64,000 nucleotides of DNA from Bacteroidota bacterium. Its GTDB lineage: Bacteria > Bacteroidota > Bacteroidia > Bacteroidales > VadinHA17. This document shows, in pieces, positions 1 to 64,000 of this stretch. Within the stretch, counting starts at the first letter, position 1; each line of letters begins with the position of its first letter. A model generated the notes under the pieces. That model ran no database searches, was not told the DNA's origin, and saw nothing but the letters and a program-made list of their open reading frames with translations. The position numbers were made by a program, and so were the translations under genes. The stretch spans positions 42,809 to 106,808 of the forward strand of contig JAYEGY010000117.1 in the NCBI GenBank assembly GCA_034659275.1, read 5' to 3'.

Positions 1-1206
1 CATGCCGAGAATCATACCCGTAAGGTCAACATCAACCAGCACAGACCTGTTTCCATTCCACCAGTCAAGGGCCAGCAATCCACTTTCACCGGGTTTAAGA
101 GAAGAAGCTTTTTCAGTTAGCAAGTCGTGAATATCCATGTTCATTTGCTTGGCTTCACTGAAATATGCCGGCGGAGTACAATTTTCCACAAACCACTGAA
201 AATGATCGCCAACACATGACTGACCGGCTTCATATCCGAAATAACCTTCTATTATTCCGTCCTCCACAACGCCGCACATGCCCGGAACCGTAAATTCTTT
301 ATCTCCCAGTACCATATGGCAGGTAGAAGTACCCACTATCATCAACATTTTACCCGGGGATGTAATACCTACAGCCGGCACAGACACATGCGCATCGACA
401 TTTGCCACGGCTACGGCTGTCCCTTCCTTAAGTCCGGTTAACTCAGCAGCACGGGAGTTTATCTCACCTGCTTTACTACCTACGGGGTAAAGATCTGTTG
501 ACAGTTTCTCATTTACCAGCTTGCCCAGTTCCGGGTCCAGAGCTCTGAAAAAGTCATCACCGGGATACCCATCATGCTTGTGCCACAGAGCTTTATACCC
601 TGCGGTGCAAGTATTTCGTTTTTCATTACCGGTTAGCTGCCATATAAGCCAGTCAGCCGCTTCAATAAACCTGTCAGCTTCTTTATATACTTCGGGTGCC
701 TCATTCAGTGTTTGCCATACTTTTGGCACCAGCCACTCTGAGGATATCTTACCTCCGTATCTTTGAAGAAATCTCTGCTCCATTTTGCCGGCAATCTCAT
801 TCAGCTTATTGGCTTCAGTTTGTGCTGCATGATGTTTCCACAGTTTAACCCATGCATTTGGTTCAGATGCAAAGCTGTCGATTTTACACAGAGGTTTACC
901 ATCGGCTTTCACCGGCATCACGGTACAGGCAGTGAAATCAATTCCAACACCTATTATCTGTCCGGGACTAATTCCTGATTTACGCAGTACACCCGGTATG
1001 GTTTCTGATAATACCTCCAGGTAATCATCAGGGTGTTGCAGGGCCCAATCGACACCAAGAGGCGTTCCGTCGGGAAGCTTGCTGTCCATCACCCCATGAG
1101 GATAATCATATACACTGCTGGATATTTCGTTACCATTCTCAACATCTATGAGCACCGAACGGCCCGATAATGTTCCAAAATCTATTCCTATAACATATTT
1201 GCTCAT
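1..1206 (-). CDS. araB: Ribulokinase (FGGY family), C-terminus cut by window edge
   Basis: Not in the ORF track because it runs off the window. My translation of the minus strand from the ATG at 1206-1204 gives [22 protein letters not shown]...[15 protein letters not shown]... and stays open to position 1. The sequence is ribulokinase-like and sits in the ara cluster. Confidence 0.88.
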
Positions 1207-1244
1207 CCCTTAATACTTTTTATCCTTGCTTATATTATTTTCTT

Positions 1245-1946
1245 CTATTTTTTATCCTTATCCTTCTGCCCGTAATATGCATCTTTACCGTGCTTTCTTG
1301 TATAATGTTTATCGAGCAGATATTGATCTACTCTGTCATAACCGGCGAGGGAGTAAGTTAAAATGGCCATCCGGGCTATTTCTTCAAGTGCGATTGCATT
1401 ATAAACAGCCCCGGCGGCATTCTTTCCCCAGGCAAAAGGGCCATGATCATTCACTATTACCGCAGGCATTGCTTCTTCATCCAGTAACTTGAAAGTTTCG
1501 ACTATCACTTTTCCGGTATTCAGCTCGTAGTCATTCTTCACTTCCTGAGGTTCAAGTTTACGCGTACATGGCACATCACCGTAAAAATGATCAGCGTGAG
1601 TGGTCCCCATAGCAGGTATTGGCAAGCCGGCCTGTGCCCATGCTGTGGCATTTGTTGAATGAGTATGCACAATTCCCCCTATAAAGGGAAAATTCCTGTA
1701 TAGTTCAAGATGGGTGGAAGAATCGGAGGAAGGATTAAGATCTCCTTCAATTACCCTCTCCTCAAAATCCATAACCACCATGTCGTCAGCTGTCATCTCA
1801 TTATATGCCAGTCCCGAGGGTTTAATAACCATAAGCTGGTTTTCATAATCCAGGCCGCTAACATTCCCCCAGGTGTGTATGACGAGTCCCGATTTATAAA
1901 GATTAATATTTGCTTCAAGAACTTCTTCTCTCAGTTTTTTAAGCAT
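1245..1946 (-). CDS. araD: L-ribulose-5-phosphate 4-epimerase
   Basis: 233-aa ORF of the class II aldolase/epimerase family (…GGIVHTHSTNATAWAQAG…), located between araB and araA. Confidence 0.9.
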   Translation of the reverse strand: MLKKLREEVLEANINLYKSGLVIHTWGNVSGLDYENQLMVIKPSGLAYNEMTADDMVVMDFEERVIEGDLNPSSDSSTHLELYRNFPFIGGIVHTHSTNATAWAQAGLPIPAMGTTHADHFYGDVPCTRKLEPQEVKNDYELNTGKVIVETFKLLDEEAMPAVIVNDHGPFAWGKNAAGAVYNAIALEEIARMAILTYSLAGYDRVDQYLLDKHYTRKHGKDAYYGQKDKDKK

Positions 1947-2019
1947 TTTTATTATTTATTAAGTACAGAAATTTATGCTTGTGATTGTTGATTACGATTG
2001 ATTATATCAATGATCCCCT

Positions 2020-2724
2020 TTATTGGACGTCAAGGTTAAAGTAGAATCCCTGTCTTTTGAAATCTTCATACATGGAAGGGATAAACCTGTAATAATAAGC
2101 CCCTTTCTTCGAAGTTTCTTTCTCTTTCTCATCCAACTTTTCAAGCAGGTTCATAGAGATTATTTTTTTTCTGAAATTCCTCTTATCGATTTTTCTCTGG
2201 TAAATAGCTTCATAAAGCTCCTGCAGATGAACCAGGGTAAATTTTTCAGGCAGCAGTTCAAAACCAACCGGTTTAACCTTGATCCTGTCAATCAGTTCCT
2301 GATGTGCCCGTTCTACAATTTTTTTGTGATCAAAGATCAGTTTAGGCAAACGTGATATTGAACGCCAGTTAGCAGCATTTGCCTCTATCATCACCGGGTC
2401 GACCTCATGAGTTTTGATAAGTGCAAAATGTGAGATGGTTATCACTCTTCCACCTGAATCTCTATTAACATCACCCCAGGCATATGATTGCTCCATATAT
2501 ACATCTTTGAAGCCCGTAAGCTGGTATAAGACCCGGCAGGCAGCGTCCAGAACTCCTTCTTCTTTCTTGACAAAACCACCGGGGAGTGACCATTTGCCAT
2601 ACTCCGGTTTGAATTTTCTTTTTACCAGCAACAATTTTAATTCCTTATCCCAGATGTCATAGCCAAAAATAACACAATCTACTGCTACCAGGTTTTTATC
2701 TTGAACTGTATAATAACTAATCAT
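2020..2724 (-). CDS. Nudix-domain (NrtR-family) transcriptional regulator, AraR-like
   Basis: 234-aa ORF with an N-terminal Nudix fold (WSLPGGFVKKEEGVLDAACRVLYQLTG) and a C-terminal winged-helix-like region. It is embedded in the ara cluster, the arrangement described for Bacteroides AraR. Confidence 0.6.
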   Translation of the reverse strand: MISYYTVQDKNLVAVDCVIFGYDIWDKELKLLLVKRKFKPEYGKWSLPGGFVKKEEGVLDAACRVLYQLTGFKDVYMEQSYAWGDVNRDSGGRVITISHFALIKTHEVDPVMIEANAANWRSISRLPKLIFDHKKIVERAHQELIDRIKVKPVGFELLPEKFTLVHLQELYEAIYQRKIDKRNFRKKIISMNLLEKLDEKEKETSKKGAYYYRFIPSMYEDFKRQGFYFNLDVQ

Positions 2725-2759
2725 TTTTCACTTAGACTCTCAGTAACAACAGGAACAGA

Positions 2760-4256
2760 TTATTCCATTCCGGATGTAAAATGATAAAATAATTCATTCC
2801 AACGGAGCTCATTTCTTAATTTCTCTATCCTTACATCCCCGTCAATATCAACTGTTTCAACGCCAATCATTGAAGCGAAATCATGCAGATAGCGGCTGTC
2901 GATAGCAGTTGAAAAACCTGTATGATGAGCACCACCTGCAATTATCCAGGCAGTTGCGGCTGTTTTAAGATCGGGAGCAGGTTCCCAGAGCACACTGGCA
3001 ACAGGCAGCTTAGGCATATCAGGACATTCTATTATTCTTACCGGGTTAATTAAGAGGCGGAACCTGTTACCCAGGTCAATTATTGAAGCATTGATACCCT
3101 TATCGGGGCCAGCCTTAAATACCAGCCTGGCAGGATCCTCTTTACCTCCTATGGAAAGAGGGTGTATTTCAAGCCTGGGCTTTTCTTCGCTTATACTCGG
3201 ACATATCTCAAGCATATGTGCCCCAAGCACTGCATTTTTACCCGGCTCAAGATGGTAAGTATAGTCCTCCATAAATGATGTGCCCCCATCGAGGTCATGT
3301 GCCATGACCTTCATTGATCTGACAAGGGCAGATGTTTTCCAATCACCTTCGGCTCCGAAGCCATACCCTTCCGACATCAATCTCTGAACCGCCAGTCCCG
3401 GCAACTGGGGTAAGCCATGCAAGTCTTCAAAATTTGTAGTGAAAGCTTTGAAGCCACCCTGTGCCAGGAAATTCCTTAAGCCTCTTTCTATTCGTGCTGC
3501 ATTCTTTAAGAAGTCTGATGTTAGGATACTTTCGTCATTTATTACGTATAAATCGTAATATTCCTCTATCAGCTTATTTATGTCCTTATCTGAAACGGAA
3601 TCACATTCCCGTACAAGGTCACCCACACCGTATCCATGAACCGAATAATTCATCTGTATCTGGGCCGACACCTTATCACCCTCTGTAACTGCCACATCCC
3701 TCATGTTGTCACCAAATCGTGCAAGCCTCAGGGACCTGGTGTCGGCAAGTGCAACAGCTGCACGTGCCCATATGGCAATATCATCAATACATTCTTTATC
3801 TTTCCAGTGCCCTGTAACCACCTTTCTTTCCAGCCTCAGCCTGGAGCCGGCAAAACCAAATTCCCTGCCTCCGTGGGCTGACTGGTTCAGGTTCATAAAA
3901 TCCATGTCAATATCCTCCCACGGTATATCGCGGTTAAACTGGGTATGGAAATGCAATAAAGGTTTATTCAACAACTTCAGTCCATTAAGCCACATTTTAG
4001 CGGGTGAAAATGTATGCATCCAGGCAATAAGACCAATACAGTTATCATCGTGATTTGCCTCCGAGCATATTTTTGTTATCCCGGCCGCAGAAGTCAGGAC
4101 AGGCCTGAAGACTACCTTAACAGGTATGCCCGGATCCTTATCAAGAGAGCCTGCAATTACTTTCGAATCTTCTTTTACTTTGTTTAATGTTTCCTCACCA
4201 TACAGGTGTTGGCTGCCTGTGACAAACCATATTTCAGAATTATTATAAATATCCAT
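2760..4256 (-). CDS. araA: L-arabinose isomerase
   Basis: 498-aa ORF with typical AraA sequence (WFVTGSQHLYGEETL…, HTFSPAKMW, …EGDWKTSAL…). Confidence 0.95.
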   Translation of the reverse strand: MDIYNNSEIWFVTGSQHLYGEETLNKVKEDSKVIAGSLDKDPGIPVKVVFRPVLTSAAGITKICSEANHDDNCIGLIAWMHTFSPAKMWLNGLKLLNKPLLHFHTQFNRDIPWEDIDMDFMNLNQSAHGGREFGFAGSRLRLERKVVTGHWKDKECIDDIAIWARAAVALADTRSLRLARFGDNMRDVAVTEGDKVSAQIQMNYSVHGYGVGDLVRECDSVSDKDINKLIEEYYDLYVINDESILTSDFLKNAARIERGLRNFLAQGGFKAFTTNFEDLHGLPQLPGLAVQRLMSEGYGFGAEGDWKTSALVRSMKVMAHDLDGGTSFMEDYTYHLEPGKNAVLGAHMLEICPSISEEKPRLEIHPLSIGGKEDPARLVFKAGPDKGINASIIDLGNRFRLLINPVRIIECPDMPKLPVASVLWEPAPDLKTAATAWIIAGGAHHTGFSTAIDSRYLHDFASMIGVETVDIDGDVRIEKLRNELRWNELFYHFTSGME

Positions 4257-4273
4257 TAACCTTAAATTTTTTT

Positions 4274-5926
4274 CTACCAGAAATAAGCATAAAATAATAT
4301 AACTACAGTAATAATAATGGCTGAATTAACAAGGTCCCAGTTGGTCCAGCTTGCCCTTGTAATAGCTTTTTGCTCAGGACTTGCAGAACGGAGATAAAGT
4401 CCCCTGATTGATTCAGCATCTTTCTTTTTAGTGAATGAGCTTACGACCACCATTACTATTATTACAAGGAAGAAAAGAATAACCTCGTAATGATATACAT
4501 TTGTATCAACAAATATCCTGTACCAGATAGATTCAGGCACTATACTTTTTTCAAATACTTTGAATCCCAACTTAAGCATTCCCAGGCTAAAGCCGGTGAT
4601 AAGTCCTGTAAGGCCGGCCACCGGGGTAGTCTTCTTTGATAATACACCAAGCAAGAAAACGGCAGCTATACCCGGGGCAAGCATAGATTGTACTTCCTGC
4701 AAATACTCATATAACACATTCCCAAGGCCTCTCATTACAGGTATCCAGAGGACTCCCAGTACTACTACGACAGCAGTTGCAATCCTACCTACCACCACCA
4801 ATCGTCTCTCGGTGGCATCAGGTTTGAATTTCTTATAAAAATCCACGGTGAACAGGGTAGCCGATGAATTAAATAACGACGATAAGGAACTCATTAATGC
4901 CGCCAGAATACCACCCACCACTATTCCCTTAAATCCTATGGGTAACAATTCCGTTATGAGGGCAGGGAAGGCCGCATCAGAATTAGTCAGCTCCATTAAA
5001 CCTTTCTGGTTCAATGCAAAAGCTATCATTCCCGGGATCAAAAATATAAATACAGGTGTCAGTTTCAGGTAAGAGCCGAAAATGGCACCACGCCGTGATT
5101 GTCTCTGGTCTCTTCCCGAAAGCACTCTCTGAACAATGTACTGGTCGGTACACCAGTACCAGAAACCGATTATCGCCGACCCGAACAGTACTCCCGTCCA
5201 TGGAAACTCAGTATCTTTTGCTGATCGCACCAGTGATGTCATATCGTCCCCATACTCGTTTACCGGTACGGCACGGCATATCTCCATCATCTCATTCCAG
5301 CCACCCAGTTTCGTCAATCCCATAATAAGGATCACTATTGAACCAACCAATAATATCGGGGTTTGAACAACCGAGGTTGCCAGCACTGCTCTCATACCCC
5401 CAAGCACAGTGTATATGCCTGTAAGTATAACGAGCCCGACAGCACTTATCCAGAAAAAATCAATCCCGAACATTGATTCTATGCCAAAGACCTCTTTAAA
5501 CACGACCCCACCGGCATACACAGTCACCGCAACCTTCGTCAATACATAGCTTACAAGAGAAATAATGGATAGGATGGACCTGGACTGCGAATTGTATCTT
5601 TTTTCCAGGAATTCAGGCATCGTAAATACGCCGCTCCTGGCATAAAAAGGAACAAACAGCCAGCCAAGGATAAGAATCACCCAGGCATGTATCTCCCAGT
5701 GAGCCATTGCCATACCACTTGATGCCCCTGTGCCTGCAAGCCCAACAAGATGTTCAGAACCTATATTCGACGCAAATATGGAAGCACCTATAGCCAACCA
5801 TGTTGCATTACGTCCGGCAAGAAAATAATCGGATGAGGTTTCTTCCTTCTTTCTTACCACCCAAATAATTACACCAATTAAACCAAGACAAAACAACCCG
5901 AGTACGATCCAGTCAATTAATGTCAT
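4274..5926 (-). CDS. Sodium:solute (SSS/SGLT-type) symporter, probable pentose transporter
   Basis: 550-aa polytopic membrane ORF with an SSS-family N-terminus (DYFLAGRNATWLAIGASIFASNIGSEHLVGLAG). It is the first gene of the ara cluster. Confidence 0.85.
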   Translation of the reverse strand: MTLIDWIVLGLFCLGLIGVIIWVVRKKEETSSDYFLAGRNATWLAIGASIFASNIGSEHLVGLAGTGASSGMAMAHWEIHAWVILILGWLFVPFYARSGVFTMPEFLEKRYNSQSRSILSIISLVSYVLTKVAVTVYAGGVVFKEVFGIESMFGIDFFWISAVGLVILTGIYTVLGGMRAVLATSVVQTPILLVGSIVILIMGLTKLGGWNEMMEICRAVPVNEYGDDMTSLVRSAKDTEFPWTGVLFGSAIIGFWYWCTDQYIVQRVLSGRDQRQSRRGAIFGSYLKLTPVFIFLIPGMIAFALNQKGLMELTNSDAAFPALITELLPIGFKGIVVGGILAALMSSLSSLFNSSATLFTVDFYKKFKPDATERRLVVVGRIATAVVVVLGVLWIPVMRGLGNVLYEYLQEVQSMLAPGIAAVFLLGVLSKKTTPVAGLTGLITGFSLGMLKLGFKVFEKSIVPESIWYRIFVDTNVYHYEVILFFLVIIVMVVVSSFTKKKDAESIRGLYLRSASPEQKAITRASWTNWDLVNSAIIITVVILFYAYFW

Positions 5927-6127
5927 TTCATTTTAGAATTAGTTATTACAATTCAGGAAAAGCTGTACCCTGTATATATACCCCTACTGCAATACCCCTG
6001 TCTAATTGAGTGATGGTAACAGACTTTTATTTAATTTCAAAAATTTTATAACAAATATATAAAAAATATTTAATGTAAATTATACACTTAAATATATTTT
6101 TTTAAGGTACATATATTATCATAAATG

Positions 6128-6160
6128 AAAAAAAATCCCCCACGGTTTCCGAAGGGGATT
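6128..6160 (-). terminator. Intrinsic terminator after floA
   Basis: The minus strand reads aatcccc-ttcggaaaccgtg-ggggatt followed by T8. The outer stem is 7 bp with an inner cgg/ccg pairing, and the hairpin starts 18 nt after the floA stop. Confidence 0.65.
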
Positions 6161-6180
6161 ATTCGCGTTAATTCGTATTA
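6161..6180 (-). repeat. 2 x 10-bp tandem units (attcgcgtta attcgtatta) abutting and including the floA stop codon
   Basis: Read directly. The terminal 11-mer aattcgtatta is identical to the one at 40982-40992, which abuts the tlpA-like stop. Confidence 0.8.
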
Positions 6181-7152
6181 TTTCTTCTTATCGTCAGGCT
6201 TTGAGAGTGAATCCCTCATACTGGTATCAGCTTCAATATTTTTATACCTGTAATAATCCATCACACCAAGATTACCTTTTTCGAATGCTTCAGCGATAGC
6301 AAGTGGTACTTTCACTTCAGCTTCAATAACCTTGGCTCGTGCTTCCTGTGCTTTTGCTTTCATTTCCTGCTCCTGAGCCACGGCCATTGCCCTTCTTTCT
6401 TCGGCTTTAGCCTGGGCAATATTTTTATCAGCATTTGCCTGGTCCATTTGCAGTACAGCACCAATATTTTTACCGATATCAATATCTGCTATATCAATAG
6501 ATAATATTTCAAAAGCAGTACCTGCATCAAGACCTTTTTCCAGCACTACTTTTGAGATAAAATCAGGATTTTCAAGTACTTTTTTATGACTATCGGCTGA
6601 TCCTATGGAAGATACAATACCCTCACCCACTCGTGCCAGTACTGTTTCTTCTCCTGCCCCACCAACCAGTTGTCTGATATTTGCCCTGACCGTCACCCTG
6701 GCTTTGGCAATCAGCTGTATACCATCTTTAGCCACGGCCGTTACGGGTGGTGTATCTATCACCTTTGGGTTTACTGACATTTGCACGGCTTCAAAAACAT
6801 CCCTGCCAGCCAGGTCAATTGCCGTTGCCATATTGAAAGGAAGATCGATATTTGCTTTGGCTGCCGACACTAGTGCATGTACAACCTGAGCCACCCTTCC
6901 TCCTGCCAGGAAGTGTGCCTCCAGGTCATCCCTGTTCAGTTTCAATCCGGCTTTATCACCTTCAATCATTGCCACTACTATCACAGATGGCGGTACTTTA
7001 CGCCAGCGCATAAAAATAAGTTGAAGCAGTGATATCCTAACACCTGATACCAGGGCCTGGAACCATAATCCTATTGGTATAAGATAAAGTAAAAGCCAGA
7101 GAAGGATAATAACTCCAACAATAATTATAACATACATTGCTATTGGGTTCAT
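6178..7152 (-). CDS. floA: Flotillin-like protein FloA (SPFH/UPF0365 family)
   Basis: 324-aa ORF with an N-terminal TM segment, an SPFH-like core and a C-terminal Ala/Glu-rich coiled coil ([33 protein letters not shown]). Confidence 0.85.
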
Positions 7153-7153
7153 A

Positions 7154-7642
7154 CTATTGTGTGTTTATTGGTTTTACAATTATTTTGTTTGATTCTATTT
7201 TGACTATTTCAACTTCTGTATTCTGATCAATAAGTTTATCCATGGCTTTTGCCTCGTAATATTCATTGCCGATCATCACTTTACCCATAGGGTTAAGACG
7301 TGTGATAGATTTGCCTTTATCACCAACTTTTATCCTCCCCTCCTCCATTCTAACAAAATCCACTTTACCATCGATTGCTTTATTAAGCATCAATTTTTTC
7401 CATGTACCTGCTTTAAGCATAAAAACTGCCGTTAATCCTATCAGCACCGCAGTTGAGATCAGCACTATAAGACCTGTTGCCGGTCCTTCATAATAGAAGG
7501 CCATCACGACACCTGCAACAATACTTATTGCCCCGCCAATACCCGCTATGGTTATACCGGGTACAATAAGGAACTCAACTATGAAAAGAAAAATTCCCAG
7601 TATTATCAAAAAAATAATTATACCCAGTGATTCCATTCCCAA
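7154..7642 (-). CDS. NfeD-family membrane protein (short form)
   Basis: 162-aa ORF with several TM helices and a C-terminal OB-like domain ([14 protein letters not shown]…EVEIVKIE). There is a 1-nt gap to floA, the classic NfeD-SPFH pairing. Confidence 0.8.
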
Positions 7643-7909
7643 TTATTTTACTTCACAGGTAAGGTTCCGGTCAAGAAGTCCAGTCTGCATTGATAAAAGG
7701 ACCCTTTTCCTCCCGGACTTAATTTCACAACTGCCTTTATGATGGGCAATTAATGCACATTGTTCAGCCTGAACGGGGTCATGGTCACATATTTCAACCA
7801 ATGATTCAATTACATGGCCAAAAGTGTTGTAATCGTCATTAAATAAAATGAGTGTAGATTTGTAATTATCTTCGGCCCTTTTCTTATGTGCAAATGGCTT
7901 TTCTTTCAT
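7643..7909 (-). CDS. clpS: ATP-dependent Clp protease adaptor ClpS
   Basis: 88-aa ORF with a ClpS core (LILFNDDYNTFGHVIESLVEICDHDPVQAEQCALIAHHKGSCEIKSG). Its stop directly abuts the nfeD start. Confidence 0.85.
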   Translation of the reverse strand: MKEKPFAHKKRAEDNYKSTLILFNDDYNTFGHVIESLVEICDHDPVQAEQCALIAHHKGSCEIKSGRKRVLLSMQTGLLDRNLTCEVK

Positions 7910-7949
7910 TTTGGTTTTTTTTACACTGGTTTCTTAAGCCGTTTTGTTT

Positions 7950-9647
7950 TTATTTCTCAAAATACAATTCAAATAATTTCTTAGCCGTCTCAAGGGGAAT
8001 TTCTGTTGTCCCCAGGTAAGCCACCACTTTTGATTCTTTCAGGCCATTTCTGTACAAAAGATCTGCATAGGCGGCAGCACTTTCAAAAGTAAGAAATTTT
8101 CCAATTAAATACACATACTCATTATCGTCAGTTTCAAAAATATCATAACTCTTTTTATCGGCAAGTCTCTCAAGCAATTCAAGCTGATCATCCTCTACCT
8201 TCTTTTTCACTTTCATCACCTGCACCCTGTATACCAGGGTTGGGGGTTCTTGTGGTTCTGCTGTTTTCCGGCTAATTACGGTATCCTGTTTGAAAAGGCT
8301 GATATCTGACCATTGTTTTTCGAGCTGCTCTGCTTTTTCCATACTTATCCTGCTTCCATCCATCAATGCAAGAATAAAAGCATCGGTAAAGCCTTTTTTC
8401 TTAACTTTAACAAGGGCCCCTTCTGCATCCTCTTTTGACCTGAACATACCGGCATAGTAAAAATTTATATCTGAATTCTCATCCCTGTATATACTTATTG
8501 GCCCGAGACCTTTAAAGAATGATGCTTCCTTCGGATTTCTGAAAGCCGCCAGCTGAATCCTGTAAATGAAACCTTCGGGCAATTCCGGATTAACAGGTAT
8601 GTTTTTCTGTTGTCCGTACTCTTCACTGAACAATTCCAGGACCGGTGAAGGACGTTTTACTGTTTTGGCAATTGTATCAGCACTTATAGTGTCTGGCTCA
8701 ACCATGGATGTATCCGGTATTTCTTCCTCAGGTTCTTCGGGCATATCCTCTTTAATATTCCTTAAGGCAGGCAGCGTATTCTCATCATATTTTTCAGAGG
8801 CTAAGTCTGCTGCTTCCCTGTATTTCTGATCAGCTATCTTCTGATATTCAAATGCTGATTGTTCAAGAGATAATATTTTTGACCTCACCGATTGCCTGTC
8901 TGATTCTGACAATTCATTCAGTGCAGACCTGTACCTGTCGGCCAGCTTTAAAAGTGAATCAGCCCTGAATTGATATTCAAGTGCTTCTCTGGCAAGGATC
9001 TCATATTCATCACCCGGACCTTGTTCCTGTTCAACAGCAGTTTCCTCAGTATCCTGACCGGCAAGAGTATCCTTTTCCTGATAAGCTTGATAATCTTTCC
9101 GCTCCTGCTCCTGCCCTCTTTCAACTATTTCCGGCTTTTCATCCAGGATATCGCCAATACCCTTTTCACATTCTGAAATAAGTTTATCTATGTTCAGCGC
9201 CTTTATTTCCCTCCTGCGTGCATATTCTTTGTAAGTATCATAGGCATCAATGGCAAGGTCAAAATCACCTGCCAGTTGATATGCCCTTCCCAGGAAATAC
9301 CATGCTTTTGAAGGCACCTGCCGGATGGAAGATGAATTTATAATCGCCTCCCTGAGCAGTGTTTTTGCCATGTCAGGATTTTGCTTTAATTCAACCATGC
9401 AGGTTCCGGTATAATACTTGTACACCGGATCAGCGCTGAACCTTTCCGAGAGAGCTTTATAGTGCTTAAGTGCAGTAATATAATCTCCCTGATTAAATGC
9501 TCTCTCCGCAATATCCCTGTCAGGGATAAAATCAGGATCCTGTGCAAATGTAGTCTGGCAGTAAATGATTATTACAACTGCAAGCTGCAGTAATTTCCAA
9601 CTGCTCATTTTCAACTTAATCGGCTTCATAATTGTTGTTAATAACAA
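7950..9647 (-). CDS. TPR plus tandem SPOR-domain protein
   Basis: 565-aa ORF with a signal/TM N-terminus, TPR-like repeats, an acidic coiled linker and two SPOR-like C-terminal modules (YRIQLAAFRNPKEASFFKG…; YRVQVMKVKKKV…). Confidence 0.7.
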   Translation of the reverse strand: MLLTTIMKPIKLKMSSWKLLQLAVVIIIYCQTTFAQDPDFIPDRDIAERAFNQGDYITALKHYKALSERFSADPVYKYYTGTCMVELKQNPDMAKTLLREAIINSSSIRQVPSKAWYFLGRAYQLAGDFDLAIDAYDTYKEYARRREIKALNIDKLISECEKGIGDILDEKPEIVERGQEQERKDYQAYQEKDTLAGQDTEETAVEQEQGPGDEYEILAREALEYQFRADSLLKLADRYRSALNELSESDRQSVRSKILSLEQSAFEYQKIADQKYREAADLASEKYDENTLPALRNIKEDMPEEPEEEIPDTSMVEPDTISADTIAKTVKRPSPVLELFSEEYGQQKNIPVNPELPEGFIYRIQLAAFRNPKEASFFKGLGPISIYRDENSDINFYYAGMFRSKEDAEGALVKVKKKGFTDAFILALMDGSRISMEKAEQLEKQWSDISLFKQDTVISRKTAEPQEPPTLVYRVQVMKVKKKVEDDQLELLERLADKKSYDIFETDDNEYVYLIGKFLTFESAAAYADLLYRNGLKESKVVAYLGTTEIPLETAKKLFELYFEK

Positions 9648-9719
9648 TTACATATTTTTCTTTCAATATACGATTCAAACTTCGTAAATTTACATTTAAT
9701 ATAAAAATAATAAGTAATT

Positions 9720-9917
9720 ATGACAGAAATTAAGGAAGGCAAAGATCAAAATGGCAATGTAATCAGGTCGGACCAGAAATTTTCTGAAAAGCACGATTTG
9801 CCTTTTCCCCTTATATCTGATGATGAAAAAAAATTATGAGTGAATACTGAGCGTGTGGTGAAAAGAAAGGTAGATACCAGGGCACATGCTGAGCAGATAT
9901 ACAAATTATACGAATAA
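9720..9917 (+). pseudogene. bcp: Decayed thiol peroxidase (Bcp/peroxiredoxin) remnant
   Basis: A 39-codon ORF (…KFSEKHDLPFPLISDDEKKL*) is followed across frames by IMSEY, VW/GEKK and KVDTRAHAEQIYKLYE*. These match conserved Bcp blocks, but the CxxxxC active-site region is missing and the frame is broken. Total length is ~200 bp against the ~450 bp expected. Confidence 0.55.
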
Positions 9918-9944
9918 TAATACCAAACAATCTAAGTCTATAGT

Positions 9945-10958
9945 ATGAGTAACGAAAAGAAAGAAATGAACAAGGATAAGCTTAAAGCCCTGGAAATCAC
10001 AATGGGCAAAATTGAAAAGGATTTTGGTAAGGGCACCATAATGAAACTGGGAGACCAGGCCGTGCAGGATGTACGATCAATTAGCACCGGCTCCATAGGC
10101 CTTGATATGGCACTCGGCATAGGAGGTATACCCAGAGGAAGGGTTACTGAAATATACGGACCTGAAGCTTCAGGAAAAACAACACTGGCTATCCAGGTTA
10201 TTACTGAAGCACAGAAAGCCGGTGGCGTGGCAGCCATTGTTGATGCAGAACATGCCTTTGACCGCTTTTATGCAGAAAAGCTGGGCGTCGACATAGACAA
10301 CCTGTTAATATCGCAACCCGATAATGGTGAGCAGGCCCTCGAAATAACAGACCACCTGATACGCTCGGGTGCCCTTGATATTGTTGCCATTGATTCTGTT
10401 GCTGCCCTTACACCAAAGGCAGAAATTGAAGGTGAAATGGGTGATTCCAAAATGGGACTTCAGGCACGCCTTATGTCACAGGCACTACGTAAACTTACTG
10501 CCAATATCAGTAAAACACATACATGCTGTATATTCATTAACCAGCTGAGGGAAAAAATAGGTGTTATGTTCGGCAACCCTGAAACAACAACGGGTGGGAA
10601 TGCCCTTAAATTTTATGCATCAGTAAGACTGGACATCCGCAAAATAAGCCAGATAAAGGAAGGCGAAGAGGTAATAGGAAGCCGCACCAGGGTTAAAGTG
10701 GTTAAGAATAAAGTGGCTCCGCCATTCCGTAAAGCCGAATTCGATATTATGTACGGTGAAGGAATAAGCCGGACAGGTGAAATAATCGATATGGGCATAG
10801 AGCATAATATACTGTCCAAAAGCGGATCATGGTTCAGCTATGGTGATACCAAACTCGGACAGGGAAGGGAAGCAGTGAAACAAATATTGGCTGATAACCC
10901 TGAACTGCTGGAAGAACTTAGCCTTAAAATAAAAGAAGCGCTTAAACCCAAAACTTAA
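9945..10958 (+). CDS. recA: Recombinase RecA
   Basis: 337-aa ORF with Walker [12 protein letters not shown] and an unmistakable RecA sequence throughout. Confidence 0.97.
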
Positions 10959-10961
10959 AAT

Positions 10962-13025
10962 ATGAACCGTTTTTATTTGTTAACAGCATCTCTCCTTTTG
11001 ATGCTGATAAGTTATTCCTGTCAGGATACCGGAACGACAGAAAAGGCCGATTTTAACCTACAACTGACAGAACAGGAAAAAGAAGGGGGAGTAATGACCC
11101 CCGAAATTTTATGGAAGTTTAGAAGAATGGGCAATATATGCCCCTCACCCGATGGTGAGACCGTACTTTTTACCCTCACTGAGTATAAGCTTGAAAATGA
11201 AGCAAGGAGAACAAATATTTTTGCATTGCCAGTAGAGGGAGGTGATCCTGTGCAACTAACGGATGAAGGAGGCAGCTCCCCTTCATGGATAATGAAGGGT
11301 GAAAAAATTGCCTTTACAAACCAGGGAAGCCTGTGGACAATGAACCCTGATGGAAGTGATAAAAAGAAAATTGAAAATCTAGCCGATTTTGAGCTATACT
11401 CGGTATCACCACAGGACGATATGATATATTTCACCAGGAGAGTTAAGCTCGACCAGACACCAAACGAAAAACATGACATGCCGCTGGCTAACATGAGAAT
11501 AATAGATGATCTTATGTACAGGCACTGGAATTACTGGCACGATTATTCTTACAGCCATATCTTTGTTGCTTCTTTCGATGGTGAGTCAGTAACAGGTGAA
11601 AAAGATATCATGGAAGGGCAAAAATATGAATCTCCTACAGCTCCGTGGTTTGACGGCTCAGAGATAAGCTGGAGCCCCGATGGTAAAAAAATTGCATACA
11701 CCTGTAAAAAACTCCGGGATAAAGAAGCGGCAGTAAGTACAAACACAGATATATATTTATATAAGCTTGAAGATGAGAGCACAATCAACCTCAGTGAATT
11801 AAACAGGGGTTTTGACCATTATCCCGTATTTTCTCCTGATGGGTCGAAAATAGCCTGGCAGAGCCAGGAAGAAGAAGGCTATGAATCGGATTTGGAAAGA
11901 TTATTTATCTACGATTTTAATGAGCGGTCAATATCATGGCCTTCAGAAGGATGGGATTATAACATAGAGAATATTATATGGACACCCGATGCCGATAAAA
12001 TATATTTCTCCAGCCCTTACCTGGGCACTGTCCAGATCTTCAATATTGACCTCGCCTCAGGTGCCATAAATCAAATAAGTAAAGGGAAATATAATTTCAG
12101 CCCGGTTGATATTGCAGGTGATACCCTTATCACCGGTATTCAGTCTATGTCCTTGCCCACCGAGGTAGCCACTGTGGTTACAACATCAGGTGATATGAGT
12201 ATAATAAGCTCCGTTAACAGCCATATTCTCGACCACATTAAAATGGGAGAAACGGAAGAGAGGTATATCAAGGCAAGTGACGGCAAGGATTTACAAATGT
12301 GGATTATTTATCCTCCTGATTTTGATTCATCTAAAGAATACCCCGCCCTGCTCTATTGCAAGGGAGGTCCCCAGGGCCCGCTCGGACAGGGATGGTCGTA
12401 CCGGTGGAATTACCAGATGATGGCTGCAAACGGTTATATAGTGGTTGCCCCCAACAGGCGTGGTAACTCAGGCTTCGGTTCCCAATGGAGAGAACAGATA
12501 TCAGGTGACTATGGAGGAAAAAATATGCAGGATTACCTTGATGCCATTGATTATATGGCTGCCGAACCATTTGTTGATGAAGAGAGACTTGGAGCTGTGG
12601 GTGCAAGCTATGGAGGATATTCAGTCTTTTACCTGGCGGGTATTCACGAAGGCCGGTTCAAAGTCCTGATATCACATTGCGGGATGTTCAATATTGAAAG
12701 CTGGTATGGCTCAACCGAAGAACTCTGGTTCCCGAACAAGGATATTGGCGGACCATACTGGGAAGATCCGAAACCGGTGGGCTACCAATACTCACCACAT
12801 CTGAAAATAGATAAATGGACAGCTCCAATATTAATCATTGTTGGAGAACACGATTACAGGATACCTTATACACAGAGCCTTGAAGCATTTACAGCGGCAC
12901 AGATGAACGATGTACCCAGTAAATTACTATTCTTCCATAATGAAACTCACTTTGTTACCAGTCCACAGAATGCAGTTATATGGCAGAGGGAGTTTTTTGA
13001 GTGGTTAGATACCTACTTGAAATAG
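10962..13025 (+). CDS. S9 family serine peptidase (prolyl oligopeptidase / acylaminoacyl-peptidase type), lipoprotein
   Basis: 687-aa ORF with a lipobox-like N-terminus (LLMLISYSC), a beta-propeller-like middle and a C-terminal alpha/beta hydrolase with GASYGGYS. Confidence 0.85.
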   Translation: MNRFYLLTASLLLMLISYSCQDTGTTEKADFNLQLTEQEKEGGVMTPEILWKFRRMGNICPSPDGETVLFTLTEYKLENEARRTNIFALPVEGGDPVQLTDEGGSSPSWIMKGEKIAFTNQGSLWTMNPDGSDKKKIENLADFELYSVSPQDDMIYFTRRVKLDQTPNEKHDMPLANMRIIDDLMYRHWNYWHDYSYSHIFVASFDGESVTGEKDIMEGQKYESPTAPWFDGSEISWSPDGKKIAYTCKKLRDKEAAVSTNTDIYLYKLEDESTINLSELNRGFDHYPVFSPDGSKIAWQSQEEEGYESDLERLFIYDFNERSISWPSEGWDYNIENIIWTPDADKIYFSSPYLGTVQIFNIDLASGAINQISKGKYNFSPVDIAGDTLITGIQSMSLPTEVATVVTTSGDMSIISSVNSHILDHIKMGETEERYIKASDGKDLQMWIIYPPDFDSSKEYPALLYCKGGPQGPLGQGWSYRWNYQMMAANGYIVVAPNRRGNSGFGSQWREQISGDYGGKNMQDYLDAIDYMAAEPFVDEERLGAVGASYGGYSVFYLAGIHEGRFKVLISHCGMFNIESWYGSTEELWFPNKDIGGPYWEDPKPVGYQYSPHLKIDKWTAPILIIVGEHDYRIPYTQSLEAFTAAQMNDVPSKLLFFHNETHFVTSPQNAVIWQREFFEWLDTYLK

Positions 13026-13050
13026 TATAAGGTTTTGGATATTGTAAAGT

Positions 13051-13153
13051 TATGAATTATGAATATCGAATAACGAATGTCGAATATTGAAGTAATACGA
13101 ATAAAACAATTCTTCGTCATTCGCTAATCGATATTCGATATTCATCATTCAAA
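13051..13153. repeat. Inverted pair of heptad arrays (NNNGAAT x5-6 / ATTCNNN x5-6) forming a ~34-bp-arm imperfect hairpin
   Basis: The left arm 13059-13092 and the reverse complement of the right arm 13112-13145 match at 26 of 34 positions, including the first 14. The loop is ~19 nt. The right array runs into the miaA stop codon and last codons. Confidence 0.75.
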
Positions 13154-14086
13154 GCCCTGATTAATTAGTTTTAACGCTGAATCCAATTTCTGCTGGTTAT
13201 TAAGTTTGCCGTCGAGCCAGTGTATAGTAATGCCCCGCCGTTCCATACCCCTGAACCAGGTCATCTGTCTTTTTGCAAACCGGTGTATGGCAGTCTCAAG
13301 GCTCTTTTTCATCGCATCATAACTGATCCTACCCTTGAGGTAATGAGTAATATACCTGTATTCCAAACCGTAATAAGCCAGGTCATCAGGCGAGACACGC
13401 CTTTCCAGCAGAGACTTAACTTCTTCCACCATACCTGATTGCAGTCGTGATTCCAGCCTCATGCTTATTCTCTTCCGTATTTCATCCCTCTCAAAGCTGA
13501 TGCCCAGTATAAGTGGCCTTATCTGCGGGAAATAATCATCGCCGGTATCATTCTCCTGATAGTATTCCTCAATCTCAATAGCCCTTATAGCTCTTTCCCG
13601 GTCATCGATATCTGTTATGTTATGGAGGGTTTTATAAGACGAGAGTATTTTGGTCAGTTCAGCAAGCGATTTATCACCCAGCCTTCTTCTCAGTTCTTTA
13701 TTTACCGGTACTTCAATCAGCTTATACCTGCTCACTATGCTATCGATATACATACCTGAACCACCGCATACTACCGGCAGAACATCCCTTTCTTTAAGTT
13801 CCCTGTACACCCTGAGAAAATCCCGCTGGTATTCATATACGCTGTATTTACAACCCGGATCAACAATATCGATAAGATGGTAAGGTATCTTCTTCCCATC
13901 CACAATATAATCATCATAATCCTTGCCTGTGCCAATATTCATTTCACGGTATACCTGCCTGGAATCTGCACTTATTATTTCACCGCCGGTTGCTGAGGCC
14001 AGGAGGGAAGCAAAGCTGGTTTTACCTGAAGCAGTAGGCCCGGTTACCACAACTATATCCACTATATCATAATTGCTGCTTGCCAT
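13145..14086 (-). CDS. miaA: tRNA dimethylallyltransferase
   Basis: 313-aa ORF with P-loop GPTASGKTS and MiaA-typical blocks (SADSRQVYREMNIGTGK, HLIDI). Confidence 0.9.
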   Translation of the reverse strand: MASSNYDIVDIVVVTGPTASGKTSFASLLASATGGEIISADSRQVYREMNIGTGKDYDDYIVDGKKIPYHLIDIVDPGCKYSVYEYQRDFLRVYRELKERDVLPVVCGGSGMYIDSIVSRYKLIEVPVNKELRRRLGDKSLAELTKILSSYKTLHNITDIDDRERAIRAIEIEEYYQENDTGDDYFPQIRPLILGISFERDEIRKRISMRLESRLQSGMVEEVKSLLERRVSPDDLAYYGLEYRYITHYLKGRISYDAMKKSLETAIHRFAKRQMTWFRGMERRGITIHWLDGKLNNQQKLDSALKLINQGFE

Positions 14087-14143
14087 ACCTGAATTGTTTC
14101 TTTAAAATTAGTTATTTTTGCTGCTTTGTAAAATACAATCGAT

Positions 14144-14734
14144 ATGATCGACCTTCGGATGCTCAGTGACAGGGCAAGATATATTATTATACACCCGGTG
14201 AATGCTTGGGAAACGATAAGGGATGAAAGCAGGTCAGTTAGAACGGTGCAATCCTCATTTCTCATTCCTTTGCTCTTATTAATATCGCTTTCTGCCTTTG
14301 CCGGTTCATTAATATATAATCCTACGGGTCTGTCAATATTATTTCCAATAATACTGGCATTAAAGCAATTTATCAGCTTTTACCTGACTGTTTTGCTTTC
14401 ATCGTGGGTCCTCAATGAGTTTTCCCTTGTCTTTATACAAAGCAAAGATTATTCCTTTAATTTTAAGCTGGTTACATATTCTCTTACTCCTCTCTTCGTT
14501 ACTGTTTTTATAACCAGGCTCTTACCTGATCTGGCACTGATAAACATCCTTTCACTTTATGGTGCTTACATCCTGTATTGCGGTTTGAAAACTATTCAAA
14601 ATATTACAGGGCAAAGTTTATTAAGATACTTTATTGTAGCTTTGCTTACCATAATAGTATTTTATTTTGCCATAAGCTGGATGAGTAGTTCATTGCTGGA
14701 AGGCATGTATTTTGCATTTGCAGGTAAGGTATGA
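14144..14734 (+). CDS. Yip1-family integral membrane protein
   Basis: 196-aa ORF with ~5 TM helices and a Yip1/DUF1282-like N-terminus ([15 protein letters not shown]). Overlaps the smpB start by 4 nt. Confidence 0.55.
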
Positions 14735-15192
14735 AGAAAGAAAAGAAACATAATACTGTCATTAAGAACAAGAAAGCATCACGTGATTACACCTTTATTG
14801 ATACCTATATTGCCGGGATACAGCTTACCGGTACAGAGATAAAATCAATCAGGGCAGGGAAAGTGAGTCTGGTTGATTCATATTGCAGGTTCAGAAATGG
14901 TGAATTATTTGTTACGGGAATGAATATTGCTGAATATTACTGGGGTAATATCAATAATCATGAGCCCCGGAGGGAAAGAAAGCTCTTGCTGCATAAAAAA
15001 GAATTGAAAAAGCTTGAAAGAAAAACAAAGGAAAGCGGACTGACCATCATTATGACAAAGCTGTTTATAAATGACCGCGGTATAGCCAAAGCTGAAATAG
15101 CACTTGCCAGGGGTAAAAAAGAATATGACCAGAGGGAAACACTTAAGCGAAAGGATGCACAGAGAGAAATAGACAGGAAGCTTAAGTTCTGA
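14731..15192 (+). CDS. smpB: SsrA-binding protein SmpB
   Basis: 153-aa ORF with a typical SmpB sequence ([29 protein letters not shown]…[12 protein letters not shown]). Confidence 0.93.
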
Positions 15193-15984
15193 TTATTCCG
15201 TCAATGTTCTTGCCAGTTCAACTGATATTTGTTCATCACCCCGGTAAGCCACAATAAAAGCATCATTAAGACCCTGGCCTTTCAATTCATCAAGATAAAC
15301 AGATGCTTCGGGATAAGTAGTAAAAGACCCGCTCTGGTATTTATATATATTACCTGTCCTGAGAATTATGATATCGTCTTTTAAGCCGCATCTTATCCTT
15401 TTTTCAAGCTCCGATTTTGTAATCTGCTCTGATGCTATTGCCACCTGGATCCTGAATTTGATTTCCTGCGGTTTTTCAATTATTACCCTATCGGGTGATA
15501 TAACATTATCGTCATGAATCTCTTCCCGGTAAAACTCCTCCAGGTCTTCTTCAACATTGGCATCCTGATCCAGGCTTATGATTACAGGACTAAATTCAAC
15601 TGATTTACGCTCTTTCCCCTCTATAACATAATCAAGTCTGCCTCCCAACCTGAAAGATCCTGCTAATGACTCATCAGCCATAGCGAGGTAACTAATTCTT
15701 ATTATTTCATCCTCGGGCAATTTTAACCATATAAAATTCACCTGGTTATTGTCCCAGTAGAAATCAGCTCCGGCGGTATTCCCGCTTTTAATCGAAAAGC
15801 CCTGTGGCAGGTCCTGGTAAAACCTGGCAAAATCGTTCATGCCCGCATTCCGTATTTCTATTCGCACAGGCACATAACTTCCGGGAGGCCAGGAAGGCTG
15901 GGTAATGACATTAATTGACTTCTCCTGTGAAGCAGCAGCCGGAGAAAGAAAAACCATCAGTGCAATAAACACAACGAATCTCAT
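15193..15984 (-). CDS. SPOR-domain protein (secreted)
   Basis: The ORF-track start at 16086 overlaps the upstream gene. Met-35 (ATG at 15984) precedes a signal peptide, MRFVVFIALMVFLSPAAAS. The C-terminus is SPOR-like (FRIQVAIASE…DAFIVAY). Confidence 0.65.
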   Translation of the reverse strand: MRFVVFIALMVFLSPAAASQEKSINVITQPSWPPGSYVPVRIEIRNAGMNDFARFYQDLPQGFSIKSGNTAGADFYWDNNQVNFIWLKLPEDEIIRISYLAMADESLAGSFRLGGRLDYVIEGKERKSVEFSPVIISLDQDANVEEDLEEFYREEIHDDNVISPDRVIIEKPQEIKFRIQVAIASEQITKSELEKRIRCGLKDDIIILRTGNIYKYQSGSFTTYPEASVYLDELKGQGLNDAFIVAYRGDEQISVELARTLTE

Positions 15985-15994
15985 AAAATAAATA

Positions 15995-16705
15995 TTAGAA
16001 GTTTGGACTAAGCAGATATTTTGTATAGAATTGATCAATAAGATCCACCGCTTCATCGGCAGTATCAACAATATTAAACAGCTCAAGATCTTCGGGTGAA
16101 ATATTAGATTCTTCCTCCAACATTGTCGTTTTAATCCATTTTAGCAATCCGCTCCAATATTTTTTACCCATCATTACAATAGGAAACTTACCTATCTTCT
16201 TTGTCTGTATCAGTGTTATGGCCTCAAAGAGTTCATCAAAGGTACCAAAGCCGCCGGGCAGTACAATAAATCCCTGGGAATATTTAACAAACATCACTTT
16301 CCTCACATAAAAATGATCAAATGTTATCAGTTTATCAAAATCGATATAGGCATTTGCTTTCTGTTCAAAAGGAAGGTCAATATTAATCCCCACTGATTTG
16401 CCTTTACCCCTGGAAGCTCCTTTATTAGCTGCTTCCATAATTCCTGGTCCCCCGCCGGTTATTATTCCATAACCTTTAGTTATCAGCTTATAAGCTATTT
16501 CTTCAGCCAGTATATAATATTTATTATCTACCTTCGTTCTGGCTGATCCAAAAATGGAGACACAGGGTCCTATCCTGGCCAGTTTTTCAAATCCTTCAAC
16601 AAACTCAGAGATGATCTTAAAGACCCTCCACGAGTCCATTGTATGGATCTCATTCCATGTTTTATTCTCGAAGGCATCCTGGACAAGGTCGTTTGATTTT
16701 TCCAT
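15995..16705 (-). CDS. LOG-family nucleotide 5'-monophosphate nucleosidase (TIGR00730-type)
   Basis: 236-aa ORF with GGGPGIMEAANKGA and the PGGFGTFDELFE motifs. Confidence 0.85.
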   Translation of the reverse strand: MEKSNDLVQDAFENKTWNEIHTMDSWRVFKIISEFVEGFEKLARIGPCVSIFGSARTKVDNKYYILAEEIAYKLITKGYGIITGGGPGIMEAANKGASRGKGKSVGINIDLPFEQKANAYIDFDKLITFDHFYVRKVMFVKYSQGFIVLPGGFGTFDELFEAITLIQTKKIGKFPIVMMGKKYWSGLLKWIKTTMLEEESNISPEDLELFNIVDTADEAVDLIDQFYTKYLLSPNF

Positions 16706-16735
16706 AATATTTAAAAATAATAAATATACACCAAG

Positions 16736-19579
16736 CTAGAAAAAATTAAGCTCCTTACTCAAGTATTTTCCGGTATAGCTATCTTTTTGTTTTGCCAGCT
16801 TCTCCGGGGTACCTGCAAATATAATATCACCACCGTATCTTCCGCCTTCCTTACCCATATCAATAATAAAATCGGCCATTTTTATAACATCCATATTATG
16901 CTCGATGACTATTACAGTATTGCCTCTGTCAACCAGCCTGTTCAGGACACACAGGAGCACCCTTACATCCTCAAAATGCAAACCTGTGGTAGGTTCATCC
17001 AGGATATAAAGCGTACGTCCCGTATCTTTCCTTGCCAATTCGGCAGCCAGTTTAACCCTTTGGGACTCCCCTCCTGACAGGGTTGTGGACGGCTGACCCA
17101 GCCTTATATAACCCAGCCCTACATCCTGTAATGTCTTAAGCTTTTTATATATAGATGGTATATTTTCAAACAGTTTCACTGAAGAATTAATTGTCATATC
17201 AAGCACATCGCTTATTGACTTCCCCTTATACTTAACTTCAAGTGTCTCCCTATTATATCGTTTACCGTTGCATTCGCTGCAATTGACATGAACGTCAGGA
17301 AGGAAATTCATTTCAATAGTCTTTACTCCTGCACCCTGGCACCCTTCACACCTGCCCCCCTTAACATTAAACGAGAACCTGCTTGCTTTAAAACCCCTGA
17401 TTTTTGCTTCAGTAGTCTGTTCAAAAAGTTTCCTTATATCGGTAAAAACACCTGTGTATGTTGCAGGGTTTGACCTTGGTGTCCTCCCTATGGGGCTCTG
17501 GTCAACCTCTATAACCTTGTCAATATTTTCAATCCCTTCAATAGTATCATATGGCAATGAAGTTTTACCTGAGCGGTGAAGTTTTGCTGCAAGAGCCGGG
17601 TGGAGGGTCTGGTTAATAAGTGATGACTTGCCACTTCCTGACACACCGGTCACACATATAAATGTACCAAGAGGAAAAGAAAGATCCACATTTTTGAGAT
17701 TATGCCCACTGGCACCTGAGATCAAGAGTTTTTTGCCGTTTCCCTCCCTTCTTGTCCCGGGAATTTCAATCTTCTTTTTACCCGACAGGTAAAGACCGGT
17801 TAAGGATTCTGTTTTACTTACCTGGCCAGGACTGCCTTCAGCCACCAGGGCACCCCCGTTTCTCCCTGCCATTGGCCCCATATCAACTATATGATCAGCC
17901 GACAACACCATTTCACGATCATGTTCCACAACTATAACGGAGTTACCGCTGTCTCGCAATTGTTTCAAGGAAGCTATTAGACGACGGTTATCTCTCTGAT
18001 GGAGGCCAATGCTGGGCTCATCAAGTATATAAAGGACATTTATCAACCGTGACCCGATCTGTGTGGCGAGTCTTATCCTCTGGCTTTCGCCGCCGGAAAG
18101 TGTTCTCGCTCCCCTGTTAAGTGATAGGTAATCGAGGCCCACGTCAAGAAGGAAGCCAATACGTGAACGAATTTCTTTAAGTATTTCCGAGGCAATTTTT
18201 TTCTGCCTCTCACTCAACTTAGGTTCGAGACTGTCAATAAAATCGGCCAGCTCCCTTATATCCATGAACGACAGTTCTCCCAGGTTCTTTCCTCCCAACC
18301 TGTAATATAAAGCTTCTTTCTTGAGCCTGGTCCCTTTGCATTCAGGGCATGTTTTATAATATATATAATTGTTTTTCGACCTGCTACTTTCCCTACCTCC
18401 ATTGATAACTTCCTGGTTACCAATATAGTTAATCACACCTTCGAAGGTAAGGAAATAATTAGATGTTATCCCCAGGGGAGTGTTTGAAAGCTTGAGCACT
18501 TCATCTGAACCGTAGAGGATGGTGTTCATTGCTTCATCCGGTATATTTTTTATCGGTGTGTCGAGGCTAAAGCCGTACTTATCGGCTATTGTTTCCAACT
18601 GCCAGAATATCCACATATTACGATATTTACCTATAGCCTCGATGCCTCCCTTTCTGATACTTAAACTGTCATCCGGTATTATCTTTTTCACATCTACTTC
18701 ACTAACCACACCAAGGCCATTGCAGCGCGGGCATGCCCCCTGGGGTGAATTAAATGAGAAGGTGTGTGGTGCAGGTTCATTATAAGATATACCTGTTGTA
18801 GGACACATTAAATACCTGCTGAAGTATGAAGGTTCTTTCCCGTCTGCGTCCAGAACCATCATAACACCATCTCCCTGGTCGAGTGAAAAAAGTATTGAAT
18901 CGCGGAGGCGACGTTCATTTACCTTTGAGGGTATAAATTTATCAACAACTATTTCTATATAATGTGTCTTGTATCGGTCGAGCCTCATTTCCGGTTCAAG
19001 TTCACGTATAAGCCCATCGATTCTCATATTCAGGAAGCCCTTGCGCCTAAGCTGTTCAAATAGTTCTTGATAATGTCCTTTCCGCCCCTTTACTACGGGA
19101 GCCAGGAAATATATTTTCCTGTCCCTGTATCTTTTTTTTATCAGGTCAATTATCTGCTCATCGGTATATCTCACCATCTTCTCTCCCGTAGCATATGAAT
19201 AAGCATCGGCAGCTCTTGCGTATAAGAGTCTGAGGTAATCATATATTTCAGTAATTGTACCTACAGTAGACCTGGGATTTTTATTGGTTGATTTCTGCTC
19301 TATAGAGATAACAGGGCTCAGACCGGTTATTTTATCTACGTCGGGTCTTTCCATTCCCCCGAGAAATTGCCTGGCATATGCCGAGAATGTTTCCAGATAC
19401 CTGCGCTGCCCCTCGGCATATATAGTATCGAATGCAAGTGAAGATTTACCGCTTCCACTCAGGCCGGTTATTACCACAAGCTTTTCCCTGGGTATCTTAA
19501 CATCAATATTTTTAAGATTATGAACCCTGGCCCCTCTTACATGTATCCTATCTTCGTATATACTTTCTGTCCCTTTCAC
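16736..19579 (-). CDS. uvrA: Excinuclease ABC subunit A
   Basis: 947-aa ORF with two ABC ATPase modules (GLSGSGKSSLAF, GVSGSGKSSLI) and zinc-finger cysteines. Confidence 0.97.
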   Translation of the reverse strand: MKGTESIYEDRIHVRGARVHNLKNIDVKIPREKLVVITGLSGSGKSSLAFDTIYAEGQRRYLETFSAYARQFLGGMERPDVDKITGLSPVISIEQKSTNKNPRSTVGTITEIYDYLRLLYARAADAYSYATGEKMVRYTDEQIIDLIKKRYRDRKIYFLAPVVKGRKGHYQELFEQLRRKGFLNMRIDGLIRELEPEMRLDRYKTHYIEIVVDKFIPSKVNERRLRDSILFSLDQGDGVMMVLDADGKEPSYFSRYLMCPTTGISYNEPAPHTFSFNSPQGACPRCNGLGVVSEVDVKKIIPDDSLSIRKGGIEAIGKYRNMWIFWQLETIADKYGFSLDTPIKNIPDEAMNTILYGSDEVLKLSNTPLGITSNYFLTFEGVINYIGNQEVINGGRESSRSKNNYIYYKTCPECKGTRLKKEALYYRLGGKNLGELSFMDIRELADFIDSLEPKLSERQKKIASEILKEIRSRIGFLLDVGLDYLSLNRGARTLSGGESQRIRLATQIGSRLINVLYILDEPSIGLHQRDNRRLIASLKQLRDSGNSVIVVEHDREMVLSADHIVDMGPMAGRNGGALVAEGSPGQVSKTESLTGLYLSGKKKIEIPGTRREGNGKKLLISGASGHNLKNVDLSFPLGTFICVTGVSGSGKSSLINQTLHPALAAKLHRSGKTSLPYDTIEGIENIDKVIEVDQSPIGRTPRSNPATYTGVFTDIRKLFEQTTEAKIRGFKASRFSFNVKGGRCEGCQGAGVKTIEMNFLPDVHVNCSECNGKRYNRETLEVKYKGKSISDVLDMTINSSVKLFENIPSIYKKLKTLQDVGLGYIRLGQPSTTLSGGESQRVKLAAELARKDTGRTLYILDEPTTGLHFEDVRVLLCVLNRLVDRGNTVIVIEHNMDVIKMADFIIDMGKEGGRYGGDIIFAGTPEKLAKQKDSYTGKYLSKELNFF

Positions 19580-19584
19580 AATTA

Positions 19585-20526
19585 TTAATATGCATTTGTC
19601 CGTGCGCTATCCACAGGTATCTTGATACTGTACGACAGGCCTGACCTGTTATTGAGGTATGGTTGTCTCAACCATGGATTTAATGCTTTCAGTATCTTAT
19701 AGTTTGTTCCGAAGCTGGCCGCAAAATCAGCGAAGCTGTTAACTGTTGTATCAACAAGAACTGTGGTATATTCCAGGGGTGGATAAAGATGCTCATCGGG
19801 TATATCAAATCCATAGTTGTCCGGATTAGTGAAAATAGTCTTAAATGCCAGTATCCTGAAAATATACCTCGATGTTTCTTCCGGAAGGAGAAGATCATAG
19901 TAATTATCCTGGTCTTGTATATCTATCAAATTATCAACGCCATTTGATCCCCTGTTGTATGATGCTGCAACCATAGTCCAGTTACCGTATTTCTCATATG
20001 ATTTAAGGAAATATCTGCAGGCAGCAGCAGTTGATTTTTCCAGGTGGTAACGTTCATCTATCTCCCGGTTGATTTCCAGCCCGTATTCTTCAGCCGTAGA
20101 AGTCATGAATTGCCAGAAACCTGTTGCCCCTACCGGAGAAACGGCATTTGTGAGATTGCTTTCAGCCACAGCCAGGTATTTAAAATCATCAGGTATACCA
20201 TATGCCCTGAGAATAGGTTCAATCACAGGGAAATATCGATTTGCCCTTTTGATTAGTAACATTGTTGAAGAATGGAAGTAAGCATTTGAATTAAGTTCTC
20301 GATCAAGGCTTTCGCGCGTATCATAATTCTCAAGAGGAACCCTTTCACCGGCAAAATACAATGAATCAGGAAGCTCAAAAGATATGACACGCTGCTTATC
20401 CTGAGGTAATATTCTTCCTTCAGTTCTCTGTTCAGCAGCATAATCCTGCATGAGCCCTATTATTACAAATACCAGAGCAATCGCACCTATTCCTGCGAGA
20501 GTTTTCACAACCCACCTATTATCCAT
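19585..20526 (-). CDS. Lytic transglycosylase (SLT domain, MltD-like), membrane anchored
   Basis: 313-aa ORF with an N-terminal TM segment and an SLT catalytic block (LAVAESNLTNAVSPVGATGFWQFM). Confidence 0.8.
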   Translation of the reverse strand: MDNRWVVKTLAGIGAIALVFVIIGLMQDYAAEQRTEGRILPQDKQRVISFELPDSLYFAGERVPLENYDTRESLDRELNSNAYFHSSTMLLIKRANRYFPVIEPILRAYGIPDDFKYLAVAESNLTNAVSPVGATGFWQFMTSTAEEYGLEINREIDERYHLEKSTAAACRYFLKSYEKYGNWTMVAASYNRGSNGVDNLIDIQDQDNYYDLLLPEETSRYIFRILAFKTIFTNPDNYGFDIPDEHLYPPLEYTTVLVDTTVNSFADFAASFGTNYKILKALNPWLRQPYLNNRSGLSYSIKIPVDSARTNAY

Positions 20527-20674
20527 ATAGTAAATATTAAATAATTTAAAAATACATCCTGCCTGATAAACATTTCTTTTTTTTCAGGGCAAGGCACCAC
20601 TAAATTAACGAATATGCAAAGTTAATGTTTTTGCATACACATCATTAATTCAAATATGATTTACGATATGTTTT

Positions 20675-21985
20675 TCAGAACCTGAAGTGCATTCCGGAGA
20701 AAATACCAAAGGTATAAGGATTGCCTGAACCAAGGTCGCCTCCGGTATTCAGGTAATATCTGACCTGCGGTTCAAGATTAAGTGAAAGTCTGTCACTCAG
20801 TTCGTATTCCATGCTCATACCAAGGGAACTTGACAGCAGCAAGTGATCAATCCCTTCCGTGGAACCTATCAGTACTTTTGACCCTTCATTATTAATAGCC
20901 CAGGTCTGGTTTCCTAGAAGGAAGTTATAAGACATACCTCCGAGAATATTGAAATCTATTTTTCTATCTATCAACTTATACCTGACAATAACTGGTATTT
21001 CAAGGTATTCAAAATTTTGTCTCAGTTGATTGCCAAATGTCGTAAGGCCTGATTTAACCGGATCAAAGTCATCTACAGAGTAATAACCGTCTATCCTGTC
21101 ACCCTCTATATCTAACAGGTAGATATCCGTATTTGTAGAATTGACAGTTCCTGAACTTGTCCGGACACCAAATAGCACACCGCTTTTTGAGCTGGCAAAG
21201 GATTCAAAGCCGGAATAAGATGTTACTCCTTCTACCTCACGCCCCAGCGATGAATAATAAAGGCCCGTTTGTATACTAAGCCTCCCGGTCATGCTGTAAC
21301 TGAGACTGAAGCCGCCGGTGTATGATAAAACGGCTTTTTCATTATTGTTTACCTGGCTTAAAACCCGGTTTGCAGTTTTCAGGCTATTAGAAAGATAAGT
21401 GGGTGATATCATAGCTCCCAGTTTCCACCTTTTTTGCTTTACCTCGGTGACAGGTTCGACCGGGAAAATTTCCGAAATAAAAACAACGGAAGGACTGGTC
21501 CTGACTGGAACTTCAGCAGGCACATCACTATATCTGAGAACATTGTTGTTTAGCTTTTCGTATGCCAGATCGACCTTTTGATGATTGCTGATTTGACCTG
21601 GCATCAAATCGTTTTCAGAACCGGGCAGGGGCTCGTCGGTGCTTGCCAGGGGAACAGGCGGTTTTTCAGCCACTACCTCTCCCTTCGGTGCCTCAACGGG
21701 AATATCGATATAGGAAGGTTCAAAAAGGATGGAAAGATTATTCCCGGCACTAGCCATTGCCTGTTCACTATTTATATCCAGCACTTTACCGGCATAAAAA
21801 TATGCCATCAAAGCCAGAGAAGTAAGTATTGCTATACCTGCAGCTATCCTTAAGAATAAACCTACCCCCTTCTTTTTTCTTATAACCGGTTCAATATTTT
21901 CCCATACCGATGCTGGGGGAAGTACTTCTGTATCTTTAAGCCCATCCCTGAATAATACATCAATATGTGAATCGCTTTTAACCAT
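20675..21985 (-). CDS. Anti-sigma-like membrane protein with C-terminal beta-barrel-like domain
   Basis: 436-aa ORF that overlaps the ECF sigma gene by 8 nt. It has a short cytoplasmic N-terminus and one TM segment (LFLRIAAGIAILTSLALMAYFYAG). The C-terminal ~230 aa has alternating beta-strand character and ends in …GMHFRF, an aromatic terminus. Confidence 0.5.
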   Translation of the reverse strand: MVKSDSHIDVLFRDGLKDTEVLPPASVWENIEPVIRKKKGVGLFLRIAAGIAILTSLALMAYFYAGKVLDINSEQAMASAGNNLSILFEPSYIDIPVEAPKGEVVAEKPPVPLASTDEPLPGSENDLMPGQISNHQKVDLAYEKLNNNVLRYSDVPAEVPVRTSPSVVFISEIFPVEPVTEVKQKRWKLGAMISPTYLSNSLKTANRVLSQVNNNEKAVLSYTGGFSLSYSMTGRLSIQTGLYYSSLGREVEGVTSYSGFESFASSKSGVLFGVRTSSGTVNSTNTDIYLLDIEGDRIDGYYSVDDFDPVKSGLTTFGNQLRQNFEYLEIPVIVRYKLIDRKIDFNILGGMSYNFLLGNQTWAINNEGSKVLIGSTEGIDHLLLSSSLGMSMEYELSDRLSLNLEPQVRYYLNTGGDLGSGNPYTFGIFSGMHFRF

Positions 21986-22535
21986 TCATCCTTTTCTTTA
22001 TTCCAAAATATATTTCAAGTTTCTTCTGAAGTATAGCTCTTGCCCTTGACAGGTTTGACTTTGACGTTCCCTCAGAAATATTAAGCTTTACGGCAATTTC
22101 TTTATGAGAGTAACCTTCCAATGCATACAGGTTAAACACCATTCTGTATTTAGGTGGCAATTCCATAATAAAATTGAGCAGGTCTTGTGATTCCAGTCCT
22201 GAAATATCAGCAGCTTCCAGTTCAGGTAAGGTATCATTGCTGTATCCCTCCTCCTCCACCTTATTGAGATAATACCTGTCACGGTGTTTTTCCAGAGCTG
22301 TATTTACAACAATACGTCTCATCCAGCCTTCAAAAGAACCATCACCGTTGAAAGTATGCAGGCCAGTAAATATTTTTATGAAGCTTTCCTGCAGCACATC
22401 CCTGGCCTCGTCATACGAGCCAGAATACTGAAGGCTCACTCCATAAAACTTTGCAGAGTACCTCCGGTAAAGCAGCTCCTGGTCACGTTTATTTCCTGAC
22501 AGGCAGCCCCTGAGTATTTTCCGCAGTTCAGGCAA
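21978..22535 (-). CDS. ECF-type RNA polymerase sigma-70 factor
   Basis: 185-aa ORF with region 2 (DVLQESFIKIF…) and region 4 HTH (EGYSHKEIAVKLNISEGTSKSNLSRAR). The annotated start is TTG, so the true start is uncertain. Confidence 0.85.
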   Translation of the reverse strand: MPELRKILRGCLSGNKRDQELLYRRYSAKFYGVSLQYSGSYDEARDVLQESFIKIFTGLHTFNGDGSFEGWMRRIVVNTALEKHRDRYYLNKVEEEGYSNDTLPELEAADISGLESQDLLNFIMELPPKYRMVFNLYALEGYSHKEIAVKLNISEGTSKSNLSRARAILQKKLEIYFGIKKRMNG

Positions 22536-22654
22536 TTTATTTCTGTTTAGAATATAAATATAGAAATAAATTATGATATGCGGAAAATGTACCTGCTACA
22601 CTTCCACTAAAGGATAGATGAAAAACTGACTTTATTGGTTGCGTTGAATCAGAT

Positions 22655-22832
22655 GTAATTGGTTACGCTTCGCGTGACGTAATTTTTTTCGCTCTGGTTT
22701 TGACATGATTAATTACGCGACCACTGTGACCTCCGTAGCTTTAGCGAAGGAGGGACGGGAGCAAATTACACCCGCGTAAGCAGGTAATTTACGAGAGCGG
22801 AGCGAACTAATTACGCGAACGCAGTGAGCCAT
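22655..22832. repeat. Degenerate ~22-23-bp units built on AATTACG(C) words, directly abutting the lpd stop
   Basis: Three tandem units at 22763-22784, 22785-22807 and 22808-22830. The exact 11-mer taattacgcga occurs at 22710-22720 and 22808-22818. Several local hairpins are present (aaattac…gtaattt; cctcc…ggagg). Confidence 0.6.
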
Positions 22833-24221
22833 TTACAAATGTATCACTTCATCATAAGCTGCTGCTGCAGCCTCCATAATTGCTTCTGACATAGTCGGAT
22901 GCGGGTGTACTGATTTAATAATCTCGTGTGCCGTGGTTTCCAATTTTCGGGCAACAACAATCTCGGCAATCATCTCGGTGACACCTGCACCTAACATGTG
23001 AGCACCAAGTAATTCCCCGTATTTTTCATCGAAGATAAGCTTAACAAAACCCTCCCTGGCTCCTTCGGCCGATGCTTTACCGCTGGCGGTAAAAGGAAAT
23101 TTACCCACCTTGATTTCATATCCTTTCTCCCTGGCTTCATCCTCTGTATAACCGCATGATGCCACTTCAGGTGATGTATATGTACATGCCGGAATATTAT
23201 TATAGTCAAGGCCTTCAACTTCCAGTCCGGCGATCTTTTCGACACATATAATACCTTCAGCTGATGCCACGTGTGCTAGTGCCGGGCCCTTAACAACATC
23301 GCCTATGGCATATATCCCGTCGATACTTGTTTTATAGTATTTGTCAACCAGTATTTTTCCCTTTTCCGTTTTCACTCCTGCTTCTTCAAGGCCTATTCCT
23401 TCAATATTGGCTGTAACACCCACGGCAGAGAGCACTATGTCAGCTTCAATCTCTTCCGTTCCCTTCTTTGTTGTAACGCTTGCAACACATTTTTCGCCTT
23501 CTGTATCTACTGTCTCCACACTTGTATTTGTAAGAATCTTCATGCCAGCTTTTTTGAATGAACGTTCAAGCTGCTTTGATACTTCCTTATCCTCATTTGG
23601 AACCACGGCGGGCAGGAATTCCACAAGGCTTACTTTTGTTCCGATCGAATTATAAAAATGAGCAAACTCACTACCTATTGCACCCGAGCCAATCACTATC
23701 ATTGATTCAGGTTTTTCTTTTAGTGTCATTGCCTCACGGTAGCCAATTATTTTTTTACCGTCTATCTTCACACCCGGTAATTCTTTGGCACGTGCTCCTG
23801 TAGCAATTATTATGTGATCAGATGATAATTCCTTAGTCCCGTCATCCGTATCCACTTTCACCACGCCTTTTTTCTTGAGCTTTCCAAAACCCTCTATTAT
23901 TTCAATCTTATTTTTCTTGAAAAGATACTGTACTCCCTTACTCATTCCTTCAGCCACCGACCTGCTTCTTTCCACCATTTTTTCAAGGTTCGCACTTGCA
24001 TCGCCATCTACGCTGACCCCATATTCATCTGCATGTTTCATGAAATCAAACACTTTTGCACTTTTCAGCAGTGACTTTGTCGGGATGCATCCCCAGTTAA
24101 GGCATACGCCTCCCGGTTCTGCCTTTTCAATCACTGCCACTTTCATTTTAAGCTGTGCAGCTCTTATCGCCGCTACATAACCTCCTGGTCCGGAGCCTAT
24201 TACAATTAAATCGTATTTCAT
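22833..24221 (-). CDS. lpd: Dihydrolipoyl dehydrogenase
   Basis: I place the true start at Met-48 of the ORF-track entry (ATG at 24221; MKYDLIVIGSGPGGY FAD motif). The redox-active CLNWGCIPTK is present. The 47-codon upstream extension runs through repeat DNA. Confidence 0.92.
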   Translation of the reverse strand: MKYDLIVIGSGPGGYVAAIRAAQLKMKVAVIEKAEPGGVCLNWGCIPTKSLLKSAKVFDFMKHADEYGVSVDGDASANLEKMVERSRSVAEGMSKGVQYLFKKNKIEIIEGFGKLKKKGVVKVDTDDGTKELSSDHIIIATGARAKELPGVKIDGKKIIGYREAMTLKEKPESMIVIGSGAIGSEFAHFYNSIGTKVSLVEFLPAVVPNEDKEVSKQLERSFKKAGMKILTNTSVETVDTEGEKCVASVTTKKGTEEIEADIVLSAVGVTANIEGIGLEEAGVKTEKGKILVDKYYKTSIDGIYAIGDVVKGPALAHVASAEGIICVEKIAGLEVEGLDYNNIPACTYTSPEVASCGYTEDEAREKGYEIKVGKFPFTASGKASAEGAREGFVKLIFDEKYGELLGAHMLGAGVTEMIAEIVVARKLETTAHEIIKSVHPHPTMSEAIMEAAAAAYDEVIHL

Positions 24222-24230
24222 AATATCTGT

Positions 24231-24258
24231 GTTTCTCGTTTCTCGTTGCTCGTCCCCA
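24231..24258. repeat. 7-bp tandem units gtttctc gtttctc gttgctc gtcccca, 10 nt upstream of the lpd start
   Basis: Read directly from the sequence. Confidence 0.8.
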
Positions 24259-24282
24259 CTGACCACAATCACTGGCCGTTCC

Positions 24283-24380
24283 GAAAAAGCTAGCTTTTTC
24301 GAGAATCCTCGAATCCAAGATTCGGGACTCGCGAGCTCGCAGTACTCGCTTGCCTTCGGCAAACTCGCGCTGCTCGGTTG
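24283..24380. repeat. Palindrome-rich extragenic element (copy A)
   Basis: Contains a perfect 18-bp palindrome gaaaaagctagctttttc (24283-24300), a cgaatc-caa-gattcg hairpin and the 17-mer gcgagctcgcagtactc (24331-24347). These are followed by a ttgcc-ttc-ggcaa hairpin and ctgctcggtt (24370-24379). The 17-mer and the ctgctcggtt box recur at 33576-33592 and 33620-33629. Confidence 0.75.
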
Positions 24381-24391
24381 TCTTTTTCCTT

Positions 24392-24412
24392 AGACGCGCT
24401 GGTAGCGCGTCT
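24392..24412. other. Perfect 9-bp GC-rich stem-loop (agacgcgct-ggt-agcgcgtct)
   Basis: Read directly. It lies between the ZnuB-like stop and repeat copy A. The flank is T-rich on the plus strand only. Confidence 0.6.
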
Positions 24413-24422
24413 CTACATTTTC

Positions 24423-24492
24423 CTTTTTACTTTTTACTTTTATCTTTTTACTTTTATCTTTTTACTTTTGTCTTTTTACTTTTGTCTTTTAT
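24423..24492. repeat. Ten tandem heptads CTTTTNN (14-bp super-unit)
   Basis: Sequence cttttta cttttta cttttat cttttta cttttat cttttta cttttgt cttttta cttttgt cttttat. The array spans the permease stop (24454-24456) and encodes its Lys-rich tail …KIKDKSKKTKVKR*. Confidence 0.9.
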
Positions 24493-25290
24493 CTTAGCCA
24501 TAACTATCCTGCTTATTACCCACAGCAGAACCAGCGTAAAAATAATTGTTGCTCCCGTAGGTATATTAAGATACCATGAAGCCGCAAAGCCTGCAAGCAT
24601 CCCGAGAAAAGCGGATATTACAGAAATAATGATAACATTCCTGAAATCCTTAGTATATAATAATGCAATATTCGGAGGTATTGTTAGCAATGAAAGCACC
24701 AGCACCACGCCCGCGATACGTATATTCAATACAATAACAAGAGATGCCAGTATGATAAGCAGGTATTTAAAAAAGTCAACCCTGGAAGAAAAAGTCCTGG
24801 CATAACTCTCATCAAAAGCAAGATACATAATAAAACGATAGTACCTTGTAAAGAAAATGAGAAGGATAACTGACATTACAGCAAGGGCAATTAAATCGGA
24901 CGTTTTGATTGTAAGAATGCTTCCGAACAGGTAACTCATAAGGTCGGGTGTATAACCCGGTGTGAGGTATATAAAAATTATACCTATAGCCATACCCAGG
25001 GCCCATAAAAAGCCAATGGCAGAATCTTCACTCACCTTTTGTCTCGATGCAAGATATTGTATGCCCATTGCTGAAGCAACACCAAAGCATGCAGCACCAA
25101 GAACCGGGCTTATACCAATAAAAAATGCGATACCAATCCCTCCAAAACTTGAATGGGTAATACCACCTGATAGAAAAACCATCTTCTTTGAAACTATATA
25201 TGAACCGGCTATCCCTGAGGTAATGCTGCCAAATATTACTGCAAGAATGCTTTTAATCAAAAAGTTATATTCGAAAAAGGCTTCAAACAT
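24454..25290 (-). CDS. Metal (Zn/Mn-type) ABC transporter permease
   Basis: I moved the start to Met-22 (ATG at 25290), 2 nt after the upstream ATPase stop. Polytopic ABC-3 family-like sequence. Confidence 0.8.
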   Translation of the reverse strand: MFEAFFEYNFLIKSILAVIFGSITSGIAGSYIVSKKMVFLSGGITHSSFGGIGIAFFIGISPVLGAACFGVASAMGIQYLASRQKVSEDSAIGFLWALGMAIGIIFIYLTPGYTPDLMSYLFGSILTIKTSDLIALAVMSVILLIFFTRYYRFIMYLAFDESYARTFSSRVDFFKYLLIILASLVIVLNIRIAGVVLVLSLLTIPPNIALLYTKDFRNVIIISVISAFLGMLAGFAASWYLNIPTGATIIFTLVLLWVISRIVMAKIKDKSKKTKVKR

Positions 25291-25292
25291 AA

Positions 25293-26036
25293 TTAATGTC
25301 TTTTTAATACTGTATGTGGAACATCCCCGTGGGCAATCAACTGAATAGGACAATCATATGCTTCCAACTGCTCGGAGGTAATCCTACCTGAATCATGAAA
25401 ATTCAGTTTTCGGTTTACACAGGCGAAACATTTGACAAAAGTTGATATCGTACCCACATCATGCGACACCATCATTATGGTAACTGTTTTATTCAACTCT
25501 TTCAATTTATCATAAAAACCCTGTTCAAAGCTTGTATCAACGAAGCTGCCCGGTTCATCAAGGAGTAATAATTTAGGTGAACCTATAAGTGCCCTGCAGA
25601 GGTACACCCTTTGTAATTCACCGCCTGAGAGATTATTCAATGACTTGTTACGCAAATGGTATATGCCCAGTTCATTAAGTACCTTATCTGCCTTTTTTTT
25701 GTCTTCCCTGTTCATCTTTGCTTTATGCCCTTTGAGTATCATCAAGCCTGACAAAACCACATCTTTAACTGACACCGGAAAGTCACGGTCACCCTCGGCT
25801 ATCTGTGGCAGGTAGCCTATCTTATTACGTCTTATTTTATCCTTGTTATAGATCACTTCTCCCTCTGTGGGTTCAATCAGACCAAGTATCACTTTCAACA
25901 GGCTTGTCTTCCCTCCCCCATTGGGTCCGATTACACCCATGAAATCACCTTCCCTGATCTTCAGGTTAACATTTTCAATGACATTAGCGCCATCATAAGA
26001 AGCAGATACTCCTTTCAGTTCTATTAGTGTGTCCAT
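25293..26036 (-). CDS. Metal ABC transporter ATP-binding protein
   Basis: 247-aa ORF with Walker A GPNGGGKTS, signature LSGGELQR and Walker B LLLLDEP. Confidence 0.87.
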   Translation of the reverse strand: MDTLIELKGVSASYDGANVIENVNLKIREGDFMGVIGPNGGGKTSLLKVILGLIEPTEGEVIYNKDKIRRNKIGYLPQIAEGDRDFPVSVKDVVLSGLMILKGHKAKMNREDKKKADKVLNELGIYHLRNKSLNNLSGGELQRVYLCRALIGSPKLLLLDEPGSFVDTSFEQGFYDKLKELNKTVTIMMVSHDVGTISTFVKCFACVNRKLNFHDSGRITSEQLEAYDCPIQLIAHGDVPHTVLKRH

Positions 26037-26040
26037 ATTA

Positions 26041-26901
26041 TTACCTCGCTATGTTCTCAGCTATCTCTTTCACTGATTTTACCCAGTTATTACTCAGGGG
26101 GTCAATTACAATCGTTTTGGCTCCAATCTCGTTCCCGATCAGCCTTGCATTGTTAGTGTCAAATTCACGCTGAACAAAAATTGTCTCCAAATCTCTTTTC
26201 CTCCCCTTGTCAATAAGTCTTTTCATCTCTAATAGTGACGGTTCTTTACCTTCAGCCTCAACGGGTATTTGCTCAAGGCCGTAATCCCGTGCAAAATATG
26301 TTAAAGAGGGATGAAATATCATAAATGACTTATTCCCGGAATCACCTAATAATGATTTTACATATGAATCCGTCTCTTTTATGATACTATCAAGTCTCAG
26401 GTAATTTGAATTATAAACTTTCTCCCTCTCCGGGTCATTTTCCACCAAAAAGTTTTTTATATCCCTGGCAATTATACTTGCCCGCTGAGGCGACATCCAG
26501 AAATGAGGATCGACACCACTGTAATTTTCTGTATCACTATGCTTGTGACTTTCAGGCATTATAAGGTCCTGGGATTCAGCCAGCTTTAAAACTTTAATCT
26601 CTTTATTCAGACTTATCAGCCTGTCGATCCATGCTCTCTCAAAGCCAAGATAACCGTTTATTATCATCAGCTCTGAATCATTAACATCTTTAATCACTGC
26701 AGGCGGTGGCTCATAAGTAGCCGGACTTGCTCCCGGCGGGACAATTACATTTATTAAATAACTGTCTCCTGCGATTTCCGATGTAAAAAACCTGAAAGGC
26801 TCTATGCTTACAGTTATTATTTTCTTATCCTGTTCAACAGGCCGGGTGGTGCATCCTGCAATAAGTAAAATATAAAGAACAGGAATAAGTAGACGTTTCA
26901 T
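26041..26901 (-). CDS. Metal ABC transporter substrate-binding lipoprotein (ZnuA/TroA-like)
   Basis: I place the start at Met-15 (ATG at 26901), which gives MKRLLIPVLYILLIAGCTT with a lipobox. TroA-like fold signature with the His-containing loop PESHKHSDTENYSGVDPHFW. Confidence 0.8.
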   Translation of the reverse strand: MKRLLIPVLYILLIAGCTTRPVEQDKKIITVSIEPFRFFTSEIAGDSYLINVIVPPGASPATYEPPPAVIKDVNDSELMIINGYLGFERAWIDRLISLNKEIKVLKLAESQDLIMPESHKHSDTENYSGVDPHFWMSPQRASIIARDIKNFLVENDPEREKVYNSNYLRLDSIIKETDSYVKSLLGDSGNKSFMIFHPSLTYFARDYGLEQIPVEAEGKEPSLLEMKRLIDKGRKRDLETIFVQREFDTNNARLIGNEIGAKTIVIDPLSNNWVKSVKEIAENIAR

Positions 26902-27007
26902 CGTTATCACTTTAAATAACAAATTTAATATATAACAATACAATCACACAACTGTTGTAAATGAATATCGGATAAATTACATTTGCCCCGTCAATTTTTC
27001 CGCTATT

Positions 27008-27508
27008 ATGATTAAAATGAGTGATGCCGGAGATATCCTGGTCTCTATTCTCGCAAGGGATGCAGATCGTATATTGTTTCTTCACAATACAAGGGATGAG
27101 GATACAGCCAGGGAGATTATGAATAAAGGATTCCAGTTCGAGGATCAATTGACATACTCAACCGACAGGATAAATCCTAAGGATATTGTCGAAATAAACT
27201 ATTTCCTGGTCGAAAGAAAAGAATATGGGAAATACACTGTTATTATTGAAATAGATAGAGCCCTCTACAAGAAATATAATAAGCTGATTGAAAATTCAGA
27301 TATTCATTTTGAAGAACTGACAACAATTACCAAGCCTGTTTTAAGCGATAATGATGAGAATATATATACCCTTTCCCATCACTATGTAAAAGGTTACCTT
27401 GATATTCTAACCGGCAAATTCATTGAAAACAGGGATTTTAACCCGGCATACGAACCAGCTGTCTACCTTGAGAACTATGAAAGGCTGAAGGGAAGAGATG
27501 AATTATGA
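27008..27508 (+). CDS. Hypothetical cytoplasmic protein (no family recognised)
   Basis: 166-aa ORF with coding-like composition and no TM segment or signal peptide. Divergent from the metal transporter. Confidence 0.4.
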   Translation: MIKMSDAGDILVSILARDADRILFLHNTRDEDTAREIMNKGFQFEDQLTYSTDRINPKDIVEINYFLVERKEYGKYTVIIEIDRALYKKYNKLIENSDIHFEELTTITKPVLSDNDENIYTLSHHYVKGYLDILTGKFIENRDFNPAYEPAVYLENYERLKGRDEL

Positions 27509-27549
27509 ATGATTGAGCTTCCTTAGCCTTACTGTGTCCGCCGAAGCCA

Positions 27550-27573
27550 GGCGCGGATCACCCGATCCGCGCC
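27550..27573. other. Perfect 10-bp GC stem with tetraloop (ggcgcggatc-accc-gatccgcgcc)
   Basis: Read directly, 42 nt after the stop of the 27008 ORF. No U-tract follows, so it is not a canonical intrinsic terminator. Confidence 0.55.
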
Positions 27574-27703
27574 AGTGAAGGTGGAGCCTAACATATAAAG
27601 TGTTAATTTATCTTAAATAGTTAGTAAGCCTGCTCAACAAAACCGTTCTTTACAATTTACTTACTTAATTGTGGGCCCAAATAAAAATACAAATCACTAT
27701 ACT

Positions 27704-29362
27704 ATGAAAATAATTATCAAACTTCTTATTCTCTCTACAGTAATGCTTTTTACCATGGAAGCATTTATATGCGCTCAGGCAAAATATCACAATCCCGGTG
27801 AAATAAATTCAATTCTCAACACATTGAACAAAAGCTATCCGGGTTTGACAATGCTTGAGACCATAGGTAAGACAGATTCGGGTAAGGAAATCAATGCCCT
27901 GACAATAGGAAGGGGCGAAACTGATGAAAGACCGGGCATAGCCATTGTTGGCGGTATCGACGGAAGGTATGTGGCAGGCAGGGAAATAGTCCTCGTTTTT
28001 GCTGAGAGACTACTGGAAAATTCCGGTAATGATGAGATTAGTGATCTTATCAGCCGGGTAAGCTTTTATATAATACCTGATGCAAGTCCCGATGCAAGTT
28101 CAGGATTCTTTTCGGATCCTCAATATGAGAGGCTGGTTAACGCAAATCCTACGGATAACGACCGTGATTTTAAAAATGATGAAGATCCCTTTGAAGACCT
28201 CAACGGTGACGGGTTGATAACGATGATAAGGGTAAAGGACCCAAAGGGTGATTACACCACCGACCCGGCGGATGAACGACTGATGAAAAAGTCTGATGTG
28301 TCGAAGGGCGAATCAGGTAACTGGTTTGTCTATACTGAAGGTATCGACAATGATAAAGATGATATGTTCAACGAAGACAGCCCCGGCGGGGTGAATTTCA
28401 ATAATAATTTCAGTTTTGAATATGAGGAATTCGGTAAAAAAGCCGGTATACATGCAGCATCGGAGAAAGAATCCAGGGCAGTGGCTGACTTCCTGTATGA
28501 GCATTTTAATATTTTTGCTGTCTTCTCCTTCGGACCCCAGGACAATTTGGGCCAGGCATTCAAAGCCAGGAGGCAGGCACAACCGGAAGCAGAAGAGTCA
28601 CAGTCACCATGGGGGCGTAGACGTTCCAGGAAAATAACATCCATATTACCGGAAGATGAGATGTACAATATTTTGCTTTCAGAAAAATACCATGAATGTA
28701 CAGGTTATGAGGGATCCCCCGGATTCACACGCGAAGCCGGTAACTTTATGGAATGGGCATATTACCATTATGGCAGGTACAGCTACTCAACACCCGGATG
28801 GTGGTTCCCTTCCGAAAAGGGATTATCAAAAGAAGCTTCTTTCCTTAAGTATGCATCCGAGAATATAGATGGTAACGTGTTTATAGACTGGCAGGAAATT
28901 GACCATCCTGACTTCCCGGGAAAAACGGTTGAAGCAGGAGGCATTAAACCGTTTGCAATGTATAAGCCGCCGGAAGAAAAACTAAACGAAGTAATTGAAT
29001 CCAATTACCTCTTCCTGGTAGAGGCAGCTAAACTGCACCCTGAAATTGAATTGATAGATCTTAAAACCAAAGAACTACAGAAAAACCTGTACAGGGTATC
29101 AGTTACTTTACATAATAAAGGACTCTTCTCAACCGCAAGCCAGTTGGGAGAAAGGGTTAAATGGGTGAGAAAGATAAAGCTGGAATTGAAATCAGATTCC
29201 GATTTCCAGCTACTCAGCGGAAAGAAAATTATTATGGATGAAAGACTTAAAGGTGATGAGTCACGCGAATACAACTGGCTCATAAGTGGCAAAGGAGACT
29301 TCATAATATCCGCCGGAGCTGTTAATTGCGGGATGGATGAAATCAATTTCACTATCAGGTAA
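27704..29362 (+). CDS. M14 carboxypeptidase-like protein, apparently catalytically dead paralog
   Basis: I place the start at Met-12 (ATG at 27704), which gives the signal peptide MKIIIKLLILSTVMLF. The protein aligns by eye along its length with the downstream M14 gene, including the shared Asp-rich Ca-binding-like block (NDRDFKNDEDPFEDLNGDGLITMIRVKDP). It lacks HxxE and the other catalytic positions. Confidence 0.7.
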   Translation: MKIIIKLLILSTVMLFTMEAFICAQAKYHNPGEINSILNTLNKSYPGLTMLETIGKTDSGKEINALTIGRGETDERPGIAIVGGIDGRYVAGREIVLVFAERLLENSGNDEISDLISRVSFYIIPDASPDASSGFFSDPQYERLVNANPTDNDRDFKNDEDPFEDLNGDGLITMIRVKDPKGDYTTDPADERLMKKSDVSKGESGNWFVYTEGIDNDKDDMFNEDSPGGVNFNNNFSFEYEEFGKKAGIHAASEKESRAVADFLYEHFNIFAVFSFGPQDNLGQAFKARRQAQPEAEESQSPWGRRRSRKITSILPEDEMYNILLSEKYHECTGYEGSPGFTREAGNFMEWAYYHYGRYSYSTPGWWFPSEKGLSKEASFLKYASENIDGNVFIDWQEIDHPDFPGKTVEAGGIKPFAMYKPPEEKLNEVIESNYLFLVEAAKLHPEIELIDLKTKELQKNLYRVSVTLHNKGLFSTASQLGERVKWVRKIKLELKSDSDFQLLSGKKIIMDERLKGDESREYNWLISGKGDFIISAGAVNCGMDEINFTIR

Positions 29363-29386
29363 CCAATAAGAAAAAAATAACTAGCC

Positions 29387-31111
29387 ATGTATAAATTAAA
29401 AAGATCAATTATAGTAATCATATCACTTGTCCTGGCCCTGCCCCTTCAGGCCCAGGAAGATGAAAGATTCTTCAAGGCCGCCGGAACACCTGTAAATCCC
29501 AGGGTTAAGGCAAGCTGGAATAAGTATTATACCTACACAGGAATACAAGACCTGTGTAAAAGACTGGCAGAAGCATACCCTGACCTGGTAAAAATAGAGT
29601 CGGCCGGTAAATCATATGAAGGACGTGACCTGATCACAATGATAATCACCAACCACAAAAACCAAAATCCTGACCATAAATCCGGATATTATATTGACGG
29701 TAATATCCATTCCAACGAGATACAGGGAACGGAGATGGCTCTTTACGCAGGATGGTACCTCGCAGAGATGTATGATGAGAATGAATTTATAAGGGAGCTG
29801 CTCGATGATAAGGTTTTTTATATAATTCCCACAATTAATCCTGATGCAAGGGAGAATTATATGCGTGAGCCAAATACTTCAAGTTCACCACGCTCAGGCA
29901 TGGTGCCAAGGGATGATGATAGAGACGGACTGGTTGATGAAGATGGATTCGATGATATCAATAATGATGGCGTAATATCCATGATGCGCCGTAAAGACCC
30001 ATTTGGTCAATATAAAGAGGATCCGTCTGATCCCAGGCAGATGGTACGTGTAGAAGAAGGTGAAACAGGGGAATACGAGATGCTTGGATACGAAGGCATT
30101 GATAATGACGGCGACGGTGAAGTGAACGAAGACCGCCAGGGATATTATGACCCGAACCGTGACTGGGGGTATAACTGGGAACCCGATTACGTCCAGAGAG
30201 GTGCCGATAAATACCCTTTCAGCTTCCCGGAAAATCAGGCCGTTCGCGATTTCGCACTCAAGCATAAAAATATAGCAGGGGCACAGTCATACCATAATTC
30301 AGGTGGTATGATATTAAGAGGCCCTTCTATTGAAGGCGGAGGGTCAGAAGTATATTCCAGGGAAGATGAGCTGGTTATCAATGCTATAGGTGAGATGGGA
30401 GAGACAATAATCCCCGGATACAGGTTCCTTACTATATGGAAAGATATGTACACCGTTTATGGTGGTGAAGTGGACTGGTGGTATGGCTTTATGGGGGTCT
30501 ACGTTTATTCCAACGAATTATGGTCAAGGCACCTGATGTTCCATGACGACAGCCGCGACAGCTATAAGTTTGACAAGCTGCTGCTCTTTGAAGATGCCTT
30601 TATTCCCTGGGAAGAATATGATCACCCCGTTTATGGCAAGGTCGAAATAGGTGGTTTTGACAAAAACTTCGGGAGGAACCACCCCGGCTTCCTGCTTGAA
30701 TCAGATGCACACCGCAACTCTGCCTTTTGTTTTTACCACGCATACCAGACACCCAAACTGGTGGTAAGGGATATCGAGGTGGAAGAACTGCAGGGATCGC
30801 TTAAGCAAGTTACGGCAACCGTTGCCAACCAGAGGTTAATGCCAACTCATTCAGGGCAGAACCTGAAGTACAAAATAGATCCACCGGACTATGTATACCT
30901 GGATGGCGGTGAGGTTATTACCGGTATGATTGTCCTTGACGAAGACAGGGATATATGCAACGAGCAGGTACGCAATCCGCAACGCCTGGAGGTGGAAAAC
31001 ATTCCCGGCAACAGCTCGGTAACGGTGAGGTGGATTGTTAAGGGAGGCAACAAATACACCGTGCGTGTTGAAAGCGTGAAAGGAGGTAGAACCGAAAAAA
31101 GCACTGAATGA
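29387..31111 (+). CDS. M14 family zinc carboxypeptidase (secreted)
   Basis: 574-aa ORF with a signal peptide and zinc motif YIDGNIHSNEIQGTE (HxxE). It also has NPDARE, a second His in AQSYHNSGG and a catalytic-Glu context YSNELW. Confidence 0.8.
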   Translation: MYKLKRSIIVIISLVLALPLQAQEDERFFKAAGTPVNPRVKASWNKYYTYTGIQDLCKRLAEAYPDLVKIESAGKSYEGRDLITMIITNHKNQNPDHKSGYYIDGNIHSNEIQGTEMALYAGWYLAEMYDENEFIRELLDDKVFYIIPTINPDARENYMREPNTSSSPRSGMVPRDDDRDGLVDEDGFDDINNDGVISMMRRKDPFGQYKEDPSDPRQMVRVEEGETGEYEMLGYEGIDNDGDGEVNEDRQGYYDPNRDWGYNWEPDYVQRGADKYPFSFPENQAVRDFALKHKNIAGAQSYHNSGGMILRGPSIEGGGSEVYSREDELVINAIGEMGETIIPGYRFLTIWKDMYTVYGGEVDWWYGFMGVYVYSNELWSRHLMFHDDSRDSYKFDKLLLFEDAFIPWEEYDHPVYGKVEIGGFDKNFGRNHPGFLLESDAHRNSAFCFYHAYQTPKLVVRDIEVEELQGSLKQVTATVANQRLMPTHSGQNLKYKIDPPDYVYLDGGEVITGMIVLDEDRDICNEQVRNPQRLEVENIPGNSSVTVRWIVKGGNKYTVRVESVKGGRTEKSTE

Positions 31112-31258
31112 TAAAGTTGAGAAGAAGTTAAGAAAAAGAAGAGTGAGTTGAGAGGTTGAATTGTTGAACCAGGTTTTAATAACATCCAGATTTAAGAAAT
31201 TCATCACTATTATATAACTAGAAACGACAACAACAATTTTCTGCAATTCGCCGGGTTT

Positions 31259-31496
31259 TGAATATCGAATATCGAATATCTATTAACGAAGGCAGAAGTA
31301 GAGTCGGCGGACGAGTGATTCTAGCTCGACGAATAAAGTGAGTTAATTTCAAATTAATTGATTTTAAAAAGTTTAATAATAAGAAATTGGGGCAGATATT
31401 AAATCATATCCAGGCAATATAAACCTCTGCAACAATGAGAATTAAACCTGAAATCATCCAGTAACTACTTCGTCATTCGGCGTTCGATATTCATTA
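31259..31496. repeat. MITE-like element bounded by the same inverted heptad termini as 13059-13145
   Basis: The left end is tgaatatcgaatatcgaatatc…acgaagg (31259-31292). The right end is cttcgtcattcggcgttcgatattcat (31470-31496), which is its imperfect reverse complement. cttcgtcattcg (12 nt) and ttcgatattcat (12 nt) are identical to 13112-13123 and 13134-13145. Confidence 0.5.
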
Positions 31497-31741
31497 TTGC
31501 CTCACCCCGAGGACTTAAGGAATTTCTACCACTAGAATAAGTTACACTTTCATTGTATAATTTCCCATATTTATACTATTTAATGATTGATATAGTAATT
31601 ATTAATATGGCGTTATAATTATTATCATTCCTATTGTTTTAATTTTACATAAGGCCTATTAAAGTCTATTTTAAATGTTTTTCTTGGAAGTTTAATAAAT
31701 ATTTTGTTAATTTATATCGCCATAATATAAATTACATATGC

Positions 31742-32188
31742 ATGAAAACTAATGAAAGTACAATTTCTCTAAAGGGCAGCATCAACATGTCAATCAAACC
31801 AACAGATCCAGTAGCATGGAAGCTATTAATGCTCTATGAAGCCGCTTCAACCAAAGCTGATAAAATCGCAAGCATAGCAAAGAAGTATGGTTATACACGC
31901 GAGCATTTTTACGTTATAAAGAAAAAATTTGATGAAAGTGGAAGTGAGGGTTTGCGTGATAAACCCAGGGGACCAAAGAGGAACTATAAAAGGACAAAAG
32001 AGTTAGAGAAGCAAATTATAAGGCACAGGTTCCTGGACCCTGAGGCAAGCTGCGAGGTTATTACCCAGAAGTTGCGACAGGCGGGTCACAATATAAGCCA
32101 ACGGAGTGTTGAACGAACCATCAATGTCTACGGACTTCAAAAAAAGAGCTACATAAAGCAGATCCGCAAAACGAGGAAATTGAAATAA
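31742..32188 (+). CDS. IS transposase OrfA (helix-turn-helix DNA-binding part)
   Basis: 148-aa ORF with HTH-like segments (IASIAKKYGYTREHFYVIKKKF; CEVITQKLRQAGHNISQRSVERTI). Confidence 0.7.
   Translation: MKTNESTISLKGSINMSIKPTDPVAWKLLMLYEAASTKADKIASIAKKYGYTREHFYVIKKKFDESGSEGLRDKPRGPKRNYKRTKELEKQIIRHRFLDPEASCEVITQKLRQAGHNISQRSVERTINVYGLQKKSYIKQIRKTRKLK
32140..32146 (+). promoter_or_regulatory. Candidate -1 programmed ribosomal frameshift heptamer A-AAA-AAG
   Basis: In the OrfA frame the codons are CAA AAA AAG. The -1 frame is open from here (KKELHKADPQNEEIEISTYETRRDN…) into the OrfB ATG at 32263. Confidence 0.5.
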
Positions 32189-32262
32189 GCACTTATGAAA
32201 CCAGGCGTGATAACGTAAGGTTAAAAATCAAACCTCAGGATAATGAGAGGGAGTTCAGGCAA

Positions 32263-33528
32263 ATGTTATCTCAAAAAGTGTCCGGGACCTCAGTGGGCAT
32301 GTGGCTTCTTGTACCAGAATTGTTAAGACTGGGAGCATGGGACATAATAAAAGCATGGACTGGAAAAACAGATATCGATCTGGATCCAAGAATAGCACTA
32401 CAGGTTGTAAACGAGACGGCTCTATGTGTAAACCGTATCAGGAGAAAGAGTTCATTGGGCCACCAGGGCTTTCAACTGGTCAATGGCATGGGAAGGTTAA
32501 TAACAGATGAGCAGGTACATACTTTGTTAAATAACCATACTACCTCTGAGGCACAGCAAATGCTGGTAAATCTAGGCATTCAAAGAAAACTATCCGGGCA
32601 CTATCCGGGGGATGTTATTGCTATTGACCCACACAGGATAATAAGCAGTTCAAAAAGAATAATGGCAAAAAAGCGTAAGCAGACCGATGCTCCTTCCAAG
32701 AAAATGCTCCAGACTTTTTTCAGTGTTTGCACCCAGACAGGACAACCTATTATGGCAAGCATCTCATCAACAGGATTACCAACTTCAAAAGCAACTGCAA
32801 ATTTAATCGATGCCACAGGAGAGATAATTAAAAAGGAAAGGCTTGTAGTTGCAGACAAGGAACATTTTACAAGAGAGTTATTAGATATATCCAGAAAACA
32901 TGAACATTTTGACTTCTTAATTCCTGCTCTTAATACCTCAAAGCTTAAAAATAAAATACAGGACCTTAATTATAAACCACTATGGGCTGGTTTTGCCATA
33001 GCCGAAACCGATTTTTGTTTTGCACATGACACAACAAAATATCGGCTTATTGCTGAAAGAACGGGAGAAACTGCAAAAAACTACTCCTATAACGCTTTCA
33101 TTACCACATCAAAAAATGATGCCAAGCAATTAATATGTAATAACTACGATAAACGGTGGTCAGTGGAAGAGTTCTTCAGGTTTGAAAACGACATGGGTTT
33201 AAACAGGGCTTCTACTCTTAACCTAAATGTCAGATATGGTAAACTGGCATTGGCTATGATAGCCCAGGCAGCAGCATACCAATTAGGAAATAAATTAAAG
33301 GAAGACTACCGTAAATGAGATGCAAAACATTTATCCAATGAAGTGCTTGCATGGGCAGATGGAGACACAAGGGTCAAGAGTGATACAATACTAATAACAT
33401 TTTATGGTAAACCTACACACTTAAATCCGCAGGATTACATAAATCTACCAGCCAGGTTAATAGCAGAAGATATAAACCCCAAAATCCCCTGGCTATATGA
33501 TTATAAAATTGATTTTAAATTTAAATAA
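32263..33528 (+). pseudogene. IS transposase OrfB (DDE domain) interrupted by an in-frame TGA at 33316-33318
   Basis: ORFs 32263..33318 and 33343..33528 are in the same frame, separated only by TGA (…EDYRK*DAKHLSNEVLAWADG…). Candidate DDE residues are IAIDPHRI, LVVADKEHF and YDKRWSVEEFF (Y-x2-R-x3-E). Confidence 0.65.
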
Positions 33529-33559
33529 ATGTAATTTAATCTCCTTTTAAAAATTCCTT

Positions 33560-33630
33560 GAGGACTCGGGGTTCGGCGAGCTCGCAGTACTCACATCCCG
33601 AATACTCGGGATATTCGCACTGCTCGGTTC
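33560..33630. repeat. Palindrome-rich extragenic element (copy B), split by the IS
   Basis: Contains gcgagctcgcagtactc (33576-33592), a cccga-atac-tcggg hairpin and ctgctcggtt (33620-33629). Its left part (…caccccgag) lies at 31503-31515, on the other side of the IS. Confidence 0.7.
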
Positions 33631-33703
33631 GCCATTCATATCTGTCCTTAATGATAGTTATTCGGAAGGAGGATACCATTTTTTTAAAATGGTTGGATCA
33701 ACT

Positions 33704-33724
33704 CATAACTTATAATTCATAATT
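33704..33724. repeat. 3 x 7-bp units cataact tataatt cataatt
   Basis: Read directly. The array lies immediately beside the terminator hairpin of the 33779 gene. Confidence 0.7.
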
Positions 33725-33749
33725 AAAAAGGCTCCGGTGAGGGAACCTT
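33725..33749 (-). terminator. Probable intrinsic terminator of the 33779..34414 gene
   Basis: The minus strand reads aaggttccctcaccggagcctt followed by ttttt (4+3 bp stem with one mismatch), 30 nt after the stop. Confidence 0.45.
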
Positions 33750-33778
33750 CAAAAACGAGTCAGGTAAAAAGTATATGA

Positions 33779-34414
33779 TTAATAGCTCTTAATTGAGAGC
33801 CTGAAGGTGCCTGTGGCATTTTTGGCCGTAACCTTGAATCCCCATTCACCTGTTTTGGTGCCGTCCTCCTCGTCAATGCTGAACGACTTTGACCAGTTGA
33901 CCGAACCGTATTCGTCAATAAGCACCTCGGTATACTTGCTTCCCGAGGGCATGGTGATCACTATAAGTATCTCTCCCTCCTCACAAATGCCGCTGACATT
34001 GATGGATGCCCTCTTTGCATCTTCTTCAATTTCGAATGTCAAGTCCTTCGTAAAGCTGCCTTCCTTAACAACCTTTGAGAATTGCAGGCTGCTCGAATTC
34101 GGAGAGCCTCCCATGAAATAATAAATACCTTCCAGGTCGGAGCCTGTAGAGAATACCGCCGGTGTACGTGTAATCCACTCTTCTTTATAGGCCTCACGAG
34201 CATTCCTTACCGCCCTCTCCATCTCATCCTCACGAATTCTGATTCTTTCCCTTGCTTCAATAGCTTCTTGCTTCTTAAACTCTTGTATCTTCTTCTGCTC
34301 AAGCATCTCCTGCTTCTTCTTTTCTTCCTCTTCCTTTGTTTGGCCAAATGCTGTTATACTGCCACCAACCAGAAGTAAAGAGACAATCATTAATATGGTA
34401 ACCTTTCTTTTCAT
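33779..34414 (-). CDS. Secreted hypothetical protein (coiled-coil N-half, beta-rich C-half)
   Basis: 211-aa ORF with signal peptide MKRKVTILMIVSLLLVGGSITAFGQ and a Glu/Lys-rich helix. No family recognised. Divergent from the two-component operon. Confidence 0.5.
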   Translation of the reverse strand: MKRKVTILMIVSLLLVGGSITAFGQTKEEEEKKKQEMLEQKKIQEFKKQEAIEARERIRIREDEMERAVRNAREAYKEEWITRTPAVFSTGSDLEGIYYFMGGSPNSSSLQFSKVVKEGSFTKDLTFEIEEDAKRASINVSGICEEGEILIVITMPSGSKYTEVLIDEYGSVNWSKSFSIDEEDGTKTGEWGFKVTAKNATGTFRLSIKSY

Positions 34415-34474
34415 GCTATATAGTTTTTATAATTATTCACATTTCAAATATAAACACAAAAGCGAGCAGATTTT

Positions 34475-34501
34475 GTTAACACAGGGTTAATGTAGGGTTA
34501 A
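34475..34501 (+). promoter_or_regulatory. Three GTTAA direct repeats at exact 11-bp phasing (candidate OmpR/PhoB-type regulator box)
   Basis: GTTAA starts at 34475, 34486 and 34497 (tGTTAAcacag gGTTAAtgtag gGTTAAagcct), 33-60 nt upstream of the kinase start candidates. Confidence 0.4.
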
Positions 34502-34533
34502 AGCCTTCTGAGCTGTCTTATAAATACTTAAAT

Positions 34534-35922
34534 TTGATCCGGTGTAAATATACTATCATGTGGAAACTGAAGACTCTCTTACCTGTATCTGCTGCACTGG
34601 CAATATTTATACTGGCACAGATATATATCGTCCGCCAGGTATGGAAACAGAAGGATGAGGTATTTGCATTAAAGTACAGGTCAGAAGCAAAGGAAGCCAT
34701 ACACGAAATGTCATCATATGACCCCTATAATGGTTTTAAAAAAGCATATTTTGTTCTTGATGATATTTCCCGCTTATACCTTCAGAAAAAGAAGGCCCTG
34801 CAGAACCCCGAGGATTCAGCAATGTTTGCAAAGAATGTAAGGGATAACTTCACAAAAATATTGTCTGAGGACCAGTTGCTTTCTGAATATCTCAGCAAGT
34901 ATTTTGAAAAGCTGGGACTGGAAAGCAAAATCAAACCATTGATATACGTCAATTATATTGACCTGATAGATATCCAGGAAAATATCAGTGTTTACAGGGC
35001 CCCAATCAGTGTAATCAAAAAACAACAGTCTAATCAAAGTATTCTTGTTTATACCTTTAACAGCGAAGGGAATAATTATAAAATATCCTTTGATTATTAT
35101 ATAGATGTAGCAAACAAGGAAAAGATAATACTTCGTGAAATAAGCCTTACACTCATACTGAGTATTTTAAGTTTCGGAATAATAGTTGCCATATTTATTG
35201 CCACAATGAAGAGCTACCTCGAGGAAAAAAGATTGTCAAACCTCAAGACTGACTTCATAAACAATATGACCCATGAGTTGAAAACTCCACTTTCAACCAT
35301 CACAGTTGCAGGAAAAACCCTCAAGCATGATTCTGTTATTGGCAACAGGGAAAAGATAATAGAGACTGCAAACATGATCGGCAAGCAATCACTTCACCTT
35401 AACGAGCTTATTAATCTTATCCTGGATATAAGCATGTGGGAAAGAGCACAGTTCCAGGTTAATAAGAAAGTCACCAATGTTGAGGAATTATTGAAAGATA
35501 TAACATGTAGTTTCAAAAACGGATGCGATGAGGCTTATAAATTCACCGAATGCTATAAGCTTAACGGGGCACGGGCAAAAATAGACGACCTGTACTTCAC
35601 CACCATGATCAATAACCTGCTGAATAATGCTGTGAAGTATTCAAAGAACAGCCCTGAGATACGCTTTGAAGCATTAAGTACCGAAAACGAAATTAACATT
35701 AAGATCGCAGATAAGGGGATTGGTATCAGCCGGAGTGACCAGAAGAATATTTTTGATAAATTTTACCGTGTCAGAACAGGTGATATACACCAGTCAAAAG
35801 GCCTTGGACTGGGCCTTTACTATGTGAAAAAGATTGCCGAAGCGCATGGCGGTTCAGTAAGTGTAAGCAGCAAAAAGGGTAAAGGAAGCGTCTTTATAGT
35901 AAGTATACCGAAAACAACATAA
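34534..35922 (+). CDS. Sensor histidine kinase
   Basis: 462-aa ORF with two TM segments flanking a ~170-aa extracytoplasmic region, an H-box FINNMTHELKTPLSTI and an HATPase_c domain (GLGLGLYYVKKIAEAHGGSVSV). The alternative start Met-9 (34558) is possible. Confidence 0.88.
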   Translation: MIRCKYTIMWKLKTLLPVSAALAIFILAQIYIVRQVWKQKDEVFALKYRSEAKEAIHEMSSYDPYNGFKKAYFVLDDISRLYLQKKKALQNPEDSAMFAKNVRDNFTKILSEDQLLSEYLSKYFEKLGLESKIKPLIYVNYIDLIDIQENISVYRAPISVIKKQQSNQSILVYTFNSEGNNYKISFDYYIDVANKEKIILREISLTLILSILSFGIIVAIFIATMKSYLEEKRLSNLKTDFINNMTHELKTPLSTITVAGKTLKHDSVIGNREKIIETANMIGKQSLHLNELINLILDISMWERAQFQVNKKVTNVEELLKDITCSFKNGCDEAYKFTECYKLNGARAKIDDLYFTTMINNLLNNAVKYSKNSPEIRFEALSTENEINIKIADKGIGISRSDQKNIFDKFYRVRTGDIHQSKGLGLGLYYVKKIAEAHGGSVSVSSKKGKGSVFIVSIPKTT

Positions 35923-35930
35923 CCAGAGCC

Positions 35931-36623
35931 ATGAAAGTATTAATAGCGGAAGATGATATTGACTTTGGCAATATACTGAGTCAGTACGTCTCTATCAACG
36001 GTTTCGAGGTTACCCTCACCCGCGATGGAAAAGAAGCCTGGGGCAGCTATAGCCGGGAAAAACCGGATATTTGTGTTCTTGACGTAATGATGCCTGAAAT
36101 GGACGGTTTCTCTCTGGCAGAGAAAATCAGGCAGAATAACCCCGATATGCCGTTCGTATTTCTCACGGCTAAAACACTCAAGGAAGATATTGTGAAAGGC
36201 CTTAAGATGGGTGCCGATGACTATATAACAAAGCCATTTGACCCCGAGGTGCTTATACTGCGTCTTAATAATATACTTAAAAGGGTTTATACCACTGTTA
36301 ATGATGAATACACCATATCTTCCACCACTCTCAAATTTAACACGCTCGAGCTACACTGCAAAGGCAAAAAAGAAAAGTTAACCCTCAAGGAAGCACAATT
36401 GCTTCGCTACCTCATGGCCAATAAAGACAGTATATTACGCCGCGATGCCATCCTCAACGAAGTATGGGGTGAGGATGATTATTTCCTGGGTCGCAGCATG
36501 GATGTCTTTATCAGCAGGCTGAGGAAGTACCTGTCACCAGATCCCGGAATTGAGCTCAGGACAATAAGAGGTACGGGCTTTGTGCTTGAAGAGACAGGTA
36601 AAGAGATGAGAGATGAGAGATGA
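35931..36623 (+). CDS. OmpR/PhoB-family response regulator
   Basis: 230-aa ORF with a receiver domain ([10 protein letters not shown]) and a winged-helix output (…[11 protein letters not shown]…IRGTGFVLE). The last codons (EMRDER*) are encoded by the tandem array. Confidence 0.9.
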
Positions 36624-36831
36624 GAGGCGAAAGATGAGATGCGAGAGGCGAAAGATGAGATGCGAGAGGCGAAAGATGAGATGCGAGAGGCGAAAGATGA
36701 GATGCGAGAGGCGAAAGATGAAATGCGAGAGGCGAAAGATGAGATGCGAGAGGCGAAAGATGAAATGCGAGAGGCGAAAGATGAGATGCGAGAGGCGAAA
36801 GGTGGGAGGCGAGAGGCGAAAGGTGGGAGGC
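36603..36831 (+). repeat. 229-bp purine-rich tandem array: gagatga x3 then ~10 x 21-bp gagatgcgagaggcgaaagat (7-bp sub-period)
   Basis: Units read directly at 36615, 36636, 36657, 36678, 36699, 36720, 36741, 36762, 36783 and 36804. Variants are gaaatg in two units and ggt/gggaggc in the last two. Confidence 0.95.
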
Positions 36832-36927
36832 TAAATACTAAAGACAAGATCTCAAGTCAATAACCGGTAATCATAGAACATTTTACTATTTTTGACGGCG
36901 AACCCTGCTTGATCAAAAACAACAGGA

Positions 36928-38043
36928 ATGAATAGTAACAGGCTGCTTCCTCTGATTCTTATTTTCTTTCTGACAGTTAAACCGGGTATGCTGCTGTCGC
37001 AGACTGACAGTCTTCATAAGCCGGTAGTGATCGGTTTGCATGGTTCATATGGATTCATAATTCCACATTCCAGTAAGATTGAACCTGTTTCTCATAGCAA
37101 TCCGTTTTCGTTAGAGCTGAACTTCGCCCTGCATCTCACTGACGAAGATATCTGGAAGTACTGCTTCTGCTATCCCCGGCTGGGGGCAGCTGTTCATTAC
37201 GTCGATTTTGGAAACAGGGAGGAACTCGGTTCGGCAATTGCACTGTACCCCTATATTGAACCATTCATAGGGGCAGGCAAAAGGCTTAGCATGGCTGTGC
37301 GCTTTGGACTGGGAATATCATATCAGACAACCATCTATGATGAGATCGATAATCCACGTAACTTGTTTTTCGGATCCCATTTTGCCTTTATAGCCATGCT
37401 TAACACGAGCCTGAATTTTAAGCTGAATGAGAACATGTACGGCAGGCTTTCTTTTAATTACAACCATCTCTCTAATGGCGGTGCCATCAAACCTAATCTT
37501 GGGATTAACTACCCCCTTTTTGGCCTTGGACTGGATTACGTTATTAAACCATATGACTTTGAAGAGAGGGAAAAGAACAGGGATATAATTTTGAATCCGG
37601 ACAGGAACCGCTTTGACCTGGCTCTCTTCTTTTCGGGACGTGAGGGTAAAGATTTTGACCGCTGGTTCGGGGTTTATGGCATCTGGGGTGGCTACAGCCG
37701 GATGGTTGGCAGGATAAGTGCCTTTTACACCGGGGCGGAGTTCGTTTCCGATCATCTTCTAAAAAGAACGGTCTGGCAGGATTATAAGGACGGCACTATA
37801 GATGAATTACCCGATCATAAGAGGCTAAGCATCCTCCTGGGTCATGAACTCGTGCTGGGTAATTTTCTTTTTTCACAGTATGCAGGCATCTATGTTTATT
37901 CCCCTGTCACTGCACCCAAACCATGGTACCAGAGGTATGCCCTGCTTTACAACTTTGCACCCTCTACATGGATCGGTGTAAATGCCAAATCCCATTACCA
38001 GGTTATCGATTTCATCGACCTGAGGCTGGTAAGGTCATTCTGA
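36928..38043 (+). CDS. Acyloxyacyl hydrolase / lipid A deacylase (PagL-like) outer-membrane protein with extra C-terminal half
   Basis: 371-aa ORF with a signal peptide. The N-terminal ~190 aa looks like a beta-barrel with the HxSNG motif (FNYNHLSNGGAIKPNLGIN) typical of the PagL family. A further ~170 aa is beta-rich and ends …LRLVRSF. Confidence 0.55.
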   Translation: MNSNRLLPLILIFFLTVKPGMLLSQTDSLHKPVVIGLHGSYGFIIPHSSKIEPVSHSNPFSLELNFALHLTDEDIWKYCFCYPRLGAAVHYVDFGNREELGSAIALYPYIEPFIGAGKRLSMAVRFGLGISYQTTIYDEIDNPRNLFFGSHFAFIAMLNTSLNFKLNENMYGRLSFNYNHLSNGGAIKPNLGINYPLFGLGLDYVIKPYDFEEREKNRDIILNPDRNRFDLALFFSGREGKDFDRWFGVYGIWGGYSRMVGRISAFYTGAEFVSDHLLKRTVWQDYKDGTIDELPDHKRLSILLGHELVLGNFLFSQYAGIYVYSPVTAPKPWYQRYALLYNFAPSTWIGVNAKSHYQVIDFIDLRLVRSF

Positions 38044-38064
38044 TGATTTTAGAGATCCTTCGCT

Positions 38065-38113
38065 GCGCTCAGGATGACAAGGCGCTCAGGATGACAAGGC
38101 GCTCAGGATGACA
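38065..38113. repeat. 3 x 17-bp tandem repeat gcgctcaggatgacaag filling the convergent spacer
   Basis: Units at 38065-38081, 38082-38098 and 38099-38113. The last unit abuts the TAA (38114-38116) of the minus-strand S9 peptidase. Confidence 0.9.
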
Positions 38114-40645
38114 TTATTTCATGAGTTCGTAGCCCAGGTCATACTCCTTCTCAACGGCTGGTATACCTTTCTTCATCCATTTTGGCATTGGTTCGCCCTT
38201 AAGGTAATGAGCGAAGAACTGCGCCAGCCGTATCTGGAAATCCTGTTTGTTCTTAAGCTGCTGGGGCCAGTGAGGTTCACCGGTATAGTTAAGCATCCAG
38301 ACCGGTTTTTGTAACCTGCGGAGAGCTATAAAATACTCAATACCCTGATACCATGGCACATGACCATCCTTGTCGTTATGCATGATCAGTATGGGCGTGG
38401 TAACCTTATCCATTGTGAATAATGGTGAATTTTCAAAATACCTCAACGGCTCTTCCCAGATACTCCCGCCTATCCTGCTCTGTGTATGCTCATACTGGAA
38501 CGACCTGTTAAGTCCCGTCCACCAACGTATACCGCCATAGGCACTGAACATATTAACCACAGGGGCTCCGGATTCAATAGCGGCAAACATGTCAGTCCGG
38601 GTTGCAAGATAAGCCACCTGGTAACCACCCCAGCTATGCCCCTGGGCACCTATGCTCTCAGGATCAATAAATCCTTCGTCCACAAGGACAGTTACACCGG
38701 GCATTACGCAGTTATAAGCACTCTCACCGGGGTAACCTTCCTGGTAGTAAACGTCGGGATTGAATATTACGTAGCCATTACTTGTATAATAATGATAATC
38801 TATAGTGGACCGGTGCAATTCAGGGATCCTGTGATTATACAAACCGCCTGATGACTTTTCATAAAAATTAACGATCATAGGGTATTTCTTCGACGGATCA
38901 AAATTTTCCGGCTTATAAAGCAATCCCTCCAGTTTCATGCCATCGAGTGATGTCCAGTTATATAGTTCAGCTGTACCCCAGAGGAATTCATCCTGTTGCG
39001 GATTGGCATTGCTTATCCTGGTACTGCTCCTGAATTTCAGGTCTGATACCAGGAGATCAGGGAAGATATCAAAGGTTTCCCTGGAGTATATAACGGTCTC
39101 TGCATCATCAGCTTTCTGCGGACGTGAAAGTTCATACTCACCGCCGATTAAGAGATCAGGTTCGGATGCTTTCTTCAATCCCCACTTATAATATCCTGAT
39201 TCACGGCTTTCCTCATTGGTGCCTGTGAGATATTGTATTTCCTTATCACTGATAAAATCTTCATCTCTGTCAAAACGTATGAGCCTGTAGGTTATTTTAT
39301 CTTCACGTCCACTAACTGTCATGTTAACAGGAACATATGCATTTTCTGGGTCCACCTTCCAGATATCATACCGGTCGTATATAAGCACTGCAGCATCTTC
39401 TTCAAGCCAGCCCGGCGATCCGTAAGGATAGGCATAATTAGGCACATCATTCAGTTCGTTCTCTGCCCTGACGGTTCGTGGCTCAGTAATCCGGTATTCT
39501 TTCCCTGACTCTATGTCATAAGTATAGTATGAATAATCAGGGTAATTGAACCATGCCAGGTAATTGCCACCGGGAGATGACTCCACCCTGGCACGTATAT
39601 CCTTCTTGATCATCTCTCTCTCTCCCGTGGCCAGGTCCATCAGGTATACATCATAATGATCAGGACTTCCCTCCCACATCGATTGCAGTTCGTATGGTTT
39701 GTTTGAAAGCAGAAGTACATGTTTGGAATTCCCGTCATCAATAAGCCTGGAATCGGGGATGTCCTCTGTTTCAACCTGCAATGTTTTATGAGTTTCCCTG
39801 TCATACATTGCGAGGTAGGTTCTTTTCAGTATTCGTTCTCTATTTATTACCTGCACCGTATGAAGAATCCCTTCACGGCCATGCCAAATGTCAACATTAG
39901 GGTATTCCTCGTCAAGTATTGTGCTATCACGCTCAGGCCGCACGGGGGCAGTACCAAAAAACAACCTTGTGCCATCATCAGAAAATATTATCCTGCCATT
40001 TTCACTTATTTCCCAATCTTCGGGGAAGGCATCATTATCATTATTTACTACTTCCTCAGCCCTGTCACCTGACCAGAGGTAAAGAGAATAATCTGAACCT
40101 TCATCATCCCCATTTGCAGAAAGGAAAGCCAGCATATCACCATTTTCAGTTATGGCAAGCTGCTTATATTCATTTTCACCGGTCATTATCTCATTAAGCT
40201 TTTCCTCGGCTAAATCATAAAGATATATTCCTGGCTCAAATTCCTTATCGTCGCCTGTTGAAACAAAAAACAGTTTCCTGCCTTTCTCGGCAAAATTATA
40301 TTCAGTGACGAAAGGCCAGGTTAGTAATTCACTGTTTGTAAGATTTTTAAAGTAAAGCACAGAACCATTTTCCCCGGATTCTTTTTTAGCTTTTCCCTCT
40401 TCTTCACCTTCCTCCTTTTTCTCTTTCTCTTCCTTCTTCCCCGATTCAGCAGGCTCCAGCTGGTAAGCAATATAAGGTGCCCATTCTTCGGGTATTTTAT
40501 AGTTTTTGAATTCTTTCAGGGAATCAATTGTCCCAGAGCTTATATTGTATATGCCAAGTACATCACCAGGCATATCTTCCTCTTTTGTATCCTTGAGTTT
40601 CAACTCCCTCACACGTTCATATTCAGGCTCAATGGTAAATATCAT
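38114..40645 (-). CDS. S9 family serine peptidase (beta-propeller + alpha/beta hydrolase); 5' part frameshifted
   Basis: 843-aa ORF with nucleophile GHSWGGYQ. The same frame is open upstream to ~40912 without a start codon. A signal-peptide mini-ORF starting at 40914 lies in another frame (see findings). Confidence 0.85.
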   Translation of the reverse strand: MIFTIEPEYERVRELKLKDTKEEDMPGDVLGIYNISSGTIDSLKEFKNYKIPEEWAPYIAYQLEPAESGKKEEKEKKEEGEEEGKAKKESGENGSVLYFKNLTNSELLTWPFVTEYNFAEKGRKLFFVSTGDDKEFEPGIYLYDLAEEKLNEIMTGENEYKQLAITENGDMLAFLSANGDDEGSDYSLYLWSGDRAEEVVNNDNDAFPEDWEISENGRIIFSDDGTRLFFGTAPVRPERDSTILDEEYPNVDIWHGREGILHTVQVINRERILKRTYLAMYDRETHKTLQVETEDIPDSRLIDDGNSKHVLLLSNKPYELQSMWEGSPDHYDVYLMDLATGEREMIKKDIRARVESSPGGNYLAWFNYPDYSYYTYDIESGKEYRITEPRTVRAENELNDVPNYAYPYGSPGWLEEDAAVLIYDRYDIWKVDPENAYVPVNMTVSGREDKITYRLIRFDRDEDFISDKEIQYLTGTNEESRESGYYKWGLKKASEPDLLIGGEYELSRPQKADDAETVIYSRETFDIFPDLLVSDLKFRSSTRISNANPQQDEFLWGTAELYNWTSLDGMKLEGLLYKPENFDPSKKYPMIVNFYEKSSGGLYNHRIPELHRSTIDYHYYTSNGYVIFNPDVYYQEGYPGESAYNCVMPGVTVLVDEGFIDPESIGAQGHSWGGYQVAYLATRTDMFAAIESGAPVVNMFSAYGGIRWWTGLNRSFQYEHTQSRIGGSIWEEPLRYFENSPLFTMDKVTTPILIMHNDKDGHVPWYQGIEYFIALRRLQKPVWMLNYTGEPHWPQQLKNKQDFQIRLAQFFAHYLKGEPMPKWMKKGIPAVEKEYDLGYELMK

Positions 40646-40960
40646 AAATTCTGAATCATCCGTAATCTTTATGTCGGTACCACATTCTGACTCATATTTT
40701 TTTTCACCTTTCTTATCATAGAGAAATATTTTTGAATCACCTCGCCATGGTTCGATCTTATATGCTATCCATTCACCATCGTCTGAAATTACCCTTTCGG
40801 TAATCCTGTTCCACGATTCAATATCATCATGTGTAAGGTTTTTTTCTGTGCTGTAAGATTGGATGCAAAAAGGAAAAACAAGAAAGCCAGAAAATATGAA
40901 TTGATTTTTTTCATTGTATGAAGTGTTTATTTCGTGTTTTTAATTTGCACTTATACGTGC

Positions 40961-40992
40961 TAATTCGTATAAATTCGTGATAATTCGTATTA
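40961..40992 (-). repeat. 3 x 10-bp tandem units (taattcgtat aaattcgtga taattcgtat) abutting and including the tlpA-like stop codon
   Basis: Read directly. The unit family ATTCGYRTWA is the same as at 6161-6180. Confidence 0.8.
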
Positions 40993-42090
40993 CTCTCCGA
41001 GTTTTTCAGCTACCGTTCTTCTTAGTTCCGGGCCCCGGACGTTAGTTGCAATTATCTTACCTTCTGAATCCAGGAGGAAATTTGCCGGTATTGCAGTTAC
41101 GGCATACAATTGTGCGGCTTTATTTTGCCAGTATTGAAGATCAGAAACCTGGGTCCATACAAGGCTGTCTTCTTCAATAGCTTTAAGCCAGTCATCCTTA
41201 TCCCTGTCAAGGGAAACACCGAGAACATCAAAACCCTTATCATGAAATTCATTATATACAGCTACTACATTAGGATTTTCCTGTCGGCATGGATCACACC
41301 ACGCTGCCCAGAAATCAACAAGCAGGAGCTCAGGGCCGACAACATCAGAAAGGCTTACAGGATTGCCCAGGGTATCATTCAGCGTAAAATCAGGTGCCAT
41401 CTTACCTATGGCAACCTTTTTAAGTTTTTCAATCCTGTCCTTAAGATCAATAATTATTTCTGTCCCCAACAGTTTAGGATCCAGGAGTTCGACAAATGAT
41501 TCTATCTCTTCCACGCTTATGTCATAAGTTTCGGAATTGAGTACGTGTGGCGCAACGTAAGATGCAGGATGTGATCTTACATATACCAGGTTGTATTCGG
41601 TAATCTCTTCAAAAAGTAGATTCCTTTCTGCTTCGAGTTCGGGTAATTTTAGTGTGTCACCTTGCTGTCTTGCATTCCTTATTTCGTTAAACAGGGTAAT
41701 ATTTCTTTCGTATAAGGGATCGAGTCCATTATTGTATTCATCATATTCATCCTGTGTAAAAGAGCCTTCTACAACTGCATTAAATAATGAGTCGGCATGG
41801 CCGTTTACATTTAATTTTGTATTCTCAAGGAAGAACACTAAATATCCTCCTTTACCTTCGACATTTAAATAATAAGCATCAGGGTAATCAACTGAACCAC
41901 CGTTTATCTGAAAAGTACCGCCTTCAATAGAAGCAGAATCTATTTTGATAAATTGATCTGACCTGCGTTTCTGAAGGTATACCTTCCCTTCGTCAATACC
42001 TTCCAGTTCACCTTCTACAGTATACCTGGGATCAGATGTGCAACTTATGATAAAGACTACCGAAATAATAAGAAAGAATAGTTTTTTCAT
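40990..42090 (-). CDS. TlpA-family thiol:disulfide oxidoreductase lipoprotein
   Basis: 366-aa ORF with lipobox IISC, an N-terminal DUF4369-like beta domain and a C-terminal thioredoxin fold with WAAWCDPC. Confidence 0.8.
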   Translation of the reverse strand: MKKLFFLIISVVFIISCTSDPRYTVEGELEGIDEGKVYLQKRRSDQFIKIDSASIEGGTFQINGGSVDYPDAYYLNVEGKGGYLVFFLENTKLNVNGHADSLFNAVVEGSFTQDEYDEYNNGLDPLYERNITLFNEIRNARQQGDTLKLPELEAERNLLFEEITEYNLVYVRSHPASYVAPHVLNSETYDISVEEIESFVELLDPKLLGTEIIIDLKDRIEKLKKVAIGKMAPDFTLNDTLGNPVSLSDVVGPELLLVDFWAAWCDPCRQENPNVVAVYNEFHDKGFDVLGVSLDRDKDDWLKAIEEDSLVWTQVSDLQYWQNKAAQLYAVTAIPANFLLDSEGKIIATNVRGPELRRTVAEKLGE

Positions 42091-42130
42091 ATTGATATTT
42101 TTAAAGTACGCAAAAGAAATAAAAAAAATA

Positions 42131-43234
42131 TCAATGTTTCTTCTTTTTGTAATATTTATTCAGCATTTCTCCTGCTGCTGCGTATGATGTTATTTTACCT
42201 GCATGAAGATCAGCCTCAAGGCCTGGTAATATTGCACTTATTTCAGGATCGTTATAGAATGAAGATTTCAGGTTCTCCATAATGAAATCATGCATCCTGA
42301 TTACTGATTGTCTTTTTCGCTTCTCACTAAAAAAGCCATTACTCTTTGTCAGTTCTATCTGTTCAGTTATGGTATTCCATATTTCACCTATTCCCCTTAC
42401 TTCAATAGCGCTACAGGTTAAGACCCTGGGTTTCCACCCCGATTTACTCGGAGGGAAAAGCGACAGGGCATTCTGAAATTCTGTCTTTGTCATTTCAGCC
42501 CTGTGTATATTATTTCCGTCAGCTTTATTTATAATGATCGCATCAGCCATTTCCATTATCCCTCTCTTTATGCCCTGCAATTCATCACCCGCACCTGCAA
42601 TCATCAATAATAAAAAAAAGTCGACCATTGAATGCACCATCGTTTCTGATTGCCCTACACCAACTGTTTCCACAAAGATTGTATTAAAGCCTGCCGCTTC
42701 GCACAGTATTATTGATTCCCTGGTTTTTCTTGCCACGCCTCCCAGGGAACCGGCTGAAGGAGACGGTCGTATGAATGCCTGCGAATTACCGGCCAGTGCT
42801 TCCATTCTTGTCTTATCCCCGAGAATACTCCCTTTTGAGTTTTCACTGCTGGGGTCAATAGCCAGCACTGCCAGCTTTCTGTTCATTGCTGTAACTTTCT
42901 TCCCCAGTGTTTCTATAAAGGTGCTCTTGCCGGCTCCAGGCACACCGGTAATGCCTATCCTCACAGAATCTTCTCCATAGGGGAGGCAGGCCTCTATTAT
43001 TTTCTGGGCAAATTCGAAATGTTCCGGTTTATTGCTTTCGACAAGGGTTATGGCCTGGCTTAATAAGGTTATATTACCTCCAAGGATGCCATCAACGTAT
43101 TCATTTACTGAATATTCCTTCCTCTTCTTCCTTACCTTTCCCAGCAGTTCAGGATTAACAGATGGTGGTTGGGGAATACCTTTACTTACTGAAAGGTTAG
43201 GTTTTCCAGTGCTCTTCTTTTTCTTATCCTGCAT
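42131..43234 (-). CDS. meaB: Methylmalonyl-CoA mutase-associated GTPase MeaB (ArgK family)
   Basis: 367-aa ORF with P-loop GVPGAGKST and the NKAD motif. Confidence 0.85.
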   Translation of the reverse strand: MQDKKKKSTGKPNLSVSKGIPQPPSVNPELLGKVRKKRKEYSVNEYVDGILGGNITLLSQAITLVESNKPEHFEFAQKIIEACLPYGEDSVRIGITGVPGAGKSTFIETLGKKVTAMNRKLAVLAIDPSSENSKGSILGDKTRMEALAGNSQAFIRPSPSAGSLGGVARKTRESIILCEAAGFNTIFVETVGVGQSETMVHSMVDFFLLLMIAGAGDELQGIKRGIMEMADAIIINKADGNNIHRAEMTKTEFQNALSLFPPSKSGWKPRVLTCSAIEVRGIGEIWNTITEQIELTKSNGFFSEKRKRQSVIRMHDFIMENLKSSFYNDPEISAILPGLEADLHAGKITSYAAAGEMLNKYYKKKKH

Positions 43235-43244
43235 TAATAATCAA

Positions 43245-44333
43245 CTAGTCATTCTCCAGGACCATACCACTTACCACGAGGCTCACCTGGCTCTTTTTCG
43301 GATCATTTGTGATTACTGTTATCACCTTATGTTGTTTACCCTTCCTTATACCAGCATCGAAAACAGCCTTTATAGTTCTTGATTCACCGGGTTTAATTGT
43401 AGTATTGGCTGGTGTAACAGTTGTACAACCGCATGATGCTCTCACTTTGCGTATTATAAGGTCACTCTTCCCGGAGTTTTTAAATTTGAACTCGACATTG
43501 GCTTTTTCTCTTTGTTTTATTTCTCCGAAATCGAAACGTGTATTTTCTACGTCAAAGACAGGAGCATTTTCCAGTTCCTTTTTAGACCATGAACTGAAAT
43601 CTTCAACCAGGTTTGCAGATACAACAAAATAAGCATTTTTTACAGTCTGACCATCTCTTTTAAGACGGATCAGGTGATTCACATAACCCCAGTCATTTAT
43701 CTTGCCCGCATCATAAGTGCCCTCTATTATGCCTTTCTCACCGGGATCCAGTGTGGCAGGTTTTGTTCTCAGGCTCACGTGTTCCGGCACCCTGTCAAAT
43801 TCAACGGTGGCAGGTTTATCCGAAGTATTGATTATCTCCATCACCTTGATTTTTTTCTTACCCTGTTCAATATCCGTAAAAGCAAGGTGATTACTTTTAA
43901 ACCTGACACCGTCACCTGCATCAAACCGGTAAATTTCTTCTATTGTGAGTTCCCTGGGGATAACATCACCTTCAATTATGAGGACATGAACGGCAGGTTG
44001 CGTGTTAGTATACACCGCCACTGTTTTCTTAAATTTATTGGGTCGGTTCCTGGGATTATAGGTCACAGATACATATCCTTTCTCTCCCAGCTTAAGTGGA
44101 TGCTTGGTCCATTCAGGTGAGGTACAGCCACATGATGCTGTAACCCTGCTGATCAGAAGATCAGATGTCCCTGTATTTTCAAATTCAAACTTGTGCGTCT
44201 GGGGCCCGGCTTCTTCCTTGAACCTGCCAAAGTCATGCGTTGTTTCCTTAAACTTTATGCCGGCTCCATTAGGTTGGGCATTGGCAATCAAAGTTGTTAA
44301 AAGAATTACAAGAATAAATTGTATTTTTTTCAT
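43245..44333 (-). CDS. DUF1573 domain protein (two copies), secreted
   Basis: 362-aa ORF with a signal peptide and two ASCGCT motifs characteristic of DUF1573. Confidence 0.75.
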   Translation of the reverse strand: MKKIQFILVILLTTLIANAQPNGAGIKFKETTHDFGRFKEEAGPQTHKFEFENTGTSDLLISRVTASCGCTSPEWTKHPLKLGEKGYVSVTYNPRNRPNKFKKTVAVYTNTQPAVHVLIIEGDVIPRELTIEEIYRFDAGDGVRFKSNHLAFTDIEQGKKKIKVMEIINTSDKPATVEFDRVPEHVSLRTKPATLDPGEKGIIEGTYDAGKINDWGYVNHLIRLKRDGQTVKNAYFVVSANLVEDFSSWSKKELENAPVFDVENTRFDFGEIKQREKANVEFKFKNSGKSDLIIRKVRASCGCTTVTPANTTIKPGESRTIKAVFDAGIRKGKQHKVITVITNDPKKSQVSLVVSGMVLEND

Positions 44334-44571
44334 ATTAAATAAAATTTAGTATAGTATCGCCTTGAATATTTAATTATTACGACAAATAATAAAACCAAAT
44401 AGTTGCCCCGGTTGTTATTACAAAAAACAGACCAGTATACATTTTACGGGCTAAAATTAATAAAGTTTGTAATTTTTCGCTATTAATTCATAACATATTA
44501 TCTTAGCTTTGTTTATCAGTGAATTCTTTTGGAATAAAATTTGAAGTCTTTTTTTTTCACAAATATCAAAT

Positions 44572-47500
44572 GTGCATTTGAACGTAAAAATCAGACATAT
44601 AATTCTGACAATCCTTCTTTCTGTAATTAGTGTGACGGCAAACAGCCAGTTTTATAATGGCCTGCAAATGACATTTGGCAAAAACCGCCTGCAATATTAC
44701 GATTTTTACTGGTCATTTTATCGCTTTGACTATTTCGATGTTTATTTTAATGAATACGGTAAAGAACTTGCGCAGTATACTGCCAGTGTAGCACAGGATA
44801 AGATTGCTGAAATCGAGGATTATTTTGATTATATACTTGAGAAAAGACTGATATTTATTACTTACAATCTACACGGGGAGCAAAAACAGACCAATATAGG
44901 CCTGGTAACCGGGCAGGACGATTATAATATCGGGGGCTTTAGCCGGACAATAAAGAACAAGGTGATGCTTTATTATGAAGGCAAGCATGAGGAATACGAT
45001 CAACAGATAGCAGCTGCCATTACGGAGGCAATGATAAACGAGATGCTTTATGATGCAGACCGCAGGGACAGGATACCGGGATCATCACAAATCAGTCTTC
45101 CCGATTGGTATTTGAAAGGCCTGGTAAATTATATTGCCAGGGGTTGGGATTATGAGACAGAGAACAAGGTCAGGGATGGCATACTCTCCGGCAGGTATAA
45201 AAAGCTTAATTTCCTGGAATATGATGCTGCTGTTTATGCAGGCCATTCGTTCTGGAGATACATAGCTAAAACATATGGAGACCCTATTATTCCAAATGTT
45301 ATCTACCTTACAAAGATTTACAAAAATGTGGATGATGGCTTAATGTACGTTCTCGGGATGAAGCTTAAAGACCTTCAGAAAGAATGGTATGAATACTATA
45401 AAGAGTATTATGAAAATATTGAAAATGGGGATCCGACTGATGAACCGGGCGAAAAAATACATGAAACAAAAAAGAGAAGAATAATCCAGGATGTTAGTAT
45501 AAGTCCCGATGAGAGATATGTTGCATATATAACCTATAACTGGGGTAAGCGTAAAATATGGATACATGATACGGAGACCGGCAAGCGGGAAAAGATCTTT
45601 TCTATAGAACCGAAGTATGAACAGGTAACAGACATAAGCTACCCCGTGCTTGGTTGGCATCCTAACAGCCGTATACTTACTTTTATAAATGAAGAAAAAG
45701 GCGACCTGAAAATATACTTCCACCGCCTGGTTGGCAATGAAACAGAAAGCCGTAACCTGCTTTATTTTGAAAAAGTACTGGACTTTGATTACTCACCCAA
45801 TGGTAACAGGCTGGTGATGTCGGCAGTGAAAAACAGCCTCACTGATATATATGTCCATACAATAGCTTCAGGCACTAATGAACAGATAACACGGGATGTC
45901 GCAGACGACCTCAATCCAAGATATATAAAATCTGCTGAAAACAGTATAATATTCAGCTCCAACAGGTTGAACGACACACTGGATATTCCGTTTGACCCGA
46001 TTGCAAAAACAGGATTGACATATGACCTCTTCACTTATGACCTGGAAAAAGATGATAAGGTGGCAATAAGATTATCTGAAGGTGAGTATATCGAACGCTT
46101 CCAACCGATAGCAAGGAACCCCAGGGAGATCTATTATCTCGGGGATATGTCCGGTACAATAAATAAATACGTCGCCAGGTTCGACAGCACAATCAGTTAT
46201 ATTGACACTACTACGCATTACAGGTATTTTATTAAATCGGACCCTCTTACCAATTACAACAGGAATATTATTGAACATGACTTTGCGGGGAACACTGTGG
46301 CCGAGATCAAGTTCAAAGATGGCAGTTACCATTTATATACGGGGCCGGTGAATGAGCAACAACCAATACCTGAGGAAGAACTTGTCACAACTAATTACAG
46401 GGAGGAGAAAACGGAAATACTTCATGAGGCCGACAGCATTGAACAATTGAGGCAAGAACTTATAGAGCTGGACAGGCGCAGGCGTGATACCCTCCAAAAA
46501 CCATTGTATGAGTACTATGCCACTGATGAGCCCATAGATATTAATTATTATATTTTCGAAAAGGAAAAAGAAAATTATTACGAGCAGCAATGGCGTGAAG
46601 ATTATATGGGTATTGAGCTTGATACAGGCAAATTAAAATTCCCGGCAATAAGAATATATGAAACATCTTTCTACAATAATTATATTGCTAACCAGGTAGA
46701 TTTCAATTTCCTGAACCAGTCATACCAGGCATACAGCGGAGGAGCACCATATTTCAACCCGGGCTTCAACCTGCTTACCCAGATAGGGGCAGTTGATCTG
46801 TTTGAAGATTACAAGATAACCGGTGGATTCAGGTTTGCAGGTAATTTTGACAGCAATGAGTACCTGTTAAGCATTGAAAACCTGAAAGGCAGCTTTGACA
46901 AGCAATTTGTATTTCACCGCCAGGCAATAAGCAGCTATAACGACGATGACTATTTCAAAATACACAGCCATAACCTGTATTTCACCCTGGCCAAACCCTT
47001 AAGCCCGGTTCTGGCCCTGAAAGGAACCATAAGCTACAGGAACGACAGGTACGTGGCACTGGCAACCGATATAAACTCACTCAACGACGATGCTATCTAC
47101 CGTAACTGGGGGGGGTTGAAATATGAAATTGTATACGACAATACCAGAAACAGAGGGGTTAACATTTATTTTGGAACCCGATTTAAAATTTTTGGTGAGT
47201 ATTACACCGATGTACAGAAGAAAAAGACAGATATGTTCGTTGTTGGTGCCGATTTCAGGCATTACCTCCGGATACACCGCGACCTGATATGGGCTAACAG
47301 GTTTGCAGCCAGTTCATCTTTCGGTCCAACAAAACTGCTGTACTACCTCGGCGGAGTCGATAATTGGCTCGGCTTCCTGTTCAATGACGTGCCTATGTTT
47401 GATAAATCAGTACCGGTTGATCCTACGGCTAACTATGCTTTTCATACCCTGGCAACCAATATGAGAGGATTCAGCCAGAATATCAGGAATGGTAATAATT

Positions 47501-47853
47501 TTGCACTTATCAACAGCGAAATAAGATGGCCGGTGATAAGGTATATTGCAGGACGTCCCCTCAAATCCAAAATATTGAATGACTTCCAGGTAGTAGCTTT
47601 TGGGGATATTGGCGCAGCATGGAGCGGTCCGGACCCATGGTCGGGAGAAAACAAATGGGATACCGAAACTATTGAAAACGGACCTGTTAAAGTGTATCTC
47701 AACACTAACAGGCAACCAATAGTCGGTGGCTTTGGATTTGGATTGAGAGCAAATCTCTTTGGCTATTTCGTAAGAGCTGACTGGGCATGGGGTGTGGAAA
47801 ACTTAAATATCCTGCCGGGAATCTTCTACCTCTCTTTCAGCCTCGATTTTTAG
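44572..47853 (+). CDS. Large outer-membrane protein: TolB-like beta-propeller region plus Omp85/BamA-like C-terminal barrel
   Basis: 1093-aa ORF with a GTG start (an alternative TTG lies at 44578) and a signal-like N-terminus. It has WD40/TolB-like repeats (SISPDERYVAYITYNWGKRKIWIHD; DYSPNGNRLVMSA). The C-terminus resembles the surface-antigen barrel (…GFGFGLRANLFGYFVRADWAWG…). Confidence 0.6.
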   Translation: MHLNVKIRHIILTILLSVISVTANSQFYNGLQMTFGKNRLQYYDFYWSFYRFDYFDVYFNEYGKELAQYTASVAQDKIAEIEDYFDYILEKRLIFITYNLHGEQKQTNIGLVTGQDDYNIGGFSRTIKNKVMLYYEGKHEEYDQQIAAAITEAMINEMLYDADRRDRIPGSSQISLPDWYLKGLVNYIARGWDYETENKVRDGILSGRYKKLNFLEYDAAVYAGHSFWRYIAKTYGDPIIPNVIYLTKIYKNVDDGLMYVLGMKLKDLQKEWYEYYKEYYENIENGDPTDEPGEKIHETKKRRIIQDVSISPDERYVAYITYNWGKRKIWIHDTETGKREKIFSIEPKYEQVTDISYPVLGWHPNSRILTFINEEKGDLKIYFHRLVGNETESRNLLYFEKVLDFDYSPNGNRLVMSAVKNSLTDIYVHTIASGTNEQITRDVADDLNPRYIKSAENSIIFSSNRLNDTLDIPFDPIAKTGLTYDLFTYDLEKDDKVAIRLSEGEYIERFQPIARNPREIYYLGDMSGTINKYVARFDSTISYIDTTTHYRYFIKSDPLTNYNRNIIEHDFAGNTVAEIKFKDGSYHLYTGPVNEQQPIPEEELVTTNYREEKTEILHEADSIEQLRQELIELDRRRRDTLQKPLYEYYATDEPIDINYYIFEKEKENYYEQQWREDYMGIELDTGKLKFPAIRIYETSFYNNYIANQVDFNFLNQSYQAYSGGAPYFNPGFNLLTQIGAVDLFEDYKITGGFRFAGNFDSNEYLLSIENLKGSFDKQFVFHRQAISSYNDDDYFKIHSHNLYFTLAKPLSPVLALKGTISYRNDRYVALATDINSLNDDAIYRNWGGLKYEIVYDNTRNRGVNIYFGTRFKIFGEYYTDVQKKKTDMFVVGADFRHYLRIHRDLIWANRFAASSSFGPTKLLYYLGGVDNWLGFLFNDVPMFDKSVPVDPTANYAFHTLATNMRGFSQNIRNGNNFALINSEIRWPVIRYIAGRPLKSKILNDFQVVAFGDIGAAWSGPDPWSGENKWDTETIENGPVKVYLNTNRQPIVGGFGFGLRANLFGYFVRADWAWGVENLNILPGIFYLSFSLDF

Positions 47854-47870
47854 ACATACCAGATCAATAT

Positions 47871-49079
47871 ATGGACAGCATAGCGGAAACCATCAGTCAG
47901 AGTGCCAGGGAAATATTTGATGAGACTGTGAGTCTCAGAAGACATTTTCATATGTACCCTGAATTATCCTTTAATGAGTATGATACTTCTCAATTTATAT
48001 GTGATTACCTCGATAAACATAAAATTGACTATATCAGGAACCTTGCAGGAACAGGTATAATAGCATGGATAAAAGGTGCAAAAGAAAATGGGAAAGTGAT
48101 TGCTCTCCGTACCGAGCTGGATGCATTACCCGTTAAAGAAGCAACCGGCCTGGAATACGCCAGTAAAAAAAGCGGAATTATGCATGCATGTGGACATGAT
48201 GCGCATATGGCTATGCTGATATCGTCAATAATAATAATAAAGGGGATAAGGAAACACTTTGGAGGCAAGATAGCTTTCATATTTCAACCCGGCGAAGAAC
48301 TTGCTCCCGGCGGTGCACGTTTAATTATGGACACAGGAGCCTTTAAAGACCTTAATCCCGATCTTGTCATCGCACAGCATGTGCTGCCTGAATTTGAATC
48401 AGGTATGACGGGCTTCAGGGCTGGTAAATATATGGCATCAAGCGATGAAATACATATAAGAATATACGGGCGTGGAGGACATGCTGCATTGGCTGATCAA
48501 TACACCGACCAGGTATTGATAGGAAGCGAACTGGTGGTAAGACTAAAAGAAGCTGCCGCTAATTATAATACAAAAGAACCCCTGGTATTGGGGATAGGGC
48601 ATTTTACAGCCCAAGGTGCAGCCAACGTGGTACCGGAAGAAGTGAATATCAAGGGTACTATACGAACATTCGATGAAAAAATAAGGAAGGATATAAAAGA
48701 GCTCGTTTCCCTTATATGCAAACAAACAGAAGAAAAATACAGGGTAAATATTGAACTTAAAATACCCGATGGTTATCCTGTACTGGTAAATAATGACGAA
48801 TATATCAATATGTCTGTTAACCTGGCAAAAGAAATCAACGGGGAAAATATGGTTAAGGAAATCGGACCGAGAATGAGCTCTGAGGATTTCGCATTCTATG
48901 CACAAAAGTATCCGGTTGTATTTTACCGCCTTGGCATCAGCAGCAAATCAGAAGGTAAAAACGGACTCCACACACCGGTTTTCACTCTCGATGAAAAAAC
49001 AATGATCACGGGGGTGAGAACACTGAGCTACCTGGGAGTCAAATTTACAGGTAGCAGGGAACAGGGGACTTTTGAATAA
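47871..49079 (+). CDS. M20 family amidohydrolase (N-acyl-amino-acid amidohydrolase type)
   Basis: I place the start at the ATG at 47871 (MDSIAETISQ…); the ORF-track extension overlaps the upstream gene. Motifs HMYPELSFNE and MHACGHDAHM are present. Confidence 0.85.
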   Translation: MDSIAETISQSAREIFDETVSLRRHFHMYPELSFNEYDTSQFICDYLDKHKIDYIRNLAGTGIIAWIKGAKENGKVIALRTELDALPVKEATGLEYASKKSGIMHACGHDAHMAMLISSIIIIKGIRKHFGGKIAFIFQPGEELAPGGARLIMDTGAFKDLNPDLVIAQHVLPEFESGMTGFRAGKYMASSDEIHIRIYGRGGHAALADQYTDQVLIGSELVVRLKEAAANYNTKEPLVLGIGHFTAQGAANVVPEEVNIKGTIRTFDEKIRKDIKELVSLICKQTEEKYRVNIELKIPDGYPVLVNNDEYINMSVNLAKEINGENMVKEIGPRMSSEDFAFYAQKYPVVFYRLGISSKSEGKNGLHTPVFTLDEKTMITGVRTLSYLGVKFTGSREQGTFE

Positions 49080-49113
49080 GCTATTAAAATACATTAAAGT
49101 ACTTCCTGCCCCA

Positions 49114-49134
49114 TGCTCCCTGCTCCCTGCTCCC
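49114..49134. repeat. 3 x 7-bp units tgctccc
   Basis: Read directly. The array starts 35 nt after the amidohydrolase stop, with degenerate copies flanking (cctgccc…tgcaac). Confidence 0.8.
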
Positions 49135-49247
49135 TGCAACTATTTATTTATGCATGTTCTAAAAATGAATTTTATCATTTTCTAATTAAGAAATATAAAT
49201 AATTTTGCACAATCATAAACATGAATTCATAACTAAAAATAATCAAA

Positions 49248-49415
49248 ATGGCTTACGTTATTACTGATGATTGCACTGCTTGCGGAACCTGTATAGATGA
49301 ATGTCCTGTTGAGGCTATATCTGAAGGTGATATTTATAAAATCGATCCTGATTTATGCACCGACTGTGGTGCATGCGCTGATGTATGCCCGGTAGAAGCT
49401 ATTCATCCAGAGTAG
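49248..49415 (+). CDS. 2x[4Fe-4S] ferredoxin (55 aa)
   Basis: Below the ORF-track length cutoff. My translation is MAYVITDDCTACGTCIDECPVEAISEGDIYKIDPDLCTDCGACADVCPVEAIHPE*, which has two CxxCxxCxxxCP motifs. Confidence 0.88.
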   Translation: MAYVITDDCTACGTCIDECPVEAISEGDIYKIDPDLCTDCGACADVCPVEAIHPE

Positions 49416-49440
49416 CAGTAAGCAGCAAGGTAAATATTAT

Positions 49441-49474
49441 AAGGGGCTGTATAATCATACGGCCCTTTCTTTTA
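49441..49474 (+). terminator. Probable (bidirectional) terminator between ferredoxin and gldB
   Basis: Hairpin aaggggctgta-taatca-tacggcccttt with 9 of 11 stem pairs, followed by a T-rich run (ctttctttta). Confidence 0.45.
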
Positions 49475-50491
49475 TCCGGGCGGACTATATCTGGCCTCCT
49501 CAAGTATTTTTCTGTATTTATCATCGGTCATCAGATGACGTAATTCAACCTCCTGCTTGTTCTTCATATATGATTCTATTATCCTGAAGCCAAGCCATAC
49601 ACAGGCCCGGCCGGGCGATTCGGAGGTGAAATATGTAGTAAAAGGGGCCTCTCCCGTTAGTTTGCGTATCAACATCATATCAGTGCTGAAAAGCATGTCG
49701 TGCTCGATGAGATATTCCCACATCCTGTATTCGTTGTTCTTACAGAACTTCATCTGGTCTGATGTAAACCCAAATATAAGCGAGTCAGGGTACTCATACA
49801 GCATGCATTTAGTGAAATAATACAATTTCCCCTCGTAAAGCATTGCTGACAGCAAATCCCCTGATGACTCCCCTGAAGAATCCGGCCACCCTGCCTTTGC
49901 CCATGCATAAAAGGCATCAGGTACTATCTTTTCCGGGATCATCTTAAGCGTCTGGTAATTATAAATTCCCAGTTCTTTATAGTACCTGTGGCCGGTTCCC
50001 AGGTACCTGTCAAGCCCCATGCCAAGGACTGAATCACCCACAATTACACTGTTATTAAAACCTGAGATGAAAGTATAAATTTGAGGAATAAGAGAATCAG
50101 GAAAATAATACCTGTAGTTAGCCCAGGCTTCCTCAAATTCCTTTTCATAATAAGACATATCAGGATACTTACTGATAACAGTTTCATACAGTTCGCAATT
50201 AAACCGGTCAGTGGCAAAATCAACCAGCCTGTTAAAAGCAAGACTGTCATTCAAATTGCCTGCATTAACTACGTAGGCAAATAATTGCAGGAATGTACCG
50301 TATTTCGATTGCAGGCTGTCCTTCAATGCTGATAATGAAGCAGGATCAGATGAAAAAAGATCCCTCTCAAGCCTTTTTATTTCAATTTCAGGTTCCGGTA
50401 CCTTTGTTCTTATCGAATAATGATTGTCACCACATGAGACTGTAAAAAGCAATAAGAAAATCAAAAATGTTATTTCTGCCTTTTTCTTCAT
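49472..50491 (-). CDS. gldB: Gliding motility lipoprotein GldB
   Basis: 339-aa ORF with lipobox FTVSC. The C-terminal block …NEYRMWEYLIEHDMLFSTD…FTSESPGRACVWLGFRIIESYMK matches my recollection of GldB conserved motifs. The nadE neighbourhood agrees with flavobacterial loci. Confidence 0.72.
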   Translation of the reverse strand: MKKKAEITFLIFLLLFTVSCGDNHYSIRTKVPEPEIEIKRLERDLFSSDPASLSALKDSLQSKYGTFLQLFAYVVNAGNLNDSLAFNRLVDFATDRFNCELYETVISKYPDMSYYEKEFEEAWANYRYYFPDSLIPQIYTFISGFNNSVIVGDSVLGMGLDRYLGTGHRYYKELGIYNYQTLKMIPEKIVPDAFYAWAKAGWPDSSGESSGDLLSAMLYEGKLYYFTKCMLYEYPDSLIFGFTSDQMKFCKNNEYRMWEYLIEHDMLFSTDMMLIRKLTGEAPFTTYFTSESPGRACVWLGFRIIESYMKNKQEVELRHLMTDDKYRKILEEARYSPPG

Positions 50492-50644
50492 GATGTAAAA
50501 GCTCGTTTATAAGCAAACAAAAATATTTATTTTTTTGCTCAGTTCAGGCCTTCTTACAATTGATTGATATATAATTGTTATTTTCGTAACTGGCAAGGTA
50601 AATGTAAGAAATTTTATTTAAGCTAATTTCCAAATGTAACTGTA

Positions 50645-51331
50645 ATGAAAGCAAGAATATCCTTCGTAACGTTCCTGTTGATATGCATAACGGCAAGCTG
50701 GCCAGCACAAAAGTCTTTTTCACAAAACATCCAGATAGGATTGTATACAGAGCCCCTCATCAGCTGGTTTTCGTCCGATACTGAGCTCACTGCAAATGAA
50801 GGTGCCCGCCCTGGTTTGGCTTTTGGCCTTACCATTGACAGGTATTTCGCAAGAAATTATGCCTTTTCCACGGGTATAAGTATAATAAATGCCTCCGGAA
50901 GATTAAGCTATTCTGACACATTGTTAATAAGGCTCAAGAATACTCAAACTGAGCTTGTTGCAGGAGATAAGATTACTTACAGGATACAATACCTCTCGAT
51001 CCCCCTGGGGATTAAACTCAAGACAAACCAGATAGGTTATATGACCTTTTTTGCTAATGCAGGCCTGAATCCCAAAATAATAATTGGTGGAAAGGCGGAT
51101 ATCCCTTCAGAAGACATTAAAAAGGTAAATGTTACCAAAGAATTGAAACTCTTTAACCTGGGATACAATATAACAGCCGGCATGGAATATTCACTGGGTG
51201 GCAGAACCGCCGTTATGCTAGGACTGGTATATGAAGATAATTTCATGGATGTTACTAAAGACTACTCAGGACAAGCTGAGGATAAGATCAGTCACCATAT
51301 GTTGCGTTTCAGAATAGGAATAAACTTTTAA
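50645..51331 (+). CDS. Small outer-membrane beta-barrel protein (OMP_b-brl / PorT-like size class)
   Basis: 228-aa ORF with a signal peptide, alternating beta-strand pattern and a C-terminal aromatic residue (…RFRIGINF). Confidence 0.55.
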   Translation: MKARISFVTFLLICITASWPAQKSFSQNIQIGLYTEPLISWFSSDTELTANEGARPGLAFGLTIDRYFARNYAFSTGISIINASGRLSYSDTLLIRLKNTQTELVAGDKITYRIQYLSIPLGIKLKTNQIGYMTFFANAGLNPKIIIGGKADIPSEDIKKVNVTKELKLFNLGYNITAGMEYSLGGRTAVMLGLVYEDNFMDVTKDYSGQAEDKISHHMLRFRIGINF

Positions 51332-51342
51332 TCATCAGCTTA

Positions 51343-52992
51343 ATGAAAATTACCCTGGCACAGATCAATTATCATGTTGGAAATTTTGAGAAGAACAGCA
51401 AGCTTATAATTAATGCGATCGAAAAAGCAAAAAAAGACAAAGCAGACCTGATAATATTTTCTGAGCTTTCGTTAACCGGTTATCCTCCACATGATTTGCT
51501 TGAACACCGTGATTTCATCGAAAAGTGTAATCATTATATAGATGTAATAGCAAAAGAGTGCAGGGAGATATATGCCATTGTTGGTGCTCCTGCAATAAAC
51601 AGGAAAAACAGTGGTAAAAAACTCTTTAACACAGCTTATATACTTGGCGATGGGAAGGTCCTTGACATGATATACAAAAGCTTACTCCCCACCTATGATA
51701 TTTTTGATGAATACAGGTATTTCGAGCCCTCAACCGAATTTAAATTAATGTATCTTAAAGGGAAGAAACTGGCCGTAACAATATGTGAGGACCTGTGGGA
51801 TGAGCAAGGTTTTGAGAATGAGTTCAGCAGTTCACGTATGTATTCAATATCACCTATGAGCGAACTGGTAAAAATGAACCCTGACATTATAATTAACATT
51901 TCAGCATCCCCTTTTGCATATACTAAAACTGAAAGCAAAAGGAAAATATTTACCAGAAAAGCCGCCGGGTATAAACTTCCTCTTTTCATGGTTAACCAGG
52001 TTGGGGCAAACACAGATCTCATATTTGAAGGGAATTCAATGGTCATAGGGCCAAAAGGAAATATTATTGATATTTTCCCGGCTTTCAATGAACATACATC
52101 CAACTATGAGCTCTCTGATATAATCCAAAGCAAAACTGATGTAAAAATCAAAACCAACCGTATTGAAATGATCTATTCAGCACTTGGCCTGGGTCTTAAA
52201 GATTATTTCGATAAAATGAAATTCCCTTCGGCTGTTCTCGGCCTCTCAGGAGGTATAGATTCTGCAGTATGCCTGTGCATTGCTGTTAAGGCCCTTGGCC
52301 CCTCAAGAGTAAGAGCACTTATGTTGCCGTCTATGTACTCTAGTGATCACTCTGTTGATGACGCTATCGATCTGAGCAATAAACTGGGGGTGAGATATGA
52401 TGTCATAAATATCGAAAGCTCGTTCAGGGCAATCGAAGAATCACTGTCACGTATTATGAAAGGAACAGAAACTGATGTTACCGAGGAAAATATACAGGCA
52501 AGACTGAGGAGCCTCATGCTTATGGCTGTATCCAATAAATTTGGCAATATCCTCCTCAATACATCAAATAAAAGCGAAACAGCTGTTGGCTACACCACTC
52601 TCTATGGAGATATGGCAGGCAGTATATCAGTTCTTGGTGATGTTTATAAAACAGATATCTACAGGCTCGCTGATTATATCAATAAAGAAGAGTTAATAAT
52701 ACCGCAAAACATAATCAATAAACCTCCCTCGGCAGAGCTCCGCCCGGGTCAGAAAGACTCTGATTCACTACCTGATTATGAAATACTTGACTCAATATTG
52801 TACCAGTATATTGAATTGCAAAAACCTATCTCGGAAATTAAAGGCCGAAATATCAACAGGGAGCTGGTAAAAATGGTAATCGACCTTATTAATAAAAATG
52901 AATATAAACGTTTCCAGGCACCTCCTATTCTTAGAATCTCACACAAAGCTTTTGGAAGAGGCAGACGGATGCCCCTTGTAGGTATATATTGA
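51343..52992 (+). CDS. nadE: Glutamine-dependent NAD+ synthetase
   Basis: 549-aa ORF with an N-terminal CN-hydrolase domain and a C-terminal synthetase with the SGGIDS PP-loop. Confidence 0.93.
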   Translation: MKITLAQINYHVGNFEKNSKLIINAIEKAKKDKADLIIFSELSLTGYPPHDLLEHRDFIEKCNHYIDVIAKECREIYAIVGAPAINRKNSGKKLFNTAYILGDGKVLDMIYKSLLPTYDIFDEYRYFEPSTEFKLMYLKGKKLAVTICEDLWDEQGFENEFSSSRMYSISPMSELVKMNPDIIINISASPFAYTKTESKRKIFTRKAAGYKLPLFMVNQVGANTDLIFEGNSMVIGPKGNIIDIFPAFNEHTSNYELSDIIQSKTDVKIKTNRIEMIYSALGLGLKDYFDKMKFPSAVLGLSGGIDSAVCLCIAVKALGPSRVRALMLPSMYSSDHSVDDAIDLSNKLGVRYDVINIESSFRAIEESLSRIMKGTETDVTEENIQARLRSLMLMAVSNKFGNILLNTSNKSETAVGYTTLYGDMAGSISVLGDVYKTDIYRLADYINKEELIIPQNIINKPPSAELRPGQKDSDSLPDYEILDSILYQYIELQKPISEIKGRNINRELVKMVIDLINKNEYKRFQAPPILRISHKAFGRGRRMPLVGIY

Positions 52993-53207
52993 TTTTTATT
53001 AAGATTTATTCCGGATAAGCTTTTTGCCGGTATATATTATGATGCGTATCACCTTTTTTATTATCTGCATGTTCTATAACATAATAAGTAATAATCTGTC
53101 AACGTGAGCTTTACAACGTACTGTTAATGAATGTGTTAAAAAATGTTAATTTAGCATTTGTATTCATCTTTTATTATTTTTGTATATGTTTTGTAACATA
53201 AATTTCA

Positions 53208-53918
53208 ATGGAAACAATATTATACAAAAATCACTACATCCAGACCTGTATAGAAGGTCCCGGATCAATTTTCAAAAATCTCAAGTTACCTGAGAGAGAT
53301 GTCCTGGTTAAAAATCATTCATACGCTCATTATCGTAAAGGTGAGATCATTTATAAGGAAGGAGAAAAGCCACCGGGGCTTATTTGCCTGGCCGGTGGAA
53401 AGGTAAAGATATTCAAAGAAGGCGTGGGTGGTCGTGAACAAATTCTCAGAATGGTAAGGCCTGCCGGACTCCCTGGATTCAGGGCTCTTTTTGCAGGAGT
53501 AGCCTATTCTGCTTCGGCAATTGCAATTGAAGACTCCACTATATGTATTATAGAAAAAGATGCCTTTTTCAGGCTGGTTAAGGAAAGTCCTGACCTGTCG
53601 TTAAGTATAATTAAAATGCTGTCTCTTGAACTGGGTTTTTCCAACAGCCGTACGGTATCATTAACCCAGAAGCATATTAGGGGAAGGCTTGCAGAATCTT
53701 TAATAGTCCTGAAAGACATTTACGGTCTTGAGAAGGATGGAAAAACCATTAAGGCATATCTTTCAAGGGAAGATATTGCCAACCTGTCGAACATGACAAC
53801 ATCAAATGCCATAAGGACACTTTCGACATTTGCTTCTGAGAAAGTTATCTCTATTGATGGCAGGAAAATAAAGATTCTTGATCCGCCAAAGCTTAACAGG
53901 ATAAGTACTCTGGGTTAG
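53208..53918 (+). CDS. Crp/Fnr family transcriptional regulator
   Basis: 236-aa ORF with a cNMP-binding-like beta-roll and a C-terminal HTH (REDIANLSNMTTSNAIRTLS). Confidence 0.85.
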   Translation: METILYKNHYIQTCIEGPGSIFKNLKLPERDVLVKNHSYAHYRKGEIIYKEGEKPPGLICLAGGKVKIFKEGVGGREQILRMVRPAGLPGFRALFAGVAYSASAIAIEDSTICIIEKDAFFRLVKESPDLSLSIIKMLSLELGFSNSRTVSLTQKHIRGRLAESLIVLKDIYGLEKDGKTIKAYLSREDIANLSNMTTSNAIRTLSTFASEKVISIDGRKIKILDPPKLNRISTLG

Positions 53919-56393
53919 TTATTCATATAAGAAAATCCTTTTGACTCTTGCGGGAATACCTGTGAGTATTTCATATGGTATGGTATTGCAAATATCTGCT
54001 ATCTCATTGATTGATATGTTATCTCCGAATATTTCCACTATATCTCCGGCTTTAAGATTTGTTCCGCTTATGTCAATCATGCACATATCCATACATACAT
54101 TACCCTTTATTGGAAGGTAATGACCCTTAGCATACACCCTGCCCTTACCCTGTCCCATCATTCTTCTCAATCCATCGGCATATCCTACCGGCAATATTGC
54201 AATTTCCCTTGTTTTTTCGCTGGCATTTGTAAAGCCATATCCAATTCCTTCACCTGCTTTTACGGTTTTAACCTGTGAGATGCGGGTACAGAATGCAGGA
54301 CCGGTTTTTAATCCCTCCATTTCAACTTCTGTAATGCCATAGAGTCCTATCCCAAGGCGAACCATATCAAACTGGTATTCAGGAAACCTAACTATCCCTG
54401 CCGAATTAAGTAAATGTTTCAGGAATTCAGCGCCCGTCTGTTCATGGATATAATTGCTTATCCTGGTAAATTTACCTGCCTGTTCATGGCTATACTTATC
54501 CATTGCCGTATCATATGCTGCAGCAAGGTGTGAAAAAACTGAAGCTATTCTTATTGACTTAGCTGCCATCAAAGAATTTACCATCTCATCAATTTCGTTC
54601 TCCATGAAGCCCAGCCGGTGCATCCCGGTATCCAGTTTAATATGAATGGGATAGTCATTTATTCCATGTTGTTTAACCTCCTTAATAAAACATTCAAGTA
54701 TATCCTGGCTATATATTTCAGGTTCCAGGTCATACTCCAGTAATGACCTCAGTGAATACTGGTCAGGGTTCATAACCATTATACGAGTCTTTATTCCGTT
54801 TTTTCTCAGGTTTATTCCTTCATCAGGATATGCAACAGCCAGGTAATCAATACCATTATAGGTAAGCCATTCAGATATTTCCCTGGGGCCGGTTCCATAG
54901 GCAAAGGCTTTTACCATAGCCATCACCCTGGTGTCTTTCGCCAGGTATGACCTGAAAACATTGAGGTTATTCAGCACTGCATTGAGGTTTATTTCAAGCT
55001 TTGTCTGGTGAGTCTGCAGTTCAAGGAGATGTCCAATGCGTTCAAACTCAAACAATCTAGCCCCTTTCAGCAATATTGCCTGGTCCCTGAAACTTGTCGG
55101 CACGAATGATTTTATAAAACTATCAGTATCATCAAAAAAGTCCATTGTGCTAATGCTGAAGCACTTACTAAATCTCTGAAGATCTTTGCCTATTGCAATT
55201 AGCCGCTTTACCCCTGCTTTCTTAATGCTCTCGGCAACTTTACCGTAAAGTTGATACTTATTCCTGTTACCCTGCAGGAAATCAGACAGTATAACTGTCA
55301 TATCCTTATCGGATATACCCCTGAGGTGTTCCATTGCTATCCGCAGCGAACCGGGGTCAGAGTTATAGAAATCCTCCAGCAGGACGCAGTTATTTATTCC
55401 TTCTTTCTGTTCCATTCTCATGGCAACGGGGTATAGATCCTTTATCCCTGCAGATATTTGTTCACAGTCTTTGCCCAGGAAGTGAAGAGCAGTAATTATT
55501 GTTGATATATTGTCCACTGATGCAATATCAGAAAAAGGGATATTGCATACGAATTCTTTATTACCATAGCTCACCCTCAAAGCCGGACCCTCCCTGGCCT
55601 TTAAATCAGGAATAATAGTAATATTGGCATTGTCCTTGCGAGTCGACCATCTGAACAAGCGTATATCCTTCAGGCGCCGATCATTAATTATATTATTATG
55701 AATGCCTTCTTTATCCGCGGGGTAAATAATTGCTTCAGAATTTATAAACAAGCCCAGCTTTTCATGGATTTTCTCATCAATACTGCTGAAATTTTCCTGG
55801 TGTGCTTCACCGATATGCGAAAAAATGCCTATATCAGGTTTTATTATCTTTTCCAGCCTGGTTATCTCACCGGGTTTTGACATCCCTGCTTCAATAACTG
55901 CAGTATCATATTCATCACTGAGGTTCCAAAGCGACAGAGGCACTCCAACCTGTGAGTTATAACTCCTTGGGCTACGCATAACATTTACATATTTCCCAAG
56001 AATATCCGATAACCATTCTTTAATTATCGTTTTCCCATTGCTCCCCGTAATAGAAATGATGCGGCCATGGTAATTGTTTCTTTTCCAGGCAGCAAGCTTG
56101 TGAAGAGCGTCAAGACTGTCTTCAGAAATTATAAAACCGGCACCGGGATAATCATCAAATTTACTGCTGAAATACTTCCTTACAACCAGGAAAGCTCTTA
56201 CACCTGCCCGGTACATTTCAGATATATACCTGTGACCGTCATTTTTCTCACTTCTTAGGGCAATAAACATAGTACCCCCTGACATTTCCGATACTTTCCT
56301 GCTGTCAATAAGAAGCTCCTGAACCTCAAGACCCGCTTCACCCGCAAAACCGGATCCTGTGATCTCAGCAATGGTTCTGACATCCAATTTCAA
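53919..56393 (-). CDS. Bifunctional UDP-MurNAc-tripeptide:D-Ala-D-Ala ligase (MurF) / alanine racemase (Alr)
   Basis: 824-aa ORF. The N-terminal half is a Mur ligase (ITGSNGKT). The C-terminal half is an alanine racemase ([14 protein letters not shown]-Lys context, YGITEV…). This fusion is common in Bacteroidota. Confidence 0.9.
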
Positions 56394-56983
56394 TTTTCCT
56401 CCTTTGATTCTGAAAGTTTATTATAACAATTCCTGCAGAGAGGCTTATAGCTATCCTTTTCTCCCAGCAGTACCACATTTTTATCCTTTGCAGTCCTGAA
56501 AGAGTAATTAGCCAGGTTACCACATTCAACGCATATTGCATGCACTTTGGTAACATATTCTGCTACAGCCATGATATCAGGCACAGGTCCAAAAGGCTTC
56601 CGGCTGTAATCCATATCCAGCCCCGCTATAATAACCCTCACCCCCCTGTCAGCTAACTTATTACATACATCAACTATTCCCTTATCAAAAAATTGTGCTT
56701 CGTCAATACCAACAACGTCTATCCCTTCCGAAAGAAGCAGTATCATTGAAGCATTCTCTACCGGTCTTGAAGTAATTGATCTCTCATCATGTGATACAAC
56801 AAGGGCATCCGAATACCTGGTGTCCAGTGCCGGCTTATAAATCTCAACTTTAAGACCAGCAATTCTGGTCCTTTTGAGCCGCCGGATCAGTTCTTCAGTT
56901 TTACCTGAAAACATTGATCCCGCAATAACCTCTATTGATCCCCGTTTATTAACATGATCAAGAGAATTTTCAAGAAAATACAT
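56390..56983 (-). CDS. tdk: Thymidine kinase
   Basis: 197-aa ORF with [20 protein letters not shown] and C-terminal zinc cysteines (CVECG…CRNCY). Confidence 0.93.
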
Positions 56984-57058
56984 CTGCTCCTAATGTTTAT
57001 GAAGGCCGGATAATTTCTCTCACCATAAATATTAATTACATTTGCAAGGTAAAGAAAA

Positions 57059-57808
57059 ATGATTTTAAATAAAACCAGTTCCATGGATCTGAAATCAGCC
57101 ATCAATATTATTATTCGTGATCTTAAGGAAGCCGGTGACCTGATTGATGACCTTAAAAACAAACCCGAATTACCCGATCTCCAGATTGAGCTTGTCAGGT
57201 CAAAATGCAAGAGCGCCGAGGATTTGATAAAGATTGTAGGTGACATTATCACAGATGCCGGTAATGAAGTTGATATGAAGGCTGACATTAAGGAAAGCAT
57301 AATTAATAATGATATTTCAAACGTCCAGGAAGAAATTGCTGAAGGGGAAAAAAGAGAGAAAGAGGAAGAGGAAGAAAAAGAAAAAACATTGACAGAAGAG
57401 ACTGTGGATACACCCCGGGAGGAGATTATCACAGACCATAGTGACCCTGAGGACAGCACCATTAAAACAGAAAAGAAAAGTGAACAGATAATTGCTGACA
57501 GGTTTGCCCACCTGTCGAGCCGGATAAATGAAAAAGTGGGCGATACCAAAAAAGCGGAAGGTAAAACACGCTCAATACCGGTAACTGACCTGAACCGGGC
57601 TATAGGCATTAACGACAGGTTTTACTTTATCAGGGAACTTTTCAGTGGCAAAGAAGAACCTTACAGGCAAACAATTAACAGCCTGAACAATGTATCAACT
57701 AAAGAAGAAGCAACACGCATTCTCAATGATACTTTAAAAGATATGGCTGACTCGGAGCCTGCACGTCAATTGCTCGAACTGGTTGAAAGAAAACTATCAG
57801 CAAAATAA
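57059..57808 (+). CDS. Hypothetical protein with acidic low-complexity centre
   Basis: 249-aa ORF. The conserved-looking C-terminal block is IADRFAHLSSRINEK…LNRAIGINDRFYFIRELFSG. No family name recognised. Confidence 0.5.
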   Translation: MILNKTSSMDLKSAINIIIRDLKEAGDLIDDLKNKPELPDLQIELVRSKCKSAEDLIKIVGDIITDAGNEVDMKADIKESIINNDISNVQEEIAEGEKREKEEEEEKEKTLTEETVDTPREEIITDHSDPEDSTIKTEKKSEQIIADRFAHLSSRINEKVGDTKKAEGKTRSIPVTDLNRAIGINDRFYFIRELFSGKEEPYRQTINSLNNVSTKEEATRILNDTLKDMADSEPARQLLELVERKLSAK

Positions 57809-57809
57809 A

Positions 57810-58481
57810 ATGGGCAGGTTGTATATTATCCCAACACCTATTGGAAACCTTAAGGACATTACTTTGAGGGCTGTGGAAATACTCAAGGATGTTGATCTTG
57901 TACTCGCTGAAGATACACGCAAGTCAGGATTACTGCTAAAACACTTTGGCATAAGCATCCCTCTTGCCTCGCATCATAAATTCAACGAACACAGGGAGTC
58001 AGAGAGAATTTGCGAGCAACTTGCATCAGGCAAAAATATTGCTCTTATTACTGATGCAGGCACTCCCGGAATATCCGACCCAGGCTTTTTACTGGTAAGA
58101 ACATGCATTGAAAAAAATATCATAGTCGAAACTTTGCCGGGGGCAACAGCTTTCATCCCTGCCCTGGTCAACTCAGGACTTCCCTGCGACAGGTTCTGTT
58201 TTGAAGGATTCCTTCCCCAGAAAAAAGGCAGGATGAAAAAGATAAAAAAACTCGAGAATGAAGAAAGGACAATGGTTTTTTATGAGTCACCTCACAGAGT
58301 ATTAAAACTAATAAATCAGCTTATTGATGTTTTTGGAGGACACAGAAAAGCTTCATTGTCAAGAGAGCTTACCAAGATACACGAGGAAAATGTAAGGGGT
58401 AACCTGGAAGAACTTGCTGCAAAGCTCAAGGATGTCCAACCCAGGGGGGAATATGTGCTGGTTGTAGCCGGGAAGGATTAA
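57810..58481 (+). CDS. rsmI: 16S rRNA (cytidine1402-2'-O)-methyltransferase
   Basis: I place the start at the ATG at 57810 (MGRLYIIPTPIGNLKDITLRAVEILKDVDLVLAEDTR), 1 nt after the upstream stop. Confidence 0.9.
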   Translation: MGRLYIIPTPIGNLKDITLRAVEILKDVDLVLAEDTRKSGLLLKHFGISIPLASHHKFNEHRESERICEQLASGKNIALITDAGTPGISDPGFLLVRTCIEKNIIVETLPGATAFIPALVNSGLPCDRFCFEGFLPQKKGRMKKIKKLENEERTMVFYESPHRVLKLINQLIDVFGGHRKASLSRELTKIHEENVRGNLEELAAKLKDVQPRGEYVLVVAGKD

Positions 58482-58552
58482 GTATTTAACTATTTTTGTG
58501 GCTGGTCCATGAAAATTTTTTGCGATTGATTCGTTATTATATAAAATGATGT

Positions 58553-61222
58553 ATGAAAAAAGCCCTGCTAACAATATATATCCTCTCGATCACTATCCTG
58601 AGTTCTGAAGCCCAATGCCTGAAAGGGATAATCAGAAATACAGAGGGAGAACCCGTAAGGTATGCCACAGTATACATAAGCGAGCTTAAGCACGGAACCA
58701 CTGCAAATATTAAGGGTGAATACGAGATAAGACTTAAACCCGGGACCTATAAAGTCTTTTTCCAGAGCCTGGGCTTTTCGCCGGAGATAAAGAACATTAC
58801 AATGGGGAAGGCAGATAAAAAGCTGGACGTAACACTTACCATGCAATATTACCAGATACCCGAGGTCAGGGTGACAGCCACCGGTGAAGATCCTGCATAC
58901 AGAATAATGAGAAAAGCTATTGGTCTGGCTCCGTACCATCTAAACCGGATAAAGCATTATGAAGCCGAGGTGTACATCAAAGGCAGTGTGGTAGTTAATA
59001 AAATACCTCGCCTGTTAACCAGGAACATAAGTGCGGAAGACCTGGAAATAAAGGAGGGTGACAGCTATCTTATCGAATCAATTAATAAGATTGAATATGA
59101 TGCTCCTGATGTATACAGGCAAACTGTTATTGCACAGCACAGCACTTTTCCTGATATGGGAGAGTCGGAAATATCCCCGATGGACGTGATCAGGGCAAGT
59201 TTTTACCAGCCGGTATTAGCCGATATAGCTATCAGTCCTCTCTCACCGAATGCCATGTCGCATTACAACTTTAGTTATGAAGGCTCAACACCCCAGGGTA
59301 AATACATCGTCAATAAAATAAAGGTAATACCAAAAAGGAAAAGCCAACAGGTTTTTGATGGTATTATTTACATAATAGAAGACCTGTGGTGCATCCATAG
59401 CCTTGACCTCACCAATGAAAACCTGGCAGGCTCAATAAATATTCAACAGGTGTACACCCCTGTACAGGATGATATCTGGATGCCCGTAAGCCATAATTTT
59501 GATGTAAATATATCAATGGTGGGAGTTGATGCTGATGGTACATATGGAAGCGCAGTTACATATACCGAAGTCGAACCGAACACTGAACTACCAGAGCCTG
59601 AAGAACTTGCTCTTAATCCCACAGCGGAACAGGTAATTCTTGAAGAACAACGTGAAACATCAAAAACACAACAAAAAATAGAAGAAATACTCCAGAAAGA
59701 TGAGTTAAGCAACAGGGATATGTCAAGACTTTCAAGGCTGATGGAAAAGGAAGCTGAAGAATCAGAACCGGGGGAAGATGACCTTGAAATAAAGAAGACC
59801 ACAAGCTATAACATTAAAGAAGATGCCAACAAGAAAAATACCGAATACTGGGCCGAAGTCCGCCCTATACCTCTTTCCGAAGAGGAAAAGGAAAGTATAA
59901 GGATAGGTGACAGCCTGGAGGTGGAAGCAGGACTAAGAGAATCTTCAGCCTCACGCGACACTACTGCAAGGGGCCAAGGGAATGGCCGTCAAAGCAAATT
60001 TTTAAGTGTGATGAATGACTTATTGCTTGGTGAAACATGGTATGACAAAAACAGGACCAACCGGTTCAGACTGGGAGGATTGATCGATCTCGACCATTTT
60101 GGTTTTAACAGCGTTGACGGCTTCAAATATGGGATTGACTTTAGTTATGAGCATACTCCGGATTCAGGTATGACATTTTCAGTAAATCCTGTTCTTGGAT
60201 GGAATTTCGCAAGGGAAAGGCTTAACTGGAGGATCAGCGGTATGATCAGATATAATCATATGAAGCAGTCACGTATAGTTTTCTGGGGAGGCATTGGCAG
60301 CCAGGATTTTACCAATTCGGCGGGGATAAGCCCTTTCATTAATATGGCCACCTCCCTGTTGTATAAAGACAACTATCTAAAACTGTACGAAAGCAGGTAT
60401 CTGACAATAAGCCAGCGCACAGAATATTTCAACGGTTTCTACCTTGAACTAAGGTATGCCTGCGATGACCGCAGCCTGCTGAACAACAACACCAATTTCT
60501 CCCTTTTCAACAAAGATGAGGATTACTCAGAAAATATTCCCTCAAATGAGTATCTGGGAGCCGGCGGTGATACAGATGCTGATTACCTGCTTACCAACCA
60601 TGTTCATCACCAGTTCTCTACTGTGATATCTTACATACCAAGACAGAGATACAGAATAAATAACGGAAGGAAATCTTCAGCCGGTTCTGACTATCCTACT
60701 TTTAAGATATATTATGATCATGGTATAAATATTACACCCGATAACGAATATCATCATTTTGACCATATCCAGTTTGAAGCAAATAAGACCAGGTCGATTG
60801 GTGCTTTCAACGAATATTCATGGCGATTCAGAGCAGGGGGCTTCCCTAAGAATAAGAAGCTACAGTTCCAGGATTTCAATCATTTCAATACACAATCACT
60901 GCCCTTCCAGATCCGCAATCACCAGGATGTATTTATGCTTCCTGATTATTATACCATGGCAACGCCTGAATATTATATTGAAGCTCACTTCAGGTATACA
61001 ACACCTTACCTTCTTATCAAGCTGCTACCCTTTCTCAGTAATACCCTCATGCGGGAAAATGTCAGCCTTTCTTATCTGTACACTCCCCATACCGGTAATT
61101 ATTACGAACTGGCATACGGTCTCAGCGAGATTTTCCTTATTGGCAAGATTGGAGTATTTGTGGGCTTTGAAGATCTCACCTATAAGTCTGCAGGCTTAAG
61201 ATTTACCTTTATCTTCAGGTAG
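58553..61222 (+). CDS. CarboxypepD_reg-like + DUF5686-type large outer-membrane-associated protein
   Basis: 889-aa ORF with a signal peptide and an N-terminal carboxypeptidase-regulatory-like beta-sandwich (GIIRNTEGEPVRYATVYI…). The C-terminal region is long and beta-rich. Confidence 0.65.
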   Translation: MKKALLTIYILSITILSSEAQCLKGIIRNTEGEPVRYATVYISELKHGTTANIKGEYEIRLKPGTYKVFFQSLGFSPEIKNITMGKADKKLDVTLTMQYYQIPEVRVTATGEDPAYRIMRKAIGLAPYHLNRIKHYEAEVYIKGSVVVNKIPRLLTRNISAEDLEIKEGDSYLIESINKIEYDAPDVYRQTVIAQHSTFPDMGESEISPMDVIRASFYQPVLADIAISPLSPNAMSHYNFSYEGSTPQGKYIVNKIKVIPKRKSQQVFDGIIYIIEDLWCIHSLDLTNENLAGSINIQQVYTPVQDDIWMPVSHNFDVNISMVGVDADGTYGSAVTYTEVEPNTELPEPEELALNPTAEQVILEEQRETSKTQQKIEEILQKDELSNRDMSRLSRLMEKEAEESEPGEDDLEIKKTTSYNIKEDANKKNTEYWAEVRPIPLSEEEKESIRIGDSLEVEAGLRESSASRDTTARGQGNGRQSKFLSVMNDLLLGETWYDKNRTNRFRLGGLIDLDHFGFNSVDGFKYGIDFSYEHTPDSGMTFSVNPVLGWNFARERLNWRISGMIRYNHMKQSRIVFWGGIGSQDFTNSAGISPFINMATSLLYKDNYLKLYESRYLTISQRTEYFNGFYLELRYACDDRSLLNNNTNFSLFNKDEDYSENIPSNEYLGAGGDTDADYLLTNHVHHQFSTVISYIPRQRYRINNGRKSSAGSDYPTFKIYYDHGINITPDNEYHHFDHIQFEANKTRSIGAFNEYSWRFRAGGFPKNKKLQFQDFNHFNTQSLPFQIRNHQDVFMLPDYYTMATPEYYIEAHFRYTTPYLLIKLLPFLSNTLMRENVSLSYLYTPHTGNYYELAYGLSEIFLIGKIGVFVGFEDLTYKSAGLRFTFIFR

Positions 61223-62510
61223 TACCTTCGATAAGTTCATCATCCCTGTACTTATCAAGCATATTTTTTTTTGCTTTAACACCCAACTCTTTGAGGTGCC
61301 CCACCCTGGTAATGAGGTTCCCCCTTCCGGTTAATTTCATTACAGTCTCGTCGTATTGTTTCTGAGTTTCATTCAGTTTCTTCCCAAGCTTTTCAAGTCT
61401 TTCAAGAAGAAGGACAAAATCGTCATACAGGGCTCCACCCTGTCTTGCTATCTCAATAACATTCCTGCTCTGGTATTCCTGTTTCCATATACTCTCAATC
61501 ATCTTAAGTGCAGCAATAAGATTGGTTGGACTGATAAGGAGAACCCTTTTTTCATATGAATCTGACCACAGCCTGTTGTCAGACTGCAAGGTCAGGAAAT
61601 ATGCCGGTTCAACAGGCATGAACATCATTACAAAATCAACTGTCTCAAGTTCATACTCATCCTGGTAATCTTTTGCAGCAAGCTTATTAAGATGAGTTCT
61701 TACTGAATGAAGGTGAGTTTTTATGCCCTGTTCCTTTTCTGCCTCTGTTTCTGCGTTAACATATTGTTCATAGCCTATTAATGATACTTTTGAATCAATT
61801 ATTATACTACGGTTGCCCGGGTATTTAACAATTACATCAGGTTGTAATCTTCCTCCTTCATCGGTAGTATATGATTCCTGTACGAAGAATTCCCTGTCTT
61901 TTACCAGGCCCGATTTTTCGAGTATACTTTCAAGTATCATCTCACCCCAGTTACCCCGTGCTTTCGAATCCCCTTTAAGTGCCCTTGTCAATGCGCTGGC
62001 TTCATCGCTGATTTTGGTGTTCAGTTTTTCCAGCTCAGCAATCTTCGTCATCAGTGAAGCACGGTCCTTACTGCTTTCCAGCCTTGTTTTTTCAACCTTA
62101 TCCCTGAAATCCTTCAGGTTTTCATTAAAAGGTTTTAATATATTATCCAGTTTTTCGGTATTTTCCCTGGTAAATTTCCTGCTTTTTTCCTCAAGGATTT
62201 CATCAGCCAGCAGCCTGAATTCTTTCTTCATCCTCTCCTGCATTTCCTCAAGCTCTTTTTTCTGATCCTCGAGTTTCTCACCCAGTGATTCAATATTAGC
62301 ATCCCTTGACGCAACCATGGCTGTCAGCTTTCGTATCTCTGCCTCTTTGTCTGCCAACTCGGTCTTATAATCAGATATAGTTGCCCTGAGATCATTAATA
62401 TGTACACCTTCTGTGGCACGCGTAGCTTTTTTTCTCAGTACCTGTATAATAGACATTAGTAATACACCTGCTGCCAGTCCGGCTAGAAAAAAAACACTGT
62501 TGTCAAGCAT
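61215..62510 (-). CDS. rmuC: DNA recombination protein RmuC
   Basis: 431-aa ORF with an N-terminal TM segment, a long coiled coil and a C-terminal RmuC nuclease-like block (PDVIVKYPGNRSIIIDSKVSL…FVMMFMPVE). Overlaps the convergent upstream gene end by 8 nt. Confidence 0.9.
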   Translation of the reverse strand: MLDNSVFFLAGLAAGVLLMSIIQVLRKKATRATEGVHINDLRATISDYKTELADKEAEIRKLTAMVASRDANIESLGEKLEDQKKELEEMQERMKKEFRLLADEILEEKSRKFTRENTEKLDNILKPFNENLKDFRDKVEKTRLESSKDRASLMTKIAELEKLNTKISDEASALTRALKGDSKARGNWGEMILESILEKSGLVKDREFFVQESYTTDEGGRLQPDVIVKYPGNRSIIIDSKVSLIGYEQYVNAETEAEKEQGIKTHLHSVRTHLNKLAAKDYQDEYELETVDFVMMFMPVEPAYFLTLQSDNRLWSDSYEKRVLLISPTNLIAALKMIESIWKQEYQSRNVIEIARQGGALYDDFVLLLERLEKLGKKLNETQKQYDETVMKLTGRGNLITRVGHLKELGVKAKKNMLDKYRDDELIEGTT

Positions 62511-62580
62511 AGTTATCCGGTATTTTTCAAATATTTAAAACCTACAACAAAAATACCTGTTTTACTTTTGATATTACATT

Positions 62581-64000
62581 CTATGGCAGTTCATCATCTG
62601 AACCGTTTTCTGTACTCAGGCTATTGCCATCGGAAGGTATATCCTTATTCATTTTAGAGCTCACGGTAAAGGAATCAGAAATATTCTGCTGCCCTATTGC
62701 TTCATAGTTAAGGTCTTCAACATCAATAAATTGTGCTCTTTCCTCCCTGAACCGTAGTAAGACGTCATCAACAGGTCCATTCCTGTTTTTCGCTAGTATG
62801 ATCTCGGCTATACCTTTTGAGGGCATATCGTTATCAAGTGTTGTAAATCCATATTTTTCAGGCCTGTGGATAAAGATTACCATATCGGCATCCTGTTCAA
62901 TGGCTCCTGATTCACGGAGATCTGACAATTGGGGCCTTTTGTTTCCGCCCCTTACTTCCACAGACCGGTTAAGCTGGCTCAATGCAACAATTGGCACATC
63001 CAGTTCTTTTGAGATACTTTTCAGTGCCCGGGAAATACTTGACACTTCCTGTTCGCGGCTACCGGCATCCCTGGGGCCTGTCATCAGCTGCAGGTAGTCA
63101 ACTATGGCTATATCCAGTTTATGCTGTGCCGATAAGCGCCTGCACTTAGCCCTTAGTTCAAATACCGATATAGCAGGGGTGTCATCAATATAGATACTGG
63201 CATCTTCCAGTGTCTTGATTTTCGTTTCAAGCTGTTTCCACTCATCTTCTTTGAGGCGGCCGTTTTTTATCCGGTTTGATGGTAATTCTGTTTCAGCCAC
63301 TATGAGGCGGTTAACCAGTTGAACAGCCGACATCTCCATCGAAAAGAAAGCCACCGACTTTTTATGGTCGATTGACATATTCCTGGCCATTGTCAATGCG
63401 AAAGCTGTTTTACCCATTGATGGCCTGGCAGCAATTATTATAAGGTCTGATCTTTGCCACCCTGAGGTAAGCCTGTCAAGCTTGGTAAATCCGGAAGGTA
63501 CCCCAACCAGGGCATCTTCTCTTTTGCTTGCTTCCTCAATCTCATGTATTGCTTCTTTAAGCACAAGGTTCAAAGGTGAAACCTCTCTTTTGATATTGCC
63601 CTCGGCTATCTGGAACAACTCATTCTCAGAATAATCAAGCAGTTCATTTATATCATTTGAATCGTCAAACGCACGGCCCTGTATTTCCGAAGTGACCCTA
63701 ATCAGTTCCCTCTGGATGAATTTCTGAGCCACTATTTTAGCATGAAACTCAACATGTGCTGCTGACACCACCTTTGAAGTCAGCTGTGTAAGGTAAACCG
63801 GTCCGCCAATATTATCCAGCTCGCCTTCTGATCTCAGCTCCTCGGTAACAGTATAAAGGTCAACCGGTAATTCTCTCTGGTTTAGAGATATGATGGCTTC
63901 ATATATTCTCTGGTGAACATCCTTGTAAAAACTTTCAGGTTTCAGAATATCAAGCACCGTTATTATTGCTTCTTTTTCAAGCATTATTGCACCCAATACC
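62581..64000 (-). CDS. dnaB: Replicative DNA helicase DnaB, N-terminus beyond window edge
   Basis: The ORF is open to the window end. Walker A is ARPSMGKTAFAL and the DnaB blocks include IVDYLQLM and SQLNR. The C-terminal tail is unusually long and acidic. Confidence 0.93.
   Translation of the reverse strand, partial: VLGAIMLEKEAIITVLDILKPESFYKDVHQRIYEAIISLNQRELPVDLYTVTEELRSEGELDNIGGPVYLTQLTSKVVSAAHVEFHAKIVAQKFIQRELIRVTSEIQGRAFDDSNDINELLDYSENELFQIAEGNIKREVSPLNLVLKEAIHEIEEASKREDALVGVPSGFTKLDRLTSGWQRSDLIIIAARPSMGKTAFALTMARNMSIDHKKSVAFFSMEMSAVQLVNRLIVAETELPSNRIKNGRLKEDEWKQLETKIKTLEDASIYIDDTPAISVFELRAKCRRLSAQHKLDIAIVDYLQLMTGPRDAGSREQEVSSISRALKSISKELDVPIVALSQLNRSVEVRGGNKRPQLSDLRESGAIEQDADMVIFIHRPEKYGFTTLDNDMPSKGIAEIILAKNRNGPVDDVLLRFREERAQFIDVEDLNYEAIGQQNISDSFTVSSKMNKDIPSDGNSLSTENGSDDELP

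Follow-up and report, generated by a model that had tools for sequence, protein, structure and literature searches.

Tandem arrays with a 7-nt period constitute a real, period-specific excess, far above chance, in the window (the whole analyzed stretch of 64,000 nt), and they probably represent simple-sequence repeats that originate by slippage, survive only in non-coding DNA and are subject to a translational filter at gene ends. TRF identified period-7 arrays at 13050–13091, 13113–13150, 24231–24253, 31260–31280, 33700–33722 and 49105–49137. One more array, at 24414–24495, is alternatively scored as a repeat of a 14-bp unit (93% matches), and the array at 36602–36639 passes into a 21-bp array of 10.1 copies at 36611–36822 (94% matches). 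Lag-7 identity is 0.63–0.88 inside every array, compared to 0.14–0.58 at lags 3–6 and 8–11, and both TRF and lag identity confirm a 7-nt period at all eight loci named in the earlier note.

Sixteen TRF rows with period 7, 14 or 21 are observed in the window, whereas 50 dinucleotide shuffles yield 1.7 on average and 5 at most. When each intergenic segment was shuffled separately (100 shuffles), the shuffles gave 0.61 rows on average and never more than 3, compared to ten observed, periods 9–11 being close to expectation in the same control. The excess is approximately ten-fold or more over shuffles, with no enrichment of other periods, and its restriction to periods 7, 14 and 21, as proposed earlier, holds irrespective of the unit sequence, both against shuffled intergenic sequence and in related loci. 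Moreover, the autocorrelation scan of the window yields lags 7, 14 and 21 almost exclusively, other lags giving at most single matches (stray lags are 17 and 20, as well as 6 and 11, the latter two solely within low-complexity sequence). The arrays at 33700–33722 (TRF score 32) and 24231–24253 (score 39), each taken alone, are approximately at the chance level. Arrays of different loci have no common motif, and no Rfam family is matched by them.

Logan contigs from SRR26901925/28 provided independent sequence, and four arrays are reproduced, wholly or partly, by these assemblies, which upholds their existence against the assembly artefact considered earlier as a possible refutation. The hairpin at 13050 is present as an exact copy, identical across two independent assemblies; the array at 49105 is spanned, also identical, by a 26-kb contig, and the GAATATC ×3 array (31260–31280) is read through by one contig, which stops approximately 30 nt later. 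Yet another contig is 100% identical to 36772–38081, and its breaks fall within the 21-bp array and the 17-bp array. As short-read contigs break inside these two longest arrays, the copy numbers of long arrays are those of the window assembly alone. The proposed check for copy-number polymorphism yielded none: lengths are equal in two samples of the window species and four samples of the L090 species, a tiny sample with only short arrays spanned.

Arrays at individual gene junctions

Genes flanking the arrays were identified by Pfam. The convergent gap between the stop codons of the S9 peptidase (13023–13025) and miaA (13145–13147) genes is filled by a long AT-rich hairpin (13031–13157), with the left arm of approximately six NNNGAAT heptads (13050–13092), a loop (13093–13111), and the right arm of ATTCNNN heptads (13112–13153). 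The arms form a 40-nt inverted repeat, 80% complementary, with a predicted RNA fold of –36.4 kcal/mol (z = –4.46 compared to shuffles); neither strand has a U-tract after the stem, and this site is not called by the terminator scan. Units at this junction differ between relatives: the window has the GAATATC inverted pair, while L010 has an AAGATTT inverted pair forming another heptad hairpin, whose perfect stem spans 24 bp. In L006 we observe direct arrays of periods 8 and 7, non-complementary to each other, and in L007, repeats of approximately 21 nt; L003 has no arrays, and the hairpin is weak or absent in L003 and L004.

A related arm (GGGTTTTGAATATCGAATATCGAATATC..., plus strand, 31253–31298; TRF ×3, 100% matches) is located 148 nt past the stop of an M14 carboxypeptidase gene and matches the arms at 13050 and 13112 by 72–85%, and the scan with the GAATATC-family motif gives 12 matches vs. 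0.11 expected. The array at 31260 had been reported correctly, but its inverted partner arm, 169 nt away on the minus strand (31468–31498), had been overlooked. The arrays at 13051, 13112, 31260, and 31468 are four arms of one dispersed inverted-repeat family: they have a common start, GGGyTTTGAAT, and a common end, GAATGACGAAG / TTAACGAAGG, with a variable number of heptads in between, and the two elements differ in internal length (19 vs. 169 nt). The second element, 31253–31498, lies in a co-directional gap, and its fold as a whole is weakly above shuffles (z = –1.78). The claim of eight separate loci with unrelated units does not stand, as four arrays are arms of this family and two others are weak.

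The spacer between the znuB-like gene and lpd contains an A-rich heptad array on the minus strand (AAAAGNN, with a 14-bp higher-order unit ×5; 24414–24496, TRF scores 84–111). The stop codon of the ABC-3 (ZnuB-like) permease gene (24454–24456) is located inside the array, which runs approximately 40 nt further, and according to the ORF translation the last 13 or so permease codons (KIKDKSKKTKVKR) are array-coded. Homologous arrays with different copy numbers are found at the permease end in L001/L087, L084 and L085 and are absent in L086; the A-rich heptads are kept at this spacer across lineages with lpd DNA identity of just 77–80%. The array adjoins a GC-rich hairpin, AGACGCGC-loop-GCGCGTCT (24392–24412), which is not a repeat and constitutes the conserved core of the spacer, being retained, with changes in the stem and loop, in L001, L010, L084, L085, and L087; on the plus strand it is terminator-like, with the T-rich array as its tail. 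The lpd leader itself carries GAGAAAC-type heptads ×3.3 (24231–24253, minus strand), ending 9 nt before the lpd ATG (24221). In relatives, the leader carries AACAAGTAAC, with GAAACnn expanded to 3–5 copies in four lineages, including L003, L010 and L085. Both arrays are unpaired in the predicted RNA, and the spacer core is strongly folded.

Heptads AGAGATG ×3–5 (36597–36639, plus strand; TRF) hold the last codons (KEMRDER) and the TGA stop (36621–36623) of an OmpR-type response regulator. The non-coding stretch from the regulator to the PagL-like gene (36928) is occupied by a 21-bp higher-order repeat (AGATGAG ATGCGAG AGGCGAA) ×10 (36611–36844, plus strand, TRF score 368, 94% matches). The earlier note had counted 33 heptads at 36603–36831; the array is confirmed, the count is not, as there are actually 3–5 heptads and ten 21-bp units. 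The lag-21 identity of the latter is 0.96, and since they retain the lag-7 identity of 0.63, this is a higher-order repeat made from heptads; no structure is predicted for its RNA (z = –0.36). According to Pfam, the domains of the regulator (230 residues) are complete by residue 219, and orthologous regulators have 222–234 aa, with none of 120 extended; past the TGA, the same frame is open for 80 codons (EAKDEMR ×10), and a second frame is open as well. In L094, the stop of the regulator and the start of PagL overlap within GAGAGATGAGC, the seed sequence of the AGAGATG array, so that the GAGAGATGAG stop/start overlap in the relative stands against (AGAGATG)n plus 21-bp ×10, 304 nt, in the window. 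L090 has two ATGAGAG units and inverted CTCATCA units at this junction, and the 21-bp array is absent in both L094 and L090. Further on, a 17-bp repeat ×2.9 with perfect copies (38065–38113; TRF) lies between the convergent PagL and S9 stops, which are just 5 nt apart in L094. The statement that arrays supply the last codons and stops of genes is correct for the permease and the regulator; in miaA the array arm overlaps just the last two codons.

The weak AACTCAT-type heptads ×3.3 at 33700–33722 (81% matches) are located just after a terminator-like hairpin (33750–33727, minus strand; terminator scan) of the gene at 33779–34414. CCTGCTC ×4.7 (49105–49137, plus strand, TRF score 52) is located 26 nt past the stop of an M20 peptidase gene and upstream of a ferredoxin promoter, its minus strand being a quadruplex-type motif G3N4G3N4G3N5G4; at this spot relatives carry a single ...GCCTGCTC / GAAGCTGCTC, that is, one CTGCTC vs. 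CCTGCTC ×4.7 in the window. A junction repeat with a period of approximately 10 (TAAYRCGAAT ×4; 40953–40992, minus strand) begins at the stop codon of an AhpC/TSA-like gene, and the orthologous array of L090 is located between the stop and a hairpin followed by U8. The TAAYRCGAAT unit is observed again at 6161–6180, at the stop of a FloA-like gene.

Position, orientation and origin of the arrays

The comparison set comprised the window and 80 related Bacteroidales loci (1.33 Mb, 89% coding), and heptad arrays are present in many of these genomes. Intergenic TRF rows with a score of at least 40 number 26 for period 7, 14 for period 14 and 7 for period 21, vs. 6–11 for each of periods 8–12, and just five period-7 rows fall inside coding DNA. 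The suggested tie to gene ends is confirmed: a stop codon is overlapped or located within 10 nt in 19 of 48 heptad arrays, compared to 8 of 63 arrays of period 8, 10, 11 or 13 (Fisher p = 0.0016). This adjacency is specific to period 7 and is not seen for other periods coprime with 3, an observation that speaks against tolerance alone. Heptad arrays are also approximately two-fold enriched in convergent gaps and depleted in divergent ones (p = 0.02).

The 19 stop-adjacent arrays close on average 1.58 frames by stop codons in the sense orientation and 0.74 in the antisense one (10 arrays vs. 1, p = 0.012), and no such strand asymmetry is observed for arrays distant from stops. Four arrays overlap coding ends by at least 15 nt, and in the sense orientation each of them closes all three frames. 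The purine content of the sense strand is 0.64 in heptad arrays and 0.51 in those of other periods; in the window, six of seven arrays are oriented by the local gene and not by the chromosome strand. In some arrays the sense strand is rich in pyrimidines, e.g., in 49105 of the window and in those of L011 and L076. At orthologous junctions relatives have different units, other periods (8, approximately 10, approximately 21), or nothing, and sequence comparison shows that, from species to species, one and the same junction changes its unit, period and copy number.

In the explanation we favor, the arrays would originate via replication slippage or small tandem duplication favoring a 7-nt step. 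As comparison of junctions shows, they are seeded by duplication of a short proto-repeat such as a stop/start overlap, an A-rich leader or a Lys-rich tail. The sequences show that the arrays then lengthen while their units diverge, and that sets of two or three heptads are re-amplified as 14- and 21-bp higher-order units. Statistically, the arrays persist almost only in non-coding DNA, because a 7-nt step destroys the reading frame, and in a genome that is approximately 89% coding such survival means sites directly at gene ends. There an array may overwrite the dispensable 3′ tail of a gene. Since 7 is coprime with 3, a unit with TAA, TAG or TGA stops all three frames within three units; the stop-bearing orientation would be tolerated at stop codons, while the reverse one would yield long read-through tails, which may account for the orientation bias. 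A-rich, unstructured leader arrays may be tolerated or even favored just upstream of start codons in Bacteroidia, where low structure and upstream nucleotide identities matter for translation, and not Shine-Dalgarno pairing (PMC6847099). Arrays duplicated in inverted orientation would give long hairpins in convergent gaps, which may incidentally serve as transcript-end structures.

Several observations agree less well with this explanation. The persistence of A-rich heptads at the znuB–lpd spacer could reflect selective maintenance, the purine content of seed regions (0.51–0.55) is below the 0.64 of the arrays, the inverted pairs require an additional putative step, and copy numbers are equal among the few samples compared. 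The cause of the 7-nt preference is itself a published hypothesis.

Among the alternatives, it is tentatively possible that the inverted pairs (13031–13157, perhaps also 31253–31498) are selected as bidirectional transcript-end hairpins, i.e., terminators or 3′-end stabilizers, with periodicity as a by-product of arm construction. The stable fold filling the convergent gap, the different heptad hairpin of L010 at the same junction, the inverted heptad pair of L090 at the regulator/S9 convergent junction and the enrichment in convergent gaps agree with this, as do 70–75 comparable convergent pairs in Xanthomonas (PMC4692102). However, the U-tract and the terminator-scan call are missing, in L003 and L004 the hairpin is weak or absent, the direct arrays of L006 are non-complementary, and the second element is weakly folded and co-directional. 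It is somewhat unlikely that the GAATATC family represents a mobile or REP-like element of small size (a MITE whose terminal inverted repeats contain a microsatellite), inserted downstream of genes so that the recurrence is partly copy-and-paste. The common ends with variable heptad number and internal length fit such an element, an IS transposase pair lies at a distance of 250 nt from the second copy, three junctions of L090 carry hairpins of a comparable dispersed family whose arms have an 8-nt period, and a minisatellite-bearing MITE is known in Porphyromonas gingivalis (PMC4596501). Still, two copies only were seen, with none among the 81 loci searched, neither a target-site duplication nor a common internal sequence is found, and the other arrays are left unexplained.

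Distinctly unlikely is a role of the arrays as functional mRNA cis-elements, that is, unstructured platforms made of heptads in the 3′ and 5′ UTRs that tune stability, translation or re-initiation by binding a single-stranded-RNA protein (a cold-shock-domain protein or ribosomal protein S1), one per approximately 7 nt. Gene orientation, purine bias, unpaired arrays beside a folded spacer core and retention in several lineages at the znuB–lpd spacer and lpd leader are in line with it; CspB binds heptamers, one protein each, and binding of S1, Csp or CsrA was proposed for TAACTGA repeats (MacGregor, 2015; PMC4679880). On the contrary, there is no common unit, relatives differ at the same junction, L086, L094, and L003 lack arrays, some arrays are pyrimidine-rich, and the orientation bias is restricted to stop- or start-adjacent arrays, as a translational filter predicts. 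Phase variation, with copy-number change switching genes or altering C-termini, is highly improbable. A 7-nt step does shift the frame, frames are open past the regulator TGA, such that the regulator would acquire a repeat tail of 75 residues on losing one AGAGATG unit, and hmw1A of Haemophilus influenzae is controlled by 7-bp repeats; but the arrays are at 3′ ends and not in 5′ coding regions or promoter spacers, the neighbors are housekeeping genes (miaA, lpd, permease, peptidases), array lengths are equal among samples, and no regulator orthologue is extended. Chance or assembly artefact, compatible with the breaks of short-read contigs, is practically negligible in view of the shuffle controls, the identical independent assemblies and the same phenomenon in many related genomes. 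Finally, nothing in this analysis points to a dedicated enzyme or a sequence-specific function; the enzyme, termination or binding platform suggested in the earlier note finds no common motif, no Rfam match and no U-tract after the hairpin, and junction units vary among relatives.

Relation to described repeats

The arrays had been considered an undescribed class. They belong to the described class of heptanucleotide long simple-sequence repeats (SSRs) and do not form a new system. Slippage-prone 7-bp tandem units are also known from phase-variable contingency loci, such as those upstream of hmw1A in Haemophilus influenzae; these belong to surface-protein genes, where they occupy promoters or 5′ coding regions, and are variable within populations, unlike the window arrays, which are at 3′ ends of housekeeping genes and showed no variation. 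Cyanobacterial heptanucleotide repeats are named STRR and have units CCCCAGT, TTGGTCA, and CAACAGT, all three absent from the window. They are likewise tandemly amplified non-coding heptanucleotides, from a different phylum. For Calothrix and Nostoc, tandem non-coding heptanucleotide repeats are cited in PMC4692102.

The heptameric repeats GGGAATC of Xanthomonas and GGGGA(T/C)T of Nostoc (Rehm et al., 2015; PMC4692102) resemble the arrays in being 89–93% intergenic, located on average 28 nt from the upstream ORF end and much further from the next ORF, more frequent in convergent than in divergent gaps, with many convergent inverted pairs capable of forming stem-loops, and variable in length and sequence between close relatives at the same junction. 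The quadruplex-type motif on the minus strand of 49105–49137 is one more likeness. However, in Xanthomonas a single G-rich unit dominates across the genome, without preference for the coding strand (PMC4692102), whereas units in the window are diverse, mostly A/purine-rich, and gene-oriented near stop codons. The TAACTGA repeats of marine Beggiatoaceae, cyanobacteria, and five Bacteroidetes (MacGregor, 2015; PMC4679880) are also gene-oriented intergenic heptamers, with other heptamers in the same spacers and assemblies often breaking there, but form a single-sequence family located mainly a few nt upstream of start codons. Most window arrays follow stop codons, and no TAACTGA tandem is found in the window. 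REP/BIME hairpins and the minisatellite MITEs of Porphyromonas gingivalis (PMC4596501) are similar to the GAATATC family only, being dispersed intergenic inverted repeats with a variable number of units in the arms; the family differs in having two copies, no transposition hallmarks found, and a 7-nt unit instead of a 20-odd-nt minisatellite.

As summarized in PMC4679880 and PMC4692102, heptanucleotide repeats are over-represented in bacterial intergenic DNA, near the upstream ORF and in inverted pairs, and slippage with an approximately 7-nt polymerase footprint is the proposed cause. The long SSRs of Mrázek, Guo and Shah (2007), as presented in the same two papers, share with our arrays the varied 7-nt units, over-representation compared to units of other lengths, non-coding location, and lineage-patchy distribution, while Bacteroidales are outside the lineages highlighted there. 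To this picture our analysis adds seeds at orthologous junctions, 14- and 21-bp higher-order units, and the stop-codon orientation filter.

Heptad arrays in the window

TRF detects period-7 arrays at 13050–13091, 13113–13150, 24231–24253, 24414–24495, 31260–31280, 33700–33722, 36602–36639 and 49105–49137; the 24414 array can also be read as a 14-bp repeat (93% matches), and a 21-bp ×10.1 array spans 36611–36822 (94% matches, score 368). Identity at lag 7 is 0.63–0.88 within all nine arrays, and 0.14–0.58 at lags 3–6 and 8–11. The 21-bp array, whose identity is still 0.63 at lag 7 against approximately 0.2 at lags 6 and 8, is therefore a higher-order repeat of three diverged heptads. By TRF and lag identity, the 7-nt units are arranged head to tail in at least about three copies, as in heptanucleotide long SSRs.

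Chance does not account for the heptad arrays. The window yields 16 TRF rows of period 7, 14 or 21; in 50 dinucleotide-preserving shuffles the number averages 1.7 and never exceeds 5. When intergenic segments are shuffled separately, 10 rows are observed vs. 0.61 on average and at most 3 (100 shuffles), with periods 9–11 near expectation. An autocorrelation scan of the window returns essentially lags 7, 14 and 21 alone, other lags giving at most single matches. The excess is thus specific to the period and independent of the unit, with two of the eight loci (24231–24253 and 33700–33722) near the chance level if taken singly.

The hairpin at 13050 is found at full-length identity in Logan contigs from SRR26901925 and SRR26901928, and the 49105 array is spanned by other independent contigs. 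In the 31260 array, one more contig crosses the three GAATATC units before stopping approximately 30 nt beyond, and another, 100% identical to 36772–38081, ends within the 21-bp array and within a 17-bp repeat. Look-ups with miaA, ferredoxin, M14 and PagL return SRR26901925/28 contigs that are either identical to the window or broken inside arrays. Such arrays break short-read assemblies. The arrays are therefore real; since independent contigs end inside the long ones, copy numbers for these are those of the window assembly alone. The possibility that the arrays are artefacts, raised in the earlier note that reported them from the sequence, can be practically dismissed, and its gene calls agree with ORFs and Pfam domains.

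The 13031–13157 element fills the convergent gap between the stops of an S9 peptidase gene (13023–13025) and miaA (13145–13147), and overlaps miaA by two codons only. An ABC-3 permease has its C-terminal approximately 13 residues (KIKDKSKKTKVKR) and its stop encoded by the 24414–24496 array, and the 24231 array ends 9 nt ahead of the lpd ATG. An OmpR-type response regulator takes its final codons (KEMRDER) and its TGA from the AGAGATG run, its Pfam domains being already complete at residue 219 of 230. The 304-nt gap that separates this regulator from a PagL-like gene is mostly occupied by the 21-bp array. The stop of an M20 peptidase gene is followed after 26 nt by the 49105 array, which is upstream of a ferredoxin gene. 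No array is found in divergent (promoter–promoter) gaps of the window, and the arrays are oriented with the local gene (six of seven), not with the chromosome strand.

The regulator frame remains open for 80 codons after the TGA (EAKDEMR ×10, 36624–36863; ORF 36639–36863), and a second frame (KMRCERR) is open there too. Translation of this array as an extension of the regulator was considered and rejected: none of the best 120 orthologs has a long extension (222–239 aa, all but one 222–234 aa), and the array is absent in the syntenic loci L094 and L090.

Distribution in Bacteroidales and position relative to genes

The best match of Lpd has 86% amino-acid identity, placing the window in uncultured Bacteroidales. 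Period histograms were built for 1.33 Mb (the window and 80 related loci, 88.7% coding, TRF score at least 40). Intergenic rows number 26, 14 and 7 for periods 7, 14 and 21, and 6–11 for each of periods 8–12; the respective coding rows number 5, 7 and 6, and among coding periods 8–12 the multiple of three is the commonest (period 12, 20 rows). Hence 47 intergenic rows of the heptad family stand against 18 coding ones (26 vs. 5 for period 7 by itself), and, after merging, 34 arrays are in gene gaps and three at locus edges vs. 13 in coding regions. This confinement to non-coding DNA is that of heptanucleotide long SSRs.

The density of the heptad family per intergenic kb is about 1.0–1.2 in the window, 0.58 in its nine closest relatives and 0.26 in all others, and in the closest relatives period 8 is as frequent as period 7. 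By these histograms and densities, a heptad bias extends widely through the order; the clade of the window is rich in repeats generally, with the window at its upper end. An intergenic excess at 7, 14 and 21 nt was found in this set; the earlier note had suggested a lineage-specific process. Much larger heptad structures are seen in more distant Bacteroidales loci: AGAAGGT arrays on either side of TTGGCTT ×16, forming an inverted pair (L077, 6807–7062), eight alternating AAATCAC/AGCGCTA arrays in a single spacer (L043, 4376–4673), and AAAAGATAAAAGGC ×9 from the lpd stop onward (L069, 5282–5405).

The density of heptad arrays (score at least 30) falls from 0.73 per kb in convergent gaps through 0.38 in co-directional to 0.21 in divergent ones (chi-square p = 0.022), while periods 8–13 have no gap-type trend (p = 0.34). 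A stop codon is overlapped or lies at most 10 nt away in 19 of 48 period-7/14 arrays, compared to 8 of 63 arrays of periods 8, 10, 11 and 13 (Fisher p = 0.0016; 0.005 without orthologous duplicates), which upholds the proposed link to gene 3′ ends. Against random placement in the same gaps, stop adjacency is not significant (12 observed, 8.7 expected, p = 0.10).

Purines make up 64% of the sense strand in heptad arrays of co-directional gaps (A 0.47, T 0.22; Wilcoxon p = 0.002), vs. 51% in repeats of other periods and 50.5% in all co-directional gaps. Regions flanking starts and stops, the candidate seeds, are 51–55% purine vs. 0.64 in arrays, and seed composition accounts for the bias only partly. 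Stop codons within stop-adjacent arrays close an average of 1.58 reading frames in the sense and 0.74 in the antisense orientation (10 arrays vs. one, sign test p = 0.012), and those within arrays further from stops, 1.66 and 1.41. The strand asymmetry is concentrated at coding boundaries, to which the orientation bias is limited. All three frames are closed in the sense orientation by each of the four arrays that overlap a coding end by at least 15 nt, namely those at the permease and the regulator of the window, at uvrA in L078 and at an unrelated gene in L003. Because 7 is coprime with 3, a unit with TAA, TAG or TGA gives a stop in every frame within three units, and a "non-coding" period therefore can supply gene ends.

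Orthologous junctions, dispersed elements and predicted structures

Arrays originate from local seeds and turn over between species. In L094, whose regulator is 89% identical to that of the window, the regulator stop overlaps the PagL start inside GAGAGATGAGC, and 5 nt separate the PagL and S9 stops. At the first of these junctions the window contains 304 nt made up of (AGAGATG)n and 21 bp ×10; at the second, where the PagL-like and S9 peptidase genes converge, a perfect 17-bp ×2.9 tandem repeat (GCGCTCAGGATGACAAG, 38065–38113) lies between their stops. L090 (93% identical, lacking the PagL gene) carries ATGAGAG ATGAGAT, followed by inverted CTCATCA CTCACCA CTCACTG. The array unit at regulator/PagL is the former junction sequence. 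The lpd leader of relatives contains ..AACAAGTAAC.., expanded to GAAACnn ×3–5 in the window, L003, L010 and L085. At the M20/ferredoxin junction, relatives carry one ..CTGCTC ahead of the conserved ferredoxin promoter (TAATTTTG –7 box and leader, conserved in L095–L101), and the window, CCTGCTC ×4.7.

The znuB tail and spacer contain A-rich AAAGACA/AAAAGTA heptads in differing copy numbers in the window, L001/L087, L084 and L085, and no heptads in L086; permease protein tails beyond the conserved ..LLW(V/I)ISR differ in step with the heptads. The miaA/S9 junction is occupied by a GAATATC inverted pair in the window, an AAGATTT inverted pair with a 24-bp perfect stem in L010, period-8 and period-7 direct arrays in L006, approximately 21-nt repeats in L007 and a short hairpin in L004, with nothing repetitive in L003. 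Copy number and sequence thus vary at znuB–lpd, regulator–PagL–S9, miaA/S9 and M20–ferredoxin, and it is the repetitive character, rather than the sequence, that recurs at a junction. Within species, array lengths do not differ between two samples of the window's species or among four of the L090 species, only short arrays being spanned. A metagenome scan with the lpd start 23-mer yielded six loci, two of them unrelated genes, and a look-up of the exact Lpd protein for copy-number polymorphism found nothing.

The arms at 13050–13092, 13112–13157, 31253–31298 and 31468–31498 match each other at 72–85%, with a common start GGGyTTTGAAT, a common end ..GACGAAG and a differing number of heptads between. 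The pattern (C/T)GAATnn ×3, with two mismatches allowed, has 12 matches in the window vs. 0.11 expected, confined to these arms. The four arms constitute one dispersed inverted-repeat family with a heptad microsatellite in the arms. Hence, of the arrays described in the earlier note as unrelated, those at 13050, 13112 and 31253 belong together; all its loci are present, and the partner arm at 31468–31498 had been missed.

The terminal inverted repeats of this family, with arms 80–85% complementary, recall MITE or REP elements. On the other hand, the two copies in the window have unrelated interiors (19 vs. 169 nt), and GAATATCGAATA has no copies among the 81 loci searched; such an origin is unlikely, though compatible with slippage-born repeats. 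Somewhat less doubtful, and equally compatible with slippage, is a reading restricted to the inverted pairs as selected terminator or stabilizer hairpins. The 13031–13157 hairpin has a predicted energy of –36.4 kcal/mol (z = –4.46), but it is AT-rich, lacks a U-tract and escapes the terminator scan, and the 31253–31498 element is only marginally more stable than its shuffles (z = –1.78).

Other dispersed elements are observed nearby. An IS transposase pair (31742–32188, HTH_28/HTH_32, and 32263–33318, DDE_Tnp_1) sits 250 nt from the second GAATATC element; in the syntenic L090 it is missing, and a 1250-aa CarboxypepD_reg gene is found instead. A second intergenic element, GAGCTCGCAGTACTC...CGCnCTGCTCGGTT (24322–24382 and 33566–33640), forms small GC-rich, REP-like hairpins, both copies being in hairpin-rich spacers adjoining heptad arrays. 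A separate dispersed hairpin family is present at three junctions (3764–3852, 7680–7770, 13675–13740) of L090, the closest syntenic relative, with 8-nt periodic arms TGTTGAGG TGTTGAGG TGTTTAAC ... CGGG and a degenerate copy in the window at 31150–31200, after the M14 gene. Motifs of the CGCGTAATTA/CGTAAATTAC type abound, together with small hairpins, in the 510-nt spacer downstream of lpd (22323–22832), a further repeat-laden junction.

In the predicted folds, purine-rich arrays remain unpaired (z = –0.36 for the 21-bp array). In the znuB–lpd spacer (24222–24500), two unpaired A-rich arrays surround a cluster of five to six hairpins in the predicted fold (z = –4.04). Its GC-rich hairpin GTAGAGACGCGC-loop-GCGCGTCT (24392–24412) is kept in L001, L010, L084, L085 and L087 with changes in the stem and loop and, together with the T-rich array tail, resembles a canonical intrinsic terminator on the plus strand, both flanking genes being on the minus strand. 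The spacer may encode an antisense or intergenic small RNA. A scan for sigma-70 and terminator consensus revealed no enrichment, this hairpin being the sole call, on the strand opposite to the genes. In Rfam 15, the whole window has only chance-level matches at E ≤ 1 (MIR781 on a hairpin, 29.8 bits vs. a gathering score of 88), and a tRNA/tmRNA scan found none.

The minus strand of the CCTGCTC array at 49109–49134 has a G-quadruplex-type sequence motif, GGGAGCAGGGAGCAGGGAGCATGGGG (at least four G3+ tracts, loops of 1–7 nt); other arrays have no G tracts. A second canonical motif with four G3+ tracts lies on the minus strand at 54137–54156. The top intergenic-enriched 5-mer of the window is ATTCG/CGAAT, about 4-fold. 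TAAYRCGAAT direct repeats with an approximately 10-nt period (6161–6180 and 40953–40992) begin exactly at the stops of a FloA-like and an AhpC/TSA-like gene. Direct repeats of 10–11 bp suit OmpR-type regulators, and these repeats may be candidate protein-binding sites. An orthologous array in L090 (13776–13805) is upstream of the S9 peptidase gene, with the stop on one side and a hairpin+U8 terminator on the other.

Origin of the arrays and comparison with described heptamer repeats

We consider it probable that the arrays result from slippage, selection and a translational filter. Slippage or small tandem duplication preferring 7 nt would make the arrays, and selection would clear them from coding DNA, while at gene 3′ ends only the stop-supplying orientation, yielding hydrophilic tails, would survive. 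Arrays duplicated in inversion would form hairpins, which may act as transcript-end structures. The orientation of stop-adjacent arrays points to translation filtering slippage products. Translation initiation in Bacteroidia does not involve Shine–Dalgarno pairing and is set by mRNA structure and upstream nucleotide identity (PMC6847099), so unstructured A-rich leaders such as that of lpd are plausible as tolerated or favorable. Against this explanation are the lack of within-species length variation in the few samples available, the specificity of stop adjacency to period 7, and the long persistence of A-rich heptads at one spacer.

Phase variation is suggested by the regulator, which loss of one AGAGATG unit would fuse to the repeat tail. 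However, the genes concerned are housekeeping ones, with the arrays at their 3′ ends or in their leaders, and no length polymorphism is seen (few samples, short arrays only spanned), making this highly improbable. That the arrays form an RNA-level binding platform is quite unlikely: the diversity of the units points to a period imposed by the process that makes the arrays rather than by a sequence-specific binder. We give similarly little credence to heptad arrays being a widespread, unrecognized 3′-end module or the footprint of a mutational process tied to transcription or translation termination. The module might be a cassette of frame-independent stops and unstructured RNA, freeing read-through or frameshifted ribosomes and loading an RNA binder with a 7-nt footprint. 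Stop adjacency particular to 7-nt arrays is seen here (19/48 vs. 8/63 for other periods) and independently in Xanthomonas (28 nt on average from the upstream ORF), and it might go beyond tolerance; if true, either version would explain the same period and position in unrelated phyla.

Returning to slippage, the window and its relatives provide a compact natural series from junction seeds to heptad arrays, 14- and 21-bp higher-order repeats and inverted pairs. The arrays overwrite gene 3′ ends, producing variable C-terminal tails, and widen the spacers of genes that used to overlap, a point of practical importance when metagenome-assembled Bacteroidales genomes are annotated and their operons predicted.

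CCCCAGT, TTGGTCA and CAACAGT are units of cyanobacterial STRRs. The window contains no tandem copies of these units or of GGGAATC, GGGGATT and GGGGACT; TAACTGA is present in 11 single copies and never in tandem on either strand.

The earlier note took the class to be undescribed, which is incorrect. Over-representation of heptanucleotide units among long SSRs of many bacterial genomes was reported by Mrázek and colleagues in 2007, with the suggestion that approximately 7 nt is the stretch contacting DNA polymerase, favoring slippage (both as cited in PMC4679880 and PMC4692102), and tandem heptanucleotides of Calothrix are, according to citing literature, on record since 1990. The bias has been little studied since and is barely documented in this phylum. 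Xanthomonas GGGAATC repeats are 89–93% intergenic, lie on average 28 nt from the upstream ORF vs. 160 nt from the next one, and are in convergent gaps in 16% of cases vs. 7–8% in divergent ones, with 70–75 convergent inverted pairs per genome and lengths differing among sister species (Rehm et al., 2015; PMC4692102). TAACTGA arrays occur in Beggiatoaceae, cyanobacteria and five Bacteroidetes, the spacers of the latter containing further heptamer repeats as well, and S1, Csp or CsrA has been proposed to bind (MacGregor, 2015; PMC4679880).

The window differs from the TAACTGA family, the cyanobacterial STRRs and the Xanthomonas GGGAATC family in lacking their units in tandem, and G-quadruplex heptamers of the type of Rehm et al. 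(2015) are matched only by the minus strand of 49109–49134. Our data extend a known phenomenon and leave its current understanding unchanged: why 7 nt, and why near stops in distant phyla, is an old question, to which the window adds only clean seed-to-array examples. The window arrays are heptanucleotide long SSRs with diverse units in an uncultured Bacteroidales lineage.

Follow-up and report, generated by a model that had tools for sequence, protein, structure and literature searches.

A probable young, heptamer-built minisatellite at the stop codon of an OmpR-family response regulator gene, upstream of a PagL-like gene of a Bacteroidales bacterium

In the 64-kb stretch of Bacteroidales DNA analyzed here (hereafter the window), the stop codon of an OmpR-family response regulator gene lies in a 231-bp array of 33 spacerless heptads (36605-36835, plus strand; register NNNGAGA), which ends 96 nt upstream of a gene for a PagL-like outer-membrane protein. 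This array is probably a young, lineage-specific minisatellite built from heptamers (i.e., a long SSR/VNTR) that was recently expanded. Given that the closest relatives lack it, we regard it as most likely a repeat generated by slippage rather than as a conserved control element, and we infer that it is neutral and has no dedicated conserved function. The features of the locus are as follows.

34472-34501, plus strand: conserved GTTAA triple box of direct repeats phased at 11 bp (tttGTTAAcac-aggGTTAAtgt-aggGTTAA)
34529-34536, plus strand: putative -7 motif upstream of the kinase gene, TAnnTTTG (TAAATTTG), conserved in the orthologues compared
34558-35922, plus strand: sensor histidine kinase with HisKA and HATPase_c domains, 454 aa (also 454 aa on a Logan contig)
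35931-36623, plus strand: OmpR-family (RprY-like) response regulator with Response_reg and Trans_reg_C domains, 230 aa
36603-36623, plus strand: lead-in of three GAGATGA heptads holding the regulator stop, from sequence and frame arithmetic
36605-36835, plus strand: array of 33 heptads, from TRF, 21-mer matching and self-identity
36624-36863, plus strand: continuation of the regulator frame after a single UGA, with 79 sense codons, (EAKDEMR)n, and then TAA; no sign of translation
36836-36869, plus strand: variable spacer between the array and the promoter block, with a sequence and a length that vary between the three closest lineages
36870-36896, plus strand: conserved block ATCATAGAACATTTTACTATTTTTGAC, with 100% identical 27-29-nt matches in the orthologous loci L003, L012, and L013
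36928-38043, plus strand: PagL-domain outer-membrane protein, 371 aa, MEA1887734.1 (PF09411, 33.6 bits vs. a cut-off of 23)

Read from its 5' end, the array consists of three GATGAGA heptads and one GGCGAAA, followed by about eight to nine 21-bp units of GATGAGA TGCGAGA GGCGAAA, some of which start with GATGAAA instead of GATGAGA, and by a degenerate 3' edge (GGTGGGA GGCGAGA GGCGAAA GGTGGGA GGCTAAA). TRF detected a period of 21 bp at 36611-36822 (10.1 copies, 94% matches, score 368) and a separate period-7 lead-in at 36602-36639, while the 21-mer GAGATGCGAGAGGCGAAAGAT had 10 matches with ≤3 mismatches, compared to 0.01 expected from shuffles. Self-identity of the array was 0.64 at lag 7, 0.66 at lag 14, and 0.93 at lag 21. 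The tandem heptad/21-bp array recognized in an initial annotation of this DNA is thus real. That annotation was also right about the variant units (units 6 and 8 have GAAATG, and the last two have GGT/GGGAGGC), about the distance of some 100 bp to the PagL-like gene, which begins at ATG 36928, and about the array not being a CRISPR, as its units are contiguous and have no spacers. Units 2-5 are perfect (i.e., four in a row) and the first and last units have three mismatches each; units with GAAATG and GAGATG alternate, which suggests 42-bp duplications. The head-to-tail copies, their high identity, the homogenized interior and the degenerate edges are those of a minisatellite. The plus strand of the array is 82% purine and its RNA would be 44% G and 9% C; G-runs are confined to the last two units, and the array is not G-quadruplex-forming.

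Both unique-to-repeat junctions were reproduced exactly in contigs of an independent short-read assembly (Logan, SRR26901925), which indicates that the array is present in the reads. These contigs end inside the array, and the array length of 231 bp is that of the one assembly that spans it. Among the cluster members and contigs examined for strain-level copy-number variants, the window's species was represented only by the Logan contigs broken in the array. Short-read MAG assemblies are error-prone at tandem repeats longer than the k-mer, but the recurrence of both junctions makes it highly improbable that the array is an assembly artefact. We also consider it highly improbable that the array is a mobile or replicative element, such as plasmid-type iterons or a BrickBuilt-like MITE. 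Iterons repeat directly and in tandem, with units of about 17-22 bp, and those of the R6K gamma origin are seven contiguous 22-bp repeats; the array resembles them in its unit of about 21-22 bp and its phasing at two helical turns. It differs from them in lying in a syntenic chromosomal operon, with no origin and no rep, par or mob genes, among housekeeping neighbors (kinase, regulator, PagL-like protein, peptidases, redoxin, and MeaB), and in being missing from the orthologous loci. The BrickBuilt repeats of Porphyromonas gingivalis, 23-nt spacerless minisatellites, share with the array their occurrence in Bacteroidales, a unit of about 21-23 nt and the lack of spacers, and are always intergenic; they have, however, leader and tail subunits, inverted-repeat ends and about 19 copies per genome (PMC4596501). 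An IS transposase is located 3.3 kb upstream of the array, but no terminal inverted repeats of ≥7 nt were found between its flanks, neither the array, its unit nor its flanks recurred elsewhere in the window or in the other loci compared, and synteny with relatives is conserved on both sides. Unlike BrickBuilt, the array arose from a resident heptad tract that is common to the orthologous loci.

The comparison set consisted of 14 orthologous kinase-regulator-PagL loci (L003-L015) from other Bacteroidales MAGs and metagenomes, in which the synteny of the regulator and PagL genes is kept. None of the 14 had the 21-bp array. Instead, 13 of them had merely 2-5 imperfect heptads at the regulator stop and L011 had none, so that the alignment of orthologues proposed in the initial annotation did reveal length variation at this locus, from 0-5 heptads in the relatives to 33 in the window. 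In a neighbor-joining tree, the array was confined to the terminal branch of the window; L012 and L013, the sister lineages at 92% protein identity, were without it. In L003 and L013, the tract reads ggggcga gagatga aaggcga tatgcga tatgcga and holds the same three heptad types as the array, which indicates that a proto-array is older than the split of these lineages. An ATGA stop/start overlap had also been considered as the ancestral junction, duplicated later, and was dropped after the tree; given that a spaced junction with the promoter block is shared by the window clade and the deeper L005 clade, the compact-junction clade is more likely derived by deletion.

The series of loci is consistent with the following history. 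A short, imperfect tract of G[AC]GATGA-type heptads at the regulator stop, present almost clade-wide, would have been the starting state. In the lineage of the window alone, neighboring heptads that had diverged into GATGAGA, TGCGAGA, and GGCGAAA would have been fused into a 21-bp higher-order unit, which replication slippage or unequal recombination would then have amplified about ten-fold, leaving near-identical interior units and degenerate edges. The purity of the interior units could also reflect selection for mutability rather than youth.

The position of the array at the end of the regulator gene raises the question of whether it alters the regulator. As the initial annotation had it, the regulator ORF (35931-36623) ends in EMRDER*, its last codons being encoded by the heptad lead-in, with its TGA at 36621-36623 inside the third GAGATGA, and frame arithmetic bears out that deletion of one heptad would yield a 298-aa regulator with a 68-aa tail. 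Of the two ORFs that the annotation had assigned to the other plus-strand frames, 36613..36834 is indeed in another frame, whereas 36639..36863 is in the regulator's own frame beyond its TGA; the third plus-strand frame is the one closed by a TGA every 21 bp. Two frames, the regulator's own among them, that stay open for about 230 nt are a reasonably probable outcome of any 21-bp unit, yet they do offer a route to tailed isoforms. Only in the lead-in can a change of unit number shift the regulator frame, with two heptads giving the 298-aa product and one, three, four, five or six giving 230 aa.

A contingency switch built on this arithmetic would operate by slippage from three to two GAGATGA heptads, or by read-through or loss of the UGA, so that the DNA-binding domain of the regulator acquires a tail, 68-aa (RRKMRCE)n in the first case and 80-aa (EAKDEMR)n in the second, and the two-component output is switched in a subpopulation. 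Trans_reg_C ends at residue 219, so such a tail would follow an intact domain. The regulator C-terminus apparently tolerates change, given that the tails past GFVLEE differ in almost every lineage and that the 252-aa regulators of L003 and L013 read through their heptads and have tails 22 aa longer. The trigger, however, has only three heptads, and the frame changes on exactly one loss while gains are silent, which would make it a poor reversible switch beside known contingency tracts. The 21-bp part of the array is also frame-neutral and downstream of the stop, the tails are missing in the relatives, and there is no sign of a leaky UGA, which also ends the PagL-like gene. Searches with the three array-spanning ORFs found no match in a collection of 15 billion proteins, nor did the array peptide in the regulator frame have a homologue among 5.8 billion proteins, and the NCBI annotation has no gene between the regulator and PagL-like genes, whose accessions are consecutive. 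Thus, of the slippage-prone switch suggested initially, the slippage-type origin is supported by the short tracts of the orthologues and the expansion in this lineage, while the switch itself, though mechanically feasible, is unsupported, and we consider it quite unlikely. The sequence (EAKDEMR)n is a charged peptide of heptads, and peptides of this kind form single alpha-helices. Were the array a selected reservoir of such tails, from which UGA read-through or heptad slippage supplies tailed isoforms to a subpopulation, tail length would be set by array copy number, the DNA binding or dimerization of the regulator would be altered, and control of the lipid-A-deacylase-like gene would be diversified; we judge this very improbable.

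The array could instead act on the transcript. Rho utilization sites have a composition opposite to that of G-rich, C-poor RNA. A terminator or 3'-UTR substitute was one of the readings of the initial annotation. Such an element, which would insulate the PagL-like gene against the operon of kinase and regulator, is suggested by the start of the array at a stop codon and by other short repeats of the window at gene 3' ends, one of which (13049-13156) is a strong hairpin built of heptads. The array, however, folded less stably than shuffled sequences on both strands (z = +1.45 and +1.10; +3.03 with the 5' end of the PagL-like gene included and +1.27 in a further fold), and neither a terminator consensus nor a hairpin followed by a T-run was found at 36600-36930. 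An inverted-repeat scan found no partner for the array, and Rfam returned no family match for it even at E≤1. Having less structure than its shuffled counterparts, the array is not a terminator, and the G-rich, C-poor plus-strand RNA would be the reverse of a Rho utilization site; of the readings weighed here, insulation of the downstream gene is the one to which we give the least credence.

The kinase-regulator operon has a putative promoter region of its own. TAnnTTTG is the -7 promoter motif of Bacteroidota type established for Bacteroides promoters, and it is found ahead of the kinase gene, the start of which is likely ATG 34558 rather than the TTG 34534 of the mechanical ORF list. The regulator scored 234.5 bits against the RprY model, under the cut-off of 370 bits. 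Further upstream, the GTTAA triple box was present at the same place, either exactly or with ≤2 mismatches, in all ten loci covering the operon promoter (the window, L001, L003, L004, L005, and L007-L011), with a self-identity of 0.56 at lag 11. OmpR/PhoB-type regulators bind half-sites phased at 10-11 bp (PMC2275107; PMC4832192), and because the box has this geometry, it is the likely site and a candidate autoregulatory box of the OmpR/RprY-like regulator, as judged from its layout; a literature search found no published RprY binding motif for comparison.

These observations bear on the proposal that the array is a phased platform whose 21-bp units, each about two helical turns long, are bound cooperatively by the regulator or a nucleoid protein. 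The array adjoins the gene of a DNA-binding regulator and lies upstream of its probable target, as such a platform might. Unlike the half-sites of OmpR/PhoB-type regulators, however, it had only background self-identity at lags 10 and 11 (0.21 and 0.20), the separate, conserved and 11-bp-phased GTTAA box at the operon promoter is unrelated in sequence to the array unit, nothing similar to that box was found in the array or the spacer, and the orthologous loci do without the array. The proposal is therefore not supported for the adjacent regulator, and a binding platform of either kind is highly improbable.

Downstream of the array and the variable spacer, the conserved block at 36870-36896 contains TATTTTTG (36887-36894), a TAnnTTTG -7 motif located 34 nt ahead of the ATG of the PagL-like gene, which NCBI names "acyloxyacyl hydrolase." The TTTTTGAC core of the block is also found in L005 and L008-L010, and from its sequence the block is a putative proximal promoter of the PagL-like gene. 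The site of the array is suggestive in this regard, as it abuts the regulator stop and lies 55-290 bp upstream of the putative promoter of a gene of the lipid-A-modifying type. A copy-number rheostat that tunes lipid A remodeling across the population, similar to the (ATCTTTC)n arrays of hmw1A and hmw2A in Haemophilus influenzae, could work through read-through from the operon, the properties of the 5'-UTR or spacer, or DNA geometry upstream of the proximal promoter. The array does follow the operon promoter and precede the PagL-like gene; gain or loss of units of about two helical turns would hold the helical phase, and any intrinsic bend would add in phase. In both systems a heptamer array is found upstream of an envelope or surface gene, the target here being an outer-membrane protein of the lipid-modifying type, and copy number could grade expression, an effect documented for heptamer arrays (PMC12721329; PMC8262952). 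For repeats of the hmw type, expression is expected to be inversely proportional to repeat number. The hmw array, however, acts via a long 5'-UTR hairpin, processed by RNase III, in which the repeats pair with a G-rich partner arm (PMC12721329; PMC8262952), whereas no long hairpin is predicted for the present array (z > 0), which has no inverted partner. Close relatives with the same promoter block also do without the array, and no promoter motif was found inside it. The two further differ in that the host of the present array is an environmental Bacteroidales bacterium and not a host-adapted pathogen. By coincidence, the hmw heptamer is the reverse complement of GAAAGAT, one of the three array heptads. 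A rheostat of this kind is unlikely. A new, lineage-specific function of the array would be compatible with its absence from relatives.

A young heptamer minisatellite, which we favor, is in keeping with what is reported of bacterial repeats in general. Heptamer repeats are over-represented in bacteria, for which a slippage bias has been proposed (Mrazek et al., 2007, as summarized in PMC4679880 and PMC4692102), while repeats are described as varying widely in both length and sequence between close relatives (PMC4692102). Under a strict criterion, all arrays of the window have periods of 7, 14 or 21, and 1.2 kb away from the present array another lineage-specific tandem expansion, a perfect one of 17 bp x 2.9, is found; the dominance of these periods fits the reported excess, the proposed bias and the variation described between close relatives. 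The four strongest arrays of the window are all ≤26 nt from the stop of a long ORF. This proximity was not taken as significant, because most of the arrays fall in the small intergenic fraction in any case.

Two groups of heptamer repeats are also close to the present array. The heptanucleotide long SSRs, for example GGGAATC in Xanthomonas and GGGGAYT and the STRR heptamers in Nostoc and Calothrix, are, as far as the sources describe them, likewise spacerless and intergenic, with a period of 7 and its multiples dominant, and differ strongly in length and sequence at one site among close relatives, presumably through polymerase slippage (PMC4679880; PMC4692102). Unlike them, the heptads of the present array diverged into a higher-order unit of three heptads that was then amplified, and the array is a single locus and not a dispersed family, as covered by the 64 kb of the window and about 120 kb of related loci; the exact 21-bp unit had no match in JGI metagenome contigs or in viral contigs. 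Direct TAACTGA repeats occur in the intergenic DNA of Beggiatoaceae, Cyanobacteria and a few Bacteroidetes, reaching 43 copies in some Bacteroidetes; these heptamers sometimes overlap the upstream stop and point to the downstream gene (PMC4679880). They differ from the present array in their heptamer, in closing all three frames where the array unit leaves two open, and in occurring at many loci per genome, mostly a few nt before starts, in contrast to the one array 96 nt before a start.

In the window lineage, the array would occupy untranslated DNA between the regulator stop and the conserved promoter-like block of the PagL-like gene, and its effects would be incidental. They would be a spacer or 3'-UTR lengthened by about 210 purine-rich, unstructured bases, a probable instability of copy number, and, on rare loss of a heptad or read-through or loss of the UGA, a charged tail of 68 or 80 residues on the regulator. 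Were the array to act on regulator isoforms or on how the PagL-like gene is expressed, it would be of greater interest; the evidence does not support such a role. If its copy number is variable, as the anatomy predicts, the array would distinguish strains of an uncultured, sediment-type Bacteroidales lineage. In short-read MAGs it also breaks contigs, as it already does in the Logan assembly, and may collapse. With the array, the excess of bacterial heptamer repeats, as yet unexplained, gains an example from the Bacteroidota. The comparative series leads stepwise from 2-5 heptads, through a proto-array of three heptad types, to 33 heptads, and shows how a minisatellite with a higher-order unit of 21 bp is seeded by a short tract of heptads at a stop codon.

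The array between the response-regulator gene and the PagL-like gene is by far the strongest in the window. It lies among the following features:

upstream of the regulator gene: kinase with HisKA and HATPase_c domain matches
35931-36623, + strand: OmpR-family response regulator with Response_reg and Trans_reg_C domains
36603-36623: lead-in of three GAGATGA heptads
36605-36835: the array
36928-38043, + strand: PagL-domain ORF (PF09411, 33.6 bits vs. a cut-off of 23), whose protein NCBI names 'acyloxyacyl hydrolase'

The best curated match of the regulator was RprY (234 bits), below the equivalog cut-off of 370 bits. Run on the window, Tandem Repeats Finder recovered the array at 36611-36822 with a period of 21 bp (10.1 copies, 94% matches, no indels, score 368) and a period-7 lead-in at 36602-36639, and the 21-mer GAGATGCGAGAGGCGAAAGAT gave ten consecutive matches at ≤3 mismatches, compared to 0.01 in dinucleotide shuffles. 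Both results agree with the initial annotation, whose description of the sequence was accurate. No mismatch is seen in units 2-5, in unit 7 or in the 5′ part of unit 9, the GAAATG variant is found in units 6 and 8, and divergence is greatest in the first and last units. In the register NNNGAGA, positions 36605-36835 form 33 contiguous heptads in the order (GATGAGA)x3, GGCGAAA, eight repeats of [GATGAGA or GATGAAA / TGCGAGA / GGCGAAA], then GGTGGGA, GGCGAGA, GGCGAAA, GGTGGGA and GGCTAAA, so that each 21-bp unit contains one exact lead-in heptad. Self-identity of the array is 0.64, 0.66, and 0.93 at lags of 7, 14, and 21, respectively, and purines make up 82% of its + strand, in which G accounts for 44% and C for 9%.

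The window DNA is from an NCBI MAG (encoded proteins include MEA1887733.1 and MEA1887734.1). A separate Logan assembly (run SRR26901925) contained an identical regulator and PagL-like gene, split over two contigs. The first contig stops inside the array, 28 nt beyond the regulator stop, while the second begins within the last array units and runs identically into the PagL-like gene, which is the behavior of a k=31 assembly at a true tandem repeat. The existence of the array and both of its junctions are thus reproduced; its copy number is as given by the MAG assembly. A DDE_Tnp_1 transposase ORF (351 aa) occupies 32263-33318, 1.2 kb ahead of the kinase gene. Logan contig L001 begins shortly after it (about window 33650), in line with a multi-copy IS having interrupted the short-read assembly.

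PagL-like protein scans and cluster-member look-ups yielded 14 orthologous loci from Bacteroidales MAGs and metagenomes (78-92% protein identity). The regulator-to-PagL gene order was kept in 14 of 14 and the 21-bp array was found in none. The comparison of array length proposed in the initial annotation thus revealed a clear difference: 33 heptads in the window, and short tracts or none in the 14 others. In the alignment, the orthologous loci except L011 all have a short run of imperfect heptads where the regulator stops, including:

L012: gcgataa gcgatga gagacga
L003/L013: ggggcga gagatga aaggcga tatgcga tatgcga
L005, L008-L010 (identical in four samples): gttatga gtgatga gatttga gcgatga
L004: gagatga gataaga gagatga
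L007: gctgaga gatgaga gatgagt
L006/L014/L015: ggtgagg gatgagg

In a neighbor-joining tree, the array was confined to the terminal branch of the window, its sisters L012 and L013 being without it. The L003/L013 tract holds the same three heptad types as the 21-bp unit of the window, and the proto-array is thus older than the split. The tree also suggests that the group ancestrally had a spaced junction, in which the conserved block ATCATAGAACATTTTACTATTTTTGAC is accompanied by a TAnnTTTG -7 motif (36887-36894 in the window). The compact junction, where the regulator TGA either overlaps the PagL-like ATG or is three bases away from it within heptads, would then be derived; the reverse direction, considered first in this analysis, was dropped in light of this tree. 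The exact 21-mer had no match in JGI metagenome contigs or viral contigs. No two-component system adjoins the PagL-like relatives at 66-72% identity (L016, L017, and L018), and the kinase-regulator-PagL linkage is restricted to the clade at ≥78% identity. In L016-L018, the PagL-like gene is preceded by carotenoid-synthase or aldo-keto-reductase genes.

As the initial annotation stated, the regulator TGA (36621-36623) falls in the third GAGATGA, and ORF 35931-36623 ends with the repeat-encoded residues EMRDER. Past this single TGA, the regulator's own frame continues for 79 sense codons, (EAKDEMR)n. Two other frames had been described as open through the array; 36639..36863 is indeed open, but it is the regulator's own frame past one TGA, and the closed frame is the third, in which TGA recurs at 21-bp intervals. 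None of the array-spanning ORFs had been called as a gene, and no homologue of the frame-0 array peptide was found. Replacement of the TGA by a sense codon would give a computed product of 310 aa.

A contingency switch acting on the regulator via the lead-in heptads is unproven. The frame arithmetic works: the computed loss of exactly one lead-in heptad yields a 298-aa regulator with a 68-aa (RRKMRCE)n tail, close to the tail of ~70 aa predicted previously. The trigger would, however, consist of three heptads only, the highly repetitive part being frame-neutral and behind the stop, and only one specific change, from three to two heptads, has an effect; with 1, 3, 4, 5, or 6 lead-in heptads, the computed product remains at 230 aa. 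Past the conserved GFVLEE, almost every lineage has a different regulator tail. In L003/L013, the regulator frame crosses the local heptad tract (L003 6452-6574; L013 1298-1420) and stops about 60 nt later, giving a regulator of 252 aa with a tail 22 residues longer (...ARDERRYAICELMSFPVPAINLTSLRN). Because this regulator reads through the tract, its C-terminus has already been altered in nature by heptad-tract changes. That tailed isoforms, arising via read-through or heptad slippage, serve as a population-level switch on lipid A remodeling is highly improbable.

The array is not a terminator, a CRISPR array or an iteron array. Its folds are weaker than those of shuffles on both strands (z = +1.45 and +1.10), and with the pyrimidine-rich 5′ end of the PagL-like ORF included z rises to +3.03. 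An inverted-repeat scan found no inverted partner of the array, no terminator or sigma-70 consensus was found within it, and Rfam returned no family match even at E≤1. The terminator reading of the initial annotation, as well as a structured RNA, was rejected on these grounds. The array transcript, G-rich and C-poor, would be the opposite of a Rho loading site. By contrast, heptads do build a hairpin at 13049-13156, where opposed imperfect runs (NNNCGAA x6, then TTCGNNN x6) separate the convergent ORFs 10962-13025 (+) and 13145-14086 (-); with a dG of -33.7 kcal/mol (z = -5.27; 0 of 200 shuffles fold as well), it probably serves as a bidirectional terminator made of heptad repeats. The heptad GAATATC recurs as a 3x array at 31260-31280. 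The heptads of the array are contiguous, which agrees with the earlier exclusion of CRISPR. A mobile element or iterons are likewise unlikely: no terminal inverted repeats or second array copy were found in the window or the related loci, the neighbors are housekeeping genes, and synteny is conserved on both sides.

OmpR/PhoB-family proteins bind direct repeats with a phasing of about 11 bp (PMC2275107, PMC4832192). Array self-identity at lags of 10 and 11 was at background only, and an 11-bp-phased box is found instead at the kinase promoter:

34472-34501, + strand: conserved triple direct repeat tttGTTAAcac-aggGTTAAtgt-aggGTTAA with 11-bp phasing

The phased binding platform suggested in the initial annotation is thus not supported. 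The triple repeat, kept in the window and nine other covering loci (L001, L003, L004, L005, L007-L011), sits about 28 nt upstream of the TAAATTTG -7 motif ahead of the kinase gene and is likely a candidate autoregulatory box of the RprY-like regulator; no GTTAA-like element was found in the array or spacer. The mechanically listed kinase start, TTG 34534, overlaps this -7 motif, which makes ATG 34558 (454 aa) the probable true start; the kinase is called as 454 aa on a Logan contig.

The array falls within the heptamer-derived long SSRs or VNTRs, a known kind of repeat. In most bacterial genomes, no long simple-sequence repeats are more abundant than heptamers, which may reflect a polymerase-slippage bias (Mrazek et al., 2007, as summarized in PMC4679880 and PMC4692102). 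Intergenic heptamer arrays differ greatly in length among close relatives (PMC4692102), and some Bacteroidetes have heptamer arrays, which can overlap the upstream stop codon (PMC4679880). The lineage pattern of the array and the periods in the window match these observations. In position and unit size, the array is similar to the hmw heptamer arrays of H. influenzae, whose defining hairpin it lacks (PMC12721329). It shares unit size and host order with BrickBuilt of P. gingivalis but has neither the inverted-repeat ends nor, as far as the window and the related loci show, the multiple copies of that element (PMC4596501). Mildly unusual are the clear 3x7 higher-order structure, the evolutionary series visible in relatives and the single UGA between the regulator and a long in-frame repeat.

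We infer that the array is a young minisatellite, grown from a resident heptad tract by slippage or unequal exchange, which partly supports the initial reading of a slippage-prone repeat. Neighboring heptads would have diversified, three of them would have been captured as a 21-bp higher-order unit, and this unit would have been amplified and partly homogenized; the alternating GAAATG and GAGATG units suggest 42-bp duplications. The array probably evolves neutrally, and a dedicated function is rather unlikely. Its anatomy, its distribution over the tree and the negative folding and phasing results are direct observations; how it arose, how recently, and its neutrality are deduced from them.

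Repeats are also found elsewhere. An insertion of ~78 bp (38044-38121), 1.2 kb downstream of the array, separates the convergent PagL-like and S9 peptidase genes. Within it, 2.9 copies of a 17-bp unit, GCGCTCAGGATGACAAG, follow one another at 100% identity (38065-38113), and Logan contig L002 also terminates inside this repeat. This second lineage-specific tandem expansion is absent in L012, L013, and L014, whose PagL-like and peptidase genes abut or overlap. On the minus strand, an ABC-3 permease ORF (24454-25353) has its stop codon in a 14-bp (2x7) array at 24418-24490 (TTTTACTTTTATCT x5.2, 93% matches), and is thus another ORF ending within a heptad-based array; this array lies a short way upstream of the Pyr_redox_2 gene (22833-24362), also on the minus strand. 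CCTGCTC is repeated 4.7 times at 49105-49137, starting 26 nt past the stop of the M20 peptidase ORF (47787-49079). L004 has a perfect pyrimidine-rich 36-bp repeat (x2.3, 2627-2708), and the L005 lineage has, near gene ends, several 8-bp arrays (TTCCATTA and its complement; L005 6816-6843 and 13987-14177, same in L008-L010) instead of heptads. The preferred short-repeat period appears to differ among related lineages. By a strict criterion, every tandem array in the 64-kb window has a period of 7, 14, or 21, and, given these arrays and the nearby 17-bp repeat, the genome seems prone to tandem expansions.
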